DNA of 60,084 bases, the filler included, from Sanchytrium tribonematis (Eukaryota): the NCBI GenBank assembly GCA_018985235.1. It is 4 parts of 4 records of this genome, joined end to end, with 100 filler letters (N's around TTAATTAATTAA, not from the genome) between each part and the next. Parts side by side here need not be neighbours in the genome. Positions count along the whole stretch, not along the records: positions 1 to 15,021 come from JADGIG010000159.1; positions 15,122 to 30,105 come from JADGIG010000160.1; positions 30,206 to 45,164 come from JADGIG010000161.1; 1 more part is not named here. The stretch is one strand, 5' to 3'. Both the position numbers and the translations under genes were made by a program. The notes beneath the pieces were generated by a model. That model made no database searches. It was not told where the DNA came from and saw only the letters and a program-made list of their open reading frames with translations. Within the stretch, counting starts at the first letter, position 1. Each line of letters starts with the position of its first letter. Shown here piece by piece: positions 1-60,084 of this stretch.

Positions 1-652
1 TAAACTCTCCATCGCCAATTCTAGGCTGTCCATAAGTAAAAGAAATAATTTTTGGTGCGTTGAACAATTTTATACTAAAATCGACAGCAGCTAAAGCAGC
101 GAGTGCGGCGCCCATACTATGCCCAACAGTGACAATACCAAATTTTGGTAGAAACCATCTGAGTCTCTGTAAAATCGGAATTATGTCACTTCTAATGCTT
201 AGATACGTCTCGGTGAAACCTTTGTGAATTTTACCTCCATTATCAATAGATTGCGGCCAAGATAGAGCAGTAGATGTATTCAAAAAATCTGTCTTCAAAT
301 CGTAATACCAGTTTTTTGCAGAAATAGTACCACGAAACCCAACTACAATTGATTTGTGTAAATAATCCACGGCTACATAAGCTCTTCCCTCTGTAGTTTC
401 GTTGTAGAATTCTTTGACAAATTGTGCTTGCTCTGTAAACTCGTTTTGACATGGGTCACAGGTCCAATTCAACAATTTTTCCTCGCAATATGCCGCATGT
501 GCGAAACTTGTAAAGCCCTTAAAAATATCAATTACCTTTTGAGGCACTTTAGTTACCTTATCACCATCATTCTTTTTCATTAAATTAAATTGGTGATCCT
601 TAAACATTCCTAAATGGTCACTCGCGGCCAAAACAAGAACAAAAGCTAACAT
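1..652 (-). CDS. Secreted class 3 lipase (Lipase_3), 3'-truncated by window edge; missing from the ORF track
   Basis: Manual translation from ATG at 652: MLAFVLVLAA..., AHAAYC, IVVGFRGT, GKIHKGF, nucleophile elbow VGHSMGAALA (GHSMG at 110-124), TYGQPRIG. Confidence 0.9.
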   Translation of the reverse strand, partial: MLAFVLVLAASDHLGMFKDHQFNLMKKNDGDKVTKVPQKVIDIFKGFTSFAHAAYCEEKLLNWTCDPCQNEFTEQAQFVKEFYNETTEGRAYVAVDYLHKSIVVGFRGTISAKNWYYDLKTDFLNTSTALSWPQSIDNGGKIHKGFTETYLSIRSDIIPILQRLRWFLPKFGIVTVGHSMGAALAALAAVDFSIKLFNAPKIISFTYGQPRIGDGEF

Positions 653-688
653 CTTTTTGTTTCAAAAATAATTTCAAACTGCTAAAAA

Positions 689-1786
689 TTATTTATTATC
701 ATGATGCATATATTTGTTAATCTTATCCTTCACTTTTCCTAATATACCTTTGTCGTCGCCAGAATCTTCATTTTTTTCAGCCGCTGAGGAACTAAAAATT
801 TCTTGTAATTTGTTTCGTTCAGCATTGGGAATATTCATGTCTAAAGACACGATATATTGGATGTCATTGGATATTAATTTGTCCCCAGAGTTCGTGGAGG
901 GTTTTATTTTAACCTTTACAGATCCATATAATCCTGGAGCTTTTAATTCTCCGCCTAACAAAGCTTTAATTATGGGAACTTTAATATTACATTGCACTGC
1001 ACCCGAGGGAGACTGTGAAAATACAGGGTGTTTAGAAACCTTGGCGTAAAAATTTATGCTTGCGCCCTGATGATAGATACTAATTTTGTCACCTGTTTTA
1101 GTATTTCGAGGGACTCGAAGATTCAGCTTTGTTTTCTGGTTTTTAAATCCACTTCCTCCGCAAGAAGAGCAAGGTTGCAGGGATTGCCCAGCTCCACCAC
1201 AAGAAGGACATGTCATGGAGACTCTCATGCCCTGAATTACTCTTTCTAATGTTCCTCTTCCATTACAAACTTTGCATTGACTTGCTTTCGTATGTCCTTT
1301 CCCAGAGCATGTATTACAATCGTTCGGAAACATTACAGATACGGATTGATTGCTTCCCAAGACAGCATCCATAAAATCCAAATTTAAACTGATGTCATAT
1401 GAATTTGGGCGAGGCTGGGGTCTCTCAAAACCTTGAGTAAATTCCTGAAATTGAAATCCACCAAATGTTCCATCACCGCCAAATGGATTGCTTGAAAACC
1501 CACCAAAATTACTAAATGGATTAAATCCACCAGATCCAAATGGGTGCGCGCCAGACTGATAAGATGATTGCTCAGGCTGTTCCTTTCCAGTCAATATGTC
1601 GTAAGCTTTCTGCACTTCTTGAAACTTTTCTTTGTTGTCTTTATTGAAATCCGGATGATATTTTTTGGCTAATTTTCGGTATGCGCGTTTAACTTCGTCT
1701 TGACCAGCATTTTTAGATACTCCTAGAACTTGATGCGCATCGAAATGTAAGACTCTGTTAATAAAGAAGATTTTTCGAGTAAGCAT
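689..1786 (-). CDS. MDJ1: Type I DnaJ/Hsp40, probably mitochondrial (Mdj1-like)
   Basis: J domain with HPD, G/F-rich region, four CxxCxGxG repeats, C-terminal domain. The likely start ATG at 1786 gives a basic presequence-like MLTRKIFFINRVLHF. Confidence 0.85.
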   Translation of the reverse strand: MLTRKIFFINRVLHFDAHQVLGVSKNAGQDEVKRAYRKLAKKYHPDFNKDNKEKFQEVQKAYDILTGKEQPEQSSYQSGAHPFGSGGFNPFSNFGGFSSNPFGGDGTFGGFQFQEFTQGFERPQPRPNSYDISLNLDFMDAVLGSNQSVSVMFPNDCNTCSGKGHTKASQCKVCNGRGTLERVIQGMRVSMTCPSCGGAGQSLQPCSSCGGSGFKNQKTKLNLRVPRNTKTGDKISIYHQGASINFYAKVSKHPVFSQSPSGAVQCNIKVPIIKALLGGELKAPGLYGSVKVKIKPSTNSGDKLISNDIQYIVSLDMNIPNAERNKLQEIFSSSAAEKNEDSGDDKGILGKVKDKINKYMHHDNK

Positions 1787-1838
1787 ATTTTCAAAATGTA
1801 GGAGTGTTTTAAAGAATTGTTGAAATACTCCAAATTTA

Positions 1839-3683
1839 TTAAAAAGCCAAAGAAGTATTCCATTGGATTCCATAGCTAATGATCAAGTCTGATATAGCTG
1901 TTGTAGCAGCCAACGCAGCAAAGTTGAATGGTTGAGAAAGCACAGAAAGAGTTAAAAATTGACTTGAAATTCTTAACAGATCTACTGAAGTATGCAGTCC
2001 AAGCATCAATTTTTTTTGCTTGTACTTTTGTGGTAGACTTTCAATAGTTCGGCGATCAATTTTTTGAAATCTGAAAACTGTGAATGGCACTTTGTAAACC
2101 GTTAGTTGCAAAAATTGTCCCACAACATTCGGGTATAGTACTAAAGGATTAGGGATAAAGCTGAGAAAAGAGTTGAAAAGTCTCGCAACATGTAGCCTGA
2201 TGTCTGGGACAGAAAATGTTGGCTTAAATAGCTGATGTGGCGCTGATAGCATCGCGATGATAAAAGACGGCGAATTCCAAAGAGGGTTAAGCCAATTAAC
2301 AACCGGTATAGATTTTATAACAGAAAATGGAATCTGGTATGTAAATCCGAATGATACTAGTAATCTCTCAGCCCAATGTAATTTCAATAAAACCGGCTTG
2401 TCAAGAAATTGCAACTTTTCAAACTTTTTAATGGAAACAATCATATTAACATCCTCATCACTGAATTTAATAGTATATTTGTCAAAATACAGATTAATTT
2501 TTGCCGCAGCAGGAATCAAAAAGAAATCTATAATTCTTAATTGGTCGTTGAGCCTATTGCCCAGCCAAGATGATACCCCGGGTATGATTAATGGTAGTTC
2601 AATAATAGAATATTGAATTTTAGCTAAAAAATCTGCGAATGGCCTTAAAATACTCGTGATGAGATTAAATAATGCGCCTGTGATTTTTTTGACAAGTTTC
2701 CAAACAATTTTTACAATGCCCAGAACGCTAGATACAAGTTGGGAAAGATCCCCTTTAACGTTGTTAAACTGGTCCAAGACACTAAATTCAGCTGTGCTTA
2801 AATGAGCCTGTAATTGCTTATTCGCTACAACGTCCTTCAGCTTGATAGTAAAACTATCATGTGCTTTAATTAGATCAGCAGCACTTTGAGAATGCACTCT
2901 ATCTATGTTCTCTACGAATGTACCTAACAGAACATTTCTACTTGAGGAAGTAGTGATTGTGTTAATGTGATCTGAATGATCCACTAGAGTGGTATTGAAA
3001 TCAAATTGTAAGTCTTGCGTGAATGTAATATTCTTGATTTGTCGGAGACTAAAATCAAACACTAGATTCAAGTAGTGCCATAATATTTTCCTATTATTAA
3101 TGAGAGTCCCGAAATCAAAGGCTTGTCGAATTTGTTTTATAAGATTTAGAATTGATTTGGAGAGGGATTGAAAGAGCTTCTTAATCCAATCCCATAAGCC
3201 CTTGATTTTATCAGATATAGAGCTAGCTTCAATGCTTGGAAAATCTTCTATATCAATTGGAATACTTTCTCCAGCCTTTATATTGTATGTGTATCCAGCC
3301 ACTTGGGCCAACTTATACTCTTCAGATCCATGTTGGGCTTTGTTTTTGTTTTCGTAAAGAGCAAAGTGCGCTGCTGTATCTAGATGCAATTGCTTAGTTC
3401 CATTTTTATACTTAATAGTTATTACTTCTAAATAAATGTCGTTGTCATCCAAAATTGGATATCTCAAATAAATCTCGCCCAACTTGTTCGCTGTTAAGTT
3501 GCTTACAAGTACTATTTCATCCTTGATAATCAATTTTGTTGGAGTAATAAAAATAATATCGAATGGTTCAACTGTAAGTTGAGTGTAATGAATTGTCACA
3601 TCTTGATTTTGTAAAACATATTGGTGCGTTTTTTGGTAAATATCGAACGAAAACGATATTGAGAGTAACAAATATACTAACAT
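1839..3683 (-). CDS. Hypothetical secreted/membrane-associated protein, 614 aa
   Basis: Long ORF with short hydrophobic N-terminus (MLVYLLLSISFS), amphipathic helices and a hydrophobic C-terminal third; no family recognised. Confidence 0.7.
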   Translation of the reverse strand: MLVYLLLSISFSFDIYQKTHQYVLQNQDVTIHYTQLTVEPFDIIFITPTKLIIKDEIVLVSNLTANKLGEIYLRYPILDDNDIYLEVITIKYKNGTKQLHLDTAAHFALYENKNKAQHGSEEYKLAQVAGYTYNIKAGESIPIDIEDFPSIEASSISDKIKGLWDWIKKLFQSLSKSILNLIKQIRQAFDFGTLINNRKILWHYLNLVFDFSLRQIKNITFTQDLQFDFNTTLVDHSDHINTITTSSSRNVLLGTFVENIDRVHSQSAADLIKAHDSFTIKLKDVVANKQLQAHLSTAEFSVLDQFNNVKGDLSQLVSSVLGIVKIVWKLVKKITGALFNLITSILRPFADFLAKIQYSIIELPLIIPGVSSWLGNRLNDQLRIIDFFLIPAAAKINLYFDKYTIKFSDEDVNMIVSIKKFEKLQFLDKPVLLKLHWAERLLVSFGFTYQIPFSVIKSIPVVNWLNPLWNSPSFIIAMLSAPHQLFKPTFSVPDIRLHVARLFNSFLSFIPNPLVLYPNVVGQFLQLTVYKVPFTVFRFQKIDRRTIESLPQKYKQKKLMLGLHTSVDLLRISSQFLTLSVLSQPFNFAALAATTAISDLIISYGIQWNTSLAF

Positions 3684-3901
3684 AAAGAGATTGGCGCAGG
3701 TAAGTTATAAGTTTTGCCAAAGCCATTCATTAACGAAGTCACATGTCAAATGAACCACACACTCATTTTTTGTCATATTCTGCAACCAGCTATAGATCTT
3801 GATTAGAAATAGATATAGCCTTGATTTTCAGACCGTTTAAGTTGAAATGCAATTTTTACTTTTAATTGACGGAGTCATCTGGAAACTTTGATCTACCCTA
3901 T

Positions 3902-4588
3902 ATGGATGAATTTTTTGATCAAGAAATAGAACAAATCCAACAAGAGGTGGTGTTCTACCTGACGAATTTCGGTCATAAAACTAGGCAAATATCGAAAAAG
4001 CAATCTGATAGTTCAGGAGCTATACGTTCTGCATATCAAAGAGTCAAGTTGATAAAAACGGGCGAGACAATTGGCTCTGTAGAGGAAAATGAAACCATCG
4101 CGAATGTCTTGGTAAAATATCAAGAGATTATGGGCATGCAAGATGAGCAAATTGAGTCTGTAGTTCAACTGAAAGATATTTTAAAAAAGTCAATTGCTAA
4201 ATTTGGAACTTTTGACGAACCGCAACAAGAGTCTCTCTATTGCTACTGTGGCAAAGGTACTGCTGAAACTAACATGATTTGTTGTGAATATACAAATTGT
4301 GTTATAAAATGGTACCATATGGAATGTGTTGGTTGCTCAGAAGAAGATGCAAGACCGGAAAAAAATTGGGTTTGCCAAAGGTGTTTATTTGAAGAACTCC
4401 AAAATACTTATAAAGTGGAAATGGAGAATCAGAAAGCAATCAACAATAGTACAGTAGACGCTAGTAGAGACTTTACTATGAGTCAGCTTGACGATGTCTC
4501 CAAATTTACAGAAGAAGAACCTCAACAGCTAATACCAAAGAAACGCAGAATTGTTGATAGTGAGGCAGAAGATACCATTTCAAAATAG
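3902..4588 (+). CDS. ING-like PHD finger protein
   Basis: YCYC...MICCE..NC..KWYHMECVG...WVCQRC PHD finger after a helical N-terminal region; first ATG at 3902. Confidence 0.8.
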   Translation: MDEFFDQEIEQIQQEVVFYLTNFGHKTRQISKKQSDSSGAIRSAYQRVKLIKTGETIGSVEENETIANVLVKYQEIMGMQDEQIESVVQLKDILKKSIAKFGTFDEPQQESLYCYCGKGTAETNMICCEYTNCVIKWYHMECVGCSEEDARPEKNWVCQRCLFEELQNTYKVEMENQKAINNSTVDASRDFTMSQLDDVSKFTEEEPQQLIPKKRRIVDSEAEDTISK

Positions 4589-4605
4589 AAAGTCAATAAA
4601 ATTGT

Positions 4606-6132
4606 TTATTTGTATTTGTCAATGTTTTCAACAATTTTTGTTATATTAGAATGGATCTCCTGTTTAATTGTACCACCAGAAACGATTTTGATCACATCTC
4701 TCAAAAAGTGAGGATGGTGAAGTAGCTCAACATGAGAAGAGGAGTAATCTTTGATACTTTGATATTCCTTAGTTACAACATTTACATTTGACGGATTGTG
4801 TTTTATATTTTTCCAAGTTGATATACAAGGGTATGCTAAGCTATTAAGCGGAACAGTCTCATCACCATAAGCAGTATTAGAGCCATCGAGGTATCCCATT
4901 TTCTTGGTCTTGGTCTCAATGTCATATCTTTTGCCAGAAGCAGTTTTTGTCATGGAATAGCTGTAGTCTGTTTTGATGTCATATCCATAAGTGCAATATA
5001 TAGTATAATTTCCAATAGGTAGTTTTGTAGACAAAGGGTTAGGCCAACTAGTTTCGTTATTAGATAAACTTTCTCCCTTAAGGTCTAATGACCGAGCGAA
5101 CTTTTGCATGTATGGATCTAAAAAGTCAAGGAATCGACCCTGTAAATCGTCAGCAGTAATAGCATCAACGGGAAAGCCATCTTCAAATAGTGTCATTAAT
5201 TGCCCACCAGCTTCTTCTTGAAATTTGGTGTAAGGGCTCTCTTTCATTGGATTGAAAGTCTTATTCCCCCAAATCTTGTTCCCACCCATTGGAAATACCT
5301 GATAGTAACAACGCAAATGGCTCATTACAACTTGACGATTATCGACATCCATGACATTATCCATCCACATTTTCATTATATTGGACGACGTTTCCTTAAC
5401 ATAGCCACTAACAACAGCAGAAACCGCTCGAATATTACCTAAAAAAGGAGTTCCGTTTGACACCCAAGCGTGAATGTTCCGTTCCATCCAAAGAGGATCA
5501 TTTTGCGTCACCCACTGCATAAAGTATAAATTGATGTTCCCACCCATTGAGTGGGATATCACCACTGCTTTTTCTTTTGTTTTACGCACCATATTTTCTA
5601 TTTCAAACTTCATCTTCGTAAAAGTAGAGTCGCGTTCCTCCATTCTTTTAAACGATAGTCGCCAGTCAAATGGTATTAGTCCCATAGTGTTCGGATCATA
5701 ACCAATAGTGGCTAAGTTTGCAATCAAGTGAGCCCAGACCGCATAACCACCAACAAAATAATCAATACTCTCATAGCTAGAACCAGCTCTAATTTTGTAT
5801 CCTTTAGGAGCATCAGTTTCATTTTCATCTAAATCCAGAAAATCTAAAACGCATTGTCCGTTCATGATCCATTTTAAAACGCCTGAAAATTTGCTCCAGA
5901 TTGGTGTTCGAAAATATCTACCAGATTTCGTTTCACAGGAATTCTTAATGATACTCCAAGAGTCTAATTGCGATGTGAGCATCCCTGGGATTAATAACAC
6001 GGGATGTTTTGGCTTCTCTTTCATCTCGATTGCTGGATAAAATGTAGAGGAATGTGGTCTACCCATCCCGACAGTAAACCAGTGGTCCAAATTGGATAAA
6101 AATCCACAGATTACTAGGTATAAAATTAACAT
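4606..6132 (-). CDS. LRO1: LCAT/PDAT-family acyltransferase (Lro1-like)
   Basis: HPVLLIPG, YFVGGYAVW, FDWRLS, SHSMG nucleophile, GDETVP, SHVELL; likely start ATG at 6132 (MLILYLVICG). Confidence 0.85.
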   Translation of the reverse strand: MLILYLVICGFLSNLDHWFTVGMGRPHSSTFYPAIEMKEKPKHPVLLIPGMLTSQLDSWSIIKNSCETKSGRYFRTPIWSKFSGVLKWIMNGQCVLDFLDLDENETDAPKGYKIRAGSSYESIDYFVGGYAVWAHLIANLATIGYDPNTMGLIPFDWRLSFKRMEERDSTFTKMKFEIENMVRKTKEKAVVISHSMGGNINLYFMQWVTQNDPLWMERNIHAWVSNGTPFLGNIRAVSAVVSGYVKETSSNIMKMWMDNVMDVDNRQVVMSHLRCYYQVFPMGGNKIWGNKTFNPMKESPYTKFQEEAGGQLMTLFEDGFPVDAITADDLQGRFLDFLDPYMQKFARSLDLKGESLSNNETSWPNPLSTKLPIGNYTIYCTYGYDIKTDYSYSMTKTASGKRYDIETKTKKMGYLDGSNTAYGDETVPLNSLAYPCISTWKNIKHNPSNVNVVTKEYQSIKDYSSSHVELLHHPHFLRDVIKIVSGGTIKQEIHSNITKIVENIDKYK

Positions 6133-6472
6133 TGTTTTGATTGAACACTCCTGTGGAAAAATGACCACATCTTTGGATAATGACTTGATAGGAGAAGTTA
6201 CACAATATATTACAAATTGTCGCCTAATATATTTGCCATTTACGTAAATTCCAGCCAAATCCAACTTGAAGATTATTCACATGATAGTACTGTTTTTTAA
6301 TCCAAAAATGTACAAGTTTCTCAAGAGATACTTTTCATGAATCAAGAGTATTAAAAAAATATAAAATTTATAATGGAGATTTTTGATTTGTATTCTACCA
6401 AAGTTAAAATAAAAGTGGTAAAACGTGCTTACATAATTAATCGTAAGCTGCTGTTATTGGAAGTCTCTGGTT

Positions 6473-6847
6473 ATGTTGTTTGAAACAAAGCTTATGATCT
6501 CAATAAAAGGCGGTTTTAACCAATTCCTTCTTAGATCGCTTCAGCGAAATGGAAGCAAATATACTTTCAATCCAAATAATGATCACAAAAACGTCTACGA
6601 CACACTACACGGTGGAGTCACTGCCAGCTTAGTAGACATCACGACATCTTTGGCTATATATGATATTCAAAAACACCATGGCGTGAGTCTTGATCTTAGT
6701 GTGCAGTTTTTAAGGCCAGTAAAGGGTCCTATTACACTGGAACCAGTTGTGGAAAAACTTGGGAAAAGTATAGCGTTTACAAGCTGCCATATTTATGATG
6801 ATAGCCATACTCTTGTGGCAGTCGGCAGACACATAAAAAAGATATAA
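6473..6847 (+). CDS. Hotdog-fold PaaI/ACOT13-type acyl-CoA thioesterase
   Basis: N..xTLHGGVTASLVD motif, GVSLDLSVQFLRP, KLGKSIAF. Confidence 0.88.
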   Translation: MLFETKLMISIKGGFNQFLLRSLQRNGSKYTFNPNNDHKNVYDTLHGGVTASLVDITTSLAIYDIQKHHGVSLDLSVQFLRPVKGPITLEPVVEKLGKSIAFTSCHIYDDSHTLVAVGRHIKKI

Positions 6848-6960
6848 TAATAAAAAGATACGGTAATTGGATATACTTTCTGATTTAACGATGTTTTTGG
6901 AGCACGTGTATTCAGACGTATTCGTATAAAGACGACTTCTTTCCATTTTTAAAATCTTAA

Positions 6961-7257
6961 ATGAACATCGCATCACTGCTTAATCCGGTTCATATAGAAA
7001 ATGAAGCGAAGTGTCCAACTTGTCACAAAGTTTTTTCCAATCGACATGCTAGGGAAAGACATGAATCGACAGTTCACACTAAACCATTACTTTGCCCTTA
7101 TTGCAGCAGAAAAGTCAAATTTAGAGGAAGACCAGATTTACTCAAGCAACATTTGATAAGATGTGCAAGATATTCCCCAAATATAACAGATACAACAGTT
7201 TGGGAGCGAGAAGTTAGAGATCTTTACAACACTATAATGATAAAAGACAAATTTTGA
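6961..7257 (+). CDS. Small two-finger C2H2/C2HC zinc-finger protein
   Basis: CPTC..F.....RHESTVH and CPYC....LKQHLIRC; N-terminal MNIASLLNP motif. Confidence 0.8.
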   Translation: MNIASLLNPVHIENEAKCPTCHKVFSNRHARERHESTVHTKPLLCPYCSRKVKFRGRPDLLKQHLIRCARYSPNITDTTVWEREVRDLYNTIMIKDKF

Positions 7258-7387
7258 ATTTCGTCACAATAAAATGTATATAATTTTCGCATTCCTGAGA
7301 ATACTATCAGAGACCTAAAAATCTAAAATTTTGTCTGCTGTGTAAAATTAGGTCTGAGTAAGTTATTTAAGGAGATTTCTTCTAATA

Positions 7388-7495
7388 ATGAATATGGTTT
7401 TCGTAACTACTTTCCTCATTGCCGCGCTCCCAATGACACCGCCGCCTCCCATTGATAGGAGATTGGGTACACCTAAGAAAACAGGACTCGCTTAG
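7388..7495 (+). CDS. Candidate 35-aa secreted peptide (smORF)
   Basis: MNMVFVTTFLIAALPMTPPPPIDRRLGTPKKTGLA*; locally GC-rich; AATAAA just after the stop, as for neighbouring genes. Confidence 0.4.
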   Translation: MNMVFVTTFLIAALPMTPPPPIDRRLGTPKKTGLA

Positions 7496-7553
7496 GCTAT
7501 TAATAAAATCATACCAAATTTTATTTAAAATTAAGTTTTGTAGGTTGAAACAA

Positions 7554-8165
7554 ATGATTCTTCGTCGATCACATATTGGGAGAATGACAATACACCTAGA
7601 TCCTAAAATAAAACTGGACTTCGCTATGCCACAGGAAGAACCGAACTCAAATCCTAAAAAATTCTTCCCGGATAAACGTCCAAATTATGCAATTAATATC
7701 AAAGGTCCTTTGGGAGAAGTCAAATTAGACTTGTTTCCATTTATTCGACTGAAACACAATAATAATGAACTTCAAGTATCAATTGAGAATGCATCAAACA
7801 AAATAGAGAAATCTATGTGGGGAACAACTCGATCCCTAATTAATAATGCAATTATCGGGTGCTGTCAAGGGCATACTTCCATCGTGACACTGAAAGGCAT
7901 TGGGTACAGAGTTTCTTTAAAGGAGGAAAATGAGAAGAAATTTGTTGGAATTAAGGCTGGGTTTTCTCATGTGAAATATTTTGAAATCCCTTCAGATCTT
8001 AAGATTGAAGCATTTCAAACTGCGATCGTAATATCTGGAGTTGATAAACAAAGGGTAAAATTATTTGCTCATTGCCTAAGATCGGCGCATCCACCCGAAC
8101 CTTACAAAGGCAAGGGAATTTACGTGGATGACGAGACTGTTAAGCTTAAAGAGCGAAAAAAATAA
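7554..8165 (+). CDS. MRPL6: Mitochondrial ribosomal protein uL6m
   Basis: SHIG, IKGPLG, MWGTTRSLINN, GIGYR, PPEPYKGKGI; ATG at 7554. Confidence 0.92.
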   Translation: MILRRSHIGRMTIHLDPKIKLDFAMPQEEPNSNPKKFFPDKRPNYAINIKGPLGEVKLDLFPFIRLKHNNNELQVSIENASNKIEKSMWGTTRSLINNAIIGCCQGHTSIVTLKGIGYRVSLKEENEKKFVGIKAGFSHVKYFEIPSDLKIEAFQTAIVISGVDKQRVKLFAHCLRSAHPPEPYKGKGIYVDDETVKLKERKK

Positions 8166-8218
8166 ATGTAAAATTGAAATTCAACTATTGAAAAAAAATT
8201 AATTTTTGGGTCTGAAAC

Positions 8219-9323
8219 ATGGGGTGTGCTTCGAGTTCTGAAAATAAAGAAGGAAAAAGACAAAATGATGAAATTGAAAATCAAATTAAAAATGACAGAC
8301 TTAAAATGAGGTCTGAAGTTAAAATGTACGTGATTTATTCTAATTTAGGCTTTTACTTGGAGCTGGAGAATCAGGAAAATCAACTATTTTGAAGCAAATG
8401 CAATTGATCCACGGATCGGGCTATAGTAATGATGAGCGAGAAGCATTTAAAGAAATTATATTCAGCAATACAGTGCAAAGTATGCGTGTAATTTTAGATG
8501 CCATGGAATCCCTAGGTGTCTCTCTAGATAACGAAGGTAACAAAAAGCATAGAGAGACTGTGATGAATCAACCTTCTCAGATTGAGTCCGACCACTTCCC
8601 AAAAGACGTTTCTACAGCCGTCAAGGAATTATGGAATGATGCAGGTGTGAAAGAATGCTTTGGTAGATCTCGAGAATACCAATTAAACGATTCTTCACGA
8701 TATTATTTCGATGCTATTGATCGCATGACTGAGCCAAATTACTTGCCAACTGATCAAGATATTTTAAGATCGCGTGTTAAAACAACAGGAATTGTTGAAA
8801 CTACTTTTAAAATTGGCGACCTCACATACAGAATGTTTGACGTTGGTGGACAAAGAAGTGAGCGTAAGAAATGGATTCATTGTTTTGAAAATGTAACAGC
8901 GATCATTTTCATGGTTGCTATTTCTGAATATGACCAAGTTTTACTTGAAGATGAGACTGTCGTAATTTATTTTTTACTTAGAATCGTATGCAGGAAGCCT
9001 TGACTTTATTTGATTCAATTTGCAATTCAAGATGGTTTGTGAAAACATCAATCATTTTGTTTTTAAACAAAATTGATTTATTCAAGGAGAAAATCAAGAG
9101 ATCGCCTATTAGCAAATTTTTCCCAGACTACACTGGCGGGGAAGATTATGATGCGGCTTGCGAATACTTTTTGCATCGATTTGTTTCTTTGAATCAGTCT
9201 GATGTGAAACAAGTGTACACCCATTTCACTTGTGCAACAGATACCACGCAAATCAAATTTGTTATGGCTGCCGTTAATGATATTATTATTCAGACTAATT
9301 TGCGGGATGTCGGATTATTGTAA
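8219..9323 (+). CDS. Heterotrimeric G-protein alpha subunit (Gi-like/fungal group I), 3 exons, 353 aa
   Basis: MGCASS acylation motif, GAGESGKS, RVKTTG, DVGGQRSE, NKxD, TCAT. Exons 8219-8325, 8349-8961, 8982-9323; introns of 23 nt (8326-8348) and 20 nt (8962-8981) restore the frame. Confidence 0.95.
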
Positions 9324-9349
9324 AAGTAAATTGCAGGTTTATAAGTTTA

Positions 9350-12115
9350 TTAAGGAAGAAATTCCGAATAAGTTTTTTGAGAGTGAACACTTTCTCTAGA
9401 AGATTTAGAAAATACCTCGCTTCCCTTTTTCCTCATGATTGGAGTCCCGGGTTCTCTTTCAGTGATGGAGTTTTTAGATTTGAGTAATTTAGATTCTTGA
9501 GACTCTGCAAAAGAAGATCTTGACCTAATATTTTTAGCTGCTTCAATATTTTCTGACAACCGTCTATTTCGAATAAGTTTTTTCTGAGGGCCCTCAATCA
9601 TTAAATCAGTTAGATAATCTAATGCCGACGACCATGCTTCCTCTGTTTCAATGTCAAATTCAGAAAGTAAAAATTCTCTCATAGTTTGCAGCAGACAGGA
9701 AGTTAATCGTGTAAACATGTCAGGACGAACACCCCATTCTTCATGCTGCTTGCCATGTTCTCTTATTTTGTCTTCATGCTCCTCAATTTGCTCTAGTTTT
9801 TTGACAACAAGACTAATAAGCCCACCAAAAGCTTTGGATTGACTCATGACATCTGGGAAAAATTTAACAAACTCTTTATCTGTGGTAAAAAGATTATCAT
9901 AATATTTAAAGCTGAAAATTGTAGTGGCCGACTTCTGGAACTCTAAGGTGTCTTTTGGGAAATAATTAAGTGAGATATTTTTTGGATCTATTTTTAAAGT
10001 GACAAGCTTCTCCCAACTTCTACTAATAAGTTTAATCTGTAGTGGACAAATTTTAGGACCTACTGGGGCGGGCCGCTTTAACATTGAATTTGTTTCCGCC
10101 CTCCTGCGGATTTTGGGTCCTTCTATCATAAAAGCTCCTACTAGATTAAGAGCTTGCTTCCATGCCGAAAATGCAGTCAAGTCAAATTCTTCACCTAAAA
10201 ATTCTTTCAAAGTTGCAATTAAACATCTTTCTTGACACTCATAAAATTGTGGTTTAATTCCACTTATTTCAGAGTTTTTTCTACCTTGTTCTCTGATTTT
10301 GTCTTCGTAAAAATCTACGAATTCTAGTTTTTCTGTAATAGTGAATAAGAGACTTGCAAAATCCGCTCTTTGTTTTTCTGGACTATTATACATTGTTGAA
10401 AATTCAGAGTATTCCCACAAAAGATTATCATAGTACTTCACGCAAAACATTGTCTGGATCTTGATTCCGCTCTTGTTTATTCCCGTGAGTAAAAGTTGAT
10501 CACTACATTTTAATTTGAATGAAGAGTATGGTATCGTCTTTTCTAACAAAAGCTCCCAAGAATTTCTTATGATTTCTATTTTGTCCTCTGAAAATTGGTT
10601 CACTAAAATATTTGCAAATTTATCATCGTCGCTTAGTGATTCTTTTTGGCCCTCAATCATAAATTGAATCACAACCTCAAAACATGTTCTCCAAGATTTT
10701 AATAAATTTGCAGATAATTTTTCAAGCAAAAATTCTTGAAGTGTCTTGAGCGTAGCGTCCTTTATGCGACCGAGCATCGCTCCGTTAATTTTATGTAGCT
10801 CTAGATGAATTCGTCCAAGATTTTTCGCATAATGCTGAAAATCAGTTGAATTTTCAAACTTTATGAGAATTACATCAAATAATCCATCAAACATTTTTTT
10901 TAATGACATAAAATTAGGAAAATAGTAACGAAGTGATGGCACCTCAAAAAATAAATTGTCGTACATTTTTAATACAAAATATTCCATATTGGAGGGATTG
11001 GTCGCTTGATCAAATAGGCTTTTCATGTCAAAGGTTTTAAATTTAAGCCTTTTTGGATCTAGATTCATATTCTTAACTAATTCCCAAGACCTTCTCATAT
11101 TTCGAAGTTCTATTTGAGATACCTTTTCATCTAGGTTATCAGTGCTTTTCGCTTTCAATCGACTCTCCTTTTCATTGAATCCCTCTATCATAGCATTAAT
11201 GATCGTCGAAAATGCATGTTTCCACGCTTTCTTTGCGGTAAACCCAAATTCATCTGACAGAATAATTTCAAAAGTTTCAAGTAAACTTTCTGCAAAAGCC
11301 TCTAAATGTTTTTTCTCAACTTGGTACTCTTCCATATGTCGCCGACCAAGCTTTTTAAAGTAATAACTATTATCCTCCAACTTCGAAGACTTAAATATCA
11401 TTCCTTCCATCATTTTTACAAAAGCTTTTCGTTGCGTCATTTCTTCTGGAAACATTGCGGCCATTGTTGGTTCCTTTTTGAACAACAAGTCGTAAAATTG
11501 AAAATGAAAAATTGTCACAGGATCGGTTTGCCGGTTGCTACCACCTAACATTTTCCGTAAATCCTCATTTGTTAGTTGAATGCTTTCTGGGGTGAGTTTC
11601 TTTTGTAGAACCAAATCCCATGGCTTTTTTAGTGCATCCGTATTGTTTTTCTTTTTGTCAAAAATTTGAGTTAGCATTTTTCGCTTTTTCTCTGCTTTTG
11701 CTCCAATAATTATAGCAACAACATCTGAAAGTCCTATCTTCCATAGTTGTAGCTGATCTATACTCACCTGATCTTGCAGAATATCTTCTATCACAATGAT
11801 GAAGTTATCAATCCACGCGTTAAGAATATCTGGATTTAAATGACCCAGTATGATCTTTAAGGATTCTTGCTTGCTGGGGTCTTGTTTTCGCACTTGTGCC
11901 GCTGCATCTAAAAGCGCGTTTATAAGATTAATATTTAAATAGGTTTTGATCTCTTGATATTTGTTTATCACATTGTCGATAGTAAGGAGAATAAATGTGG
12001 ACGCGTTGTCAATTTCAAATTGAGTTTTATCAATATTCTCGAGGCTAACTCTGGCATAATCAAACTCGATAATTAATTTCCAACTAGCTTCCAACAGATC
12101 ATTGGGGATTGACAT
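9350..12115 (-). CDS. Tandem multi-globin-domain protein (4 clear globin repeats plus a degenerate N-terminal one)
   Basis: Repeated pattern [SP]W ... F..x[FMY]YD[NL]L ... F[P] ... G[RK]xH ... AW/SW ... MIEG. B10 Tyr at aa 208/385/562/739; F8 at H260/H437/N614/H791. Confidence 0.85.
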   Translation of the reverse strand: MSIPNDLLEASWKLIIEFDYARVSLENIDKTQFEIDNASTFILLTIDNVINKYQEIKTYLNINLINALLDAAAQVRKQDPSKQESLKIILGHLNPDILNAWIDNFIIVIEDILQDQVSIDQLQLWKIGLSDVVAIIIGAKAEKKRKMLTQIFDKKKNNTDALKKPWDLVLQKKLTPESIQLTNEDLRKMLGGSNRQTDPVTIFHFQFYDLLFKKEPTMAAMFPEEMTQRKAFVKMMEGMIFKSSKLEDNSYYFKKLGRRHMEEYQVEKKHLEAFAESLLETFEIILSDEFGFTAKKAWKHAFSTIINAMIEGFNEKESRLKAKSTDNLDEKVSQIELRNMRRSWELVKNMNLDPKRLKFKTFDMKSLFDQATNPSNMEYFVLKMYDNLFFEVPSLRYYFPNFMSLKKMFDGLFDVILIKFENSTDFQHYAKNLGRIHLELHKINGAMLGRIKDATLKTLQEFLLEKLSANLLKSWRTCFEVVIQFMIEGQKESLSDDDKFANILVNQFSEDKIEIIRNSWELLLEKTIPYSSFKLKCSDQLLLTGINKSGIKIQTMFCVKYYDNLLWEYSEFSTMYNSPEKQRADFASLLFTITEKLEFVDFYEDKIREQGRKNSEISGIKPQFYECQERCLIATLKEFLGEEFDLTAFSAWKQALNLVGAFMIEGPKIRRRAETNSMLKRPAPVGPKICPLQIKLISRSWEKLVTLKIDPKNISLNYFPKDTLEFQKSATTIFSFKYYDNLFTTDKEFVKFFPDVMSQSKAFGGLISLVVKKLEQIEEHEDKIREHGKQHEEWGVRPDMFTRLTSCLLQTMREFLLSEFDIETEEAWSSALDYLTDLMIEGPQKKLIRNRRLSENIEAAKNIRSRSSFAESQESKLLKSKNSITEREPGTPIMRKKGSEVFSKSSRESVHSQKTYSEFLP

Positions 12116-12234
12116 TCAAAGCCACAAATCATTATATTTGAATGTAATCACAATTTCAAAGAATAGGCATGAGGAACCAAGCTGCCAAAGTAGATATTCA
12201 ATTTGCTCCCACATCAAAGATGGTTTTTATTTTT

Positions 12235-14179
12235 TTAGCGAAGAAAATCTACCATTTCCATATCTAAGCTTTGAGACTTGGAGAATACTTTGGGCCCAAA
12301 AAACTTAGAATTTTGATTAATCATTTGGACCAACTTATCTTTTAGAGCAACGAGCGATTTCAATTGCGCCTGTCGAGTCAAATCTTTTGCTTCAGCACTA
12401 TAACAGGTTAAATAGCTTTTCCCAATCGCTTCAATGCAATCGAGAACAAGAGGAGAGATATCCGGTATGTAATTGAGTAGCTCTTCATCCAAATAGAATG
12501 AGCTTTGATTTGTTAAGAAAACCTTGCTGTTTTCAATATACTAAGTTAGCTACAAATACCTCTACGGCTTTCAGAAATTGCTGCTCAACCAAAGCGTCTT
12601 TAAAATATACCAAATCAAGCAATCGCATTGTAATTTTTAGGTCAGTTGATTGAGAATATTGTTTGACATACTTTTCAGTCAATTTGATCAAATCATTTTT
12701 CTGAAAGGTGTATAAGGGGATCCCTTGTATGATTCTTGTTAAACTTTCATTTAACCGATGTAATACAGCCTCATAATTTTGAGAATAATCCCATAGATAC
12801 AGCGCAGTCTCGATTTTCTTTTGTGCCAAGGCTTGAGTTGCAGCTGATGAAACTATGCTCTCCTTGAATTCAACTTCGCTCAAATTCATTTTTGGAAGAT
12901 ATTCCACCAGCCCTTTTTGCAGCAAATAATCAAGATCATTTTTGTTAGCATGGACAAGCAAATCTGTCCATTGCGATTGAACAAACTTTAAAAATATCCC
13001 TTTCCCATTGATAAGTTGCATTAGGTAGAACACCTTGTCTTTCAATTCAGAGAGATTTAGAATATATGAAATAATTAGATTCTGAATGTGGAACGTTCTA
13101 TTATATTGATCAAACAAGGTGTCTGATAAAATGGGAGAAGTTGGCACCAATAATTTTTGGTTTTGATGCAATAGAATAGCAATATGTATAGCGTCCAAAG
13201 CGTACTTCGAATCCTGAAGTAAATAGTTTAAGCCTTGACCATATTCCATTACAGAGAAGCATTTTTGTGCTTTGTCGTGAGGACTTCCTTTGGACAAATC
13301 CAATTCTTTTTTGATATCCTCCAAAGATTTGGCCCCCGTTGTAAACAGATGCAAAAGATGCCAAAACATGTGTTCCCAAGTATTATGAATCACCCTATCT
13401 AATTCTAATTGCTCTCTTGGTGCCAAAATGTCACCTCTACATTTTTTCAAAGCTAATGAATAAACATCGTCTCCAAGATTGAGCCTTTTTAAATCTACAG
13501 GCAAACCTGTTCTTAATGAAAAATATAACTTTTGGCTGGAAGTACCTTCCAAGTTTTTGACTCTCATGAATCCGTCAATCAATTCTTCTTGATTAAAGTT
13601 ATTTCCAATCTTCGAAATAGCACTATGGCGCTCAACCACTTTCTGCATGATATCCCTAAATTCAGATTCTAGATAAGTTTTTGCTTTTACAATAACATTT
13701 TGAGGGGAACTTTCCTTATATATAAAATTCACCATTTTCCAGAGACGAGCCTGCCCTACGTCCGCCCAGTGCTCCATGACAGTAGATTTAAATTTGTTTT
13801 CGCCTTGGATTTTCAACTCTAGCATAGATTGCTTTGGCATTATAGCCATACAATTTTCTTTGATGTTTTTGATTATATCCTGATAAACTTCATCTAATTC
13901 TTGTACAATGTGCTGCTCATACTTTAAATTAGAGATGTTAAATGCATTTAAAACAGCGTTTTGCTCGAACTCTTGAGTTTTATCTAAGTTGGTAGCTTTT
14001 CTTTTGTGAAATGAATTTTGGTAGTAATTCAGATGATCTAGTTGCTTAGTTGCTGGCGGTGCTTGGGAGCTCAATTTTTTAGAAAGTGAATAAATACTGG
14101 AAATATTGGTAGTGTAAGAATTTAGATTTTTAGCCTGTTGCAAAAGCTGTTGCAAATCTTCGACTTTTGAATTGGTCAT
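12235..14179 (-). CDS. NIC96: Nucleoporin Nic96/Nup93 (divergent), 2 exons, ~641 aa
   Basis: LQQLLQQAKNL N-terminus, AKTYLESEF, LYFSLRTG and DAIHIAILL motifs. The 19-nt intron at 12541-12559 (gtatttgtagctaacttag) joins the two ORF-track frames. Confidence 0.75.
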
Positions 14180-14313
14180 CTAAAACTAGGAGATTATAAA
14201 GATTTGTTCCACAGTTCTACTCAACAGCAATATAAAGTATCAAAATCTAATTTTAAAATATTAAGCGTAAATTTATTATAACTAACTGGAATTTTATCCA
14301 TCAATTGAATAAT

Positions 14314-14625
14314 TCAAAGCAAAAAGCTTTGCCCGCAGCCACAGCTGCCTTTCAAATTTGGATTAACAATCTTTAGGCCATTCTGCAATTCGTTCTCTTC
14401 ATAATCGACTGTACTTCCTATAAAACCCAGCACACTTCTATGATCTAAAACGATGTTGGTTCCCACAAGATCGTCTTTTGGATTAATCTCGTTTTTCGGG
14501 ATATGTTGAATGTTATACATATGGCCACTACATCCCTTCCTTATGATACTGAGCTTTAGTGCTTTATTTTGTGGTAAAGTATTTGATATATGCTTCAAAG
14601 CAGCTGGAGTAAATTTGAGTAACAT
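14314..14625 (-). CDS. ISA1: A-type Fe-S cluster carrier IscA/Isa1
   Basis: KGCSGHMY, GSTVDY, NPNLKGSCGCGQSF. Confidence 0.9.
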   Translation of the reverse strand: MLLKFTPAALKHISNTLPQNKALKLSIIRKGCSGHMYNIQHIPKNEINPKDDLVGTNIVLDHRSVLGFIGSTVDYEENELQNGLKIVNPNLKGSCGCGQSFLL

Positions 14626-14788
14626 AAATGAATAAATGTATTTTAAGTTTCAAGGATGAACAAGTTCCAGGAATTTTAAATGCTTAACCAAGTTGACTTA
14701 ACATGGGTTGCGTATTTAACGATGTACAGTTTTTTTTAACAATTTGGCAAAATAAATATATACATTTGTTTCAATCCCCGCAAAACAA

Positions 14789-15021
14789 ATGAGTTCTGAT
14801 TGGAATTTGATCGAGTCAGACCCAGGTGTGTTTACCGAACTCATTCAGCTATATGGAGTTGAGGGTGTTGTAATGGAGGAGGTGTTTGACTTGGACTATA
14901 TTAACAGTGACGCTCTAGGCTTGATTTTTCTATTTGATTACAAAAAACGGTCACCTCTTACTGTAAGTGTACCTGGGCTATTTTTTGCGAATCAAGTCAT
15001 AAACAATGCTTGCGCAACTTT
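14789..15021 (+). CDS. UCHL5: Ubiquitin C-terminal hydrolase, UCH37/UCHL5-like (peptidase C12), truncated at contig end
   Basis: [34 protein letters not shown] (catalytic Cys). Confidence 0.88.
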
Positions 15022-15121
15022 NNNNNNNNNNNNNNNNNNNNNNNNNNNNNNNNNNNNNNNNNNNNTTAATTAATTAANNNNNNNNNNNNNNNNNNNNNNN
15101 NNNNNNNNNNNNNNNNNNNNN
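15022..15121. other. Artificial contig linker N44-TTAATTAATTAA-N44
   Basis: Six-frame-stop 12-mer flanked by Ns; the UCH gene on the left is cut. Confidence 0.97.
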
Positions 15122-15272
15122 AAATCTGTAAATTACTATAATGTTATAAATTGTTATTTAGTTTTGTAATGTGTTAAATACCAAACACTTTTTGCCCTCA
15201 ACTTCTGCTCAAAACAATTTAAGGGGTGAAGAATGCAAATGCGGTTTAAATTTATCTTTGTGATAGCTCACA
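15122..15272 (+). repeat. Left arm of a >=151-bp inverted repeat (pairs with 19052-19202)
   Basis: Reverse complement of 19052-19202 with about 3 mismatches by manual alignment; cut by the contig edge. Confidence 0.9.
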
Positions 15273-15579
15273 TGTGAATATTTTAGGAAAAAACAACGGA
15301 CTAATGTCTATCAATGGTCTTTTAATCTTTGACATTTCTCAGACTTCTAAAAACCGCTTAGAGATAATTTAAATAGATTTGACGAAAACATTGAAGAAAT
15401 TGATATATAAACCTACTGATGCAAATGAGAATTTTCGAATCCATTGCATACTTTTGAGAAGTCTCTAAGTAAGTATTTTAATGCACCTTATTACACATTT
15501 TTAACCAAGAATTGTAATTTTTCAAAAATATCGCAATATTCAGACCAATTTCAAGGAAATTTAGATGAGGTGGTCACTG

Positions 15580-15809
15580 TGTTGCAGGTCATACTCCGAC
15601 GGGAGCAGTTCTGACCCTGTAGACCCAATGGGGATCACGAGGGGTCACGAGGGGTCATTAGGGGATTTGAGAGACTTATGATTGGCTCTTATATATTGCA
15701 AAGACTTGTGATATACAAGGGAACCAATCAATAGAAGGACCAAAACACTTATAAACGGGACATTGTCCAAATAAATATCTATGTCAACGACTTCAAACTT
15801 TACGCAACA
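15580..15809 (+). repeat. 5' LTR (230 bp)
   Basis: TG...CA termini, 6-bp terminal inverted repeat, one extra 10-bp GGGGTCACGA unit relative to the 3' LTR. Confidence 0.9.
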
Positions 15810-18490
15810 TGGTAGCGAGGAAATCCATCTTTCAAAAGCAGAAGGCCACTGTTTAGGAATTGGTGTTTCAGAAATGCAAGAAAACCCCGAAATTGAGAAA
15901 ACCCCAAAACCAAAAAAAATGGAGAAAATTATCAAAGTTGAAAACATCATTTTAAAGGATTTCAAGAAAAAGTAAGAAAAAGGTGTCTTAAATAAAATGG
16001 ATTCGGCAGGCACAAAATTAGTTAAACACGAAAAAGAAATTAAAAACATTAAAAATAAAATTGAAAAAGGCCTGCTTCGAAAATGAATCCACCCACAGGA
16101 GAGATCGAAGGCCGTTTCTCAAATGTGGCGCAAGCAATGGAACAGCTTGGGGATTCTGCGGGGTCTCCGAGACTTGCGTTAAGACCACCCTTTGAGCAAG
16201 CAATTGAGTCTGATAGCATGGACGGTTCAGAAGAAAATGCCTTGGTTGAAAGAGAAGGTTACTTAGAGTCAAAAGAACTAAGTCCAACCATCAGAAATGA
16301 TCCTGATCCACATAGTAATGGATCAGATGACGACAACAGTTCGAATCCCTCACGAGGAGATTCAAGTGACTATAGTCAAGCAAGAAGAGGATCAATGACT
16401 AACAGTCTAACCTCTAATACTGCACCACCACCACCTGTGCAAACTAAAACTAGGAGTCCTGTCTTGGATAAAAGAAGTTTAAATACTATTTCTTCACTAT
16501 GTAAGAATAGTTTAGATAAGTATCATCCAAAAAATGAGATTGAGCCCTGATTCAGAAAGTTGGAGTTTATGTGTGACCTTCACCATTTGGATAAAGATCA
16601 TAGGAAGTTTTTCATGATTAGACTGATGCCTGAGCACGCATTCAAGCACATTGAGAGAAGGTATAAAGGTACCTTATGAAAAATTGAAAAAGAAGGTTAT
16701 TCGTCTATACAGACCGAAGGGTGTCCTAGACTCTTTGTTCAAGGGGAAACTTGTCGCCAGAAACCAGGTGAAAAATATGAGCGCTTTTAAGACAGAGTGC
16801 TAGACTACATTGCATTACAAAGGCAATGGTAGCAATGAAGTTAAGAAATTATTGCTATGATCCTGAAATTCAGAAGAAAATTAGCTTACGTGGAGGCTTT
16901 GAGCCTAAGACAATTTCGTCACACGCCTTAAAGTTGGAAAGGTATAATGGTGGACCATTGGGATCAATGGGAGGAAACATGGCACCACGTAAGAGAAAGT
17001 CCTATGATCGACCAGAATTTCGAAAGAAATATAAATACGATTAATATGACAAGGGCGCAAACAGTGGCAAAGACAAGAACAGAGAAAAGCCTGATAAGTT
17101 TAAAGCTCAGTGCTTTAGATGTGGCAAATTAGGTCAATTTAGCCGCGACTGTCCGAAGAAAAAGAAGGGTTATTTCAAACCTGATATGAGCAGACTTAAC
17201 ACGTTCACGTTTTCAAATAAACCAGTTGAACCTTATTCTTTTACATTGAACAATATTGAAGTCTTGATTGATGGTGGAGCATTCCTAACCTGATTTCAGA
17301 GCAGTTTGCACTTGATCCGGAATTCCTAGACTTAGTGCTAGAGAATCGACTGAGATAAGATGTTACAAAATGACGTTATTGAGCCGTCTAATTCGGATTG
17401 GAGATCTGCAGTGGTTTTAATGACAAAACCAGATGGATCTGTTCGATTTTGTGTAAACTATAAGCAATTAAACAAACACACGAAGTTTGACGCGTATCCG
17501 TTACCGGATCTAAATTCTCGACTAGAACTGAAATCGGGATATTGGCAAATTAATTTAGCAGATCCCGACAAAGAAAAAACGGCCTTTGTGACACCATTTG
17601 GGCTGCAACTCCAATCAAGCAACCACCAGTTGGAACTACAAATCCTGAAGATTTTGCAGTTGGTCTGCCACCAATTGACTCCAATCAAACCACTCCAATC
17701 TCAAGTAACGCGAAAGCAAAAGCTCGAAGATTCAAGCGAAAATACGATACTGACAAATTAAAGTCAGCATTGGCTCAAATCAGAGTCAAATGCCGTCAAA
17801 TATTAAAATCTGCGCATTTAGAAGAAGGCCCAAATGCTTTTAAAGAGCTTAATGAGGCTGTGGATGCTGGGATTGAGGCAAATGTAAGAGCAAATGGAAG
17901 AAGAGTTTGACGTCGAAAAAATAAGCGGCTTTAAAATCACTAGAATCGGGTCAAACTCAGACTGTTGGTGATGATAAAGTGTTTTGGGAGCCAATGAAAA
18001 ATGTTGAAAATACATTGGCCTTTCGTGATTTTAGTAAAAATGCGAAAAAAACCCAATCACATCTTTTACAAATATATTAAAGGAAAATAAAAAAAACATT
18101 ACAGTAAAAATAGAAAAAAAATTAAGAGTGGGAAATGTAACAGGAATGTCATCTAAAACAGAGCACCTGGTTCAGACAGTACTTAAAGAGGTTCATGATG
18201 GTCTATTGGCTACTCACTCTGGAAGAGAACAGGTGACCTTTCACCTAAGAAAATATTATATAGAAGTTGTGGAGAAGTGAAATAGCAAAAGGGCTGCGAT
18301 TGATTTACAGATTGGTGATAAAGTATACGTGGTAAAAACAATTCCAGGTCGTGAGCTAGAAGATAAGCTAGAGGATGACACAATTACAATACTTAAGTTC
18401 TTTGGAAAAGATTCAAAGAAAGTCTTAGTGAAAGAGAAATTGGATCTAAGCCCGCAAACTGTTAAGGAGGCCTTTTTAAAGAAAGAGGGA

Positions 18491-18710
18491 TGTTGCAGGT
18501 CATACTCCGACGGGAGCAGTTTTGACCCTGTAGACCCAAGGGGGATCACGAGGGGTCACAAAGGGATTTGAGAGATTTATGATTGGCTCTTCTATTTTTC
18601 AAAGACTTGTGATGTATAAGGGAACCAATCAATAGAAGGACCAAAACACATATTATCGGGACATTCCCCAAATAAATATCTATGTCAACGACTTCAAACT
18701 TTACGCGACA
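18491..18710 (+). repeat. 3' LTR (220 bp)
   Basis: Direct repeat of 15580-15809 with about 17 substitutions by manual count; preceded by a polypurine tract. Confidence 0.9.
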
Positions 18711-19051
18711 CTAGGCATTGTCTATTTGAAAAAACATGTCATATCCACAATTTTTATAAAATGCCTTTCCAAATAGATTCAAATCGTTATCAGATAATAT
18801 TCCACGCGAATACACGGTCAACCCCTGTCCTTTTTACAACCACACTTTTAAAAAAACTAATTCTGCTGAGACATTAGATTCATTATCTGAGGATTCTGAA
18901 CAGTTTATGGTATTAAGTACAAGACAAAATCAACTCATTCATTACAAACAACATATGAGAAAGATGTACAGCTTCCGTCCGAATCAGATTAAGAAGTGTT
19001 TACAAGAGACTGATTTGTGGTATCAAAATACCAGCAACAACTATCTGATTT

Positions 19052-19202
19052 TGTGACCTATCACAAAGATAAATTTAAACCGCATTTGCATTCTTCACCC
19101 CTTAAATTGTTTTGAGCAGAAGTTGAGGGCAAAAAGTGTTTGGTATTTAATACATTACAAAACTAAATATCAATTTATAACATTATAGTAATTTACAGAT
19201 TT
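19052..19202 (-). repeat. Right arm of the inverted repeat (pairs with 15122-15272)
   Basis: Direct reverse-complement match. Confidence 0.9.
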
Positions 19203-19779
19203 TAGTATGCTGCTAAGATTCAAAAATGTTTGATTAGTATTAAACACAATGCAACACTGTATAGCTTTTTTTGACACTTTATTAATCACGACATTTGCCC
19301 AGATCTTTAGATCCAATATCCTTTTACTGGTGATTTAGGTGACATTATGACATGTTAGAAAATGAGCTGTCCAATTTCTAAAATGTTTAATTGTAACCCC
19401 AAAATTAAAATTTGTTTCCAAGTCTGCTTTGGGTTGGTGATTATATTTGCTGCATATCGCTTTGTTTAAATGATGGAAAAAAAATTCAAATATGCATACA
19501 CGGCATTGAAATTCTGGGTAGCAAATACTATTCAATATTTTGTTTCGTATGGCTATTTTGTGATTTGTATATAACAAGGTCTCTCATATATACTCATTAG
19601 TATAAATCGGCTCTATTCTAATATCGCAGCAATGATGAGTTTTCTGCGACCATTATGGTTTGATGCTGGCATTTACAGTATCATTGAAAGATTCAACGGC
19701 TTGCGCCATTGTCGTATCAGCTATCTGTTCGTCATCGTCCCAAGGAAGCTGTATATTACCTTATAATAGCGTTTTGTTA

Positions 19780-20700
19780 AGGAAGTCTATTTCTTAGCGT
19801 CTCCGAATAGTCTTCTTCAGCCATCAAATTCATTGTATCTAGCACGGCTACTGCTTTAGTCTTCTATTCTTGTTGCCTGGGTGCCACAGCGGCTACCATA
19901 ATCTCTCTAACCGTGCTTAGGTCTGCATAAGTCTCCTTTTCTTGGGATTCTACCGTTGCACATTGTGTCTACTTCTTAAAGATCATATTCTCTTTAAAAT
20001 CTAACAGAGGACTAAGTGGTAGTGAAGAGCATGCTTCGATTACCCTTTCACTTTAGGAATCCAACCATGGCCCAACAATTTCTCTGTAATTTTTCATGTT
20101 CATGACATTTTCTGCTTCACCATAATCAAATTATGACTCACTCCTGCCATCAACATTGATGAACACGAAATGTTCATATTCGTCGATTTGAAGTAAACTG
20201 TTTGGCTTATTTTTCTACATTTTCTCCAATTTTCAGATGCCCTTTATAGAATGCTTTGAAAATATATCTACAAATGTCTGAATGCATTTGATATTGCTTA
20301 GTCGGAAAATATGTTTTATTAGACCATCACCATGCAGCTTTTTGAACGTTTTTCTATTAAATTTTTGCCTCTTAGTCATTTTCTATCTCAAAAGTTGTTC
20401 TAGTTGTAACTGATCTCCAATTAAGTATTCGTTTTTGGCTTTTGCATAATAAATGGCAAGAAGAAATTCCGCCTCATTAATTTGAGCAGCTTCATCTAAT
20501 ATGAAATCATCAAACGCTGAATTTCACAATTTAGATCTAGCAGAACAACTTGTTGTAGAGACGATTATTTCATATTTTGCAAATATTGCTTGTTTTGGCC
20601 TTTAAATTAAATTGATGCTTTCTGAATTCCCAATGCTGATCAGCTTGCAACTTATTAAACTACTCTTAATGAAGAAAGTATTCAAATTTACGCTCTAAAC
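19780..20700 (-). pseudogene. Decayed UPF1/Sen1/DNA2-NAM7-type SF1 helicase
   Basis: FILDEAAQ (DEAAQ at 20482-20496), LIGDQLQL (GDQLQL at 20401-20418), frameshifted KQYQMHSDIC (~20296), ATVESQ (motif V-like); stops and frameshifts; ends approximate. Confidence 0.7.
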
Positions 20701-21483
20701 CTCTACAGTCAACAAATTGGGACCCATTAAAACTAATTATCTTATCCTCGATTATAGTAGTCGGTGTTATGAGTATCAATCTAATTGAGCAAAGCGTCTG
20801 TATAATCTGTAAATAGAACAGACACAAATTCATTTTCCCCAATTTTCATCGATTTTTAATCAAAAAGATTCGAGTTACAAGCATCAAAAAATGATGCGTG
20901 GTCAAAAGATTTGAGCAATAAAAAGGGAGTCGCTGTGAGTGTTGTCAAAAATTCCAAAAGTCTTGGGAGTCAGTAAATTTCAAAATTAAACCCCACAAAG
21001 AGGCAAATATTGATAGAACGCGATAACGCCAAATTGCAAGAATGGTAAAAACTCAACCGTATATTGAAATAAACATGATTTCAATTTTTTTGAGGGACCC
21101 AGGATCGTTTTATTGATTTTGATTCAAAAACAAAAGGGGTGTCCAGACTAATATTGACGCTTACTTGTATTTTGGCAAACAATTCGCATTGAAATTGATA
21201 AAGAAAAATAAATAGGAGTAAACTTTATTTTAAAGACGCATGTTTCTGCCATTTCAGGCCCTATGTAAAGATCAGGGATTGAAAATCCCTAATTGATAGG
21301 GAAGAACGGTTAACAGGGGTATGTTTGATACTAGGTGTATGTCATTACTGCTAATATTATAAAATTAGCAATAACTACTTGACTAATCTATTTAATTATG
21401 TTTCTTATCGGTAACATCGTTCCCGTATCTGTGTCATCTGATTTCATGAAAAGGACACGCTCAGTTAACGATCCCTGAAACAA

Positions 21484-24400
21484 ATGGATTCAAAAGAGAA
21501 GAAAGATGAGAAACCAAAAGTTCCTTTCCAATTGACGGATGTTTTTAAACGATATGGTACTACCAAGGAATATTTTTTAATGTTTATCGGCTTTTTAGGT
21601 GCTATTGGTTTTGGTGCGAGTTTACCACTTCAAACTCTATTTTTTGGTGATGCCATTAATGCATTTAACAGCTATGATTATGTCATGAATCACCCATTCA
21701 ACGATGCAGTGAGAGATGCTGCCAGAGATAAAGTCGAAGAACAAGTCTTAAAAGTCATTATAAGTTTTCTGATTTTAGGTGCTGCTGTCTTTGTTTGCGC
21801 ATATTTATTGCAATCTCTATGGTGTTATACAGGTGCTCAACAAAGTAGAAGATTGCGTCTCAAATTTTTCAACGCTATGCTCTACCAACCTGTGGCTTGG
21901 CACGATGAACACAAGGCAGGTGAATTGAATACTCATTTAACAACATCCATGTCTTTGATTCAAGAAGGAGTCAGTGAGAGATTCGTGATGGTGTTTAATT
22001 ATTTGGCTTCTTTTATAGCTGGTTTCGTGATTGCATTTTCTAAAAGTTGGAAAATGACTTTGGTTTTACTGAGTGTCTTTCCACTGCTGGTGATTACAAG
22101 TGCTATTTTTGCTAAAATTATCAGTGAAAGTGCCAATTCTACACAATCTGATTACGCACAAGCTGGTGCAGTTGCCCAAGAAGTCCTCAGTAATATCAGA
22201 ACTGTAACAAGCTACAATGCGCAAGAGCATTTTATTAAGAAATTTAATGTATTTATTGACAAATCGTACATTGTGGGTCGATTAAAAGGATTCAAAACTG
22301 GTTTGGCAATGGGAGTCACATTTATGCTGATGTTTGGAGATTATGGCTTAGGATTTTGGTATGGTAGCACATTGGTCGTTGCTGGAGAAATTGATGGTGG
22401 TACAGTGTTGAATGTCTTTTTTGCTGTATTAATTGGTGCATTTGTTTTAGGAAATTTAAGTCCTAGTTTGGGTTCCATTTTTGGAGGAAATGGTGCTTGG
22501 CATTTTATTAAACAAGTCGTCGATACTTCTCCTCCTCTTGTAGAGGGAAAGAAGCCAGAGAAATTACAAGGTTTAATTGAATTCAAGGATATTGAATTTA
22601 CTTATCCAACCAGAAAAGAAACTCAAGTCTTGAAGAAATTTACATTGACCGTCGAACCTGGTCAGAAAGTAGCATTAGTGGGTGCTTCTGGAAGTGGTAA
22701 AAGTACAATTGTGCAATTATTACAGAAATTCTACAAACCAGATGCTGGAACAATTACTGTCGATGGTCAAGATTTACAAGATTTAGACACCAAGTGGTGG
22801 CGAACCAATGTTGGATTAGTCAGTCAAGAACCTATTTTATTTGATGCTACTATTGCTGAGAATATTATTTTGGGCTGTAAAGAATTTGATCCAGCAACTC
22901 CACAAGAAAATATTGAGAAATCTTGTCAATTGGCATTGGCACATGATTTCATTATGAAATTCCCTGACAAGTATCAAACATGGGTGGGAGAGAAAGGTTC
23001 ATTGATGAGCGGTGGACAAAAGCAGAGAATTGCGATTGCCAGAGCATTAATCAAAGATCCTTCTATTTTATTATTGGATGAAGCCACATCTGCTTTAGAT
23101 TCTTCGTCTGAAAAGATTGTTCAAGAAGCATTGGATAAAGCAGCAGATAACAGAACCACCATTGTGATTGCTCATCGATTATCTACCATTAGAGATGCAG
23201 ATAAAATTGTGGTTATGAAAAGTGGACAGATTATTGAACAAGGTACTTATGAATCTTTAGTAGCCCAACAAGGTGAGTTTTACAGTTTGGTGAAAGCTCA
23301 AGAACTAGCTGGAAACAAAGAAGAAATGAAACAAGCAAAGACTGAAGCAAAAGAAGAAAATGTGGTTGTTCAACAAGAAGCTGAAAAAGTCAAAACATTG
23401 CCTATTACCAAGTGGCCACTTGCAAGATTATTCAAGATGCAAAAACCTGAATTACCAATTATGATTTTGGGTGCATTTGGTGCTGCCGTCAATGGTGCTA
23501 TCTTTCCTGTTTTCAATTTATTTTTTGGTAATATTTTAGGTGTTTTTGCGAAAGATAAGAGTGAGATTCAAGAAGGTGCCAATTTATATGCTATCTTGTT
23601 TGCTGTATTGGGATTTGTTGCTTTAATTGCAAATACAGTCCAAATTACCTGTTTCACAATTAGTGGTGAAAAGTTGACTTGTAGAATCCGTGAAAACTTG
23701 TTTAGAGCTTATTTGAGACAAGATATTGGGTATTTTGATGATCCTAATCACACTAGTGGTGCCTTAAGTGCAAATATTGCAGAAGAAGCTGAAAGAATTA
23801 AAGGATTAACTGGAGAATTATTGGGAATTATTTGCCAATTTCTTGCTACGGTCATTTTTGGTCTTGGAATTGCATTTTATTATAATCCTGCTTTAGCTGG
23901 TTTGATTTTAGTCGTTATGCCATTTACTGCTTTGCAAGGTCATTTTATTTAATTTAGGTTGGATGGAAATGAAAATATTAGAAGGATTTAATCAAAAAAC
24001 TAAAAAGTACTACTCAAATGCATCAAGCATTGCTGTAGATGCGATTGCTAATATCAGAACTGTGTTGAGTTTGAATAGACAAGAACAATTTATGAAGTAT
24101 TACAGCGATAGGACTCTTAAACCACATGAAATGAGCGTCAAAGGCGGATTTGTGACTGGTTTGATGTACGGCTTTTCTCAAGCATCTGTCTATGCAGTTT
24201 TAGCATACGCATTTTGGATTGGTAAAGTTTGGTTGGTCAATGGTAGAATTTCAAGCAAAGACATGTTTATTGTCATCTTTTCGATTATTTTCAGTGCTAT
24301 GGGTTTAGGTCAAGTTTTAAGCCAAGCTAAAAATGTATTTAAAGCCGCTGCAGCTGCCAAAAATTATTTTGAGATAATTGATCGTCAACCACCAATCGAT

Positions 24401-25165
24401 TTCTTGCCGACTGGTCAACAATTGGTGGATGTTCAGGGAAAAGCAAGCCTTCAAAAAGTTGAATTTACATATCCAGCAAGAAAAGACATCAAAATTCTTC
24501 ATGGAATCTCTCAAGTTTTCCAACCTGGTAAAACAACTGCATTGGTTGGTAGTTCTGGAAGTGGGAAAAGTACCATTGTTCAATTATTAAGTAGATTTTA
24601 TGATCCTCAAAGCGGTATCGTGGAAATGGAACTATTTAATTTAAAAGATTGGAATTTGAAATACTTAAGAGATCAAATTGCACTTGTGAGTCAAGATCCT
24701 GTATTATTTAGAGGTACAGTTAAAGAGAATATTGCTTTTGGAAAAGAAGATGTGGATATGGAAAGAATGGTCGAATGTGTAAAAATGGCAAATATTTCTG
24801 AATATATAGATAATCTACCAGAGAAATACGATACGCTGATCAGTAACACGGTCGCCAGTGGTGGGCAAAAGCAAAGAATTGTTATCGCTAGAGCATTGTA
24901 TAAAAATCCTAAATTTTTGTTATTAGATGAAGCAACATCTGCTTTGGATACTCAAAGTGAAAAAGTCGTTCAAGAAGCATTGGACAAGGCAAGTGAAAAT
25001 AGAACGACCATTGTGATTGCACATCGATTATCTACAATCCAACACGCTCATATGATTGTTGTGATGGACAGAGGTGAAATTAAAGAAATTGGAAATCATC
25101 AGGAATTGTACGCCCTTGGTGGAATATATACAACTTTAGTTAATCAGCAAAGTTTGTCAACTTAA
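21484..25165 (+). CDS. ABCB1: Full-length ABCB (MDR/P-glycoprotein) transporter, 2 exons, ~1220 aa
   Basis: TMD-NBD-TMD-NBD; GASGSGKST/GSSGSGKST, SGGQKQR, LLLDEATSALD twice; 19-nt intron at 23939-23957. Confidence 0.95.
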
Positions 25166-25399
25166 TAAATTTATGACATTTGACACTATCTTAAATTGAA
25201 TCAAAGACTAGTATAAGAGTAGCTTCCAAAACTGGTTAATTGAATCTGGCGCTCAATTATCTTCTCCACTATACTATTTATGATCATACAGATACAAAAG
25301 AAACTGTTCTTTCGAATATGAAGGGAATAAAATTGATTTATTCAAAATTAATTGAACTTGTTTTGAGGTTATCATGAGGAAAAGCTGTACCTTTGTTTC

Positions 25400-27046
25400 A
25401 TGAAAATTGGCAACTGTGTCGCAATTCACTCATCTCCAAATCAAGATCAAATTGTACTTGCAACAAAAGACCAGTTGAAGCTATTCAGTCTTTTTCATAA
25501 TATGGAGTTTTTAAGTCTAAGAACAAAACTTCCAACTAAAAATCTTTATTCTTATCTTGACGTCAAATGGACAACTCAAAATTACGTAGTAGGAGGATGT
25601 GCTAATGGGAGCTTGGTGGTTTTTAATATTCACAAATCCGGTTCTAACAAGCTAGATAGGATATTTCACGAGCACAATCGTGCGGTTTGTCGTATGGATT
25701 GCTCATCTACAGAGCCGTTGGTATTGTCGGGATCACTTGACTCGACATGTCGACTTTGGGATTTGAGGTTAAGAATCAAGTCAGTATCTAGATTTGAAGT
25801 GAAAGAACCATGTAGGGATGTTTGTTTCTATGGAACTGACAATTTTGCTGCAATCCAAGATGATGGGAATATTTATAAATTTGATTTAAGGCAACCCTCC
25901 GCAGTATTGGGAGTTTTGTCTGCTCATTCAGGATCTGGACTTACACTTTCTTATTCAAATGGATATTTGGCATCTGGTGGTAAAGACAAAACTGTAAAAA
26001 TCTGGGATATTTACTCAGAGGATATAAAACCTGTAAATACAATATATTTGGACAACATTGTTGGAAAAGTCTCTTGGAAACCAAATAGCAGCATCTTAGG
26101 AACTTTTGCGCTTCAAAATTCTGGTGAAATCCAGATTTGGGACTCGAATCGACCGCAAGTGCCAATTTTTAACATAAATCCACACACAGATTCAGTAGTT
26201 GACTTTATTTGGGGGAAAGAAAACGATTTTGTCCTTTCTATTGGAAAAGATGGTGACCTTTCCCAAACATTATACCAGAGTGGCAGCAATCCAAGAAAAA
26301 ATTTCCCTACAGCAGAAAGTTCTGTTTCTTGCTATGGTGAAGCTGTCATCTTTAAGCATGGATATTTTGCAAACAAAGACACTCTATTTTACAACCTGCA
26401 AGAAGGCTTGGATTTATATGTTTATTACGCTAAAATACTCAATTTGGATGCTCCAGACGCTTTGGAGCTTAATTACCAGCTTTGCAATAATATCGGTGAT
26501 GACATTGGCGCCTCTCATTTTCGACTTCTTGCATTACTCATTTCGAATTATAAAGAAGCAGATGAATTTGCTCAAACTGCAATCAAATCGTATTTTTCTC
26601 AAATCATTGAAGAAATGGCTGAATCTGGAAAGGAACAACTGGCTGCAATTTCAATAGTTTTACTAGGTGAACACATTGTTCACGATAGGCGAATGGTTAT
26701 GATTTGTGATACTTACTTGAAAAAATTAAAATCTCTCTGCATGTACAATAGCGCCGCTCGTTTTTTGAAACTCTGCAATATTGAGGAACTGCAAAGGATC
26801 TCACTTTCAACCACAAGACTTATTCAAACTTGTGGAAAGTGCAACAAAAATATTGAAGATTTTAATAATGGCTATTGCCATCATTGCCGCACTTCTTTTG
26901 CAAAATGCTCTATTTGTAAGGGCGTCACAAAGGGTCTAGTTGGTGGCTGTATTGAGTGTGGTCATACTGCACATATTGACTGCTTTAAACAATGGTTTGC
27001 GACAAATTTTAATTGTCCAACTGGTTGTGGCTGCGTTTGCAAGTGA
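25400..27046 (+). CDS. WDR24: GATOR2/SEA complex subunit WDR24/Sea2 (Rtc1)
   Basis: N-terminal WD40 repeats (EHNRAV, LSGSLD, AHSG, ASGGKDKTVKIWD) and C-terminal Zn/RING region ending CPTGCGCVC. Confidence 0.85.
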   Translation: MKIGNCVAIHSSPNQDQIVLATKDQLKLFSLFHNMEFLSLRTKLPTKNLYSYLDVKWTTQNYVVGGCANGSLVVFNIHKSGSNKLDRIFHEHNRAVCRMDCSSTEPLVLSGSLDSTCRLWDLRLRIKSVSRFEVKEPCRDVCFYGTDNFAAIQDDGNIYKFDLRQPSAVLGVLSAHSGSGLTLSYSNGYLASGGKDKTVKIWDIYSEDIKPVNTIYLDNIVGKVSWKPNSSILGTFALQNSGEIQIWDSNRPQVPIFNINPHTDSVVDFIWGKENDFVLSIGKDGDLSQTLYQSGSNPRKNFPTAESSVSCYGEAVIFKHGYFANKDTLFYNLQEGLDLYVYYAKILNLDAPDALELNYQLCNNIGDDIGASHFRLLALLISNYKEADEFAQTAIKSYFSQIIEEMAESGKEQLAAISIVLLGEHIVHDRRMVMICDTYLKKLKSLCMYNSAARFLKLCNIEELQRISLSTTRLIQTCGKCNKNIEDFNNGYCHHCRTSFAKCSICKGVTKGLVGGCIECGHTAHIDCFKQWFATNFNCPTGCGCVCK

Positions 27047-27156
27047 TTATAATCGGAGCGCACCCGGTTAGGCTGTTTCCATTACTAAGCTAAACCAATT
27101 ATCGAACAATCAAAAATAGACTAATTAAATTCTAGCCCTTGTTATTTCCCCTTGAA

Positions 27157-27705
27157 ATGATTTCTATTTTGCAACCGAATGAAATCGACGATTGTGCACA
27201 AATTATATCAAAATCATTTGCGACGCTAAACAAACTTAATGAGCAATTGGGAATAACTAGAGAAGAAAATTATAAATGGTTAGTGCCATTAATCACGATT
27301 CTCCAGAAAAATGAGAATTGCCTTGTTTATAAAACTGGAAATACTATCAATGCTATTTTAATAGCTGATGATCATTGCAATACACTGCCTATTAGTCAGG
27401 CACATAGCCAGATTTTTGAGATTGTAAAAGATATCCAAATTCCAATTGATTTGAAAAATTCACTCAATTGGTATCTGGTTTCTACCAATCCTGATTCTCA
27501 TGTACCGGGTGCCTGCCAGAAAATGCTGCAGTACAGCATTGATCATTGCAAAGTGAAAAATATATATGTTGAGGCTTCGAATCCTAGTATGAGTCATATC
27601 TTGAAGAAATTGGGATTTACACTAAAGAAAACTGCGCATTACAAAGACTATGAGTTTTGCAAATCTTTAGATGGCGGGATGGACATGTTCTTGTTAAGCC
27701 TCTGA
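27157..27705 (+). CDS. GNAT-fold N-acetyltransferase (AANAT-like)
   Basis: IISKSF N-terminal helix, YLVSTNPD..xPG (motif A-like), VEASNPSMSHILKKLGF; ATG at 27157. Confidence 0.6.
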   Translation: MISILQPNEIDDCAQIISKSFATLNKLNEQLGITREENYKWLVPLITILQKNENCLVYKTGNTINAILIADDHCNTLPISQAHSQIFEIVKDIQIPIDLKNSLNWYLVSTNPDSHVPGACQKMLQYSIDHCKVKNIYVEASNPSMSHILKKLGFTLKKTAHYKDYEFCKSLDGGMDMFLLSL

Positions 27706-27806
27706 TTGCGTTAAGTTGGTTTTTTATTGTGCATGGTCGAATAAAAATTGTTTTCTAATTTCTAGCCTTAACAAATAAGAAGAGAATACATTTGAAACAC
27801 CCCTAA

Positions 27807-29496
27807 ATGAGTTTCTCAAAATTAGTTGATCAATCTTTAACATCTAGTGATTTTACCGTCATGCTGGAATTATCAGACATGATCAAATCCAAGCAGGCCT
27901 CCCCATCAGCTGTGTTATCTGAAATTAATAACAAATTATCAAACACTAATATCTCAACTGCCACAGTTCTGTTGGATTGTCTCATTAAAAACAGTGGTCC
28001 CTCATTTATCAGTGAACTATCCAATTTTAACAATATTTTTGCATTTTTGGCTGAATATATTCAGTCAAATCCAAACACCGAATTGAAAAAATATTTGCTA
28101 GAATGGGCTCATCTTTTAAAAACACATAATCCATATATTTTTGACTTGTTTATTAGACTCAAGTACAACAATATCGATTTTCCTAAATACACTGCCAATG
28201 AAATATTGTTAGAATGTTCATTGGCACCAGATTGGGTTGACTCAAGCAGTTGTATGATTTGCGATAATAGCTTCAATCTTATCAATAGAAAGCATCATTG
28301 TAGAAATTGTGGGAAATGCGTTTGTAACAGCTGCAGTCAAAACAAACAAACAATCCCCAAATATGGAATTATGGACACTGTTCGAGTTTGTAATAATTGC
28401 TACAATCCTAGTGGTCTGCCAAATTCCAGTGGCTCCAATTTTAAAGCTTTGGAATTGAGTGATGACCAAGAACAAAGAGAATTAGAGCTTGCGATAAAAG
28501 AATCTTTAAAACTTACAAATTCTCATCAAAATCAGAGATTTGAACCTAAAGAAAAACAAGAGGAGATTCCGGACGAGGAGCAAGAAATGATTCGAAAGGC
28601 GATTGAATTGTCTTTGAAAGACGACAATCTTCAGAAACAGAGTGCCAATATCAAAAAGAATATTTACAAAGAATTTCAACCGAATTTAAATATCCCAAAC
28701 ATGAACGTGGGTTCAACATCTAGCCAATACAATTCCCAATTTAATCAGCCATATCAGCAGTCTCCCTCTCCAACACCTTCTTCTCAATTTCAGCAATTTC
28801 CCCCTCAATCCTTAGATGTGACTGCAACTGAAATGCAATCCTTAGACTTATTTTATGCATGGTAATTAACATTAATTTAGGATGTTGCATGCTTCTCAGC
28901 AGGACCCATCACTCGTAAGTCAAACCGATGTGCTCAAAATGCAACAGCGAGTGAAAATGATTCATTCTAAACTCCAAATGAAATTGCAGTCCATAAATTC
29001 TGAGCTTATGGAGCTGCAACAATTACAACAGTCTACGAATCAGAGCACAATTAAAATGGAACACATTGTAAAAAAGAGGCTGGAGAAATTAAACACATCC
29101 GTTACCATGAAATCGACCAATTCGATGCCTCAAATAGTCCCACAGCCCCATACTCAAATGCCACAACCCGCTTTACAGCAATTACCCCCGCATATGCCTC
29201 AATACCAATCTTATCCGCCAACAAATGTACCTATTCAGTTGCCAAATCAATTACCCGGTCAAACTTATGGTCACATTCCAACGCAATCAACTCAGCCTCC
29301 ACATTTAAATAATTACCCTCAAAACATTCCACATCAGCAATACACGTATGCCAGCCAGCCTTCTGCTCCACCTTCGACTCATCAAATGCCAAATGTTCCA
29401 CAGATCATAGATCAAATGCCATCTGCGCCACTCGAGTCACCTACGAAAGAAGCAAAAGAGCCACAACAGTCTCAGGTTAGCTTGATTGATCTTTAA
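27807..29496 (+). CDS. VPS27: ESCRT-0 Vps27/Hrs, 2 exons, ~556 aa
   Basis: VHS (LLDCLIKNSG), FYVE (PDWVDS..C..C, RKHHCRNCG, RVC), two UIMs, coiled coil, P/Q tail, C-terminal clathrin box SLIDL; 19-nt intron at 28862-28880. Confidence 0.92.
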
Positions 29497-29683
29497 ATAA
29501 ATTTATTGAAACTCAACGAATCGTATTAGTGGGTACCGCTTTTGACATTAAATGTCTTGTCATTCAAGGAAAAATTAATGGTTAACAAAAACTTTTACTT
29601 ATCAGTGAATTTTTGTAATTTTTTATGAAATTTCACCACAATTCAATATTGAATTTCCTAAATTGAGGAGATTTTAAAACTTG

Positions 29684-30105
29684 ATGGCGATATTTCCATA
29701 CTATAAAACTTGTCAAGCTAATAGTTATATGGCTATAACGGGAGCCCTTATTGATGATGTAAAGATAACAAGAAAGGCTTGGATACTCCCTGGCCAGAAA
29801 GTTGTTAAATTTTCAGTTCAGCCGCAAAATTATCATTTAACAGTTGAGGCAATGTCTATCGAGAAACTGCCATTTCTGCTACCAACCACATTTACAATTG
29901 GACCGAACATTGACCCCGACTCGCCTTTTGATTTACAAGCCTATGCGATGTTGTTAACTGATCAAGCCAATTCTGATCATTTAAGGACTATCATCCTTGG
30001 TATCGTTGAAGGAGAGACTAGAGTCATTGCTGCTGGATTGAAGATGGAAGAGATTTTTGAAGGAACTAAGAAATTCAAATCGGATATATTTGAAAAAATT
30101 CAGCT
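29684..30105 (+). CDS. Flotillin-like SPFH protein (fungal/plant type), truncated at contig end
   Basis: YMAITGALI, AMSIEKLPFLLP..FTIGP, GIVEGETRV, MEEIF. Confidence 0.85.
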
Positions 30106-30205
30106 NNNNNNNNNNNNNNNNNNNNNNNNNNNNNNNNNNNNNNNNNNNNTTAATTAATTAANNNNNNNNNNNNNNNNNNNNNNNNNNNNNNNNNNNNNNN
30201 NNNNN
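30106..30205. other. Artificial contig linker
   Basis: N44-TTAATTAATTAA-N44. Confidence 0.97.
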
Positions 30206-32999
30206 CAATTTAAGTTGTATAAACATGCAAATTGGATCTCATTTATATGGTCTCATTTGACTTCTGACATAAATATTAAGGATTTGGCACTGATAACAAT
30301 GCAATCCATACGCTTTTTTCAGCTTGAAATCAACATCCCAGAATTTGTTCAAAACATCCGAGCACTCGAAATCCGGGAAGGAAGTTTGATACAAGTCATT
30401 TCATTGCTACTTAAAAATAATCAGGACAGCCAGTTGGTGGATCTGATGATGCACCTAAGCATTGATTTATTTCAGCGAGTTTTACACAATGATTTTTCAC
30501 CAGATTTGCTTGATCAAATTGATCATATTATTCATCATGGTACACATGAACTTCTCCCAGACTGTATTAATGTTATATTTCAAGCGATATTGAAATCAGA
30601 AATAGATATCCCTGCTTTTAATAAGTCCTTGAAGTGGTACTTGCTTGTAAAAAATAATAACTGCGACAAAAATCTCATTAAAATCCTACCGATGCTATAC
30701 AACCATCATTTGTTTCCAAAATTATTGCAACAAATTCCTTATTCAAAAGAATATCATTCGGATTACTTATTTTTATTATCTGTGTTGGAATACAAAAATT
30801 TGCATTTGGAAATTTGTATGGATTTGAGAGAAAAATATCAACTGGGCAAGAAGCATATTACCAGATTAAAATCGATTGATTGCGATTATTCTCCTTTGGA
30901 TTTATTAGAATCAAGTCTTATCCCTCAATTGATTAATTCCGACAATCAGGATCCCAAATACATTCAAAGTTTATTAATGTCACTATATTACCAAAATTTT
31001 GATCTCATTAAAATTAAACAAAGATCTTTAACATTACAAGTCAACAACAAACCCGTACATGTTCCAGTACAAACTCCACTTTATATGCTTGAAAATACAA
31101 ATGACCCCATTCATATGCTACTTAATCGAATAAGAAACCAAATGGAAAGAGGAATTCGTGCTCAAATTGAAAATGAAGATGAGACTGAAGAGGACAACGA
31201 GGATGACGACATTGAGGAAGTTCAGAGTGACAATGAGGACCAAATGGATATTGATGATGACGAAGACAATGCAGAGGAAATTAAAAACGAGGAAGACGTA
31301 GAAGACAGCGAAGAGGAGAATGAACTTGGCATAGAGTTTGAGGAAATACACATGGAATCTGGGGAGTTAGAATCTGACCAAGAGGAAGAAATCTACGAGG
31401 AGGACAATGAAAACGACGAGGAGATGCAAGAAATGCCTGGAACGAGGCCGGTCCATCACATCATGCGGCAATTACATACACACATACATCATAAAATACC
31501 CATTCATGTTGCTAAAAATTACAAATTGCCAGACTCTTACCAAATACAAACCCCCGAAATCGAAGAATTGCCCTTTAAAGAATCAAAATCTTTGGATAAT
31601 GATATTGGCAGTATTTTTTCATATCAAAATGAACTACTTGATCCCAATGCAAGCGTATTTGGTGCACTATTCAACAAATCACCGTCTATTGAAATGTCAA
31701 AATCTGAAACCAAATACCATATTCAAGAAAGTCTTACTGTGCTTCCTTTTGGTTCTATTAATCCGTTGCTCCTTAATGCAATCTCGCGTGTATACAAACT
31801 AAATCCTAATAATATAACTGCTAGTCCTTTGCTAAGTTACCTATTTGCACTGCAATTAAATGACCCTTTAATCTTACAATGCAAAGTTCTCCCTAATTGG
31901 ATCAATTCGATTATTCAGTCAGTTCCTTTTTTAGTTCCATTAAGGGTGAGACAATTGCTATTTCATAAGCATCATTCCAGAAACAAAATGATAATTTCAA
32001 GACAAAAGATACTCCCATCTCTTATTTATATGATGGAGCGATACCAAAATATTAACATTATATTTATAAACGAAGTTGGAACAGGTCTTGGATGCACAAA
32101 TGAGTTTTACACGCTGGGATGCAAAGAATTGGCAAGGAAAGACTTAAAAATATGGATGGACAAGGATCAACTTTATCCACTTCCTATTGTGAATGATGAC
32201 ACGAGATTGTATTTATTTGAAACATTAGGTGCATTTATTGCTCAAGGAATTATGAATAAGCATGTTCTTAGTTTGGATCTACATATTTTGTTTTTAAAAC
32301 TAATTTTGCGCGATTTAAAATTTGATTTCAATGACTTAAAAGAGATTCTTCCACAGGTCACGAGAGTTATTGAAGAGTGTAGAGTAGGCAGAATGGACAT
32401 TGGTGGTCTAAATTTGGACTTTCATTATCCTGGCACCGACGTTTTGATGATTGAGAAAAACAAGTCACTAAATCAGGATTGTTTGGAGGAATATGTGGAT
32501 TGTCTGTTAGATTATACATTTGGTGTAGGCATGAAACCAATTGTTCAATCGGTCCGAAAGGGAATTCAAAAAATTGTACCTTTGGAAATATTTAGTGCTT
32601 TAAGAGGCCAAGAATTGTTAAATTTGCTTTCTAGTCACTACACGAAATGGAAGATTACTGGTAACAATTGCTCATATAGACATGGCATCCAATGTCGAAT
32701 GCGGACATGGCATTTTAAAAAACGATACTCTTTTCAAAATGTTTTTACAAATATTGAGCGAATTCGACAAAGTGCAGCAAGAATTGTTTTTAATGTTCAT
32801 TAGTGGAAGCAAAAAATTACCTAATCAATCTTGGTCTGATCTTATTCCTAAAATGAAAGTAGTTTTAAAAGAAAATGGATTGCCGAGCGTGATGACTTGC
32901 GCTCATTATCTCAAGATTAGAAACTATACAGCAATAGAGGTATTTCAGAGAGAGTTGCTGCTAGCAATGAATGAAGGATCTGAATTCCATCTGTCTTAA
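30206..32999 (+). CDS. HECT E3 ubiquitin ligase, Ufd4/TRIP12-like, 5'-truncated
   Basis: [26 protein letters not shown] (catalytic Cys), C-terminal FHLS, acidic linker; 19-nt intron at 32661-32679 joins the two frames. Confidence 0.85.
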
Positions 33000-33018
33000 A
33001 ATAAAAGGATTTCTCTCC

Positions 33019-33330
33019 ATGTCTGAGAATGTTGATCAAAGAAGCATTTATGTAGGGAATGTAGATTTCAGTGTGACAAGTGAAGAATTAGGACTATTTT
33101 TTAAATCTGCCGGCAAAGTTAATAGGGTTACGATACTAACAAATCAAAAAGGACTACCCAAGGGCTTTGCATATGTGGAATTTGGCGATGTTGAGGCTGT
33201 CCAAAAGGCACTATTGCTCAATGGAGAAATCTTGAGTAATAGACCATTAAAAGTTAGTACTAAACGTACCAATGTGCCTGGAAGAGGACGAGGTAGAGGT
33301 AGGGGCAGAAGCAGATCGAGGCCTTACTAA
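33019..33330 (+). CDS. PAB2: Nuclear poly(A)-binding protein 2 (PABPN1/Pab2-like RRM)
   Basis: [11 protein letters not shown] (RNP2), KGFAYVEF (RNP1), KRTNVPG, RG tail ending PY. Confidence 0.85.
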
Positions 33331-33448
33331 GATGTTAAATTTACAATAAAGACATCCATTAACAAATAAAATAAAGGCTTTATCTCTACGAAATGCAAAT
33401 GAACGGTAAAAGCAGCATCAAATATTTCTCCTTTAAACCAAATTAAAA

Positions 33449-34081
33449 ATGCAGCGATTTTTTGGTCAAGCCAATTCGCAACCTAAACCGACTCTCAATG
33501 ATGCAATAAATAAACAAGATGGAAGAGTTAGTCAAATACAAGATAGAATTAACAAAATTGATCAACAATTAGCACAACTCAAGCCTAAATTACATATACC
33601 GAGTCAGAAACAAAGAGCAATGCAATTGCTTCAACAAAAAAAACAATACGAGCAACAGCTTCAACAGATCATGAATATATCCTACAATATGACAAACACT
33701 CAACTTCATGTAGAGTCTATTGAAAATACTCAAGTCATAGTAGATACAATGAAGCAAAGTACCAAACAAATGAAATCTCAAATGAAAAAAATGAATGTTG
33801 GAAAAATAGAGGATCTTCAGTACGAACTCGAGGAACTTATGGAAGATAGTAACGAAATTCAAGCTATTTTGGGACAGAGTTATAACGTAGATGTAAACGA
33901 GGAGGAATTAGAATTGGAATTACAACAATTGGAAGACATGGACATCAGCGAATTGATGGCTAACATACCTGCAGTCGAACCTGTCGCGGCAATTCCAAGC
34001 GCCTCGTTAGCAACTCAGCAATCAGCGGAAAAATCAAATGAAATGAAAGAGTCGCAAATTCCTGGCAGCATAGCCCATTGA
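33449..34081 (+). CDS. VPS60: ESCRT-III Vps60/CHMP5
   Basis: MQRFFG...PTLNDAI, KQRAMQLLQQKKQYE, KIEDLQ.EL.ELME.SNEIQ. Confidence 0.85.
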   Translation: MQRFFGQANSQPKPTLNDAINKQDGRVSQIQDRINKIDQQLAQLKPKLHIPSQKQRAMQLLQQKKQYEQQLQQIMNISYNMTNTQLHVESIENTQVIVDTMKQSTKQMKSQMKKMNVGKIEDLQYELEELMEDSNEIQAILGQSYNVDVNEEELELELQQLEDMDISELMANIPAVEPVAAIPSASLATQQSAEKSNEMKESQIPGSIAH

Positions 34082-34212
34082 TCATCGTATAGTAGTAAAT
34101 AAACAAATTTACTGTTGCAAGTTAAACTTTGCTCTAATGATTGGTATTACAGGATCTTGGATCGCTTTAAGACCTTGAAAATCTAAATTTACAATATTAA
34201 AGCTATATTTTG

Positions 34213-34563
34213 ATGAAAAATTACATGATATGTTTTTGGGATGATTGCCAACAAGATGTAGACGACATTATGGAGCATTTAAGTTCACATGTTGGATATC
34301 AAAAAGAATTTAGTTTTCATGGAAAATGCATGTGGAAATTTTGCAAGGTGTCGAAATCAACGCGATCAAGGTTACTGAGTCATTTGAGATCTCATTTGGA
34401 TTTGCGCCCTTACAAATGTCACTGCGGCAAAAAATTTAAAAGAAAAAGTGACCTTAAGGCTCACAACAACGTATGTAAGACCAAGTTTGAAAAGGCAGTT
34501 CAGTTACTTTTTCATGGAATCCCTATCCCACACAACTTTGAATGCTTTGTATGGATGAAATAA
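34213..34563 (+). CDS. Minimal PacC/Rim101-like three-finger zinc-finger protein
   Basis: CFWDDC..HLSSHVG, CMWKFC...SHLRSH, LRPYKCHCGKKFKRKSDLKAH...C. Confidence 0.8.
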   Translation: MKNYMICFWDDCQQDVDDIMEHLSSHVGYQKEFSFHGKCMWKFCKVSKSTRSRLLSHLRSHLDLRPYKCHCGKKFKRKSDLKAHNNVCKTKFEKAVQLLFHGIPIPHNFECFVWMK

Positions 34564-34734
34564 GCAAAATAAATTATAGATTATAATAGAAACGACGGAA
34601 CAAAACCGTTTCAATTTTGCAACAGGCTCTGTGAGACCTGTGCACGGTGATTACCAACAGTATTGATTGCATTCCTGTCATTGGTTTTTAGGCTGCAGGT
34701 TTTATTCTTGACGGGCAGACACCTAGCACATGAG

Positions 34735-35061
34735 ATGTTCTGCGAGTGGGGAGGTTGTCACCAAATTCTTACAAAAGAAGAGACCTTGAATCACTTGAGC
34801 GATCACGTTGGTTTTAAAAGGAGAAATAGCTTTGATGGTATATGCAGATGGAAGCACTGCAATGTCCGAAAATCTGATAGAACAAAGCTAATTTCACATG
34901 TTATCTCGCACATCAAGGTCGTATTTTACAATTGTGAATGCGGTAAAACTTTTAAACGAAAGTCTGATCATGCCGCGCATAGGAAGAAATGCAATGCATA
35001 CTTTGATTCGATCGTTAATATATTGTTTGAAGGGCTGCCCGATAAACCCACGGAACATTAG
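34735..35061 (+). CDS. Second minimal PacC/Rim101-like zinc-finger protein (tandem paralogue)
   Basis: CEWGGC..HLSDHVG, CRWKHC...SHVISH, CECGKTFKRKSDHAAH...C; ATG at 34735. Confidence 0.8.
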   Translation: MFCEWGGCHQILTKEETLNHLSDHVGFKRRNSFDGICRWKHCNVRKSDRTKLISHVISHIKVVFYNCECGKTFKRKSDHAAHRKKCNAYFDSIVNILFEGLPDKPTEH

Positions 35062-35253
35062 TAACAAATATGGTAATTATTTATAGTCCTATTACGATCT
35101 TATTATGGCTACGGGAACAACAATTGATATTAGAGCGAAAATAATTTAATAAAAAATACAAACTCTTCAGCAAATTGGCATGTTATGCAGCATTAATTCT
35201 TTGGCCATTTGAAGTAGACTAAAAGTAAAGCTTGGCAAGCAATTGAAACACGA

Positions 35254-35529
35254 ATGTCATTTATTTATTTGGCACAAGACAGAAAACTTCAGGAAAAGAA
35301 GTTTGAAGAAAAACTGGATGATCTTGAAGCTAGACTACAAAGATGCACTATATTTAAAGAGAATCATGAGAAGCCACCTAAAGAACTGGAATTTGTCAGA
35401 TTTCACGCTGAGTTCAATCATTATCATTCAAAACGAGTCACTTTTAATCTTATTGAGTAAACAATTGGGTTCTAAATTAGTTTGATATTTCAGAAATTAA
35501 CTTGGGTCGAAGGAGTTATGTCAGCATAG
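35254..35529 (+). CDS. Hypothetical small protein (~83 aa) with a possible 24-nt intron
   Basis: The ORF stop lies inside gtaaacaattgggttctaaattag (35457-35480), which fits the local intron consensus; the spliced frame ends at TAG 35527-35529. Confidence 0.35.
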
Positions 35530-35656
35530 GTAGTGACTCAGCAGAGGGAACCTTGTAACATCTTTAATTTTTACTTACCATCAATGAACATCGTTGTGCT
35601 GTGTCATCCTGTTTCCGTGTTTTTCCAATTTGTAGCAAAAAACGAGAGGGCGAAAC

Positions 35657-36781
35657 ATGTGGGAATCCATACCGTTGTCAGTCACAAAATGCCATTACTT
35701 TGATGGATTATTTTTAGAGCAAAAAGATTCATTGTTGCATTACGACATGCAGGGAAGAAAGATTCTCGATCAATATAGCAAACCAGTGTCTTTTGTTTTT
35801 GATGGATATTTCGTTGCAAATAATATTCTGTACAAATCACATAAATTTTCGGAAACTATCAAAATTCTAGAAACCAAGATTGACGATATATGCCGATCGA
35901 CTGACTATTGGATTATTTTGTACAAAAAAACGCTTTATCTTTACAGCTTAGATGGAAAATTGTTAGACGAGAAAAAGTTTAATTCGCACTCCAAATTAAT
36001 ACAATGCGATCCCCCTCTTTTAAGTAATAAGATCAAAAATCTTGAAATCAGAATAAGCATGAATAAGTTAAATTTTTCAGAAAATAAGATTGTTGGTATT
36101 TGCCACGCTGGCGAGGGTTCTGTTGTGCTTCAGCGAGCAGATGATAAAATGTTGCTTTATTATAATTATTGTGAGGCACTTTGTCTACCTTGGCCAAAAT
36201 CCTACTTTATTTACGATAAGTTTATATTTTTACACGTGGGTAACGAAATAAGGCTATACGATTGCGAATTTGGCGTCCAGATAAAATCTTTAAATATTGA
36301 TTTTGAAATAAGTGAGTTTATTTATTCTGGTAAATTTTTGATAGCATTTAATGATTCCGAAATTGTTTTCACTTCATTTCTATTTACAAGTGGTATCGAC
36401 GAAATTTTGAAATTGAATGTCGAAGGAATCACTTTGGATTTAGGTCTGGAAAAGCCGGAAGACTTGAATGCGGTGAATGACATTTTAACTTGTGATAAGC
36501 ACGACGTCCCTTTACAATTAGCTCTTATGACTGTCAAGGAAATATCACTGCTTTTTGTAAACATGAAATCTGATTTAACGGATCGCCTATTGTATATCAT
36601 TCAAATTCTTAATAAGCAAGACCACCCATTTATACAAGATACTAGAAAGCAATTGTTTAAATATTTAGAAAATGAACGTAAAAAATCCTTGGCTTCTTTA
36701 CGATTGAAATCAAAGATTCAAGCTCTTGAAAAAATGCCAAAATGTGTTCTTCCCTACAGCGTTGAGAACGTCTACTTTTAA
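35657..36781 (+). CDS. Divergent protein, possibly Utp8/NOL11-like
   Basis: Beta-rich N-terminus, helical C-terminus, terminal LPYSVENVYF reminiscent of the Utp8/NOL11 YS[IV]E end motif; the CDS itself is well supported, the product call is weak. Confidence 0.45.
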   Translation: MWESIPLSVTKCHYFDGLFLEQKDSLLHYDMQGRKILDQYSKPVSFVFDGYFVANNILYKSHKFSETIKILETKIDDICRSTDYWIILYKKTLYLYSLDGKLLDEKKFNSHSKLIQCDPPLLSNKIKNLEIRISMNKLNFSENKIVGICHAGEGSVVLQRADDKMLLYYNYCEALCLPWPKSYFIYDKFIFLHVGNEIRLYDCEFGVQIKSLNIDFEISEFIYSGKFLIAFNDSEIVFTSFLFTSGIDEILKLNVEGITLDLGLEKPEDLNAVNDILTCDKHDVPLQLALMTVKEISLLFVNMKSDLTDRLLYIIQILNKQDHPFIQDTRKQLFKYLENERKKSLASLRLKSKIQALEKMPKCVLPYSVENVYF

Positions 36782-36791
36782 TAAAAGCCAT

Positions 36792-38051
36792 TTATTTCGG
36801 AGACTTTCTCAAAAGTTCTTGTTTATAGCTGTTGCTATGACTATACGAAGTCCTATGACTTCTGATTTCAGGTATCTTCAGGTGCGAGTTTGTATATTTA
36901 ATACTTTTTGTTCTTCGAGGCTTGGGGAGAAAAACGTAGTTCATGACTATATCCATCAGTCCATATATTAGATGCTTGTTCCTTTGCTTACTAGAGAAAA
37001 CTGCCAGGAAATTTTTATCCATCAAGTTGTCAATTCTCTCTTTACCTCCAAAAAGCTGAATGAGAAAAGGAGGCAAATTTTCATTTAATGCTTTCGCCAA
37101 TTCTCTTCTTTGTTTACCGTATGGAACAAATTCATATTCCTCATCAATTACAAACGGCTTTGGCGACTTTTGTAAAAACATCATTTCATCTAAAAATTTC
37201 ACGATTATAGTCAAAAGGTCATGATTTAAAGTATCGTCTAGAAACTTTTTTAGTAGTTTATCGAGATAGTCACCCAAAGTACCACATAAAATGGGTTCTA
37301 ACAAAGTCTCGTAAGTTTTCCAAAACCACTGAAATGAATTTGGTAAATCGCCTTGGTCTTTAATGTTGAAAATATTATCTATAATGTCAATGAGATCCTT
37401 GTAATATTTTGGAGAATAGGGTTTGAAAATATTTTTAAAAATCTGAACTAAATTTGGAATGTCGTAAGGGTAACTTTCAGTTGAAGGAGTCAAAATGATA
37501 ATTTCTAGCAAAGTATATATCATATCCGGTCTGCTAGCCGACTCAATTCCTAATTCAATTATAAAAGATACGATGTCAACAGTTAAAATGTAAACAGTTT
37601 GAGAATCGCGGTCTTGGTCTTTCAAGATATTATCTGTGATCCTTTTTGCATATTCTCTAATGTAGCCTGCTTCATCATCAATAGCGGGATGTGGTTTAAT
37701 AGAGTGGAAATAGCTATCTAGTGAATGGGATGGAAACGACCCGTAAAATTCTTTTGATGTATGATAAGTTGTGATGTGATGCCTTATTAATTGCAAAGCA
37801 TCTAATAGTATTATCTCAGACATGTTGATCTGACTGTAAATAGATTTCAAATTTAGTATAAATTGGCTCATCAATTCTCCAACTACACGAGGGAAGACAG
37901 GATAAGTACTAAATGTGTAATACCATGAAAGAATATATTCTTTGACAATGTGGTTCATAAATGACTCTAATTGGATTTGTAATTCTGCATTGGTGGTAAA
38001 TTCTGGGAAATTTGTGATAGAGCTAGAAATTTCACTTGAGCGCCTCCTCAT
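36792..38051 (-). CDS. PXA + PXC (Nexin_C) domain protein without PX/RGS
   Basis: IVKEYILSWY, HPAI, and C-terminal NKHLIYGLMDIV. Confidence 0.75.
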   Translation of the reverse strand: MRRRSSEISSSITNFPEFTTNAELQIQLESFMNHIVKEYILSWYYTFSTYPVFPRVVGELMSQFILNLKSIYSQINMSEIILLDALQLIRHHITTYHTSKEFYGSFPSHSLDSYFHSIKPHPAIDDEAGYIREYAKRITDNILKDQDRDSQTVYILTVDIVSFIIELGIESASRPDMIYTLLEIIILTPSTESYPYDIPNLVQIFKNIFKPYSPKYYKDLIDIIDNIFNIKDQGDLPNSFQWFWKTYETLLEPILCGTLGDYLDKLLKKFLDDTLNHDLLTIIVKFLDEMMFLQKSPKPFVIDEEYEFVPYGKQRRELAKALNENLPPFLIQLFGGKERIDNLMDKNFLAVFSSKQRNKHLIYGLMDIVMNYVFLPKPRRTKSIKYTNSHLKIPEIRSHRTSYSHSNSYKQELLRKSPK

Positions 38052-38433
38052 TTGAAAAAGTAAAACAATGTTTTTATCGAGAATACCATCATTAGCACAA
38101 GATGCTTAAGTCTTTTTTAGCACTGAGTTTTTCAATCAATAATCAACATTAAACACTTAGGTTTTATTAAATAACTATTCTACATCAATGGTGGCAGAAA
38201 TTTTGAAATAAATATTGTTCTAGACAACATTTGGATTTAAATTTATATTTTTTTGCTGTAGAAAGATAATGACTATATTTATCTTAAATTTGCAAAACAA
38301 AAACTAATACGATTGAACTTCATCGGCTGACTTGTCATATTTAAAGAGCCTAAGATATGTTAATATTTTGAATAAATGAGTTGCAAGATACAAGCAAAAT
38401 GATGAGTGATCTTATTATCTGAATTTATTTACA

Positions 38434-39649
38434 TTAATAATAGGGTATATCATTTTCATCGTATACACTATCCACCCTTTTGATCTCTATGCCCTTATTT
38501 GATTCCAGATATTTTTGTAGTGGTTTCCTGTCAACAGTTTGGATGAAATACTTCCCAGGGTTGTCACACCAGCTAACGTATCCCTTATAATATGGATACT
38601 CTATTTTAGATTTAAATACCTTCAACATGTAATATACTCTCTAGATGATTCACGCTTCTGCTATTCAATCGCATCTCCAATGGAGTGCTTCTCGTATCTT
38701 TTCGTAAACGAACAAAACTTTTTAGACTAATGATTTTGCAATCATCTCTCAAATTCCAAAATTGTTGATGAAGAATAAAATCCAATTCTGGTGTAAAAAC
38801 GTAGTTATTCACGAACACTATGGTAGCCTTTTTCAAAATTTCAAACATGCCCTGATGATCAGCAATGTTCCCTTTAAATAATTGGATATATCCACAGTAT
38901 TGGGAATAATTAGCCATCCTTTTCATAAATTCTCGTTTTAAATCCAATCCCAAGTCTGCTGTTTCTTCTAGCATTTCAATTCCATAGCACTGGCACTTTG
39001 CCAAACCTGCAACTTGACAGAGCACATTTCCTATACCACATCCCAAATCTACAAAAACTGAGTCTCGCCCAATTGGTAGTTCCTTTAACATCTTTTCGAT
39101 AAAAATAAAATTAACCTCTCCATAAACATTATCGCTAAAAGCTTTATAATTGCTGAGTCTCTTTGCTTTTGGATCCACAACACGCTTATAAGCTTGATCG
39201 TATATATGTTCAATTAGTGCTGGATGTGTTGAAAGCGAATGATCAAATAATTCTTGATATATATGGTATTCGTCTCTAAAGCTGTCAGGTTTTTCAAAAG
39301 AAGATACACCTACAACAAGCTGAATTTTGTGAGCATCCTGAAGGCGCTGATTAAATGTAAGCACCGCATTGTTAAATAACTCAAAATTCTTTGTGATCTT
39401 AGCAATTCCCAGTTGCCATTTGATGTACTCTACATCTTTAAAAAATTTATACCTCATCATAGGAGTCATTAAAACACAGTATTTAAGTACGTTGTGTACT
39501 GTGGCCATAATTTCGTTAACGCCATAAGAGTCTAAATAAATAAACTCTTCGTTTAAATTAGGGTACACTAATGTTATAGTATTCATAGTTTTACCTGCCT
39601 TATTAGGAAAGAAGCAAGGATTTCTACTTTTATAGTGTTTACAAGACAT
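38434..39649 (-). CDS. DOT1: Histone H3K79 methyltransferase Dot1, 2 exons, ~398 aa
   Basis: YKAFSDNVYGE, FVDLGCGIGN, GIE, FVNNYVF, IISLKSF, and VSW after splicing of the 19-nt intron at 38601-38619. Confidence 0.92.
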
Positions 39650-39859
39650 TTTAGAAGAAAATTTTGTTTCAAAAAAGCTCCAAAGCTACTCTTTCCCAAA
39701 TTTGTAGATATAGCCATGACTAGGAAAATAAAGAGAGATATTTAAAAAGTTGCAACCACTAGTTACCTTATCATTTCAGGCCTACATGGGCATTTAAAAA
39801 TAAAAAATATGAGCCTGTGTCATAAACCTCATTTATTTTTTAATTTCTAAAAATTGACT

Positions 39860-41194
39860 TCATTTAATGTCTTCTCTTAGTTTCTGTTGAACCTCGGATG
39901 CAAGTAACCCCTTTGTTTCTGGTATGTGTTTGAAAATGAGTATACCAGAGAAACAACCAAAGCCAACAAAAACTAGAAAGATATAATAATGAAATAGATC
40001 TAATAAAGGCAAAAATCCAAAACTAATTATAAAGTTGGATCCCCAGTTTACAGGATTCGCAATCTTATTTGCATAATCAGCTGTTTTAGAATCAAACAAT
40101 TCAGGTATAATTATAAAAGGAATCACACACAAGCCTAATGAAAATCCCATTACAATCGAAAGAAAGAATACAAACGAGGATGCAGATGAACCACAAATTA
40201 AGCTTATCATTAGGCCAAGTTGAGAGATTGTAACCCAACCTAGACTAAGAAGCAATAAAGATTTCCTTCCTATTTTATCAATCAAGAATGTAGATATGAA
40301 TGTTGTGAAAATATTAAATATTGTAATTAAAAGTGAAACTAGTGTTGCATTTTGATAAAATAAATTTTGTAAAATTGGGACAGAATAAATAAAAACAATG
40401 TTGATTCCAGAAAATTGCATGCTAGCGTGTGCAATGCAGACACCCAATAATAGTCTACGGTATATTTTATCATCTATAAATGAAGAAAAAGAAAATTTTG
40501 AGTTTTGTGTAAAATGTTGCTTCCAACTTTCAATTTCTTGAGATATGTTGTAGCCCTTTGGTCTTAAAATTTCCAGTCCCTTCCAAGACTTTAACCTATT
40601 TGACTTGGATTTCATGTATAGATATTTCGGAGACTCAGGGCAATGATAAAGTGAAATACATTGAATAATACATACAAATATTGGAGCTGCTAGAATTAGT
40701 CTCCAATTATGTATCAAATATCCTAGAAATGCTGTTGCGAATATTCCCAGATTCACTGCTAATTGTGTTAAAGTTCCCAAAATTCCCTGCAACTCAAGTG
40801 GAGAAATCTCACTGATATATATGGGAGCATTAAATATAGCAATTCCACTCCCTAAACCAACAAGAAATCGCCCTATTACAAATATCCAGTATATATTAGT
40901 TGATATCATCAATACGCAGCCAATCAAAATAATTAATGAAGAGACCAACATTTGAGAGCGTCGACCAGAGCCAAGCAATCCAGAAATGATAGTGCCAACA
41001 AACCCACCAACTGTAAACATAGAAGTTGCCAAGGAAAAATAAAACTGATTCATCGCAATACAATCCAATTGACTCCAAGATTGACACTGGATTGCATTTT
41101 TAGGAGCATTTAACTCTGCCAAGTGATAACCATATTGAAAAGAACCAATGCAGGCCGAAAAAACTGATATAAACAATTGAATTTTATGTTTCAT
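39860..41194 (-). CDS. MFS sugar porter (GLUT-like)
   Basis: GSFQYGY, GRR, YISEISP, PESP, QFSGIN, DKIGRK, PETKG; first in-frame ATG at 41194. Confidence 0.9.
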   Translation of the reverse strand: MKHKIQLFISVFSACIGSFQYGYHLAELNAPKNAIQCQSWSQLDCIAMNQFYFSLATSMFTVGGFVGTIISGLLGSGRRSQMLVSSLIILIGCVLMISTNIYWIFVIGRFLVGLGSGIAIFNAPIYISEISPLELQGILGTLTQLAVNLGIFATAFLGYLIHNWRLILAAPIFVCIIQCISLYHCPESPKYLYMKSKSNRLKSWKGLEILRPKGYNISQEIESWKQHFTQNSKFSFSSFIDDKIYRRLLLGVCIAHASMQFSGINIVFIYSVPILQNLFYQNATLVSLLITIFNIFTTFISTFLIDKIGRKSLLLLSLGWVTISQLGLMISLICGSSASSFVFFLSIVMGFSLGLCVIPFIIIPELFDSKTADYANKIANPVNWGSNFIISFGFLPLLDLFHYYIFLVFVGFGCFSGILIFKHIPETKGLLASEVQQKLREDIK

Positions 41195-41354
41195 TCCTTT
41201 GCCTCTAATTCGATCCCTATTTGTGTTGCCTCTCCTCCCTGCACCCCACAAAATTCAGATATTTTCGATGTACTCATTATTCAAATTTAAGTATTAAAAT
41301 GTTCAGAATATTCATCTTGTTGAGAGAAACAGTAATTTATATAGATTTTGTCAA

Positions 41355-42485
41355 TTATTGAATTTCTCTCATGAATTTAGTTCTACTAGGATGTGGTAAC
41401 AATGCATCATCTATTGAACTCCACCACTGCGAAGAGTAGCTTTTGTACCATTCAATTGTTGCTTTGAGACCCTCTGTGAAAGAAACAGAAGGTTGCCAAC
41501 CCAATTCTTTCAATTTCGTAGCATCAACTGCATACCTTTGATCATTAAAAAATCGGTCTCTGACGAATTGCAGCTCCTTATCGGCATTTTCAATATCTCT
41601 ATTTTCGAGGTTGACGATGTATCTTGCCAATTCCAGATTAGTGAATTCATTATCAATTCCAATATTGTACACTTGCCCAATTTGTCCTCGACGAAGAATA
41701 AGATCCAGGGCTTTGACCACATCTGCAACATGAAGATACCTTCTCGAATGAGAACCATCACCGTGTATAGGTAATTTTTGATTTTTGTCTCTTAATAAAA
41801 TAAATTTTGGAATGACTTTTTCTGGATATTGACATGGACCATATACGTTATTGCTTCTTACAATGATAAGAGGAATCTTATAGCTTTTGTGATATGCACC
41901 ACAAATATGCTCAGCAGAAGCTTTCGAAGCAGAATAGGGATTGCTAGGACTTAAAAGATGGTCCTCTTTTCGTTCACCATTGGTTACACTTCCATAAACT
42001 TCATCGGTGCTTACATGTATAAATAATTCGATGCCTACGAGCCTTGCTGCCTCCAGAAGAATATGAGTACCAAGAACATTATTTTGTGTAAAATTGAAAG
42101 AATCCCCAAATGAATTATCCACATGACTTTGAGCAGCAAGATGCACAATAGTATCAATTCTATGATGTTTTAATAAATAATATACAAAATCAAATTGTGT
42201 AACATCGGCTTTGACAAACTCAAAATTATCAAGTTGTAATAGGTCGTAAAAATTGTGAACAGAACTGCAGTAGTCAATTTTATCAATTCCTAAAACGTAA
42301 TTATGTGAATATTTTGTGACCATAAACCTTGTGAAATGTGATGAAATAAAACCAGCACATCCAGTTATCAGAATTCTACGACCTTTGCGAGATTCTAGAT
42401 TTGACGGATTTGGATAAAATAATTTTAACAGATCGTATGCGCGTATATCCACTGGACTAAAATTTACGTATATTTCACTCTTCAT
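41355..42485 (-). CDS. NDP-glucose 4,6-dehydratase (RmlB/TGDS/RHM N-terminal type)
   Basis: ITGCAGFIS, HLAAQSHVDNSF, STDEVYG, YSASK, NNVYGP.QYPEK, DRFFNDQRY. Confidence 0.92.
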   Translation of the reverse strand: MKSEIYVNFSPVDIRAYDLLKLFYPNPSNLESRKGRRILITGCAGFISSHFTRFMVTKYSHNYVLGIDKIDYCSSVHNFYDLLQLDNFEFVKADVTQFDFVYYLLKHHRIDTIVHLAAQSHVDNSFGDSFNFTQNNVLGTHILLEAARLVGIELFIHVSTDEVYGSVTNGERKEDHLLSPSNPYSASKASAEHICGAYHKSYKIPLIIVRSNNVYGPCQYPEKVIPKFILLRDKNQKLPIHGDGSHSRRYLHVADVVKALDLILRRGQIGQVYNIGIDNEFTNLELARYIVNLENRDIENADKELQFVRDRFFNDQRYAVDATKLKELGWQPSVSFTEGLKATIEWYKSYSSQWWSSIDDALLPHPSRTKFMREIQ

Positions 42486-44131
42486 GCAGATATTGATTGA
42501 TATGCGAAACAGGAGATTTCAAATACTGGAGAATTCATTAGCAGGAATGAAAAATAATTAATTTACGAATGAGATATCTCTACTAACAGATCTCTTCTAT
42601 AATAATAATAAGAAGATAGCATGTCATACAATATACCTCGACTTGCGCTCTGATAGTCAAAGCACCTCCATTTTAAATATAATATATTGAATTGAATTTA
42701 TTTTAATAAGCTAGATACAATATACTAGTAACCCGGAATTTGAGTCTGATTGGATAAAACTTTTAACGTAAAAATCATGGAAAAATTGAAAAAAAATTTA
42801 ATTGAGTTGGGATGTCCAGAACCACACATAGATAACTTGATTATTGAATCAGAGAAAGGCAGAATATCTGAGGACTTGAACAATTTAATTTTAACAATGA
42901 GTAAAGAATTAAAAACAGCTTCAGCAACTCCAGCAGAAGTCGAACAGGCAAATGCAGACAATTCAAAATGCTATCTAAACAAGGAGCCAAATCCTCTCAA
43001 TTAATGTTGAATTTAATTAGTGTACAACAAAGAAATGTCAAATTGATAGAAGAGCGATTTAAAAGACCAGGCACGCGTTAAAGAAGATATAAAAAAGACA
43101 CCTGGAGACAGTTGGCAGAGCAACGAGGTATTAGTCTGTTTAAGTTGATTTCGAGTGTGTGTATTGCGGATGTCCTGTCGAATCTTCCTGGACAGCTCAT
43201 AGATTATTATAAGAAAATTGGTGGTACAGAGGTTAAATGAAATGCACTTTATACTCAAACAAATTTAAATGTTGCTATTATTCTTTTTGATTTATTTCAT
43301 GGTGGACCTTATGACAAAACAAGTATTTCAGTAGACGTCGAAGATTTGTTAACGGCCTTTGACTCTCTGTAAATCAAAGAATATTTTATTACAAAAGTGC
43401 ATGTTGGAAATATTAAAGATCAAAAAAGATATGAATAATGGTATGCATGTTAAATTTATTGGGCTTGAAAAAGACGCAGCTGATGTTATAAAAGATTGTC
43501 AAATATTTGGAGACTACTGTTCTTTGTTGAATAATGTTGAAACTGGTTTGATTGACGATTTATAGAAGATCGCAAAAGCATTGCAACTTTACAACAAGTA
43601 AATACTATCTTTTAAACAATTTATTTAATTGAAAAAGATTTCAAGAACTGGCGTAGATCTAATTGTAAATGCTTTCGACCAATTGTATTCCCAAGCGTAT
43701 AGGCATTTTCTATCGTCTTGCTATTTTCTTGATACGAAATAATGATAATTGGCTAAAATACAAGAAACCCTTAAAACGCGACGGTCCATTCTAAATTAAG
43801 GACAAATTTACAGTTTTTAAAACTGATTTTAAAATGCTTAAAATTTTGAAATGAATTTTCTCTACATCAACTAATGCTTTAAATGGCGCTTTATCAGATT
43901 TGGGTTTCATAAGTAAATCATTTATTCTAAATCGTCTTCATCAAAGTCAAAGTGCTCCATAAGTGCTAGGTCCAAAGCAAAACTTTCTTGTATAGCAAAA
44001 AAAGGTGACATTCTGAATAGGGATGTCTGTCATTTTATATCAAATAAAGACAAATAGATATGACGTGCTTACGCTAAAAATGATCATGTGAGAAAATAGT
44101 CAAATTAAGAAAACTTAAAACCTCCATTTTA

Positions 44132-45164
44132 TTATCCCAAGCTCTTTGCAAAATCAATGAGTCTTTTGATACCAATTAACCATGCACTAGCTTCTTGAGA
44201 ATGGGTGGCGTTTAACTGAACTTGCATTTGAAGCGCACCAGGGAAGTTTTTCTGTTCCAATGCTTTTGCTATACCAAGAAGACCTTGGCCAACGGGTTCA
44301 CTTACTAATTCATTGTTTAATTTGTCAAATAAATCATTCAATCGTTTTTCTATATCGTCTATTATTCGTTTCTGAGGGGGTGCAACTTTTCCAGCTACAT
44401 GCTTTAATACATTTGTAAAGACAGCCAAAAGTGGTTTATATTTAGGTGGAATATGAGATCTGTCTCCAGGTGCTACATTATAATAAAATACGGTATTTCT
44501 GCTGAGAAGGATTGCCTGAAGGTCTTTGAGCAGCTCGCTGAGCAGGACTTGGTCCTCGTGGTGGCTGATATCCAGTAGGCTGAGCTTGTTGAGGTTGTTG
44601 GGAGGGTTGATTTCCCTGTGGTTGTGGCATTTGTTGCTGTTGAGTACCTTTGCTTTTCCTTCTAGGTCTAACATTTGTAACATCGGGTGCATCATTCCAG
44701 CCACTTGCATTTGAAGTTGGGCGAACATATGTTGGACCACTAGGTGGAGCAAAAGACTGTTGCTGTTGACCCTGGAAGCCTTGATTCGATGGCTGTGGAG
44801 GCTGGAACCCAGTTGGCTGAGGTGGTTGAAATCCCTGAGTATTTGGTTGAGGAGGCTGAAAAGTCTGACTATTTGCTTGAGAAGCTTGATATCCTGGTTG
44901 CGGCGGAGTGAATCCGGTTGGCTGAGGTGGTTGAAAGCCACTTGGTTGTGGAGGTTGGAAACCTTGACCAGCTGGTTGAGGTGGCTGGTATCCAGAAGGT
45001 TGAGGTGGTTGATACCCTGAAGGCTGTGGCGGTTGATAACTATTTGGCTGTGGCGGTTGAAAGCCTTGTGACGGTGGAGATTGTTGATAACTTGGTTGGG
45101 CTGGTTGATAGCCAGAAGATTGTGACGGCTGGTATGTTTGCGGTTGGTAATTGTTGCTAGCAGG
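44132..45164 (-). CDS. SEC31: COPII coat Sec31, C-terminal part (5' end cut by linker)
   Basis: P/Q-rich region; the 19-nt intron at 44473-44491 yields KYPPGDRSHIP; then DIEKRLNDLFDKLNN and WLIGIKRLI. Confidence 0.88.
44775..45160 (-). repeat. Coding tandem repeat QPPQPxG[FY] in the Sec31 proline-rich region
   Basis: Roughly ten imperfect ggttgaggtggttga/ggctgtggcggttga units on the + strand. Confidence 0.75.
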
Positions 45165-45264
45165 NNNNNNNNNNNNNNNNNNNNNNNNNNNNNNNNNNNN
45201 NNNNNNNNTTAATTAATTAANNNNNNNNNNNNNNNNNNNNNNNNNNNNNNNNNNNNNNNNNNNN
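45165..45264. other. Artificial contig linker
   Basis: N44-TTAATTAATTAA-N44. Confidence 0.97.
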
Positions 45265-45853
45265 CAGCTGCATTTTTAATTGTAATAAAAGCAACAGAAT
45301 CTGACATGGCTCCTAGTCCGTAAAACAAATGCTTGTTATCCTCAGTGTTAAATCTAGCGAATCTCCTTGTATTTTCATGCTTTATCTTGATTTCCGTATT
45401 TTGATAATAACCTGACGGCAACTTTGGTGCATTTGACCCATGCACATATATTATCATATCATTATCACTGAATGTTTTTCCTTTAAATGTTTCTACATTT
45501 AATATTTTTTCTGTTTGCCTCATATCGTCAATTACAAAATAAAATGGTATTTGGAAGTTTATTAATTTACGTTTCATCCAAAACGCCGTATCTATATTTC
45601 CAATTTGAGTGGGGCCCTTTGGTGACTTGACTAGACTGAGAGTAGTCTCAATACTTAGGCGCGTTTGTTGTAGCTGTAAGGGCTCTACCGGCCATCCCAC
45701 CAAACAATTTCAACTCTCGTAGAATGCTCCTTCAGCTTCTTCTGACCACCCTGACTCGGTGTCAGATGTCTCATCAATAATAATTACACTATTGCATTCA
45801 TCAAAGTCACTTATTTGACTTCTATCACTGTCATCGTATTCAATTAAGTCCAT
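45265..45853 (-). pseudogene. Unknown ORF interrupted by an in-frame TGA, truncated at contig edge
   Basis: ATG at 45853 (MDLIEYDDSD...) is in frame with the 45703 ORF through a single TGA. Confidence 0.3.
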
Positions 45854-47399
45854 AAAGAAGATTATTATTGTAAAGAACGTAATTATTTGGGGAAAAATCT
45901 TTTTATATAGCTAATAGAAGCTTCTAGTGTCATCTCGTAACTTTCATCTAACCTCTGATTGGCTAAATTGGGTCTTTGTACCCGATTACAAGGTGACTGT
46001 ACCATACAAAGTCGATCACATGTCTTTTGTCCCAATCGGGTAAATTTTTCTGACATCTTTCCGAGTTGATTTGCTTCTGATAATTAGGATCATCACCTAA
46101 TTTGAAAGTAGATCCTACAGCGTTTTTTTATTTATCGCAAAAATTTTTTTTCAAATAGCTGACAATGCAAGTGATTTAAAAACAACGTATGTAACATTTG
46201 GCCATTGCGGGGCCGCACTTGCCGTAGGCGCATCTACTTCATAAAGGGAGAAACTCGTGCTTCTGCTATAGCAAACGAATCAAAGAATTAAAATCGAATC
46301 GGTCTAAAATTGACGTTTCTTTAGATCATTTGAGGAGAAAGATTTGAAAATGAATTAGAAAAAGCAGTTGGAATTAAGGTCTCTAAATAATTCTAGATCG
46401 CAGTTATATTTGCACAAAATATAGCTTTTGCATCCAGTCGTCTACTTTGCGTTTTATTTCTTGTATATCAACCTTAGCCATCTCAACGACTTTGATATAC
46501 GCCTTGACATACATCTGGTTTGTTTGTTCCTTGTTCTAAGCCTAGCAGCTGAACAAGGATTTTGTGTAATGCGGTACACGCATTTACTGTGTTGCGGATC
46601 TTTCATGTCTCAAACTAAAAGCTATCTCAAATACATCCGGCACACGTGTTGATGGTAGTTTACTAATCAATATTATGCTGATTTGCCACTATTAGGGCAA
46701 CTTGACGACATTCGGGACCGTTCTATGGAAATAAACAACTCGGATGACAATACAAATCCCCTTATTTTCCTTGCCAACCAGTCAACAACTTTACCTTTTA
46801 AATAGAAAGCAATCAGATGGGGAGTTGTGATCTCTTCGGGAATTTTGAAAAAAAAACAGGGATCGCTAAACGAATTAATTTTCAAAAATGGTCTTTCATA
46901 TCTCTTTGTACTTGATACTAGACCCCATGCACAAACTGACTCAATGTTTAAAAACAATCACACAATTATTTCAAGTTGCCCAATAATATCAGATAATGTA
47001 GGACAGTCGATACTGAAAAAGAACCCTTTCAAACGAGCGCCATGCACTGTAGCTATTCAGTTATCCCGCAACGTTTGTATCAGTGGCTTGTACTTTGCTC
47101 CCGCGTTACTATCACAGATTTGGATTTGCAATCATTTTTATTGAAAATCCTATACCTATCACAAATTTTTAGTCATTTCTACACATCTGGCAACTTTAAT
47201 GCTACATTGCAGAAATTAAGCAAATCAACAACTCATTTTTTGTTATTAGAAAGGCTGGAATAGAGTTTGCTAAACACCAAGGACTAGCGTCTTGTGATAA
47301 AGACCATACAATTACCAATGTGCCTCCCTCAACAACAGGCTTTGAGATTGAAGTCATTTTATTTCACTTGATTACCCGTCTGTCACTGACATAGACATT

Positions 47400-48362
47400 A
47401 AATTTACTCAATCAGGAATTAAGTGACCATTTGCCACTGGTAAAGTTTACCAGTTAAATTGGCTCTAAAGTTAATGATATTTTTGAACAAATGGTAATTA
47501 AAGATGTTAGAAAATTATACGATGTTTTAAAGGATTTCCATGAGGTCAGCATGGAGTTACAAGCTAAAGACACCACAGTGGATGCATTATCATTATTTAA
47601 TCAATTGTATATCAAATATCCTCATGGAACTCCATTAGCTACTGACTATTCAAGACTGAGACTAAATAACGATTTTATTAATGGTATTGGAAAGATTCAG
47701 ACACAGCAAGAATTGAATTTGTCTGATGCTGAGAAACTGGCATGCATTGCATTCTTGATACCTAAACCTGGCAGCGTTTAGGAGCGAAATAATATCATTG
47801 AAAAAGAGGAAATTAAAGAAAGTATTATTGAACTTGCAAGATCAAATGTAAACCCAAAATCCAAAGACACAGAATATCTGTTACTTGATTATATTGCTCC
47901 AACAACATGCATTGTGGAGCGTTGCTTTAGCAGTTTAAAATTAGTGCTTCTTTCTTATTTAGCTTTGTGATGAGAGAAGAAATCGCACACTTCCAGCTAC
48001 AATGCAAGCTCGAGCTTTTTTAAAATTAAACAGATCGATTTGGAATTCTAAAACAGTGGAAAAAGTGTGTTCAGCAAAGAGTTCAAAAAAGAAAAAGAAA
48101 TAAATTTGTGGTATTGAGAAACAATATATTCAGTTCCTTGGTATTGCATCGCAATACTCTAGCAATACCTACAGTTTATGGTATTGCACTAAAGTACTAT
48201 ATTCAATAGAATTGTGAGTATTGCAGGTATTGGTTACTTTTTTGAATTCAGGTATTGGTATTGCTAATTTTTGAAAAAGAAGTATTGGGTATTGCAAAAT
48301 CCCAAAAGTTCTAGCAATACCTTTTGCAATATTTTTTGGACGGGTATTGCACGGTCACACTG
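47400..48362 (+). mobile_element. 3' part of a decayed hAT DNA transposon with its right terminus
   Basis: LKDFHEVSMELQ...LSDAEK, then IAPTTCIVERCFS and FLKLNRSIW (hATC dimerisation domain). 13 GTATTG/CAATAC subterminal motifs in 48111-48349. The end reads 5'-CAGTGTGACCGTGCAATAC on the - strand. Left boundary approximate. Confidence 0.75.
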
Positions 48363-49299
48363 TTGTAAACACAACTCAATTACCTAGGGCGCAGATCTTT
48401 CCTTTAATGAACCAAATTACAGATTTCATTTATTATCAAAGGAAAATGCTTTACTAAACAATAATATAAACTACAAGCAACTATATCAAAATGTGTTAGA
48501 GATAAACCCATCAACAATAGTCATGCTTCAACAATTTGATTTTTCAACATCAGAGGCATTAAATCAAGCCCTCGATCAATCCATAGGAATGCGTACGGCC
48601 CCAAGATCAAAGTCTTTTCCATTTCTGAATTTCTTCAAGGTCTATCAAATTCATTATTTCTAGTCCACTAGAATAATACTCCATTTATCGTGACTTCTCA
48701 AACAAAGTGAAAAGAATGAGCAAATTCGCTACAAAACTACAAACAAATGACATCAACTCACATGTAATGCAGTTTAATCGTCATTTCACAAAGCATGACG
48801 CACCCATACCACTTCGATATTATCTGGACTAATGCGTTGATAGAGTTATCAACCTCAAAGTGATATGTTCTGTTAAACCACTCATAAAATCCAATACAAG
48901 TTATTTATTAATTCCAATGACTTCTTTTATAATCACTCTTAATAAGTGGCTCTTTTGTGGAAAATTAAAATTTGTTGAGATTGGCAAGAAATCCATGCCT
49001 GCTAAGTAAAATTGAGTATCTGATGAGTTACACTATGTAATACTTAATAGCTCCTCGCTAATATTAGAACATCATCAGCGTAAATAAATAAGTATCCCCT
49101 GATATTTTGGTTATGATAGTGTGCTTAAATGTGGTCTCAATAGTTTCTATACTTAAATATAAGTAATGCATCTCTTATTAGTTCTGCAGATTTGGTGGTC
49201 ACTAAAAGTGGCCAATTTCGACTGTTGCTGTGAAAGTGATTGGCTTGATAATTTCTGGTTAGTTCCAAGTCACATTAAAAGTGATTTGGTGCTTGAGTA

Positions 49300-50805
49300 T
49301 TTTTTCTTAGGCGACAAAGTTCAATAAAGCACTTGTTGGCAATATTTTCATTATTTTGTAGACAGTTCTTAAAATCGTGTCTTTTTTGTTCTGCTGTTAA
49401 TTTGCGCATTTTGACATCAATTAGCTTAAGTTCTTTTTTAATTTAGTTATTTGAGAAGCAGACTGGTGTTTTTCCTGAGTTTTTTTCTCAGCTGATTTCT
49501 TTTTTTGGGCCAGATTTGAGATATTTGTGTCGTGTGAAAACAGCGAAACAATTTTCAGAATATCTTTAGTTCCAAGTATCTTAATGCTTGATTATTGCGT
49601 AATTGCACTACTTATAGAGTCCCATTATTCAGTAGTGGACGATGTATTGCAAATTCCTTGCATTTTTTTAAACTTGTTCCACCAGATTTGTTAGAAAGCA
49701 ATGTAAATTGAGGGGCTTGCAGTTTCTAAATTTCAATCAGTTTCAGAACATTCTCCGATTTTGATCGCAGTTGGTCTACATATAATACTGTTTGATACGA
49801 TACGATATTCATAAAACTACCATCCAAAATCGCGTCTAGACTTTTAACGCTCTGCTCTTTTCTCCAGTTGTCTGGAATTACAGCATGTTTTAACTTAAAA
49901 TTAGTAAACTTGCGAAATTCTATTTGAGAAGAAGCAGCATCAAATCTATGAAAACCAATGACACAAGAAAGATCAGCCAATTACTCGTCTTCAGTCAAGC
50001 GTCTATTCAGAATCATCAATTTTTGAATTAATGGACCAGCATGAAAAATATTCTCTTTTTCAGCCCCAGTTTCGGGTGAAAGACTATTTTTAAGTTGATC
50101 ATTCAAAGAAGCAACAAAATCGTCATATGAAAGAGATTTAAGATGTTACTAATTGCACTACTGCGATGTGTCAATGGTTGCTTGAATGGACTTGTGCATG
50201 CGATGTCAATAAATTGACCTTAAAGCTATACCGTTTCAATTATAGTCGCTTCATGACATGTATTGGGACAGTACATATTATAAATCCATCAGATTTTAAC
50301 AAATCTAATAGTAGATACAATGAATGATACTTCTCGATTGATGTATTCATTTTTGAGGTAATTTGACTTTCCAATTGAGCTTGAGGCGTCTCATTGACTC
50401 GATCTGTAACGGATGGGGTATCTGTATTTTTAAAGTCATCTTGATTTCCAATTTCACTGTCCATGTCTAATATTTGAATATCAGAGTTGATAGCTGCTAA
50501 TTTCTCACTGCTGCCTGAGCTACAAGTGGCAAATTTAGACCATTTGATCGATCGACGAATTCCCATTCGGGGAACTTTCCTCCATGTGTTTGTATTCTGC
50601 TCCAGTAGTTTTATTATTTCGCCCTACCTCTTGATAATGACTCTGCCTCCCAGCGCAAACCTGGTTGCTTTCTTTTCAATGCGTCGTAGATTAGATTATA
50701 ATTGGTTACGTGGCTTTTCCATGTAGTATCGGTAATGTCAATTTGATTGTCAATTAAGAAGTCTCGCAGTGCCTCACAATACTCTCTGATCTCGGTTGGG
50801 TCCAT
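49300..50805 (-). pseudogene. Fragmented ORF of unknown origin
   Basis: Co-oriented ORF pieces at 50614-50805, 50240-50566 and 49726-49980 separated by stops/frameshifts; no recognised motif. Confidence 0.3.
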
Positions 50806-52100
50806 TTATTTAACTGAATCACTTGCCCCTAGAAGATAAATAAAAAATACTATTAAGGTCGTTTATTTTGGATTTATTTACCCAATTTAAAGCCTGCTCC
50901 AAAATACATTACTACCAAAACAATGTTGAATGATATTATAGATGTTCTCATTTCAAAAGATTTTCTTGTAAACAAAGATTTTAAATTCTTTCTGTTTTGA
51001 GTTCCAACGCCCATGGCAATCTCGAAAATTTAAATAAAGTTGGGATTGAGACTCACTATCAAACAATTAAAAGGATATAATTATTTACCGCCTAAAGTAC
51101 ATTGAAAACTACACGAATGACTTACTTGGGTCAATTGCAAGCTTTTGGGGTATTCAAATCATTTTAGTTCAGCCAATACTACAGTCAATACTGATACGGA
51201 AGTGAAAATTTACCGTAAAAACACACGGTGAATTTACAAACAATGGTAACTGTAAACTAACTGAAAATAAAATTTTCAACAATATGCAGTGTAAAACCAA
51301 TGATTCTGTCTTCACTGTTTGTAGCGTTTTGCAACGCATCATTTTTAATTTGAAAAACAAATTTGACATGTAAACCAAATTGATTGTACCGCGATGAGTG
51401 ATTTCAACTATTTGATCAAGAGCTCGATCTGTGGTCACGAATCTACTTTATCAATTCCGTTTAAAAATTGACAATACATCTCATTCCACCCATTTTCATC
51501 TTTTGACTCCGCTTGCGGCATTTAGATCAATTTATCTAAACTGTTATAGGATTTGTCAAATATCGAGATCACAATTTATGTAAATCTGTTTTATAAAATA
51601 TATGCTTGTTGTAAATGTATTTATTCTGTGAATTAATTTTTGTTCATAAATGACATCGCTTCGGTCTAAAATTCCTAAATAATTACAATTTAAATAATAT
51701 TGAAAATAACTGGATGCTGCTACAATTGCTGTTGATTGTATTTTTCCGCCAATCTACTGATCTCAATTGGACTAGATGGATTGATTGGTGCTTCCATGTT
51801 GAAGAATAATATACAAAGATTGTAAATGTTGTTTACAAGTAATTACTGGCAAATGGCTATTTTCAGGTAATAAATCAGACTAGATGATTAAAAGTACACT
51901 GAAACTTCACATGAGTGCTTTATGGCATATTCCAATGTTAAATTGTGAAAGTCGATGGAAGCCAGCTATCCGGGTGACTTGAACATCGGATTATGCAAGG
52001 GAGATCCACGTGTTCAATCGCAACTTAATCATTCTAAATTTGCAAAATATGTTGATCCAATGAAATATTGAATCCTGTGGCAATCAAAGTCGTGCTTTCA

Positions 52101-52215
52101 GGCGCTACTCGTTCGGGGGTGGTACTCTGTTCAAATATAGATTGTTTTTGAAAGTCTTGTTTTCTGGCGCGCCTCGTTCGAAGGTGGTACTCTGTTCAAA
52201 TATAGATTGTTTTTG
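52101..52215. repeat. Two-copy tandem repeat, 65-bp period
   Basis: Identical 33-bp core ggtggtactctgttcaaatatagattgtttttg at 52118-52150 and 52183-52215. Confidence 0.85.
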
Positions 52216-54329
52216 TTAAGTCTCTGTCTTTTAGCAGCTTGTTCACTAGAAGCGGGTGATCGGTGCGAATGTTTTGGCAACAAAGATCTCAAATGTTTCA
52301 TTGCATGAATATGGGGTTGACTGTTTGTTCTGCGTAATAAACTTGATTTGAATATGATTCAAACTTTTAACACTGAAAATATCGTGAGCAAACAACACAT
52401 TTTGTTGCCTTAATTCAATTCAAATATCATCCTTTTTATAATCAGTGAGAGACTTAATTGGGTCTTTCCATGGATTAAATTGTGGTTTGGGGTTTGGTTG
52501 GATCCGTTCAATCAGGACTTTTGTGGAAAACATTAAATACAAATAGATATATGAATGAATCAGGAGATTATTGGAAAAACAGTGTCCATATTTAGAATGC
52601 TCTAATTTAGACATTCTTTCGGATTTATAGATTTGCGTTGAAATAAAACACAGTGGACTCAATGTAAACGTTTGAGCATTTTAACATTTCCAAAAATTGT
52701 ATCTTGGCAGTATCACTATAAACAATGCAACTTAATTCTATGCCATTGTTCAAAGCAGGATAGATTCAATATACAAGAAATGATGCTTCACCTCTGATGA
52801 CTTTACATAGCTTCAGCTAGATGTTAGCCGTGAAGTAACTCAAAAAAGCGATAAGTGAGTATTGACTGGCGAACAAACTTTAATTATCTTTTAATAACAA
52901 AAGGTTAATAATTGTTAATTTAATGGACAATACAATGGTGAATTCCAAAAATTTGCAAATCATTAAGCGAGTCATCAAGCATCAATAAATTTTAATTTGT
53001 TATAAAATTCTATATTTTCTTACGATTTCAAGCTGTTATTGATGCCAAATTCATACTTTAGTTAATTTTAGTACTTTTAGGTATTTGTTGCACTCAGTCA
53101 GAATCTATTTCAACAAATACTAGCTCCATCGGACAATTCCTTTTAATTTCTCAACCCTTTTTAAAACTAAGGTCAATCGGAATTCGAGACTTTTAAAAAT
53201 TCAACCATCCACTTTTAGCTTTTTCAATGAAATCAAGCATATTCATAAAATCTATTTAACCAAATTATAGCGCAAACTTTGCGTTCCAATATATTCAAAT
53301 GCTGCGATATCAAGGCACTGTAAATTTATTTGCGCTTGATCAGATTATTCTTTGTGGTGAGACTGCTGTGTAGATTGATAGTGCTCATACTAAACTGTAC
53401 AAGAAAAAGGCACTAAAGTTGTGCCAATTTTGGGCTTAAAAGCTGTTATTTTGCTGAGAATTGTATGGATTTACATATTGCGAAGCAAAAATAAATTGGT
53501 GAAGCGGGTTTTGAAAAATTAAGGGATGAAGGGTGCAAGGGTGCAATTACTACAATATTGTTGAATGCATCAAACAAGGCTCTCAATAAGAAGCTGATAA
53601 TCTGACTCAAAATTTGATGATTACAGATGAAAGTGTCATTAGCTAAAGTGGCCCTGACATGTTCATATCCATTAAACATGCGCAATTACACTCTTTGTAA
53701 TTCGCTCTACAACTATTGGTGTACGTAGATGCACCAACATCTACACAATAAATGTCGTAAAAGAGAAAATTTGAAGTGAAGACCATTATTAATAAGTTAC
53801 TTATTTATTTGCGAGGCCCTTGCGCTTATATACCTTTTTTAGAGCACATGCTTATTTGATTGGTATCCAAACCTTATTAGACGACTTGGATCTTGTTTTA
53901 ATCTGATTAGTCTGTTTATATTATTTCGTTGGATGTGGCATCAGCGAGGAATAAATTATTGAATATGAGGAAATGAGTTTAGACAATTGTATTAAATTAT
54001 CCAAAGTCAAATCCATCAAAATGTTAAGTTCTTCATCTGTAAAGCCTTTAAATTTTGCTTTTAAGTATCAGTCTGATGAAATTACAAAAGCACCAGAAAG
54101 TATTTACAAACAATCATCCAGCCAAATTAATTAAAGTTAATTAACAGATACATTAGACGTGACAATAAGAACTATGTACGGGCTTGTTAAATTTGCACAA
54201 AACCTAATAGTATACTAGGTGCTCATCAATGTAGAAAATGTAAAAGAGCAGTTCACCAGAAATGCTGCGTGAAATATGTGAAATAAAAATCATCTAATTC
54301 AAAACAACATATCATAGCTGATTCTGAAT

Positions 54330-54660
54330 TTAAAGATGTCATGGCACACTTACCAAATAGAAAGGCTTATGGTATGAATGATATTCCTAATGAAGGCATT
54401 CCTTATGGAGGTTCCCTTTTTCAATTAGTTTTAAAAAATACTTGCGAAAAATGATAAATTATGGATTTGCTCCCACTCAAATGAGATCACCAACACTTAT
54501 TCAAGTACCAAAAAATCCATGCCCTACTTCTATTATGGAATGTAGACCAATATCATTGTTATTTACTCTCAGAAATTGCTATAAAATATATTTAAATTTC
54601 TCACTAAAACAAATAGCAGTATACATGATGCAATTACACATCTTTAACACCCAATAAACA
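54330..54660 (+). mobile_element. Non-LTR retrotransposon RT fragment
   Basis: LPNRKAYGMNDIPNE and IQVPK...CRPISLL (RT domains 0-2), frameshifted. Confidence 0.7.
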
Positions 54661-54779
54661 CAAAGTCTAGATATAATCAGGAAATTCAATACATTAGTGT
54701 TGAATCATTCTCAGTTTCACGTTGTGTTGTTGCAAAGCAAAAATGTATTAGATTTAATTCACGTGAGGAATTGGGACAA

Positions 54780-55537
54780 TTTATTGCTATTTGCTAGTGC
54801 ATTGGACCCTCGATTTTACAAATCGATATTTGCATGAATTCATACCGCGTAAAATGAAGTCGGCTATTGGTAATTGATATTCACTTAGAATTTACTTCTC
54901 ATTTAAACTCATTTTTACGCAGTAACTTCGCTTTCTCTTTTCCCTTTTAAACTTGACATTGTACTCTCTGTAACCGGTACAATGTCACACACCCCAACAT
55001 CTGACGTATCACTAGAAGTACAAACAGGATCATGTGATTCCAATTCAATACAAATCATCTTGCACATCTCTCCTTTAATTTGATTCACAGATGACGATTT
55101 TAAATTCCCAATTTTACCACTCAAATCTGAAAATTCGGCACTTCTCACTTTTTTGACAATGCCTTAAATGTTTTTATCACATAATTTTGATTCACTACTA
55201 CAAATATTTGGGATCAATTGGACTCAGAGAGGAAGAAGTAGATTTATTAAAGGAAAATATGTAACGACAGAGACGAGATTCGAAAACAATTTCACTGTTG
55301 AGCAAGAAATAGACTCTTTTCTTCGAATTAGCTATGAATAATAGATGATTTGCCATGCTGCCAAGAATTTATTTGACAAAAAAGAAATTGGATGTGTTAG
55401 CAGAAAAATCAGTCGATCCGGAACACGCCTTTTCTTTGGCAACTTTTATATTGAACAAGTATACAAATAGATTAGCACCTGAGAAATTAAAACTTAAAAC
55501 GCAAGCCAAAACACACTTAAAGCACTTCATAAACTAA
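54780..55537 (+). mobile_element. Second hAT transposase remnant
   Basis: ASALDPRF (~54795) and SVDPEHAFSLATFILNKYTNRLAPE (hATC-like). Confidence 0.55.
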
Positions 55538-56767
55538 AATTTAACTTATGTCACCTAAACATGCGTTCTATCACTATAATATCCATGGATATCAGCTTGA
55601 AATTTGACAAAATAGTTCAATATTGGATTTTGGGAACTACATATTATCAAATTGTCTTGATATATCAAACTAGTAACTCTAGTGCTCTGTCTCCGGCTCT
55701 GTTTGCGTTTTTTTTAATGTCTTCCTATTCTATCAAACACTAAAATGCATTTCTGCTGTTTTATGCAGACCATATTACAATAGCGCCATTAATTGTTTCT
55801 TATTTTAATCAATACAATGTATAAATTATACAAAAACACAACATAAAGCATACTCGTAAGCATTTTCAAAACCACTGAATACAACAAATGATAGATCTTA
55901 ATTTGGACTTGTGTGATGATGGTGGAATTGATTTTAATGCCTCGATTTTAGACGGATTGGGTTTTAAGCCTGTGGGTATTAAAACAAAGCCTAAAAATGG
56001 CAGTTACCAGACTGCAAAGACGCATTTGGATTTCTTAAGTACTAAATCATTTTGACGCCACATTTTGAACACAATATTCAACTGAAATAAATGCTGCTCT
56101 ATATTATGGGGAAAGAATATCGTCAATGTAAACTAAAATACATCGAAGATGACCAATTAATGAAGTCATTAGTTCTTGAACTTCTTTTGATACTGTAGAA
56201 ATACCCATTGGCATTTTTTAAAATTAAACTTGGGTGTTAAACCAATACGGGGACGAAAACTTCTTTACAAAAATTTTCGGATACGCTACAATAAGCAAAT
56301 CTGCCCACATTTTAACAGTTTACATAACTAAATTAGCATTTGGGACTTTAATAAAGCTCATTCTACTAAAATTGCATATTAATTGCACCAAAAACGACGT
56401 TAAAATTGTCAAAAACAAATTAAAAAATCTAGAAAAATACAATTGTTTTTCCAATCACGGTGATCTTTGTACCACTCACATGATTGCACAGACTACTCCT
56501 TTCACTTTAGATCACATTCTAAAAATATGTCATCTCGTTTTCATAATTCATTTTAGCGGCGAGATATTCTCGAAATATGAAAATTCAAATTTGCATTGCC
56601 AAATCTCAGTAGATTGTGTTTATAAAGCCAACGCATCTCGATACAGTTTTTGGTATGCATTTGTAACTCAATCATGCTTTCAAAACAAAATATATTTATG
56701 TCACACTCATCCAATTTTTTTTCTGTTTAGCTCATACAATGAAAAAACTATTGATTTCAAATTGGAA

Positions 56768-59700
56768 ATGCAAAAGAGCAAGAAACAAATTTATTAGCAA
56801 GAAAATAGCAAATTTTGCAACTATGTATGAGACAGACAAGTCAGTTTATATACTTGTTGCCACTACCAAAAGCAACGAGGAAGAAATTAAGGAATGAATC
56901 AGCAATGCTAATCTAACTGTTGCCAATTTATTTGAGGTACAACAATTCTTTGGTAAAATCATTCCTGAATCATATTTTAAAGACAAGGAACTAAAACATT
57001 ATGGAGAATTGAAAGATCCTATGACTCAAAATGTGGCCAAGGCAATCGCAAGACTATTCAAGATTGGAAAAATCATGCTGGACTACAGCTACATGCAATT
57101 TGATTTTAAGATTCACAAATCTACGAACATGAAAGTGTTTTGTGATGCATTAATATCTGATTGGTGGTCTAAAACCCTGAATAGACATTTGACATTAAAT
57201 GTAGTACGAGAAATCTTAAATTATGATCAAATCAATCTTATTGAATTCACCACTTTAAACGGTTACACTTTTAAGAAATATCTTATTCCATGCTCCTCCA
57301 ACACAAGTGATCTGTGTTCTATCTTTATCAATCATTCGGGATTACCGAATTCCTTCTAATGATATAACTACAGATGCTTCACCAATAAAAAATAAGCACA
57401 GCTTATCTCCCCTCGAATCAGAGAATAAAAGACTTAAAACCAGCCAGTTTCTCTCTTCAAATTTGAACACGAATCTAACCGATCCTCCAACTATTATTGA
57501 CTTCGATGAACGCATGAAGTAGACACAATGGACAGATATTTGTGCCACATTGATAATAATCTTAGAGTACTGCAGTATAACTGCAACAGAATTGGGAAAT
57601 TGAACAATAAATTTGAATTTAACAACCTGGTTGAACACAATCCACATGTGATTATACTCCAGGAGACATAAACCGATAAAGTACTTTCCCAAGTCCCAAA
57701 TTCTAAACAAATAAATCGAAAAAACTCTAAAAGACAATACAAACAACATTTATTTATTCATAAATCTGTAAAAAACTTCAAGCAAATCCATTCCAGTGAT
57801 AATTGTTACATTTATCAGTTTCATAATCAGCGCATTGCTTTTATCTACATTCCATATGCTCTTTTTCGCGATCAACAATACGAAGAGATCAAAAAATTTT
57901 TAAAAATCGCAATTGATTTAAAAGCTATCATTTTTGGTGATTTAAATTTTAATTTACTATCAATACATGGTTTCCATGATTCAGGTAGTAAATTACTTGT
58001 CCAATTAATGCAAAAAAACAGCTATAAGTTCCAAAATACGGATGAAAATTCAATGGTAAAAACTAATAAAATCCTGGATCATTGTTGGACCCATTCCTCA
58101 CAATCGGATGCTGTTTTGAATCACTCTGTTATAAATAGACCAGATTAATTTACATCTGGTCACTAGCCAACCCTTTCCGAAGTCAAACTATTGAAATAAA
58201 TTCATTCCTCAAGAAAAGAATATAACAACATCGTTAAACAAACTTAAGAACAAGCACATCTGGAATTGCTGGACAGTTAGCACAGGATCCATCTGCGGCC
58301 TATCAAAACTTATGTCAAATTAAAAATGCCACTACAAAATCACAAGTCTTTTGTGACATTGATGATATGATCGAATTTCAAAAACAACACTTTAACCATA
58401 AGCATCATGAATGGATAAAATCTCTCCAAAGATGACATTAATAAATCTAAAGAAATCATTTCTAAAATATTTACTACAAAAATTATTAAATCTGAACTTC
58501 AGCATCTCAATATAAATAAATCATCCGGAGGCTTATTACCTTCAATTGCAATTAAATTTTTACACAGTAATGGAGTTAAGGTGATTCGAAACCTCTTTTC
58601 CTTATCATATTTGAGCGATGAAATTTCAAAAACATGGACCGAATCTGGTCTTGTTGAAATATTTAAAATTAAAGGATCAACTGATGATCCCAAATATTAT
58701 CGACATATCAGTCTTCTTGTTCCTTTACGTAAAATATATGAAAAAATAATTTACTATTTTCATTTTCGCGAAAAATTAATCCCCTCTTATAAACAACATG
58801 GATTTTGTACATCTAGAAGTACATTAACTCAGCTGCACTACGTCAATAACTTTATTTTAAAATTCAGTAAAAATGGTGAGGTTATTATGGGATCTTTGGA
58901 TCTTTCTAGCGCTTTCGATTGCATAATTTATGATGATTTTGTCAAATTTACACGCGATAAACTACATATACATGATTTAAATTTAATTAGATCATTAATA
59001 GTAAATCAATCTATTTATTTAATCCGGGATTCTCAAAAATCTGAAATAAAAATGAAAAAGGGTTGCCCTCAAGGTGGCACCCTCTCTCCAATGCTTTTCT
59101 CTTTTGTCATTGACAAGATAATCTCAGAACTGAATTATGTTTCAGAAAAAATAGCCATCTGCCTTTAAGCGGATGATATTTTTCTCATTTCAAATGATGT
59201 TGATTATTTTAAACTGATTTAAAAAAAATCACCAATCTACTGATTAGATATTCATTCAAACCCAATCCAAATAAGTACCAAATCCATGCTTCAAAAGATG
59301 TAAATATTGAACTAAATTAAATTAAATTGAAACAATCGTCTTGGATTAGATATTTAGGAGTGCACTTAAATTGCTCTGGAATTGACTATGATAAAGAAAT
59401 ATCATGGAAAAAGCAAAAATTAGCATACCGTCAAATAAATAAAGATCTATCTACAAATTCACTTGAAAATACTGGAAATTTGTTCCACGGAAGAACCCTC
59501 TTTACTAAAGGAGTCATTTATCCATTATCAGCTACGGAATTACACTTTGGGACAGATACCACTTAAAGAACTTCGAATCAATACGCAAAAATGCATTTTA
59601 TGATATATTTTCAAATACAAGAAAAATCCATGAACTATTAGGCAAATTTCATCATGCTTATAAACTATACTCTAAAGCACGTCTTTCTTCTGAAAATCAG

Positions 59701-60084
59701 ATATTAAATACCATTAAACAACTTCAAAATGAGGATTTAGATACACCAGATTCTTATATAAATTTATTAAAACATAACACTTCCCATGCAGATAACATGA
59801 ACAGTTATGAGCCGCTTGTACACGAGAATAGAAAGGAATTGGATGCTGCCGTGGAGGAAAGACTGAAGAAAATGTGGGACACCCAGAAGCCAAAAATGAC
59901 ACAAGGAGACCACAGTCACGAAAGCATGACCGCGCAAGTCAACATTCCAGCGTCCCAGATTACGAAGAACCCTCTGAAATTAGATAAATTACTAACTAAA
60001 CTAGCACTTAACAACTCAGACCCTCAATTCAATGACTATGAAGCTACTTTAAAGAGTAAGAAGCTACAAAGATTCTTTTTAGCA
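56768..60084 (+). mobile_element. Decayed LINE (APE + RT) non-LTR retrotransposon, runs off the window
   Basis: Probable ORF1 remnants at ~56768-57522. ORF2 from ~57528: LRVLQYNC, ILQET, IFGDLN, LDH (APE); YRHISLL, QHGF, LDLSSAFD, GCPQGGTLSPMLF, *ADD (YADD Tyr to TAA), RYLGV (RT). Many stops. Confidence 0.88.

Follow-up and report, generated by a model that had tools for sequence, protein, structure and literature searches.

In the heterotrich ciliate Stentor coeruleus, introns measure 15-16 nt and the branch A lies at position 10 of 15, which is position -6 counted from the 3' end, according to the section cited here (PMC9505925). The nucleomorph of Bigelowiella natans carries introns of 18-21 nt and is intron-rich, with more than 800 introns in about 300 genes and no branch-point signature in the passages cited (PMC10245619, PMC2483917). 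The introns of Mikrocytos mackini and Paramikrocytos canceri are 16-17 nt long, and the mikrocytid spliceosome is strongly reduced, with 17-19 proteins and U1 snRNA not among the components identified in the cited part of that account (PMC10245619). Thelohanellus kitauei and Myxobolus rasmusseni, both myxozoans, have a median intron length of 22 nt in the cited excerpt of PMC13644364. In Encephalitozoon cuniculi the mean is 35.8 nt, with a CTAAYTT branch and a strong GTAAGT donor (PMC2483917, passages cited), and introns of Rozella allomycis measure about 30 nt (PMC6349667, passages cited). An earlier note on the DNA studied here had offered nucleomorphs and heterotrichs as precedents; these stand, but the list omitted the mikrocytids and the myxozoans, and a fixed -6 position was already known from Stentor and Yarrowia.

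The window analysed here, 60,084 nucleotides in all, consists of four joined contigs with N-padded spacers, and its eight introns are distributed over three of them. The eight, together with a ninth candidate, are as follows.

8326-8348, plus strand: G-alpha intron 1, 23 nt, phase 2, likely branch A 8343; gene 8219-9323
8962-8981, plus strand: G-alpha intron 2, 20 nt, phase 0, likely branch A 8976; ancestral position
12541-12559, minus strand: probable Nic96/Nup93 intron, 19 nt, phase 0, likely branch A 12546; gene 12235-14179
23939-23957, plus strand: intron of a full-size ABCB transporter, 19 nt, phase 1, likely branch A 23952; gene 21484-25165
28862-28880, plus strand: Vps27 intron, 19 nt, phase 2, likely branch A 28875; gene 27807-29496
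32661-32679, plus strand: intron of a HECT ligase (Ufd4/TRIP12-like), 19 nt, phase 1, likely branch A 32674; gene 30206-32999
38601-38619, minus strand: intron of a DOT1 histone methyltransferase, 19 nt, phase 1, likely branch A 38606; gene about 38434-39649
44473-44491, minus strand: Sec31 intron, 19 nt, phase 1, likely branch A 44478; gene 44132-45164, cut by the contig end
35457-35480, plus strand: ninth candidate intron, 24 nt, 3n, T at -8, A at -6, with two stops in frame

As in Stentor (PMC9505925, same section), these are AU-rich GT-AG introns with a GUA start, an A at -6 and a low density, and most spliceosome parts are probably kept; unlike in Stentor, the predicted loop is 4 nt longer, the yTNAy motif is clearer and T at -8 is invariant, and the host is an opisthokont parasite with a compact genome whose introns are predicted from sequence. 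The length range, the 19-nt figure, the narrow spread among these eight and a donor that is mostly GT(A) are shared with the B. natans nucleomorph (PMC10245619, PMC2483917, passages cited), whereas here the introns lie in a host nucleus, with 8 introns in 29 genes and a fixed branch-like motif. The mikrocytids are likewise parasites with few, uniform, tiny introns of conserved sequence (PMC10245619, part cited), but they are Rhizaria, while Amoeboradix belongs to the Fungi and lists U1, U2AF and SF3b proteins. E. cuniculi and Rozella are, like the sanchytrids, reduced holomycotan parasites with short introns, and the E. cuniculi branch motif ends in YTT in the passages cited; the sanchytrid introns are shorter. 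Yarrowia lipolytica is also a fungus, with a branch point 2 nt before the AG by the paper's own measure, equivalent to an A at -6, and without a polypyrimidine tract, but its introns are long and its ACTAAC motif strict (PMC2483917, passages cited). Myxozoans and dicyemids are opisthokont parasites with convergent shrinkage below 30 nt and conserved intron positions; unlike the sanchytrid introns, those of myxobolids and dicyemids are animal, slightly longer and have reduced splice-site motifs (PMC13644364, excerpt cited).

The window likely comes from a sanchytrid fungus (Sanchytriomycota), one of a poorly known group that parasitizes algae. Its GC content is 34.4%, against 34.6-36.3% published for sanchytrids. 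In a G-alpha tree, which represents one gene on the first contig only, the window protein and Amoeboradix gromovi form one clade (support 100/99), and this sanchytrid clade stands beside Blastocladiomycota (88/87); the window G-alpha also falls into the same 90% cluster as the Amoeboradix protein. Since sanchytrids branch with Blastocladiomycota, their intron shrinkage would be independent of that in microsporidia and Rozella, and the independent origin proposed in the earlier note is likely. We found no report of tiny sanchytrid introns in the literature, and these introns likely represent an unreported independent origin of an already known phenomenon. Rfam and ARAGORN gave zero matches over the window and no snRNA. 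Decayed elements are also present.

Shared features of the eight segments

All eight segments were found exactly where they had been reported, with the reported lengths (19 nt in six, 20 nt in one and 23 nt in one), five on the plus strand and three on the minus strand (12541-12559, 38601-38619 and 44473-44491). They occur in 7 of the 29 genes in the window, a density of about 0.24 introns per kb. Each begins with GT and ends with TAG on its coding strand, that is, with a canonical U2-type donor and a YAG acceptor, and positions -8, -6 and -3 are T, A and T, respectively, in 8/8, in agreement with the pattern first described. A pyrimidine stands at -9 in 7/8 and at -5 in 7/8, giving a yTNAy motif from -9 to -5, and A is additionally found at -7 in 6/8; G-alpha intron 1 is the sole member with G at +5. 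The interiors are 86% A+T. When these interiors were shuffled 200,000 times, an invariant T-N-A column pair arose 7 times (3.5e-5) and any invariant A column at a frequency of 0.0023; for the six homology-anchored introns alone the values were 0.00055 and 0.0185. T-8/A-6/T-3 occurs in just 5 of 768 GT-AG segments of 15-30 nt drawn from 12 exonic stretches (19,596 positions). Minor, U12-type introns have the donor RTATCCTT and the branch sequence TCCTTAAC; this class was ruled out, as no donor and no branch region among the eight matches the consensus.

We interpret the eight GT-TAG segments as U2-type introns that have probably shrunk from ordinary fungal size, with a predicted branch at the invariant -6 A, and assign this reading a probability of about 0.85. 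A putative WCTRAYN-like branch-point motif lies near the 3' end, and the central proposal of the earlier note, tiny spliceosomal introns with a fixed branch-like A at -6 in a fungal genome, is very likely to be correct. The same columns might instead form an extended 3' splice-site word for U2AF or BBP, in which case the segments would be spliced from a branch at -7 or at a variable A. The A at -7 in six introns, the A-rich interiors, the retention of U2AF in Amoeboradix and the conservation of the C. elegans acceptor at -6/-5 (PMC2483917, passages cited) are all consistent with such a word, but the A at -7 is missing from two introns, the T-N-A spacing and the pyrimidines on either side of it fit the general WCTRAYN consensus, and -6 is the position used by Stentor and Yarrowia. 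We consider the acceptor word distinctly unlikely.

That six of eight introns share one length has a probability of 0.00022 under a crude uniform null over non-3n lengths of 15-30 nt. These introns were discovered via frameshifts and number only eight, and bias may affect both the 19-nt mode and the absence of long introns or of 3n ones. The earlier statement that none is 3n is correct for the eight but is in part an ascertainment effect, because frame-preserving introns are hard to see, and the 24-nt candidate at 35457-35480 is itself 3n. The introns could thus be real and the tight mode a small-sample effect, with genome-wide lengths broader and nearer those of microsporidia and Rozella, for example 19-35 nt including 3n and longer introns; frameshift discovery conceals 3n introns, and lengths of 20, 22 and 23 nt as well as the 24-nt candidate have already been seen. 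The minimum in E. cuniculi is about 23 nt. Against a broad distribution stand the length common to six introns, the 29 inspected gene models, none of which required a longer intron, and the 18-nt 3n match at 22877-22894 in the ABCB gene, which was rejected as it does not suit the 2-4-residue difference from homologues. We regard broader lengths as unlikely, though credible.

A motif scan over both strands of the window returned 89 matches of 15-30 nt. Apart from the eight introns, matches that lay within an open frame or on the incorrect strand were discarded; the match at 43791-43811 is antisense to a decayed ORF, and those in the fourth contig connect no long frames. The candidate at 35457-35480 sits at the end of a 68-codon ORF that starts at 35254 and has zero Pfam matches and zero homologues.

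Frame restoration across the junctions

In seven of the introns (G-alpha intron 1 lies outside this set), the unspliced reading frame meets a stop within 1-47 codons. Removal of the segment gives a gap-free junction against homologues in 6/8 cases (both G-alpha introns, ABCB, HECT/Ufd4, DOT1 and Sec31). In all four genes or junctions for which variants were scored, the listed intron was the top-scoring one, by a margin of 9-18 bits over the next splice pair, and indel-only models fell 3-12 bits below the spliced model, mostly with stops required.

The same glycine of ABCB, residue 871 of human ABCB4, closes exon 1 and opens exon 2. In the HECT ligase, removal makes the Trp-to-His-Gly spacing equal to that of yeast Ufd4 (PDB 8j1p), as judged by eye from printed alignments, and human DOT1L is matched to residue 293 by exon 1 of the DOT1 gene and from residue 294 by exon 2, gap-free by eye. 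Once Sec31 is spliced, its Pro/Gln-rich frame runs on into the motif with which the C-terminal domain begins in 10/10 homologues (spliced 122.7 versus 110.2 bits; indel-only 111.4). For Vps27, 19 nt is the shortest frame-restoring pair, the next being 43 nt, and the intron is the best of 10 variants (26.5 versus 14.2 bits; indel-only 23.6; 3 of 149 homologues), a weak and partly circular comparison in that the scoring homologues were picked with the spliced model. Nic96 exon 1 stops at position 513 of 607 of the Pfam Nic96 family and is followed in the restored frame by a 101-codon ORF; this second exon had zero family support in PDB searches with both exons, in Pfam at E 10 and in the ESM Atlas, alternative removals of 13 and 25 nt exist, and the junction is not homology-anchored. 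The claim that each intron is needed to restore a conserved frame holds for six; the case is weak for Vps27 and no more than indirect for Nic96.

Short contigs in an apparently fragmented assembly, the frequency of GT-AG pairs (768 in the exonic positions above) and genuine decayed elements in the same window might suggest that errors of assembly or amplification, or lesions in pseudogenes, broke the frames, with GT-AG pairs present by chance. However, compared with homologues the extra sequence amounts to 19-23 nt instead of 1-2 nt, indel-only models do worse as given above, and essential genes on three contigs are hit with one motif common to all. The G-alpha break also recurs in relatives (below) and at the intron site of other genomes. 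Errors or lesions are already largely refuted as an explanation and are highly improbable.

G-alpha introns in other genomes

Spliced G-alpha is 353 aa long and aligns to homologues without gaps, the spliced spacing at its two junctions being that of 113/120 and 114/120 homologues. Intron 1 is the best of 7 splice variants (219.3 versus 201.8 bits; best indel-only model 207.8), and intron 2 scores 447.1 versus 438.0 bits for the next variant (indel-only 435.7). The site and phase of intron 2 recur in 19 of 66 other loci, where the introns are 51-62 nt long. Intron 1 lies 11 nt upstream of a common G-alpha intron; its own position recurs in 0 of 59 matches, 16 of which carry an intron 11 nt downstream, and it is absent from P0243, a metagenomic relative. 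One locus, L007, was rejected as a same-site match after re-analysis placed its intron at the common site. Intron 1 thus appears to illustrate that ancestry is not demonstrable for all of the introns.

Introns of relatives were deduced by protein read-through, not from DNA. The read-through peptide at intron 2 gives a unique length of 20 nt in Amoeboradix (P0241) and of 22 nt in P0243; a His codon in the latter fixes A at -6 but leaves the -8 base unfixed, and -6 in the former is merely compatible with A. Four independent relatives (P0121, P0241, P0243 and P0244) show this break as well. In P0122, of the same clade, both junctions are uninterrupted (304/331 identical, zero gaps), and this could be an intron-less gene instead of mRNA. 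The site shared with 51-62-nt introns, taken with the 20-22 nt in two relatives, suggests that one or more ancestral introns became shorter across the sanchytrid lineage. A metagenome scan with a G-alpha exon returned at least 80 loci, the best among the matches listed being 75% and none close enough for a sanchytrid; scans of prokaryote genomes and viruses gave zero loci.

The segments are near the steric limit of spliceosome assembly (PMC9505925, section cited), a size compatible with non-spliceosomal removal or with bypass by ribosomal frameshifting or hopping. Such routes are very hard to reconcile with canonical GT/YAG ends, a branch-like motif, in-segment stops, a site common to ordinary spliceosomal introns and a sister species that lists a spliceosome, and we consider them extremely improbable.

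Predicted splicing, spliceosome and gene calling

For U2-type splicing of these introns, we propose that U2 would pair with the yTNAy motif at -9 to -5 and that the bulged A would attack the 5' G, closing a 14-nt loop in the 19-nt class. The 3' site would be the TAG five bases beyond the branch A, picked by distance with no polypyrimidine tract. The donor would lie just 13 nt from the branch A, a distance at which U1, U2/SF3b and U2AF could hardly fit simultaneously, and this crowding predicts a sequential hand-over and weak donor pairing (G at +5 in 1/8). Slu7 and Prp18, which act in the second step and which yeast can do without at so short a branch-to-acceptor distance, may be lost; they are unnecessary when this distance is below 7 nt (PMC3392075). 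The likely driver is compaction, biased towards deletion, of a parasite genome that is small and poor in introns, and about 19 nt may be the floor for this lineage.

Loss of U1, SF3b or U2AF components is not supported by the sister Amoeboradix annotation, which lists U1-70K, SF3B1, U2AF65 and U2AF35, together with U1A/U2B'', Luc7 and BBP, and also Prp8, Brr2, Prp22, Prp17, Cwc25, Yju2 and Isy1; U1-70K is among the matches listed for the Sanchytrium annotation. Slu7, Prp18, U1C and Prp40 were not found by a term search of the Amoeboradix annotation, a half-annotated, intron-blind proteome of another species, the Slu7/Prp18 search being by identifier. It is possible, and we advance it only tentatively, that the spliceosomal introns of Sanchytriomycota, with a 19-nt mode and a branch A locked at -6, are shorter than those of all other fungi and of animals, and that this phylum has kept U1, SF3b and U2AF and dropped Slu7 and Prp18, distance alone being enough to find the acceptor.

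Published sanchytrid proteins were obtained with TransDecoder on genomic contigs, that is, without introns, according to the cited part of PMC8371127, so intron-bearing sanchytrid genes are truncated or split, in this window 7 of 29 genes. Public proteins from the window and from Amoeboradix end inside the intron, which bears out the earlier expectation that gene callers mis-annotate such introns. Truncated or split calls can distort sanchytrid gene counts and claims of gene loss for the phylum, and intron-blind sanchytrid proteomes would need re-annotation if the phylum-wide reading is true.

Introns below about 22 nt show where the spliceosome reaches its physical floor, and the cases known so far (heterotrichs, nucleomorphs, mikrocytids, myxozoans and dicyemids) are distant from the yeast model. 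The sanchytrid introns, if spliced, would rank with the shortest so far known from fungi or animals. In a fungal 19-nt lineage, proteins align well to those of yeast, and one can ask which parts have changed or been lost (Slu7/Prp18, U1/U6 donor pairing, SF3b); G-alpha intron 2 offers a direct before-and-after pair, at 51-62 nt elsewhere and 20-22 nt here. Should the phylum-wide reading hold, sanchytrids would provide a natural lower limit of the U2 spliceosome that can be compared with yeast.

The eight segments and their reading frames

The earlier note had reported eight very short introns in the window, and all eight lie where it placed them, with lengths of 23, 20 and six times 19 nt and GT...TAG on the gene strand in 8/8:

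8326-8348 (+), G-alpha intron 1, 23 nt
8962-8981 (+), G-alpha intron 2, 20 nt
12541-12559 (-), probable Nic96 intron, 19 nt
23939-23957 (+), ABCB intron, 19 nt
28862-28880 (+), Vps27 intron, 19 nt
32661-32679 (+), HECT/Ufd4 intron, 19 nt
38601-38619 (-), DOT1 intron, 19 nt
44473-44491 (-), Sec31 intron, 19 nt

Aligned at their 3' ends, the segments also bear out the claimed invariance of T at -8 and A at -6 (8/8, counted from the 3' end), and we found T at -3 to be invariant too (8/8). A pyrimidine occupies -9 in 7/8 and -5 in 7/8, and A occupies -7 in 6/8; on the 5' side, A is found at +3 (7/8) and T at +5 (6/8) and +6 (7/8). When the interiors of all eight were shuffled 200,000 times, the chance probability was 3.5e-5 for the invariant T-N-A pair and 0.0023 for any invariant A column; for the six homology-anchored introns alone (both G-alpha introns, ABCB, HECT, DOT1 and Sec31) the values were 0.00055 and 0.0185. 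The T-8/A-6/T-3 combination occurs in 5/768 chance GT-AG segments of 15-30 nt from 12 exonic stretches. The introns sit on three of the window's four contigs at a density of ~0.24 per kb (8 across 29 genes that together span roughly 33 kb); the figure for Allomyces, measured differently, is 1.30 per kb (PMC8476143).

That removal of the segments restores a conserved frame, as had been proposed, holds at the junctions of those same six introns when compared with homologues; the case is weak for Vps27, and Nic96 is unanchored. Spliced G-alpha is 353 aa long and aligns gap-free with the Ambispora (278/353) and Paraphysoderma (275/353) proteins. Its first junction has the spliced spacing in 113/120 homologues (5 differ, 2 gave no match to the pattern), its second in 114/120 (6 unmatched). 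Glycine 871 of human ABCB4 is both the end of ABCB exon 1 and the start of exon 2, the HECT spacing after splicing equals that of yeast Ufd4, DOT1 exons 1 and 2 meet at residues 293 and 294 of human DOT1L, and Sec31 regains on splicing the opening motif of its C-terminal domain, found in 10/10 homologues.

A profile test scored every frame-restoring GT/GC-AG pair, together with models that delete only 1-2 bases, as an assembly error might require. The proposed intron scored highest in all four tests: 219.3 bits for G-alpha intron 1 (next pair 201.8, 1-2-base deletion 207.8), 447.1 for G-alpha intron 2 (438.0 and 435.7), 122.7 for Sec31 (110.2 and 111.4) and 26.5 for Vps27 (14.2 and 23.6), the last being partly circular, as its homologues (only 3 of 149) were selected using the spliced model. 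Nic96 exon 1 ends at Pfam position 513/607 and is followed by a 101-codon frame; family and homologue searches found no relative of exon 2, so that this junction is not homology-anchored, and alternative introns of 13 and 25 nt are also possible there.

Surroundings of the introns

The window consists of four contigs of ~15 kb each, of falling length, whose joins cut genes. Its other features are:

15022-15121, 30106-30205, 45165-45264, 100-base spacers (a 12-base linker with stops in all frames, flanked by 44 N on either side)
9350-12115 (-), intron-less multi-globin protein of 921 aa (Pfam Globin in 3 stretches, E 9e-31; no other Pfam domain)
about 16000-21000, decayed LTR-retrotransposon-like remains (weak, stop-broken zinc-knuckle, reverse-transcriptase and integrase zinc-finger matches)
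42750-43800 (+), ORF fragments of no known family with many stops and frameshifts
56228-60084 (+), remains of a non-LTR retrotransposon (matches to endonuclease and reverse transcriptase)

A repeated-globin protein of 921 aa is unusual for a fungus. A 25-base stretch is present at both 15779 and 18680 in the LTR-retrotransposon-like region. The fragments at 42750-43800 are probably a pseudogene, and the tiny-intron pattern was not found on their + strand. Outside the non-LTR remains, the fourth contig gave no Pfam match above threshold. Intergenic gaps can be as small as 26 nt between the G-alpha and globin-gene stops (9323-9350) and about 20 nt between the HECT stop and the start of an RRM gene (32999-33020). 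A 68-codon ORF without known family (35254-35530, +) would lengthen to 84 codons by removal of a 24-nt stop-containing candidate intron (35457-35480).

Sanchytrid placement and the G-alpha introns of relatives

Early-diverging fungi are the top matches of the window proteins, and the G-alpha exon shares a 90% cluster with a EukProt protein of Amoeboradix gromovi, from which it differs (168/188 identical). In a tree of 25 selected G-alpha sequences, which covers a single gene from a single contig, the window groups with Amoeboradix and four metagenomic proteins (100/99), and this clade adjoins Blastocladiomycota (88/87). The GC content of the window, 34.4%, compares with 36.27% in the published genome of A. 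gromovi and 34.64% in that of Sanchytrium tribonematis (PMC8371127). The organism is therefore most probably a sanchytrid, and likely Sanchytrium. ENA, JGI and NCBI records (our handles P0121, P0122, P0243, P0244, P0245 and P0316) encode proteins closely related to sanchytrid G-alpha and Vps27, so public metagenomes hold more uncultured sanchytrids.

Among the 80 taxonomically unclassified metagenome loci listed, 66 could be scored at the site of G-alpha intron 2: 19 have a GT-AG intron of 51-62 nt at the same site and phase, and 47, many of them probably transcripts, have none. The intron-blind gene calls of P0121, Amoeboradix (P0241), P0243 and P0244 enter this site and then stop. Back-translation of the read-through leaves a single possible length, 20 nt in Amoeboradix and 22 nt in P0243, whose -6 position must be A because of a His codon; the window's own protein, as control, correctly gave 20 nt. 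In P0122, of the same clade, both junctions are uninterrupted (304/331 identical), and this record represents an mRNA or else a gene that lacks introns. Intron 1 lies off the common site: among the matches listed at other loci, an intron sits 11 nt downstream in 16/59, none is present in 41 and 2 are unresolved. This offset, and the absence of intron 1 from P0243, count against a simple account. The position of intron 1 (8326-8348), 11 nt upstream of the common site, may be the outcome of intron sliding in sanchytrids, or of a loss combined with a gain.

Splicing and known tiny introns

With ends, motif, frame restoration and one ancestral intron site established, the eight segments are U2-type introns by each available sequence test, and very probably real spliceosomal ones. 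Splicing would be U2-type and would use the A at -6 for branching; the predicted lariat loop is then 14 nt in the 19-nt class (15 and 18 nt in the other two), and the predicted tail from the branch A is 5 nt. The motif agrees with WCTRAYN, the general consensus for branch points, and the branch-to-acceptor spacing equals that of Yarrowia (PMC2483917) and of Stentor, whose branch A is position 10 of 15 (PMC9505925). A polypyrimidine tract would not fit, so distance probably defines the acceptor. In step two of yeast splicing, Slu7, Prp18 and Prp22 are dispensable below 7 nt (PMC3392075), and Slu7 at 9 nt or fewer (PMC10158995). Donor and branch A are 13 nt apart and G at +5 is restricted to the longest intron (23 nt), from which we predict that U1 and U2 would bind one after the other, not simultaneously, and that U1/U6 donor pairing would be weak or compensated.

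The earlier note had suggested altered U1, U2, SF3b or U2AF components and a search for spliceosomal protein losses. The Amoeboradix eggNOG sheet (3,755 rows; about half of the proteins annotated, genes called intron-blind) disfavours U1, SF3b or U2AF as missing parts: it contains U1-70K, U1A/U2B'', Luc7, SF3B1, U2AF65, U2AF35, BBP, Prp8 and Brr2, as well as Prp22, Prp17, Cwc25, Yju2/CCDC94 and Isy1. Slu7, Prp18, U1C and Prp40 had no match there by name or KEGG/KOG identifier, a weak absence given such annotation and gene calling. In rows 1135-1136 of PMC8371127 supplementary file 4, Amoeboradix BBP/SF1 appears as two adjoining ORFs on one contig, a pattern that an intron missed in gene calling would produce.

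The shortest opisthokont introns in print that we met in the literature surveyed are those of myxozoans, E. cuniculi and Rozella. The shortest E. cuniculi intron is about 23 nt. Myxozoan medians are 22 nt (PMC13644364), the E. cuniculi mean is 35.8 nt (PMC2483917), and Rozella introns are about 30 nt (PMC6349667). The window's introns would work like the tiny introns that measure 15-16 nt in heterotrich ciliates, 16-17 nt in mikrocytids and 18-21 nt in chlorarachniophyte nucleomorphs (PMC10245619); U2 GUAGUA remains conserved in ciliates (PMC13685798). The combination in the sanchytrid case, few and tiny introns that show a fixed branch motif next to an early spliceosome that seems little reduced, comes closest to Stentor.

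The literature searched gave no description of sanchytrid nuclear introns, though subscription journals, theses or supplements may contain one; in PMC8371127 and PMC10459994, 'intron' appears in the reference list only. Sanchytrid proteins were predicted by TransDecoder on genomic contigs (PMC8371127), which is why introns were overlooked. The earlier observation is confirmed and its interpretation partly supported: we put at roughly 85% the probability, judged from sequence, that a tiny size mode, a branch at -6 and independent shrinkage together explain the set. A tentative extension, at somewhat less than even odds, is that this system also spans the whole phylum, has introns shorter than all others in fungi and animals, and goes with a loss of Slu7 and Prp18. 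The eight introns likely represent a variant of an already known tiny-intron phenomenon, in an apparently unreported sanchytrid case.

What the first reader, a model, noticed from the sequence alone, without database searches (positions are those of the whole stretch)
9350..12115. Concatenated multi-globin protein: 4 (+1) globin domains at a 177-aa period
Seen: four repeats (aa ~156-312, 333-489, 509-666, 690-842; nt ~11650-11180, 11119-10649, 10591-10118, 10048-9590). Each has an A-helix Trp, a long A-B insertion, B10 Tyr (208/385/562/739), a CD1 aromatic (F222/F399/Y576/F753), F8 (260/437/614/791), an H-helix Trp and a terminal MIEG. A degenerate fifth repeat occupies aa 1-138, and a Ser/basic tail follows. 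There is no FAD/NAD reductase, kinase or cyclase domain and no signal peptide. Established: fungal globins are usually flavohaemoglobins or single-domain proteins; the F..FY.NL/FP/G.RH pattern with an A-B insertion recalls yeast YNL234W-type globins; polymeric globins are known mainly from invertebrates (Artemia, Ascaris, Biomphalaria). Inference: a possibly undescribed intracellular multi-haem O2/NO/redox sensor or store.
Basis: partly seen in the sequence, partly recalled or inferred. Interest (0 to 1): 0.9.

Follow-up and report, generated by a model that had tools for sequence, protein, structure and literature searches.

The report
Fungal five-globin chain with empty domains
A fungus, likely one of the alga-parasitising sanchytrids, encodes one protein made of five haemoglobin-like domains in a row, three with the haem-binding histidine and two without it, so it likely acts as an oxygen or nitric-oxide sensing scaffold rather than an oxygen store, and we found no description of such a multi-globin in fungi.

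Summary
Real. The 921-aa ORF holds five tandem 3/3 globin domains at a 177-aa period. One correction: F8 of the repeat at aa 509-668 is Asn614, not His. Only D1, D2 and D4 can ligate haem normally; D0 (degenerate, confirmed) and D3 look haem-less. Orthologues exist in Amoeboradix gromovi, in a syntenic block, and in unnamed records. A second five-domain paralogue has an intact D0 and Tyr at F8 of D1. The repeats form one clade, next to single-domain globins sharing the A-B insert and short CD corner, often CaaX-tailed. Multi-globins are known in animals and turned up in Bodo and Sulcionema, so the class is not new. Unusual: a fungal case, with 10 of 28 family domains lacking His F8 against 7 of 303 elsewhere (detection-biased). 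Best guess: O2/NO/redox-sensing scaffold (0.4); rival: NO dioxygenase with external reductant (0.3). Nothing is tested biochemically. The scan had no look-alike of this sequence, only unrelated multi-globins in other genomes.

The parts
9350..12115 (-). Single-frame ORF, 921 aa, five tandem globin domains plus tail (paralogue A of the family)
   Evidence: GC 0.345 and GC3 0.311, like 17 other window ORFs; one 4616-base contig spans it with no differences (the run may be the source, so not independent)
11696..12115 (-). D0, aa 1-140: degenerate pseudo-globin; B10, CD1, E7 and F8 lost, E-F region shortened; predicted haem-less
   Evidence: folds as a helical domain at pLDDT about 77-91; 49-58% identical among 4 orthologues; not matched by any structure-search row
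11171..11650 (-). D1, aa 156-315: globin with TyrB10 208, PheCD1 222, GlnE7, PheE11, HisF8 260; the most conserved domain
   Evidence: Pfam 43 bits; 70-85% identity among orthologues; residues; structure row only Z 10.3, rmsd 3.9, 138 aligned to GLB-6
10640..11119 (-). D2, aa 333-492: globin with TyrB10 385, LeuE7 (apolar distal side), PheE11, HisF8 437; His kept in 6 of 6 family members
   Evidence: Pfam 27.3 bits; Z 15.4, rmsd 2.5, 139 aligned to E. coli flavohaemoglobin 1gvh
10112..10591 (-). D3, aa 509-668: globin fold with Asn614 at F8 (Gln and Val in the two orthologues that reach it) and Tyr at CD1; predicted haem-less or non-canonical
   Evidence: Pfam 15.3 bits, under cut-off; Z 15.9, rmsd 2.8, 136 aligned to 1gvh; 54-59% identity
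9590..10048 (-). D4, aa 690-842: globin with TyrB10 739, GlnE7 759, PheE11 763, HisF8 791 (Phe in P0003)
   Evidence: Pfam 47.2 bits; Z 17.3, rmsd 1.8, 130 of 131 residues aligned to Hell's Gate globin I 3s1i
9353..9589 (-). Disordered basic, Ser-rich tail, aa 843-921, with an RRxS motif at 851-854; no CaaX
   Evidence: pLDDT under 50; net +9; RRxS in 3 of 3 full-length paralogue-A proteins; its reading as a PKA/PKG site is recalled and untested

Best explanation
The gene encodes five tandem F-family (Hell's Gate globin I/neuroglobin-like) globin domains, three with the proximal histidine and two without, predicted to be joined by flexible linkers and likely to work as an oxygen, nitric-oxide or redox sensing scaffold in the cytosol. 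Shown: the repeats, their residues, their conservation, and two five-domain paralogues. Predicted: beads-on-a-string fold without fixed packing. Inferred: D1 and D4 (TyrB10/GlnE7) bind O2 tightly and react with NO; D2 (TyrB10/LeuE7) responds over a different range; ligand or oxidation state moves the D-helix-less CE loop and E helix, as in related bacterial globins. Inferred and weakest: the haem-less D0 and D3 and the basic, phosphorylatable tail carry the signal to partner proteins or anionic membranes, so that a parasite inside a photosynthetic alga reads the host's O2/NO state. The chain likely arose once, by amplification of a native eukaryotic single-domain globin, before the two paralogues split.
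For: Haem-less domains are kept under conservation: D0 49-58%, D3 54-59% identity among orthologues, against 57-85% for D1, D2, D4. His F8 is missing in 10 of 28 family domains but in only 7 of 303 domains of 146 other library hits. The paralogues emptied different positions (A: D0, D3; B: Tyr in D1), and E7 is position-specific (Gln, Leu, Gln in A; Lys in D4 of B), which fits division of labour rather than more capacity. No reductase domain. AlphaFold2 gives five confident domains, low-confidence linkers and pTM 0.30. The nearest single-domain relatives end in Cys-x-x-x in 9 of 15 cases against 3 of 83 others (p 6e-7), pointing to a membrane-anchored lineage. RRxS is kept in 3 of 3 full-length A tails. 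Precedents: a haem-less pseudoglobin beside an active globin serves as an interface in syNOS (PMC12922734, passages); D-less TyrB10/GlnE7 globins undergo CE/E-helix movements proposed to move neighbour domains (PMC4476040, passages).
Against: No output domain and no partner identified. The neighbouring G-alpha gene is part of a wholly conserved 7-gene block, so it is no specific link. The 7-of-303 comparison is biased, because degenerate domains in other proteins may fall under the domain threshold. Low pTM from a 6-sequence alignment does not prove flexibility. P0003 lacks His F8 in D4, so the three-haem set is not universal. This protein has no CaaX. TyrB10/GlnE7 fits NO dioxygenation equally well. 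No haem binding, ligand binding or expression data exist.
Confidence: 0.4

Rival explanations
1. An NO dioxygenase or NO/ROS sink that stands in for the missing flavohaemoglobin: oxy-haems in D1, D2 and D4 turn host NO into nitrate and are re-reduced by a separate cytochrome b5 system; D0 and D3 are docking or structural modules.
For: Best solved relatives are flavohaemoglobin-lineage TyrB10/GlnE7 globins. In the readable part of the A. gromovi annotation the two multi-globins are the only COG1017/globin rows, with no COG1018 or 'flavohem' row (file cut), and a cytochrome b5 is present. Two unrelated multi-globins are fused to cytochrome b5 (P0025, P0039). All globins can do this reaction if a reductase is supplied (PMC3287990, passage); the syNOS globin is a NOD next to a pseudoglobin.
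Against: No reductase in the chain; it does not explain two paralogues with different empty positions, LeuE7 in D2 or the conserved tail motif. The only b5-reductase-like row found is described as an NADH-dependent fumarate reductase.
Confidence: 0.3
2. A high-affinity O2 store or buffer, concatenated to raise haem number per chain, as in invertebrate polymeric haemoglobins.
For: Tandem layout; TyrB10/GlnE7 gives Hell's Gate globin I very high O2 affinity and low autoxidation (PMC4476040); sanchytrids are aerobic with a full respiratory chain (PMC8371127 sections 6 and 8).
Against: Two of five domains lack the proximal His yet are conserved, whereas all 14 domains of the sea-urchin multi-globin keep His F8 (PMC4527676). 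Codon bias is low within the window's range (0.089; range 0.059-0.217; weak). A store is of little use in micrometre-sized cells (own reasoning).
Confidence: 0.12
3. A carrier for hydrophobic ligands (free haem, other tetrapyrroles or lipids) taken from the host, the His-less pockets holding non-haem ligands.
For: Sanchytrids lack steroid and fatty-acid metabolism and carotenoid synthesis; flavohaemoglobin-type pockets can hold a phospholipid; D3 keeps an intact fold without His.
Against: A. gromovi encodes HEM1, ALAD, UROD, HEM13 and ferrochelatase, so it need not scavenge haem; D0 has a shortened E-F region, likely closing the pocket.
Confidence: 0.1
4. Artefact: assembly duplication or a bacterial contaminant gene.
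For: eggNOG labels the A. gromovi orthologue 'bacterial hemoglobin'; top PDB hits are bacterial.
Against: Repeats are only 37-41% alike as DNA and composition is native; the same architecture occurs in five other proteins; 7 of 7 annotated genes of the A. gromovi contig have counterparts in this window.
Confidence: 0.01

Closest known systems
Hell's Gate globin I (Methylacidiphilum infernorum; PDB 3s1i/3ubc) and other single-domain F-family globins (Vitreoscilla Hb, Cgb 2wy4, thermoglobin)
   Same: 3/3 fold without D helix, TyrB10/GlnE7/HisF8; profile E 2.4e-14; D4 model Z 17.3, rmsd 1.8, 130 of 131 residues
   Different: Five domains in one chain; A12-to-B10 distance 38-42 residues against 14-17; CD1-to-E7 one residue shorter; PheE11 instead of Leu; two domains without His F8
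Fungal reductase-less F globins: Mucoromycotina single-domain Fgb and Saccharomycotina central-domain globins such as YNL234W/NP_014165 (Hoogewijs 2012 PMC3287990; Vinogradov 2006 PMC1457004)
   Same: Unnamed library hits with this layout share the A-B insert, CD1-E7 spacing of 6 and TyrB10/GlnE7, and are the nearest branches; assignment to these named groups is inferred
   Different: They have one globin domain and often a CaaX-like end; this protein has five domains and no CaaX
Invertebrate multi-domain haemoglobins (Artemia 9, Ascaris 2, Branchipolynoe 4, planorbid 10 or more; PMC4503718) and the 14-domain neuroglobin-like sea-urchin globin (PMC4527676)
   Same: Tandem duplication of a 3/3 globin into one chain
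   Different: Independent origin; most are extracellular O2 carriers; the sea-urchin domains all keep His F8; here intracellular, with conserved haem-less domains
Protist and bacterial tandem F globins found here (Bodo saltans CUG06439.1; Sulcionema specki 7 globins plus cytochrome b5; unnamed 2-14-domain proteins) and multi-unit truncated globins (Hade et al. 2017, seen as a reference title only)
   Same: Multi-globin chains in microbes without a flavin reductase
   Different: Other branches of the tree, no long A-B insert in those checked, His F8 nearly always kept; the Hade set is the 2/2 fold
syNOS pseudoglobin-globin module (Synechococcus PCC 7335; PMC12922734)
   Same: A haem-less globin next to an active F-type globin; model regions 328-666 align with syNOS 173-472 (Z 12.8, rmsd 16.0)
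   Different: syNOS carries its own oxygenase and reductase; here there is no enzyme domain

Membership tests
3/3 myoglobin-fold globin (PF00042) | Profile score above the gathering cut-off | tested here: met
   Whole protein 107 bits; D1, D2, D4 pass singly; D3 (15.3) and D0 do not
3/3 myoglobin-fold globin (PF00042) | Helices A-H in a 3-over-3 sandwich | tested here: met
   Predicted model: D2, D3, D4 Z 15-17 to solved globins; D1 Z 10.3; D0 not covered by any row
3/3 myoglobin-fold globin (PF00042) | Proximal His F8 in D1, D2, D4 | tested here: met
   H260, H437, H791
3/3 myoglobin-fold globin (PF00042) | Proximal His F8 in D0 and D3 | tested here: not met
   Asn614 in D3; no His in the shortened F region of D0
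3/3 myoglobin-fold globin (PF00042) | Binds haem and reversibly binds O2/CO/NO | not testable with these tools
   Needs spectroscopy
F-family single-domain globin lineage (HGbI/VHb type) | TyrB10, GlnE7, no D helix, closest similarity to the flavohaemoglobin globin domain | tested here: met
   D1 and D4 Tyr/Gln, D2 Tyr/Leu; NCBIfam flavohaemoprotein positions 26-136 only; best PDB hits HGbI and HGbRL
Flavohaemoglobin | C-terminal FAD/NAD(P)H reductase domains | tested here: not met
   Only the globin part of NF009805 matches, 78 bits against cut-off 432; no other Pfam family
Globin-coupled sensor (S family) | Protoglobin/S-type sensor domain | tested here: not met
   No PF11563 hit for P0001 at E up to 1 or per domain at E up to 10; S-family structures rank lower, Z 11-12
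Globin-coupled sensor (S family) | Fused transmitter domain (MCP, kinase, cyclase, STAS) | tested here: not met
   None in Pfam or NCBIfam
YNL234W-type / Mucoromycotina reductase-less fungal F globins | Phylogenetic grouping with this lineage | tested here: inconclusive
   Adjacent to unnamed insert-bearing, CaaX-tailed globins with SH support 80-94; AU test p 0.45; no named YNL234W sequence in hand
YNL234W-type / Mucoromycotina reductase-less fungal F globins | A single globin domain with N- and C-terminal extensions | tested here: not met
   Five domains
Invertebrate polymeric respiratory haemoglobins | Secreted or circulating O2 carrier with haem in essentially all domains | tested here: not met
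   No hydrophobic leader by hydropathy (no signal-peptide predictor run); 2 of 5 domains lack His F8

The most novel reading that the evidence does not exclude
A lineage-specific multi-globin signalling hub: sanchytrid fungi turned a membrane-anchored single globin into two five-domain chains, each a different mosaic of haem sensors with distinct pockets and haem-less pseudo-globin adaptors, with which an intracellular parasite reads the photosynthetic O2 and defensive NO of its algal host. It would be the first multi-globin in fungi and a new sensor design with no fused enzyme.
Probability: 0.3. Interest if true: 0.85.

Novelty: new variant of a known kind. Interest (0 to 1): 0.62.

Why it matters
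The fungal globin census lists flavohaemoglobins, single-domain F and S globins and two T1 globins (PMC3287990). A five-domain chain, kept in two copies in about 11-Mb reduced parasite genomes and apparently their only globins, marks O2/NO chemistry as important to alga parasitism. Each position exists with and without its proximal His in natural paralogues, so the family is a ready comparison set for what pseudo-globin domains do. It also points to an overlooked group of CaaX-tailed eukaryotic globins.

Tried and rejected
Single-sequence AlphaFold2 was useless (pLDDT 35); the 6-sequence alignment worked. I expected the alternating-hydrophobic A-B insert to be a beta strand pairing between domains; the model shows no strands. 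G-alpha link (convergent neighbour; neuroglobin-G-alpha precedent recalled): rejected as evidence, since the whole block is syntenic. D0 homodimer prediction: no verdict (score 0.00, alignment not used, fold uncertain); not used either way. Locus scans found nothing: 589 pattern matches in metagenome contigs and 102 in prokaryote genomes, none confirmed. No whole genome is held, so paralogue B could not be sought in this organism. Sequencing runs: no RNA holder listed. Word-seeded search of 30-302-aa proteins gave one weak hit; the exhaustive library gave 3036. Atlas hits for D4 were under 0.9, leads only; two further Atlas requests for the N-terminal part got no answer. D0 was not covered by any structure-search row, which says nothing on its fold. 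The position tree did not recover D0 or D2 as clades, because long-branch D0-A nests in D2; hhalign also puts D0-A nearest D2 (E 5e-4), so D0-A may be a D2 copy rather than a D0-B orthologue. The AU test (p 0.45) does not settle origin. Haem scavenging is weakened by an intact haem pathway. Paper searches were too loose to inform.
Full report
Observation. The ORF at 9350-12115 (-) is one open frame of 921 codons. Pfam finds four Globin stretches (E 9.1e-31) and nothing else. Singly, D1, D2 and D4 pass the cut-off (43.0, 27.3, 47.2 bits); D3 scores 15.3 and D0 nothing. Ungapped self-comparison peaks at lags 177 and 354 (229, 155; 10 shuffles 32-62), and D1-D4 are 26-35% identical. D0 is a true repeat: 21.4 bits against a profile of the other 24 family domains (its three orthologues 13.6-15.3; best of about 1000 shuffles 10.1; reversed at most 6.4), hhalign probability 96%.

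Not an artefact. Two repeat pairs are 37% and 41% alike as DNA; GC, GC3 and codon use lie within the range of 17 other window ORFs. One 4616-base contig of run X1 covers the gene with no differences (X1 may be the source, so this is not independent).

Host and relatives. The closest named protein is from Amoeboradix gromovi (911 aa, 63%), of the alga-parasitic phylum Sanchytriomycota (PMC8371127; I read the abstract, sections 6, 8 and 10, and searched supplements). Its contig has 8 annotated rows for 7 genes (globin, PDAT, PHD finger, RPL6, G-alpha in two rows, thioesterase, ISA1), and all 7 have counterparts in this window. The window is therefore likely a sanchytrid (inference). Unnamed P0003 (902 aa) and P0004 (551 aa, three domains only) are further orthologues. 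A second paralogue, B, is P0008 (A. gromovi) and P0007 (unnamed; P0005 is its shorter cluster mate); it has five domains and an intact D0. In a tree of 28 domains plus 2 outgroups, D1, D3 and D4 group by position across paralogues (support 63/68, 81/99, 82/75), while D0 and D2 do not, the long D0-A branch nesting in D2. The chain thus likely predates the paralogue split, with the origin of D0-A unsettled.

Haem sites. Paralogue A: D0 degenerate (4 of 4); D1 His, GlnE7 (4 of 4); D2 His, LeuE7 (4 of 4); D3 Asn/Gln/Val at F8 and Tyr at CD1 (3 of 3); D4 His in 2 of 3 (Phe in P0003). Paralogue B: His in D0, D2, D3, D4; Tyr at F8 of D1; Lys at E7 of D4 (2 of 2 each). E11 is Phe in all 24 non-degenerate domains. 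In all, 18 of 28 domains keep His F8. Numbering follows the alignment to Hell's Gate globin I, whose Tyr29 is B10 and Gln50 E7 (PMC4476040, passages). Identity among A orthologues: D1 70-85%, D2 69-80%, D4 57-69%, D3 54-59%, D0 49-58%.

Fold. AlphaFold2 with six sequences gives five helical domains (mean pLDDT 72.6), linkers and tail under 50, pTM 0.30, no strands. D4 matches HGbI at Z 17.3, rmsd 1.8, 130 of 131 residues, and D2 matches E. coli flavohaemoglobin at Z 15.4, rmsd 2.5, 139 aligned; D3 matches the same at Z 15.9, rmsd 2.8, 136 aligned; D1 appears in one row (Z 10.3); D0 in none. The A12 Trp lies 38-42 residues before B10, against 14-17 in ordinary hits.

Wider family. The exhaustive library search gave 3036 hits at E up to 0.001; the best 150 were listed, 4 from this family and 146 others. 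Of the 146, 28 have three or more globin domains. I looked up 10: Bodo saltans, Sulcionema specki (7 globins plus cytochrome b5), Patiria miniata, one XP_011670837.1 record (sea urchin, recalled) and six without an organism; none was named fungal, and 18 of the 28 were not looked up. His F8 is kept in 296 of 303 domains of the 146, a count biased towards intact domains. A FastTree of 122 rows (24 family domains, D0-A left out; best domain of 98 of the 146 hits, 48 dropped for lacking a full core) puts the family in one clade (SH 93), apart from the other multi-globins, next to single-domain globins with the same six-residue CD1-E7 spacing. Nine of those 15 end in Cys-x-x-x against 3 of 83 others (p 6e-7), and many have an A-B insert. 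One of them scores 0.92 to an Atlas cluster that is 94% eukaryotic, mostly Oomycota; an Ascomycota cluster follows at 0.86, a lead only. A 41-row IQ-TREE agrees with moderate support; the AU test (p 0.45) does not settle the branching. Hoogewijs 2012 (first 10,000 characters, passages and Table S1 rows read) places Mucoromycotina single-domain F globins next to the Saccharomycotina central-domain class, to which NP_014165 belongs (PMC1457004, passages; its identity with YNL234W is recalled). I infer, not show, that our nearest hits are that lineage. A native eukaryotic origin is likelier than the 'bacterial hemoglobin' label of the automatic annotation.

Mechanism. Storage fits poorly, since haem-less domains are conserved and pockets differ by position. 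NO dioxygenation fits the TyrB10/GlnE7 pockets and the apparent absence of a flavohaemoglobin in A. gromovi (2 globin rows, 0 COG1018, 0 'flavohem' in the 4.0 million characters held; the file is cut), with cytochrome b5 present. A sensing scaffold explains more of the anatomy: complementary empty positions in two paralogues, position-specific E7, flexible linkers, a basic tail with RRxS in 3 of 3 full-length A proteins, and CaaX-tailed kin. syNOS shows a haem-less pseudoglobin used as an interface beside an active globin (PMC12922734, passages). Against it, there is no output domain or partner, and the G-alpha neighbour is block synteny. I give sensor-scaffold 0.4, NO dioxygenase 0.3, store 0.12, ligand carrier 0.1; the first two share chemistry and may both hold.

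Prior description. 'Globin' does not occur in the main text of the sanchytrid genome paper; its supplement carries only automatic labels. Searches for Amoeboradix plus globin and for globin, haemoglobin, Blastocladiomycota and Chytridiomycota since 2013 gave 0 papers; of 58 papers with multi-domain-globin phrases, the 40 listed showed none on fungi by title or abstract start. A 2015 paper states that tandem multi-domain globins were known only from invertebrates and prokaryotes (PMC4503718, first 10,000 characters). The library lacks most subscription papers; Hade 2017 was seen as a title only, and two large supplements of PMC8371127 could not be read.

Verdict. Real, conserved, and a new variant of a known kind: multi-globin chains have arisen many times, but a fungal one built as a stable mosaic of haem-competent and haem-less domains appears undescribed. 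Interest 0.62.

Noticed in passing
library proteins P0072, P0074, P0089, P0106, P0108, P0129, P0131, P0140, P0159: A group of single-domain eukaryotic F globins ends in a CaaX-like motif, several after a polybasic stretch, suggesting prenylated membrane globins; 'prenyl' has 0 occurrences in the fungal globin census.
   Followed up: partly
P0007 and P0008 (paralogue B): D1 has Tyr at F8 (possible tyrosinate-ligated or empty site), D4 has Lys at E7 (possible hexacoordination), and a Pro plus five-basic-residue run follows D4, resembling a nuclear localisation signal (recalled motif).
   Followed up: no
P0025, P0039, P0035, P0037, P0038: Other multi-globin fusions: 7 globins plus cytochrome b5 (Sulcionema specki), 5 globins plus two b5, C2 plus 5 globins, 6 globins plus ankyrins, CheW plus 3 globins.
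   Followed up: no
window 8398-9323 (+): G-alpha gene read as two ORFs, likely split by an intron, convergent with the globin gene with 26 bases between the stops; G-alpha and globin records share contig lengths 6329 and 14613 in other sources, so the adjacency seems conserved.
   Followed up: partly
window 1839-3683 (-): 614-aa ORF with a hydrophobic N-terminus and no Pfam family at cut-off; overlaps the start of the DnaJ ORF (689-1873) by 35 bases.
   Followed up: no
window 17360-17761 (+): Short reverse-transcriptase-like fragment (RVT_1 E 0.0013, under cut-off), probably a decayed retroelement.
   Followed up: no
window 34213-34563 and 34735-35061 (+): Two adjacent small paralogous C2H2-type zinc-finger ORFs.
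   Followed up: no
window 12152-12218 and 12845-12905: Nine variant positions at about 35-40% depth in run X1, upstream of the gene and in the Nic96 gene, none inside the globin ORF; alleles or a mixed sample.
   Followed up: no
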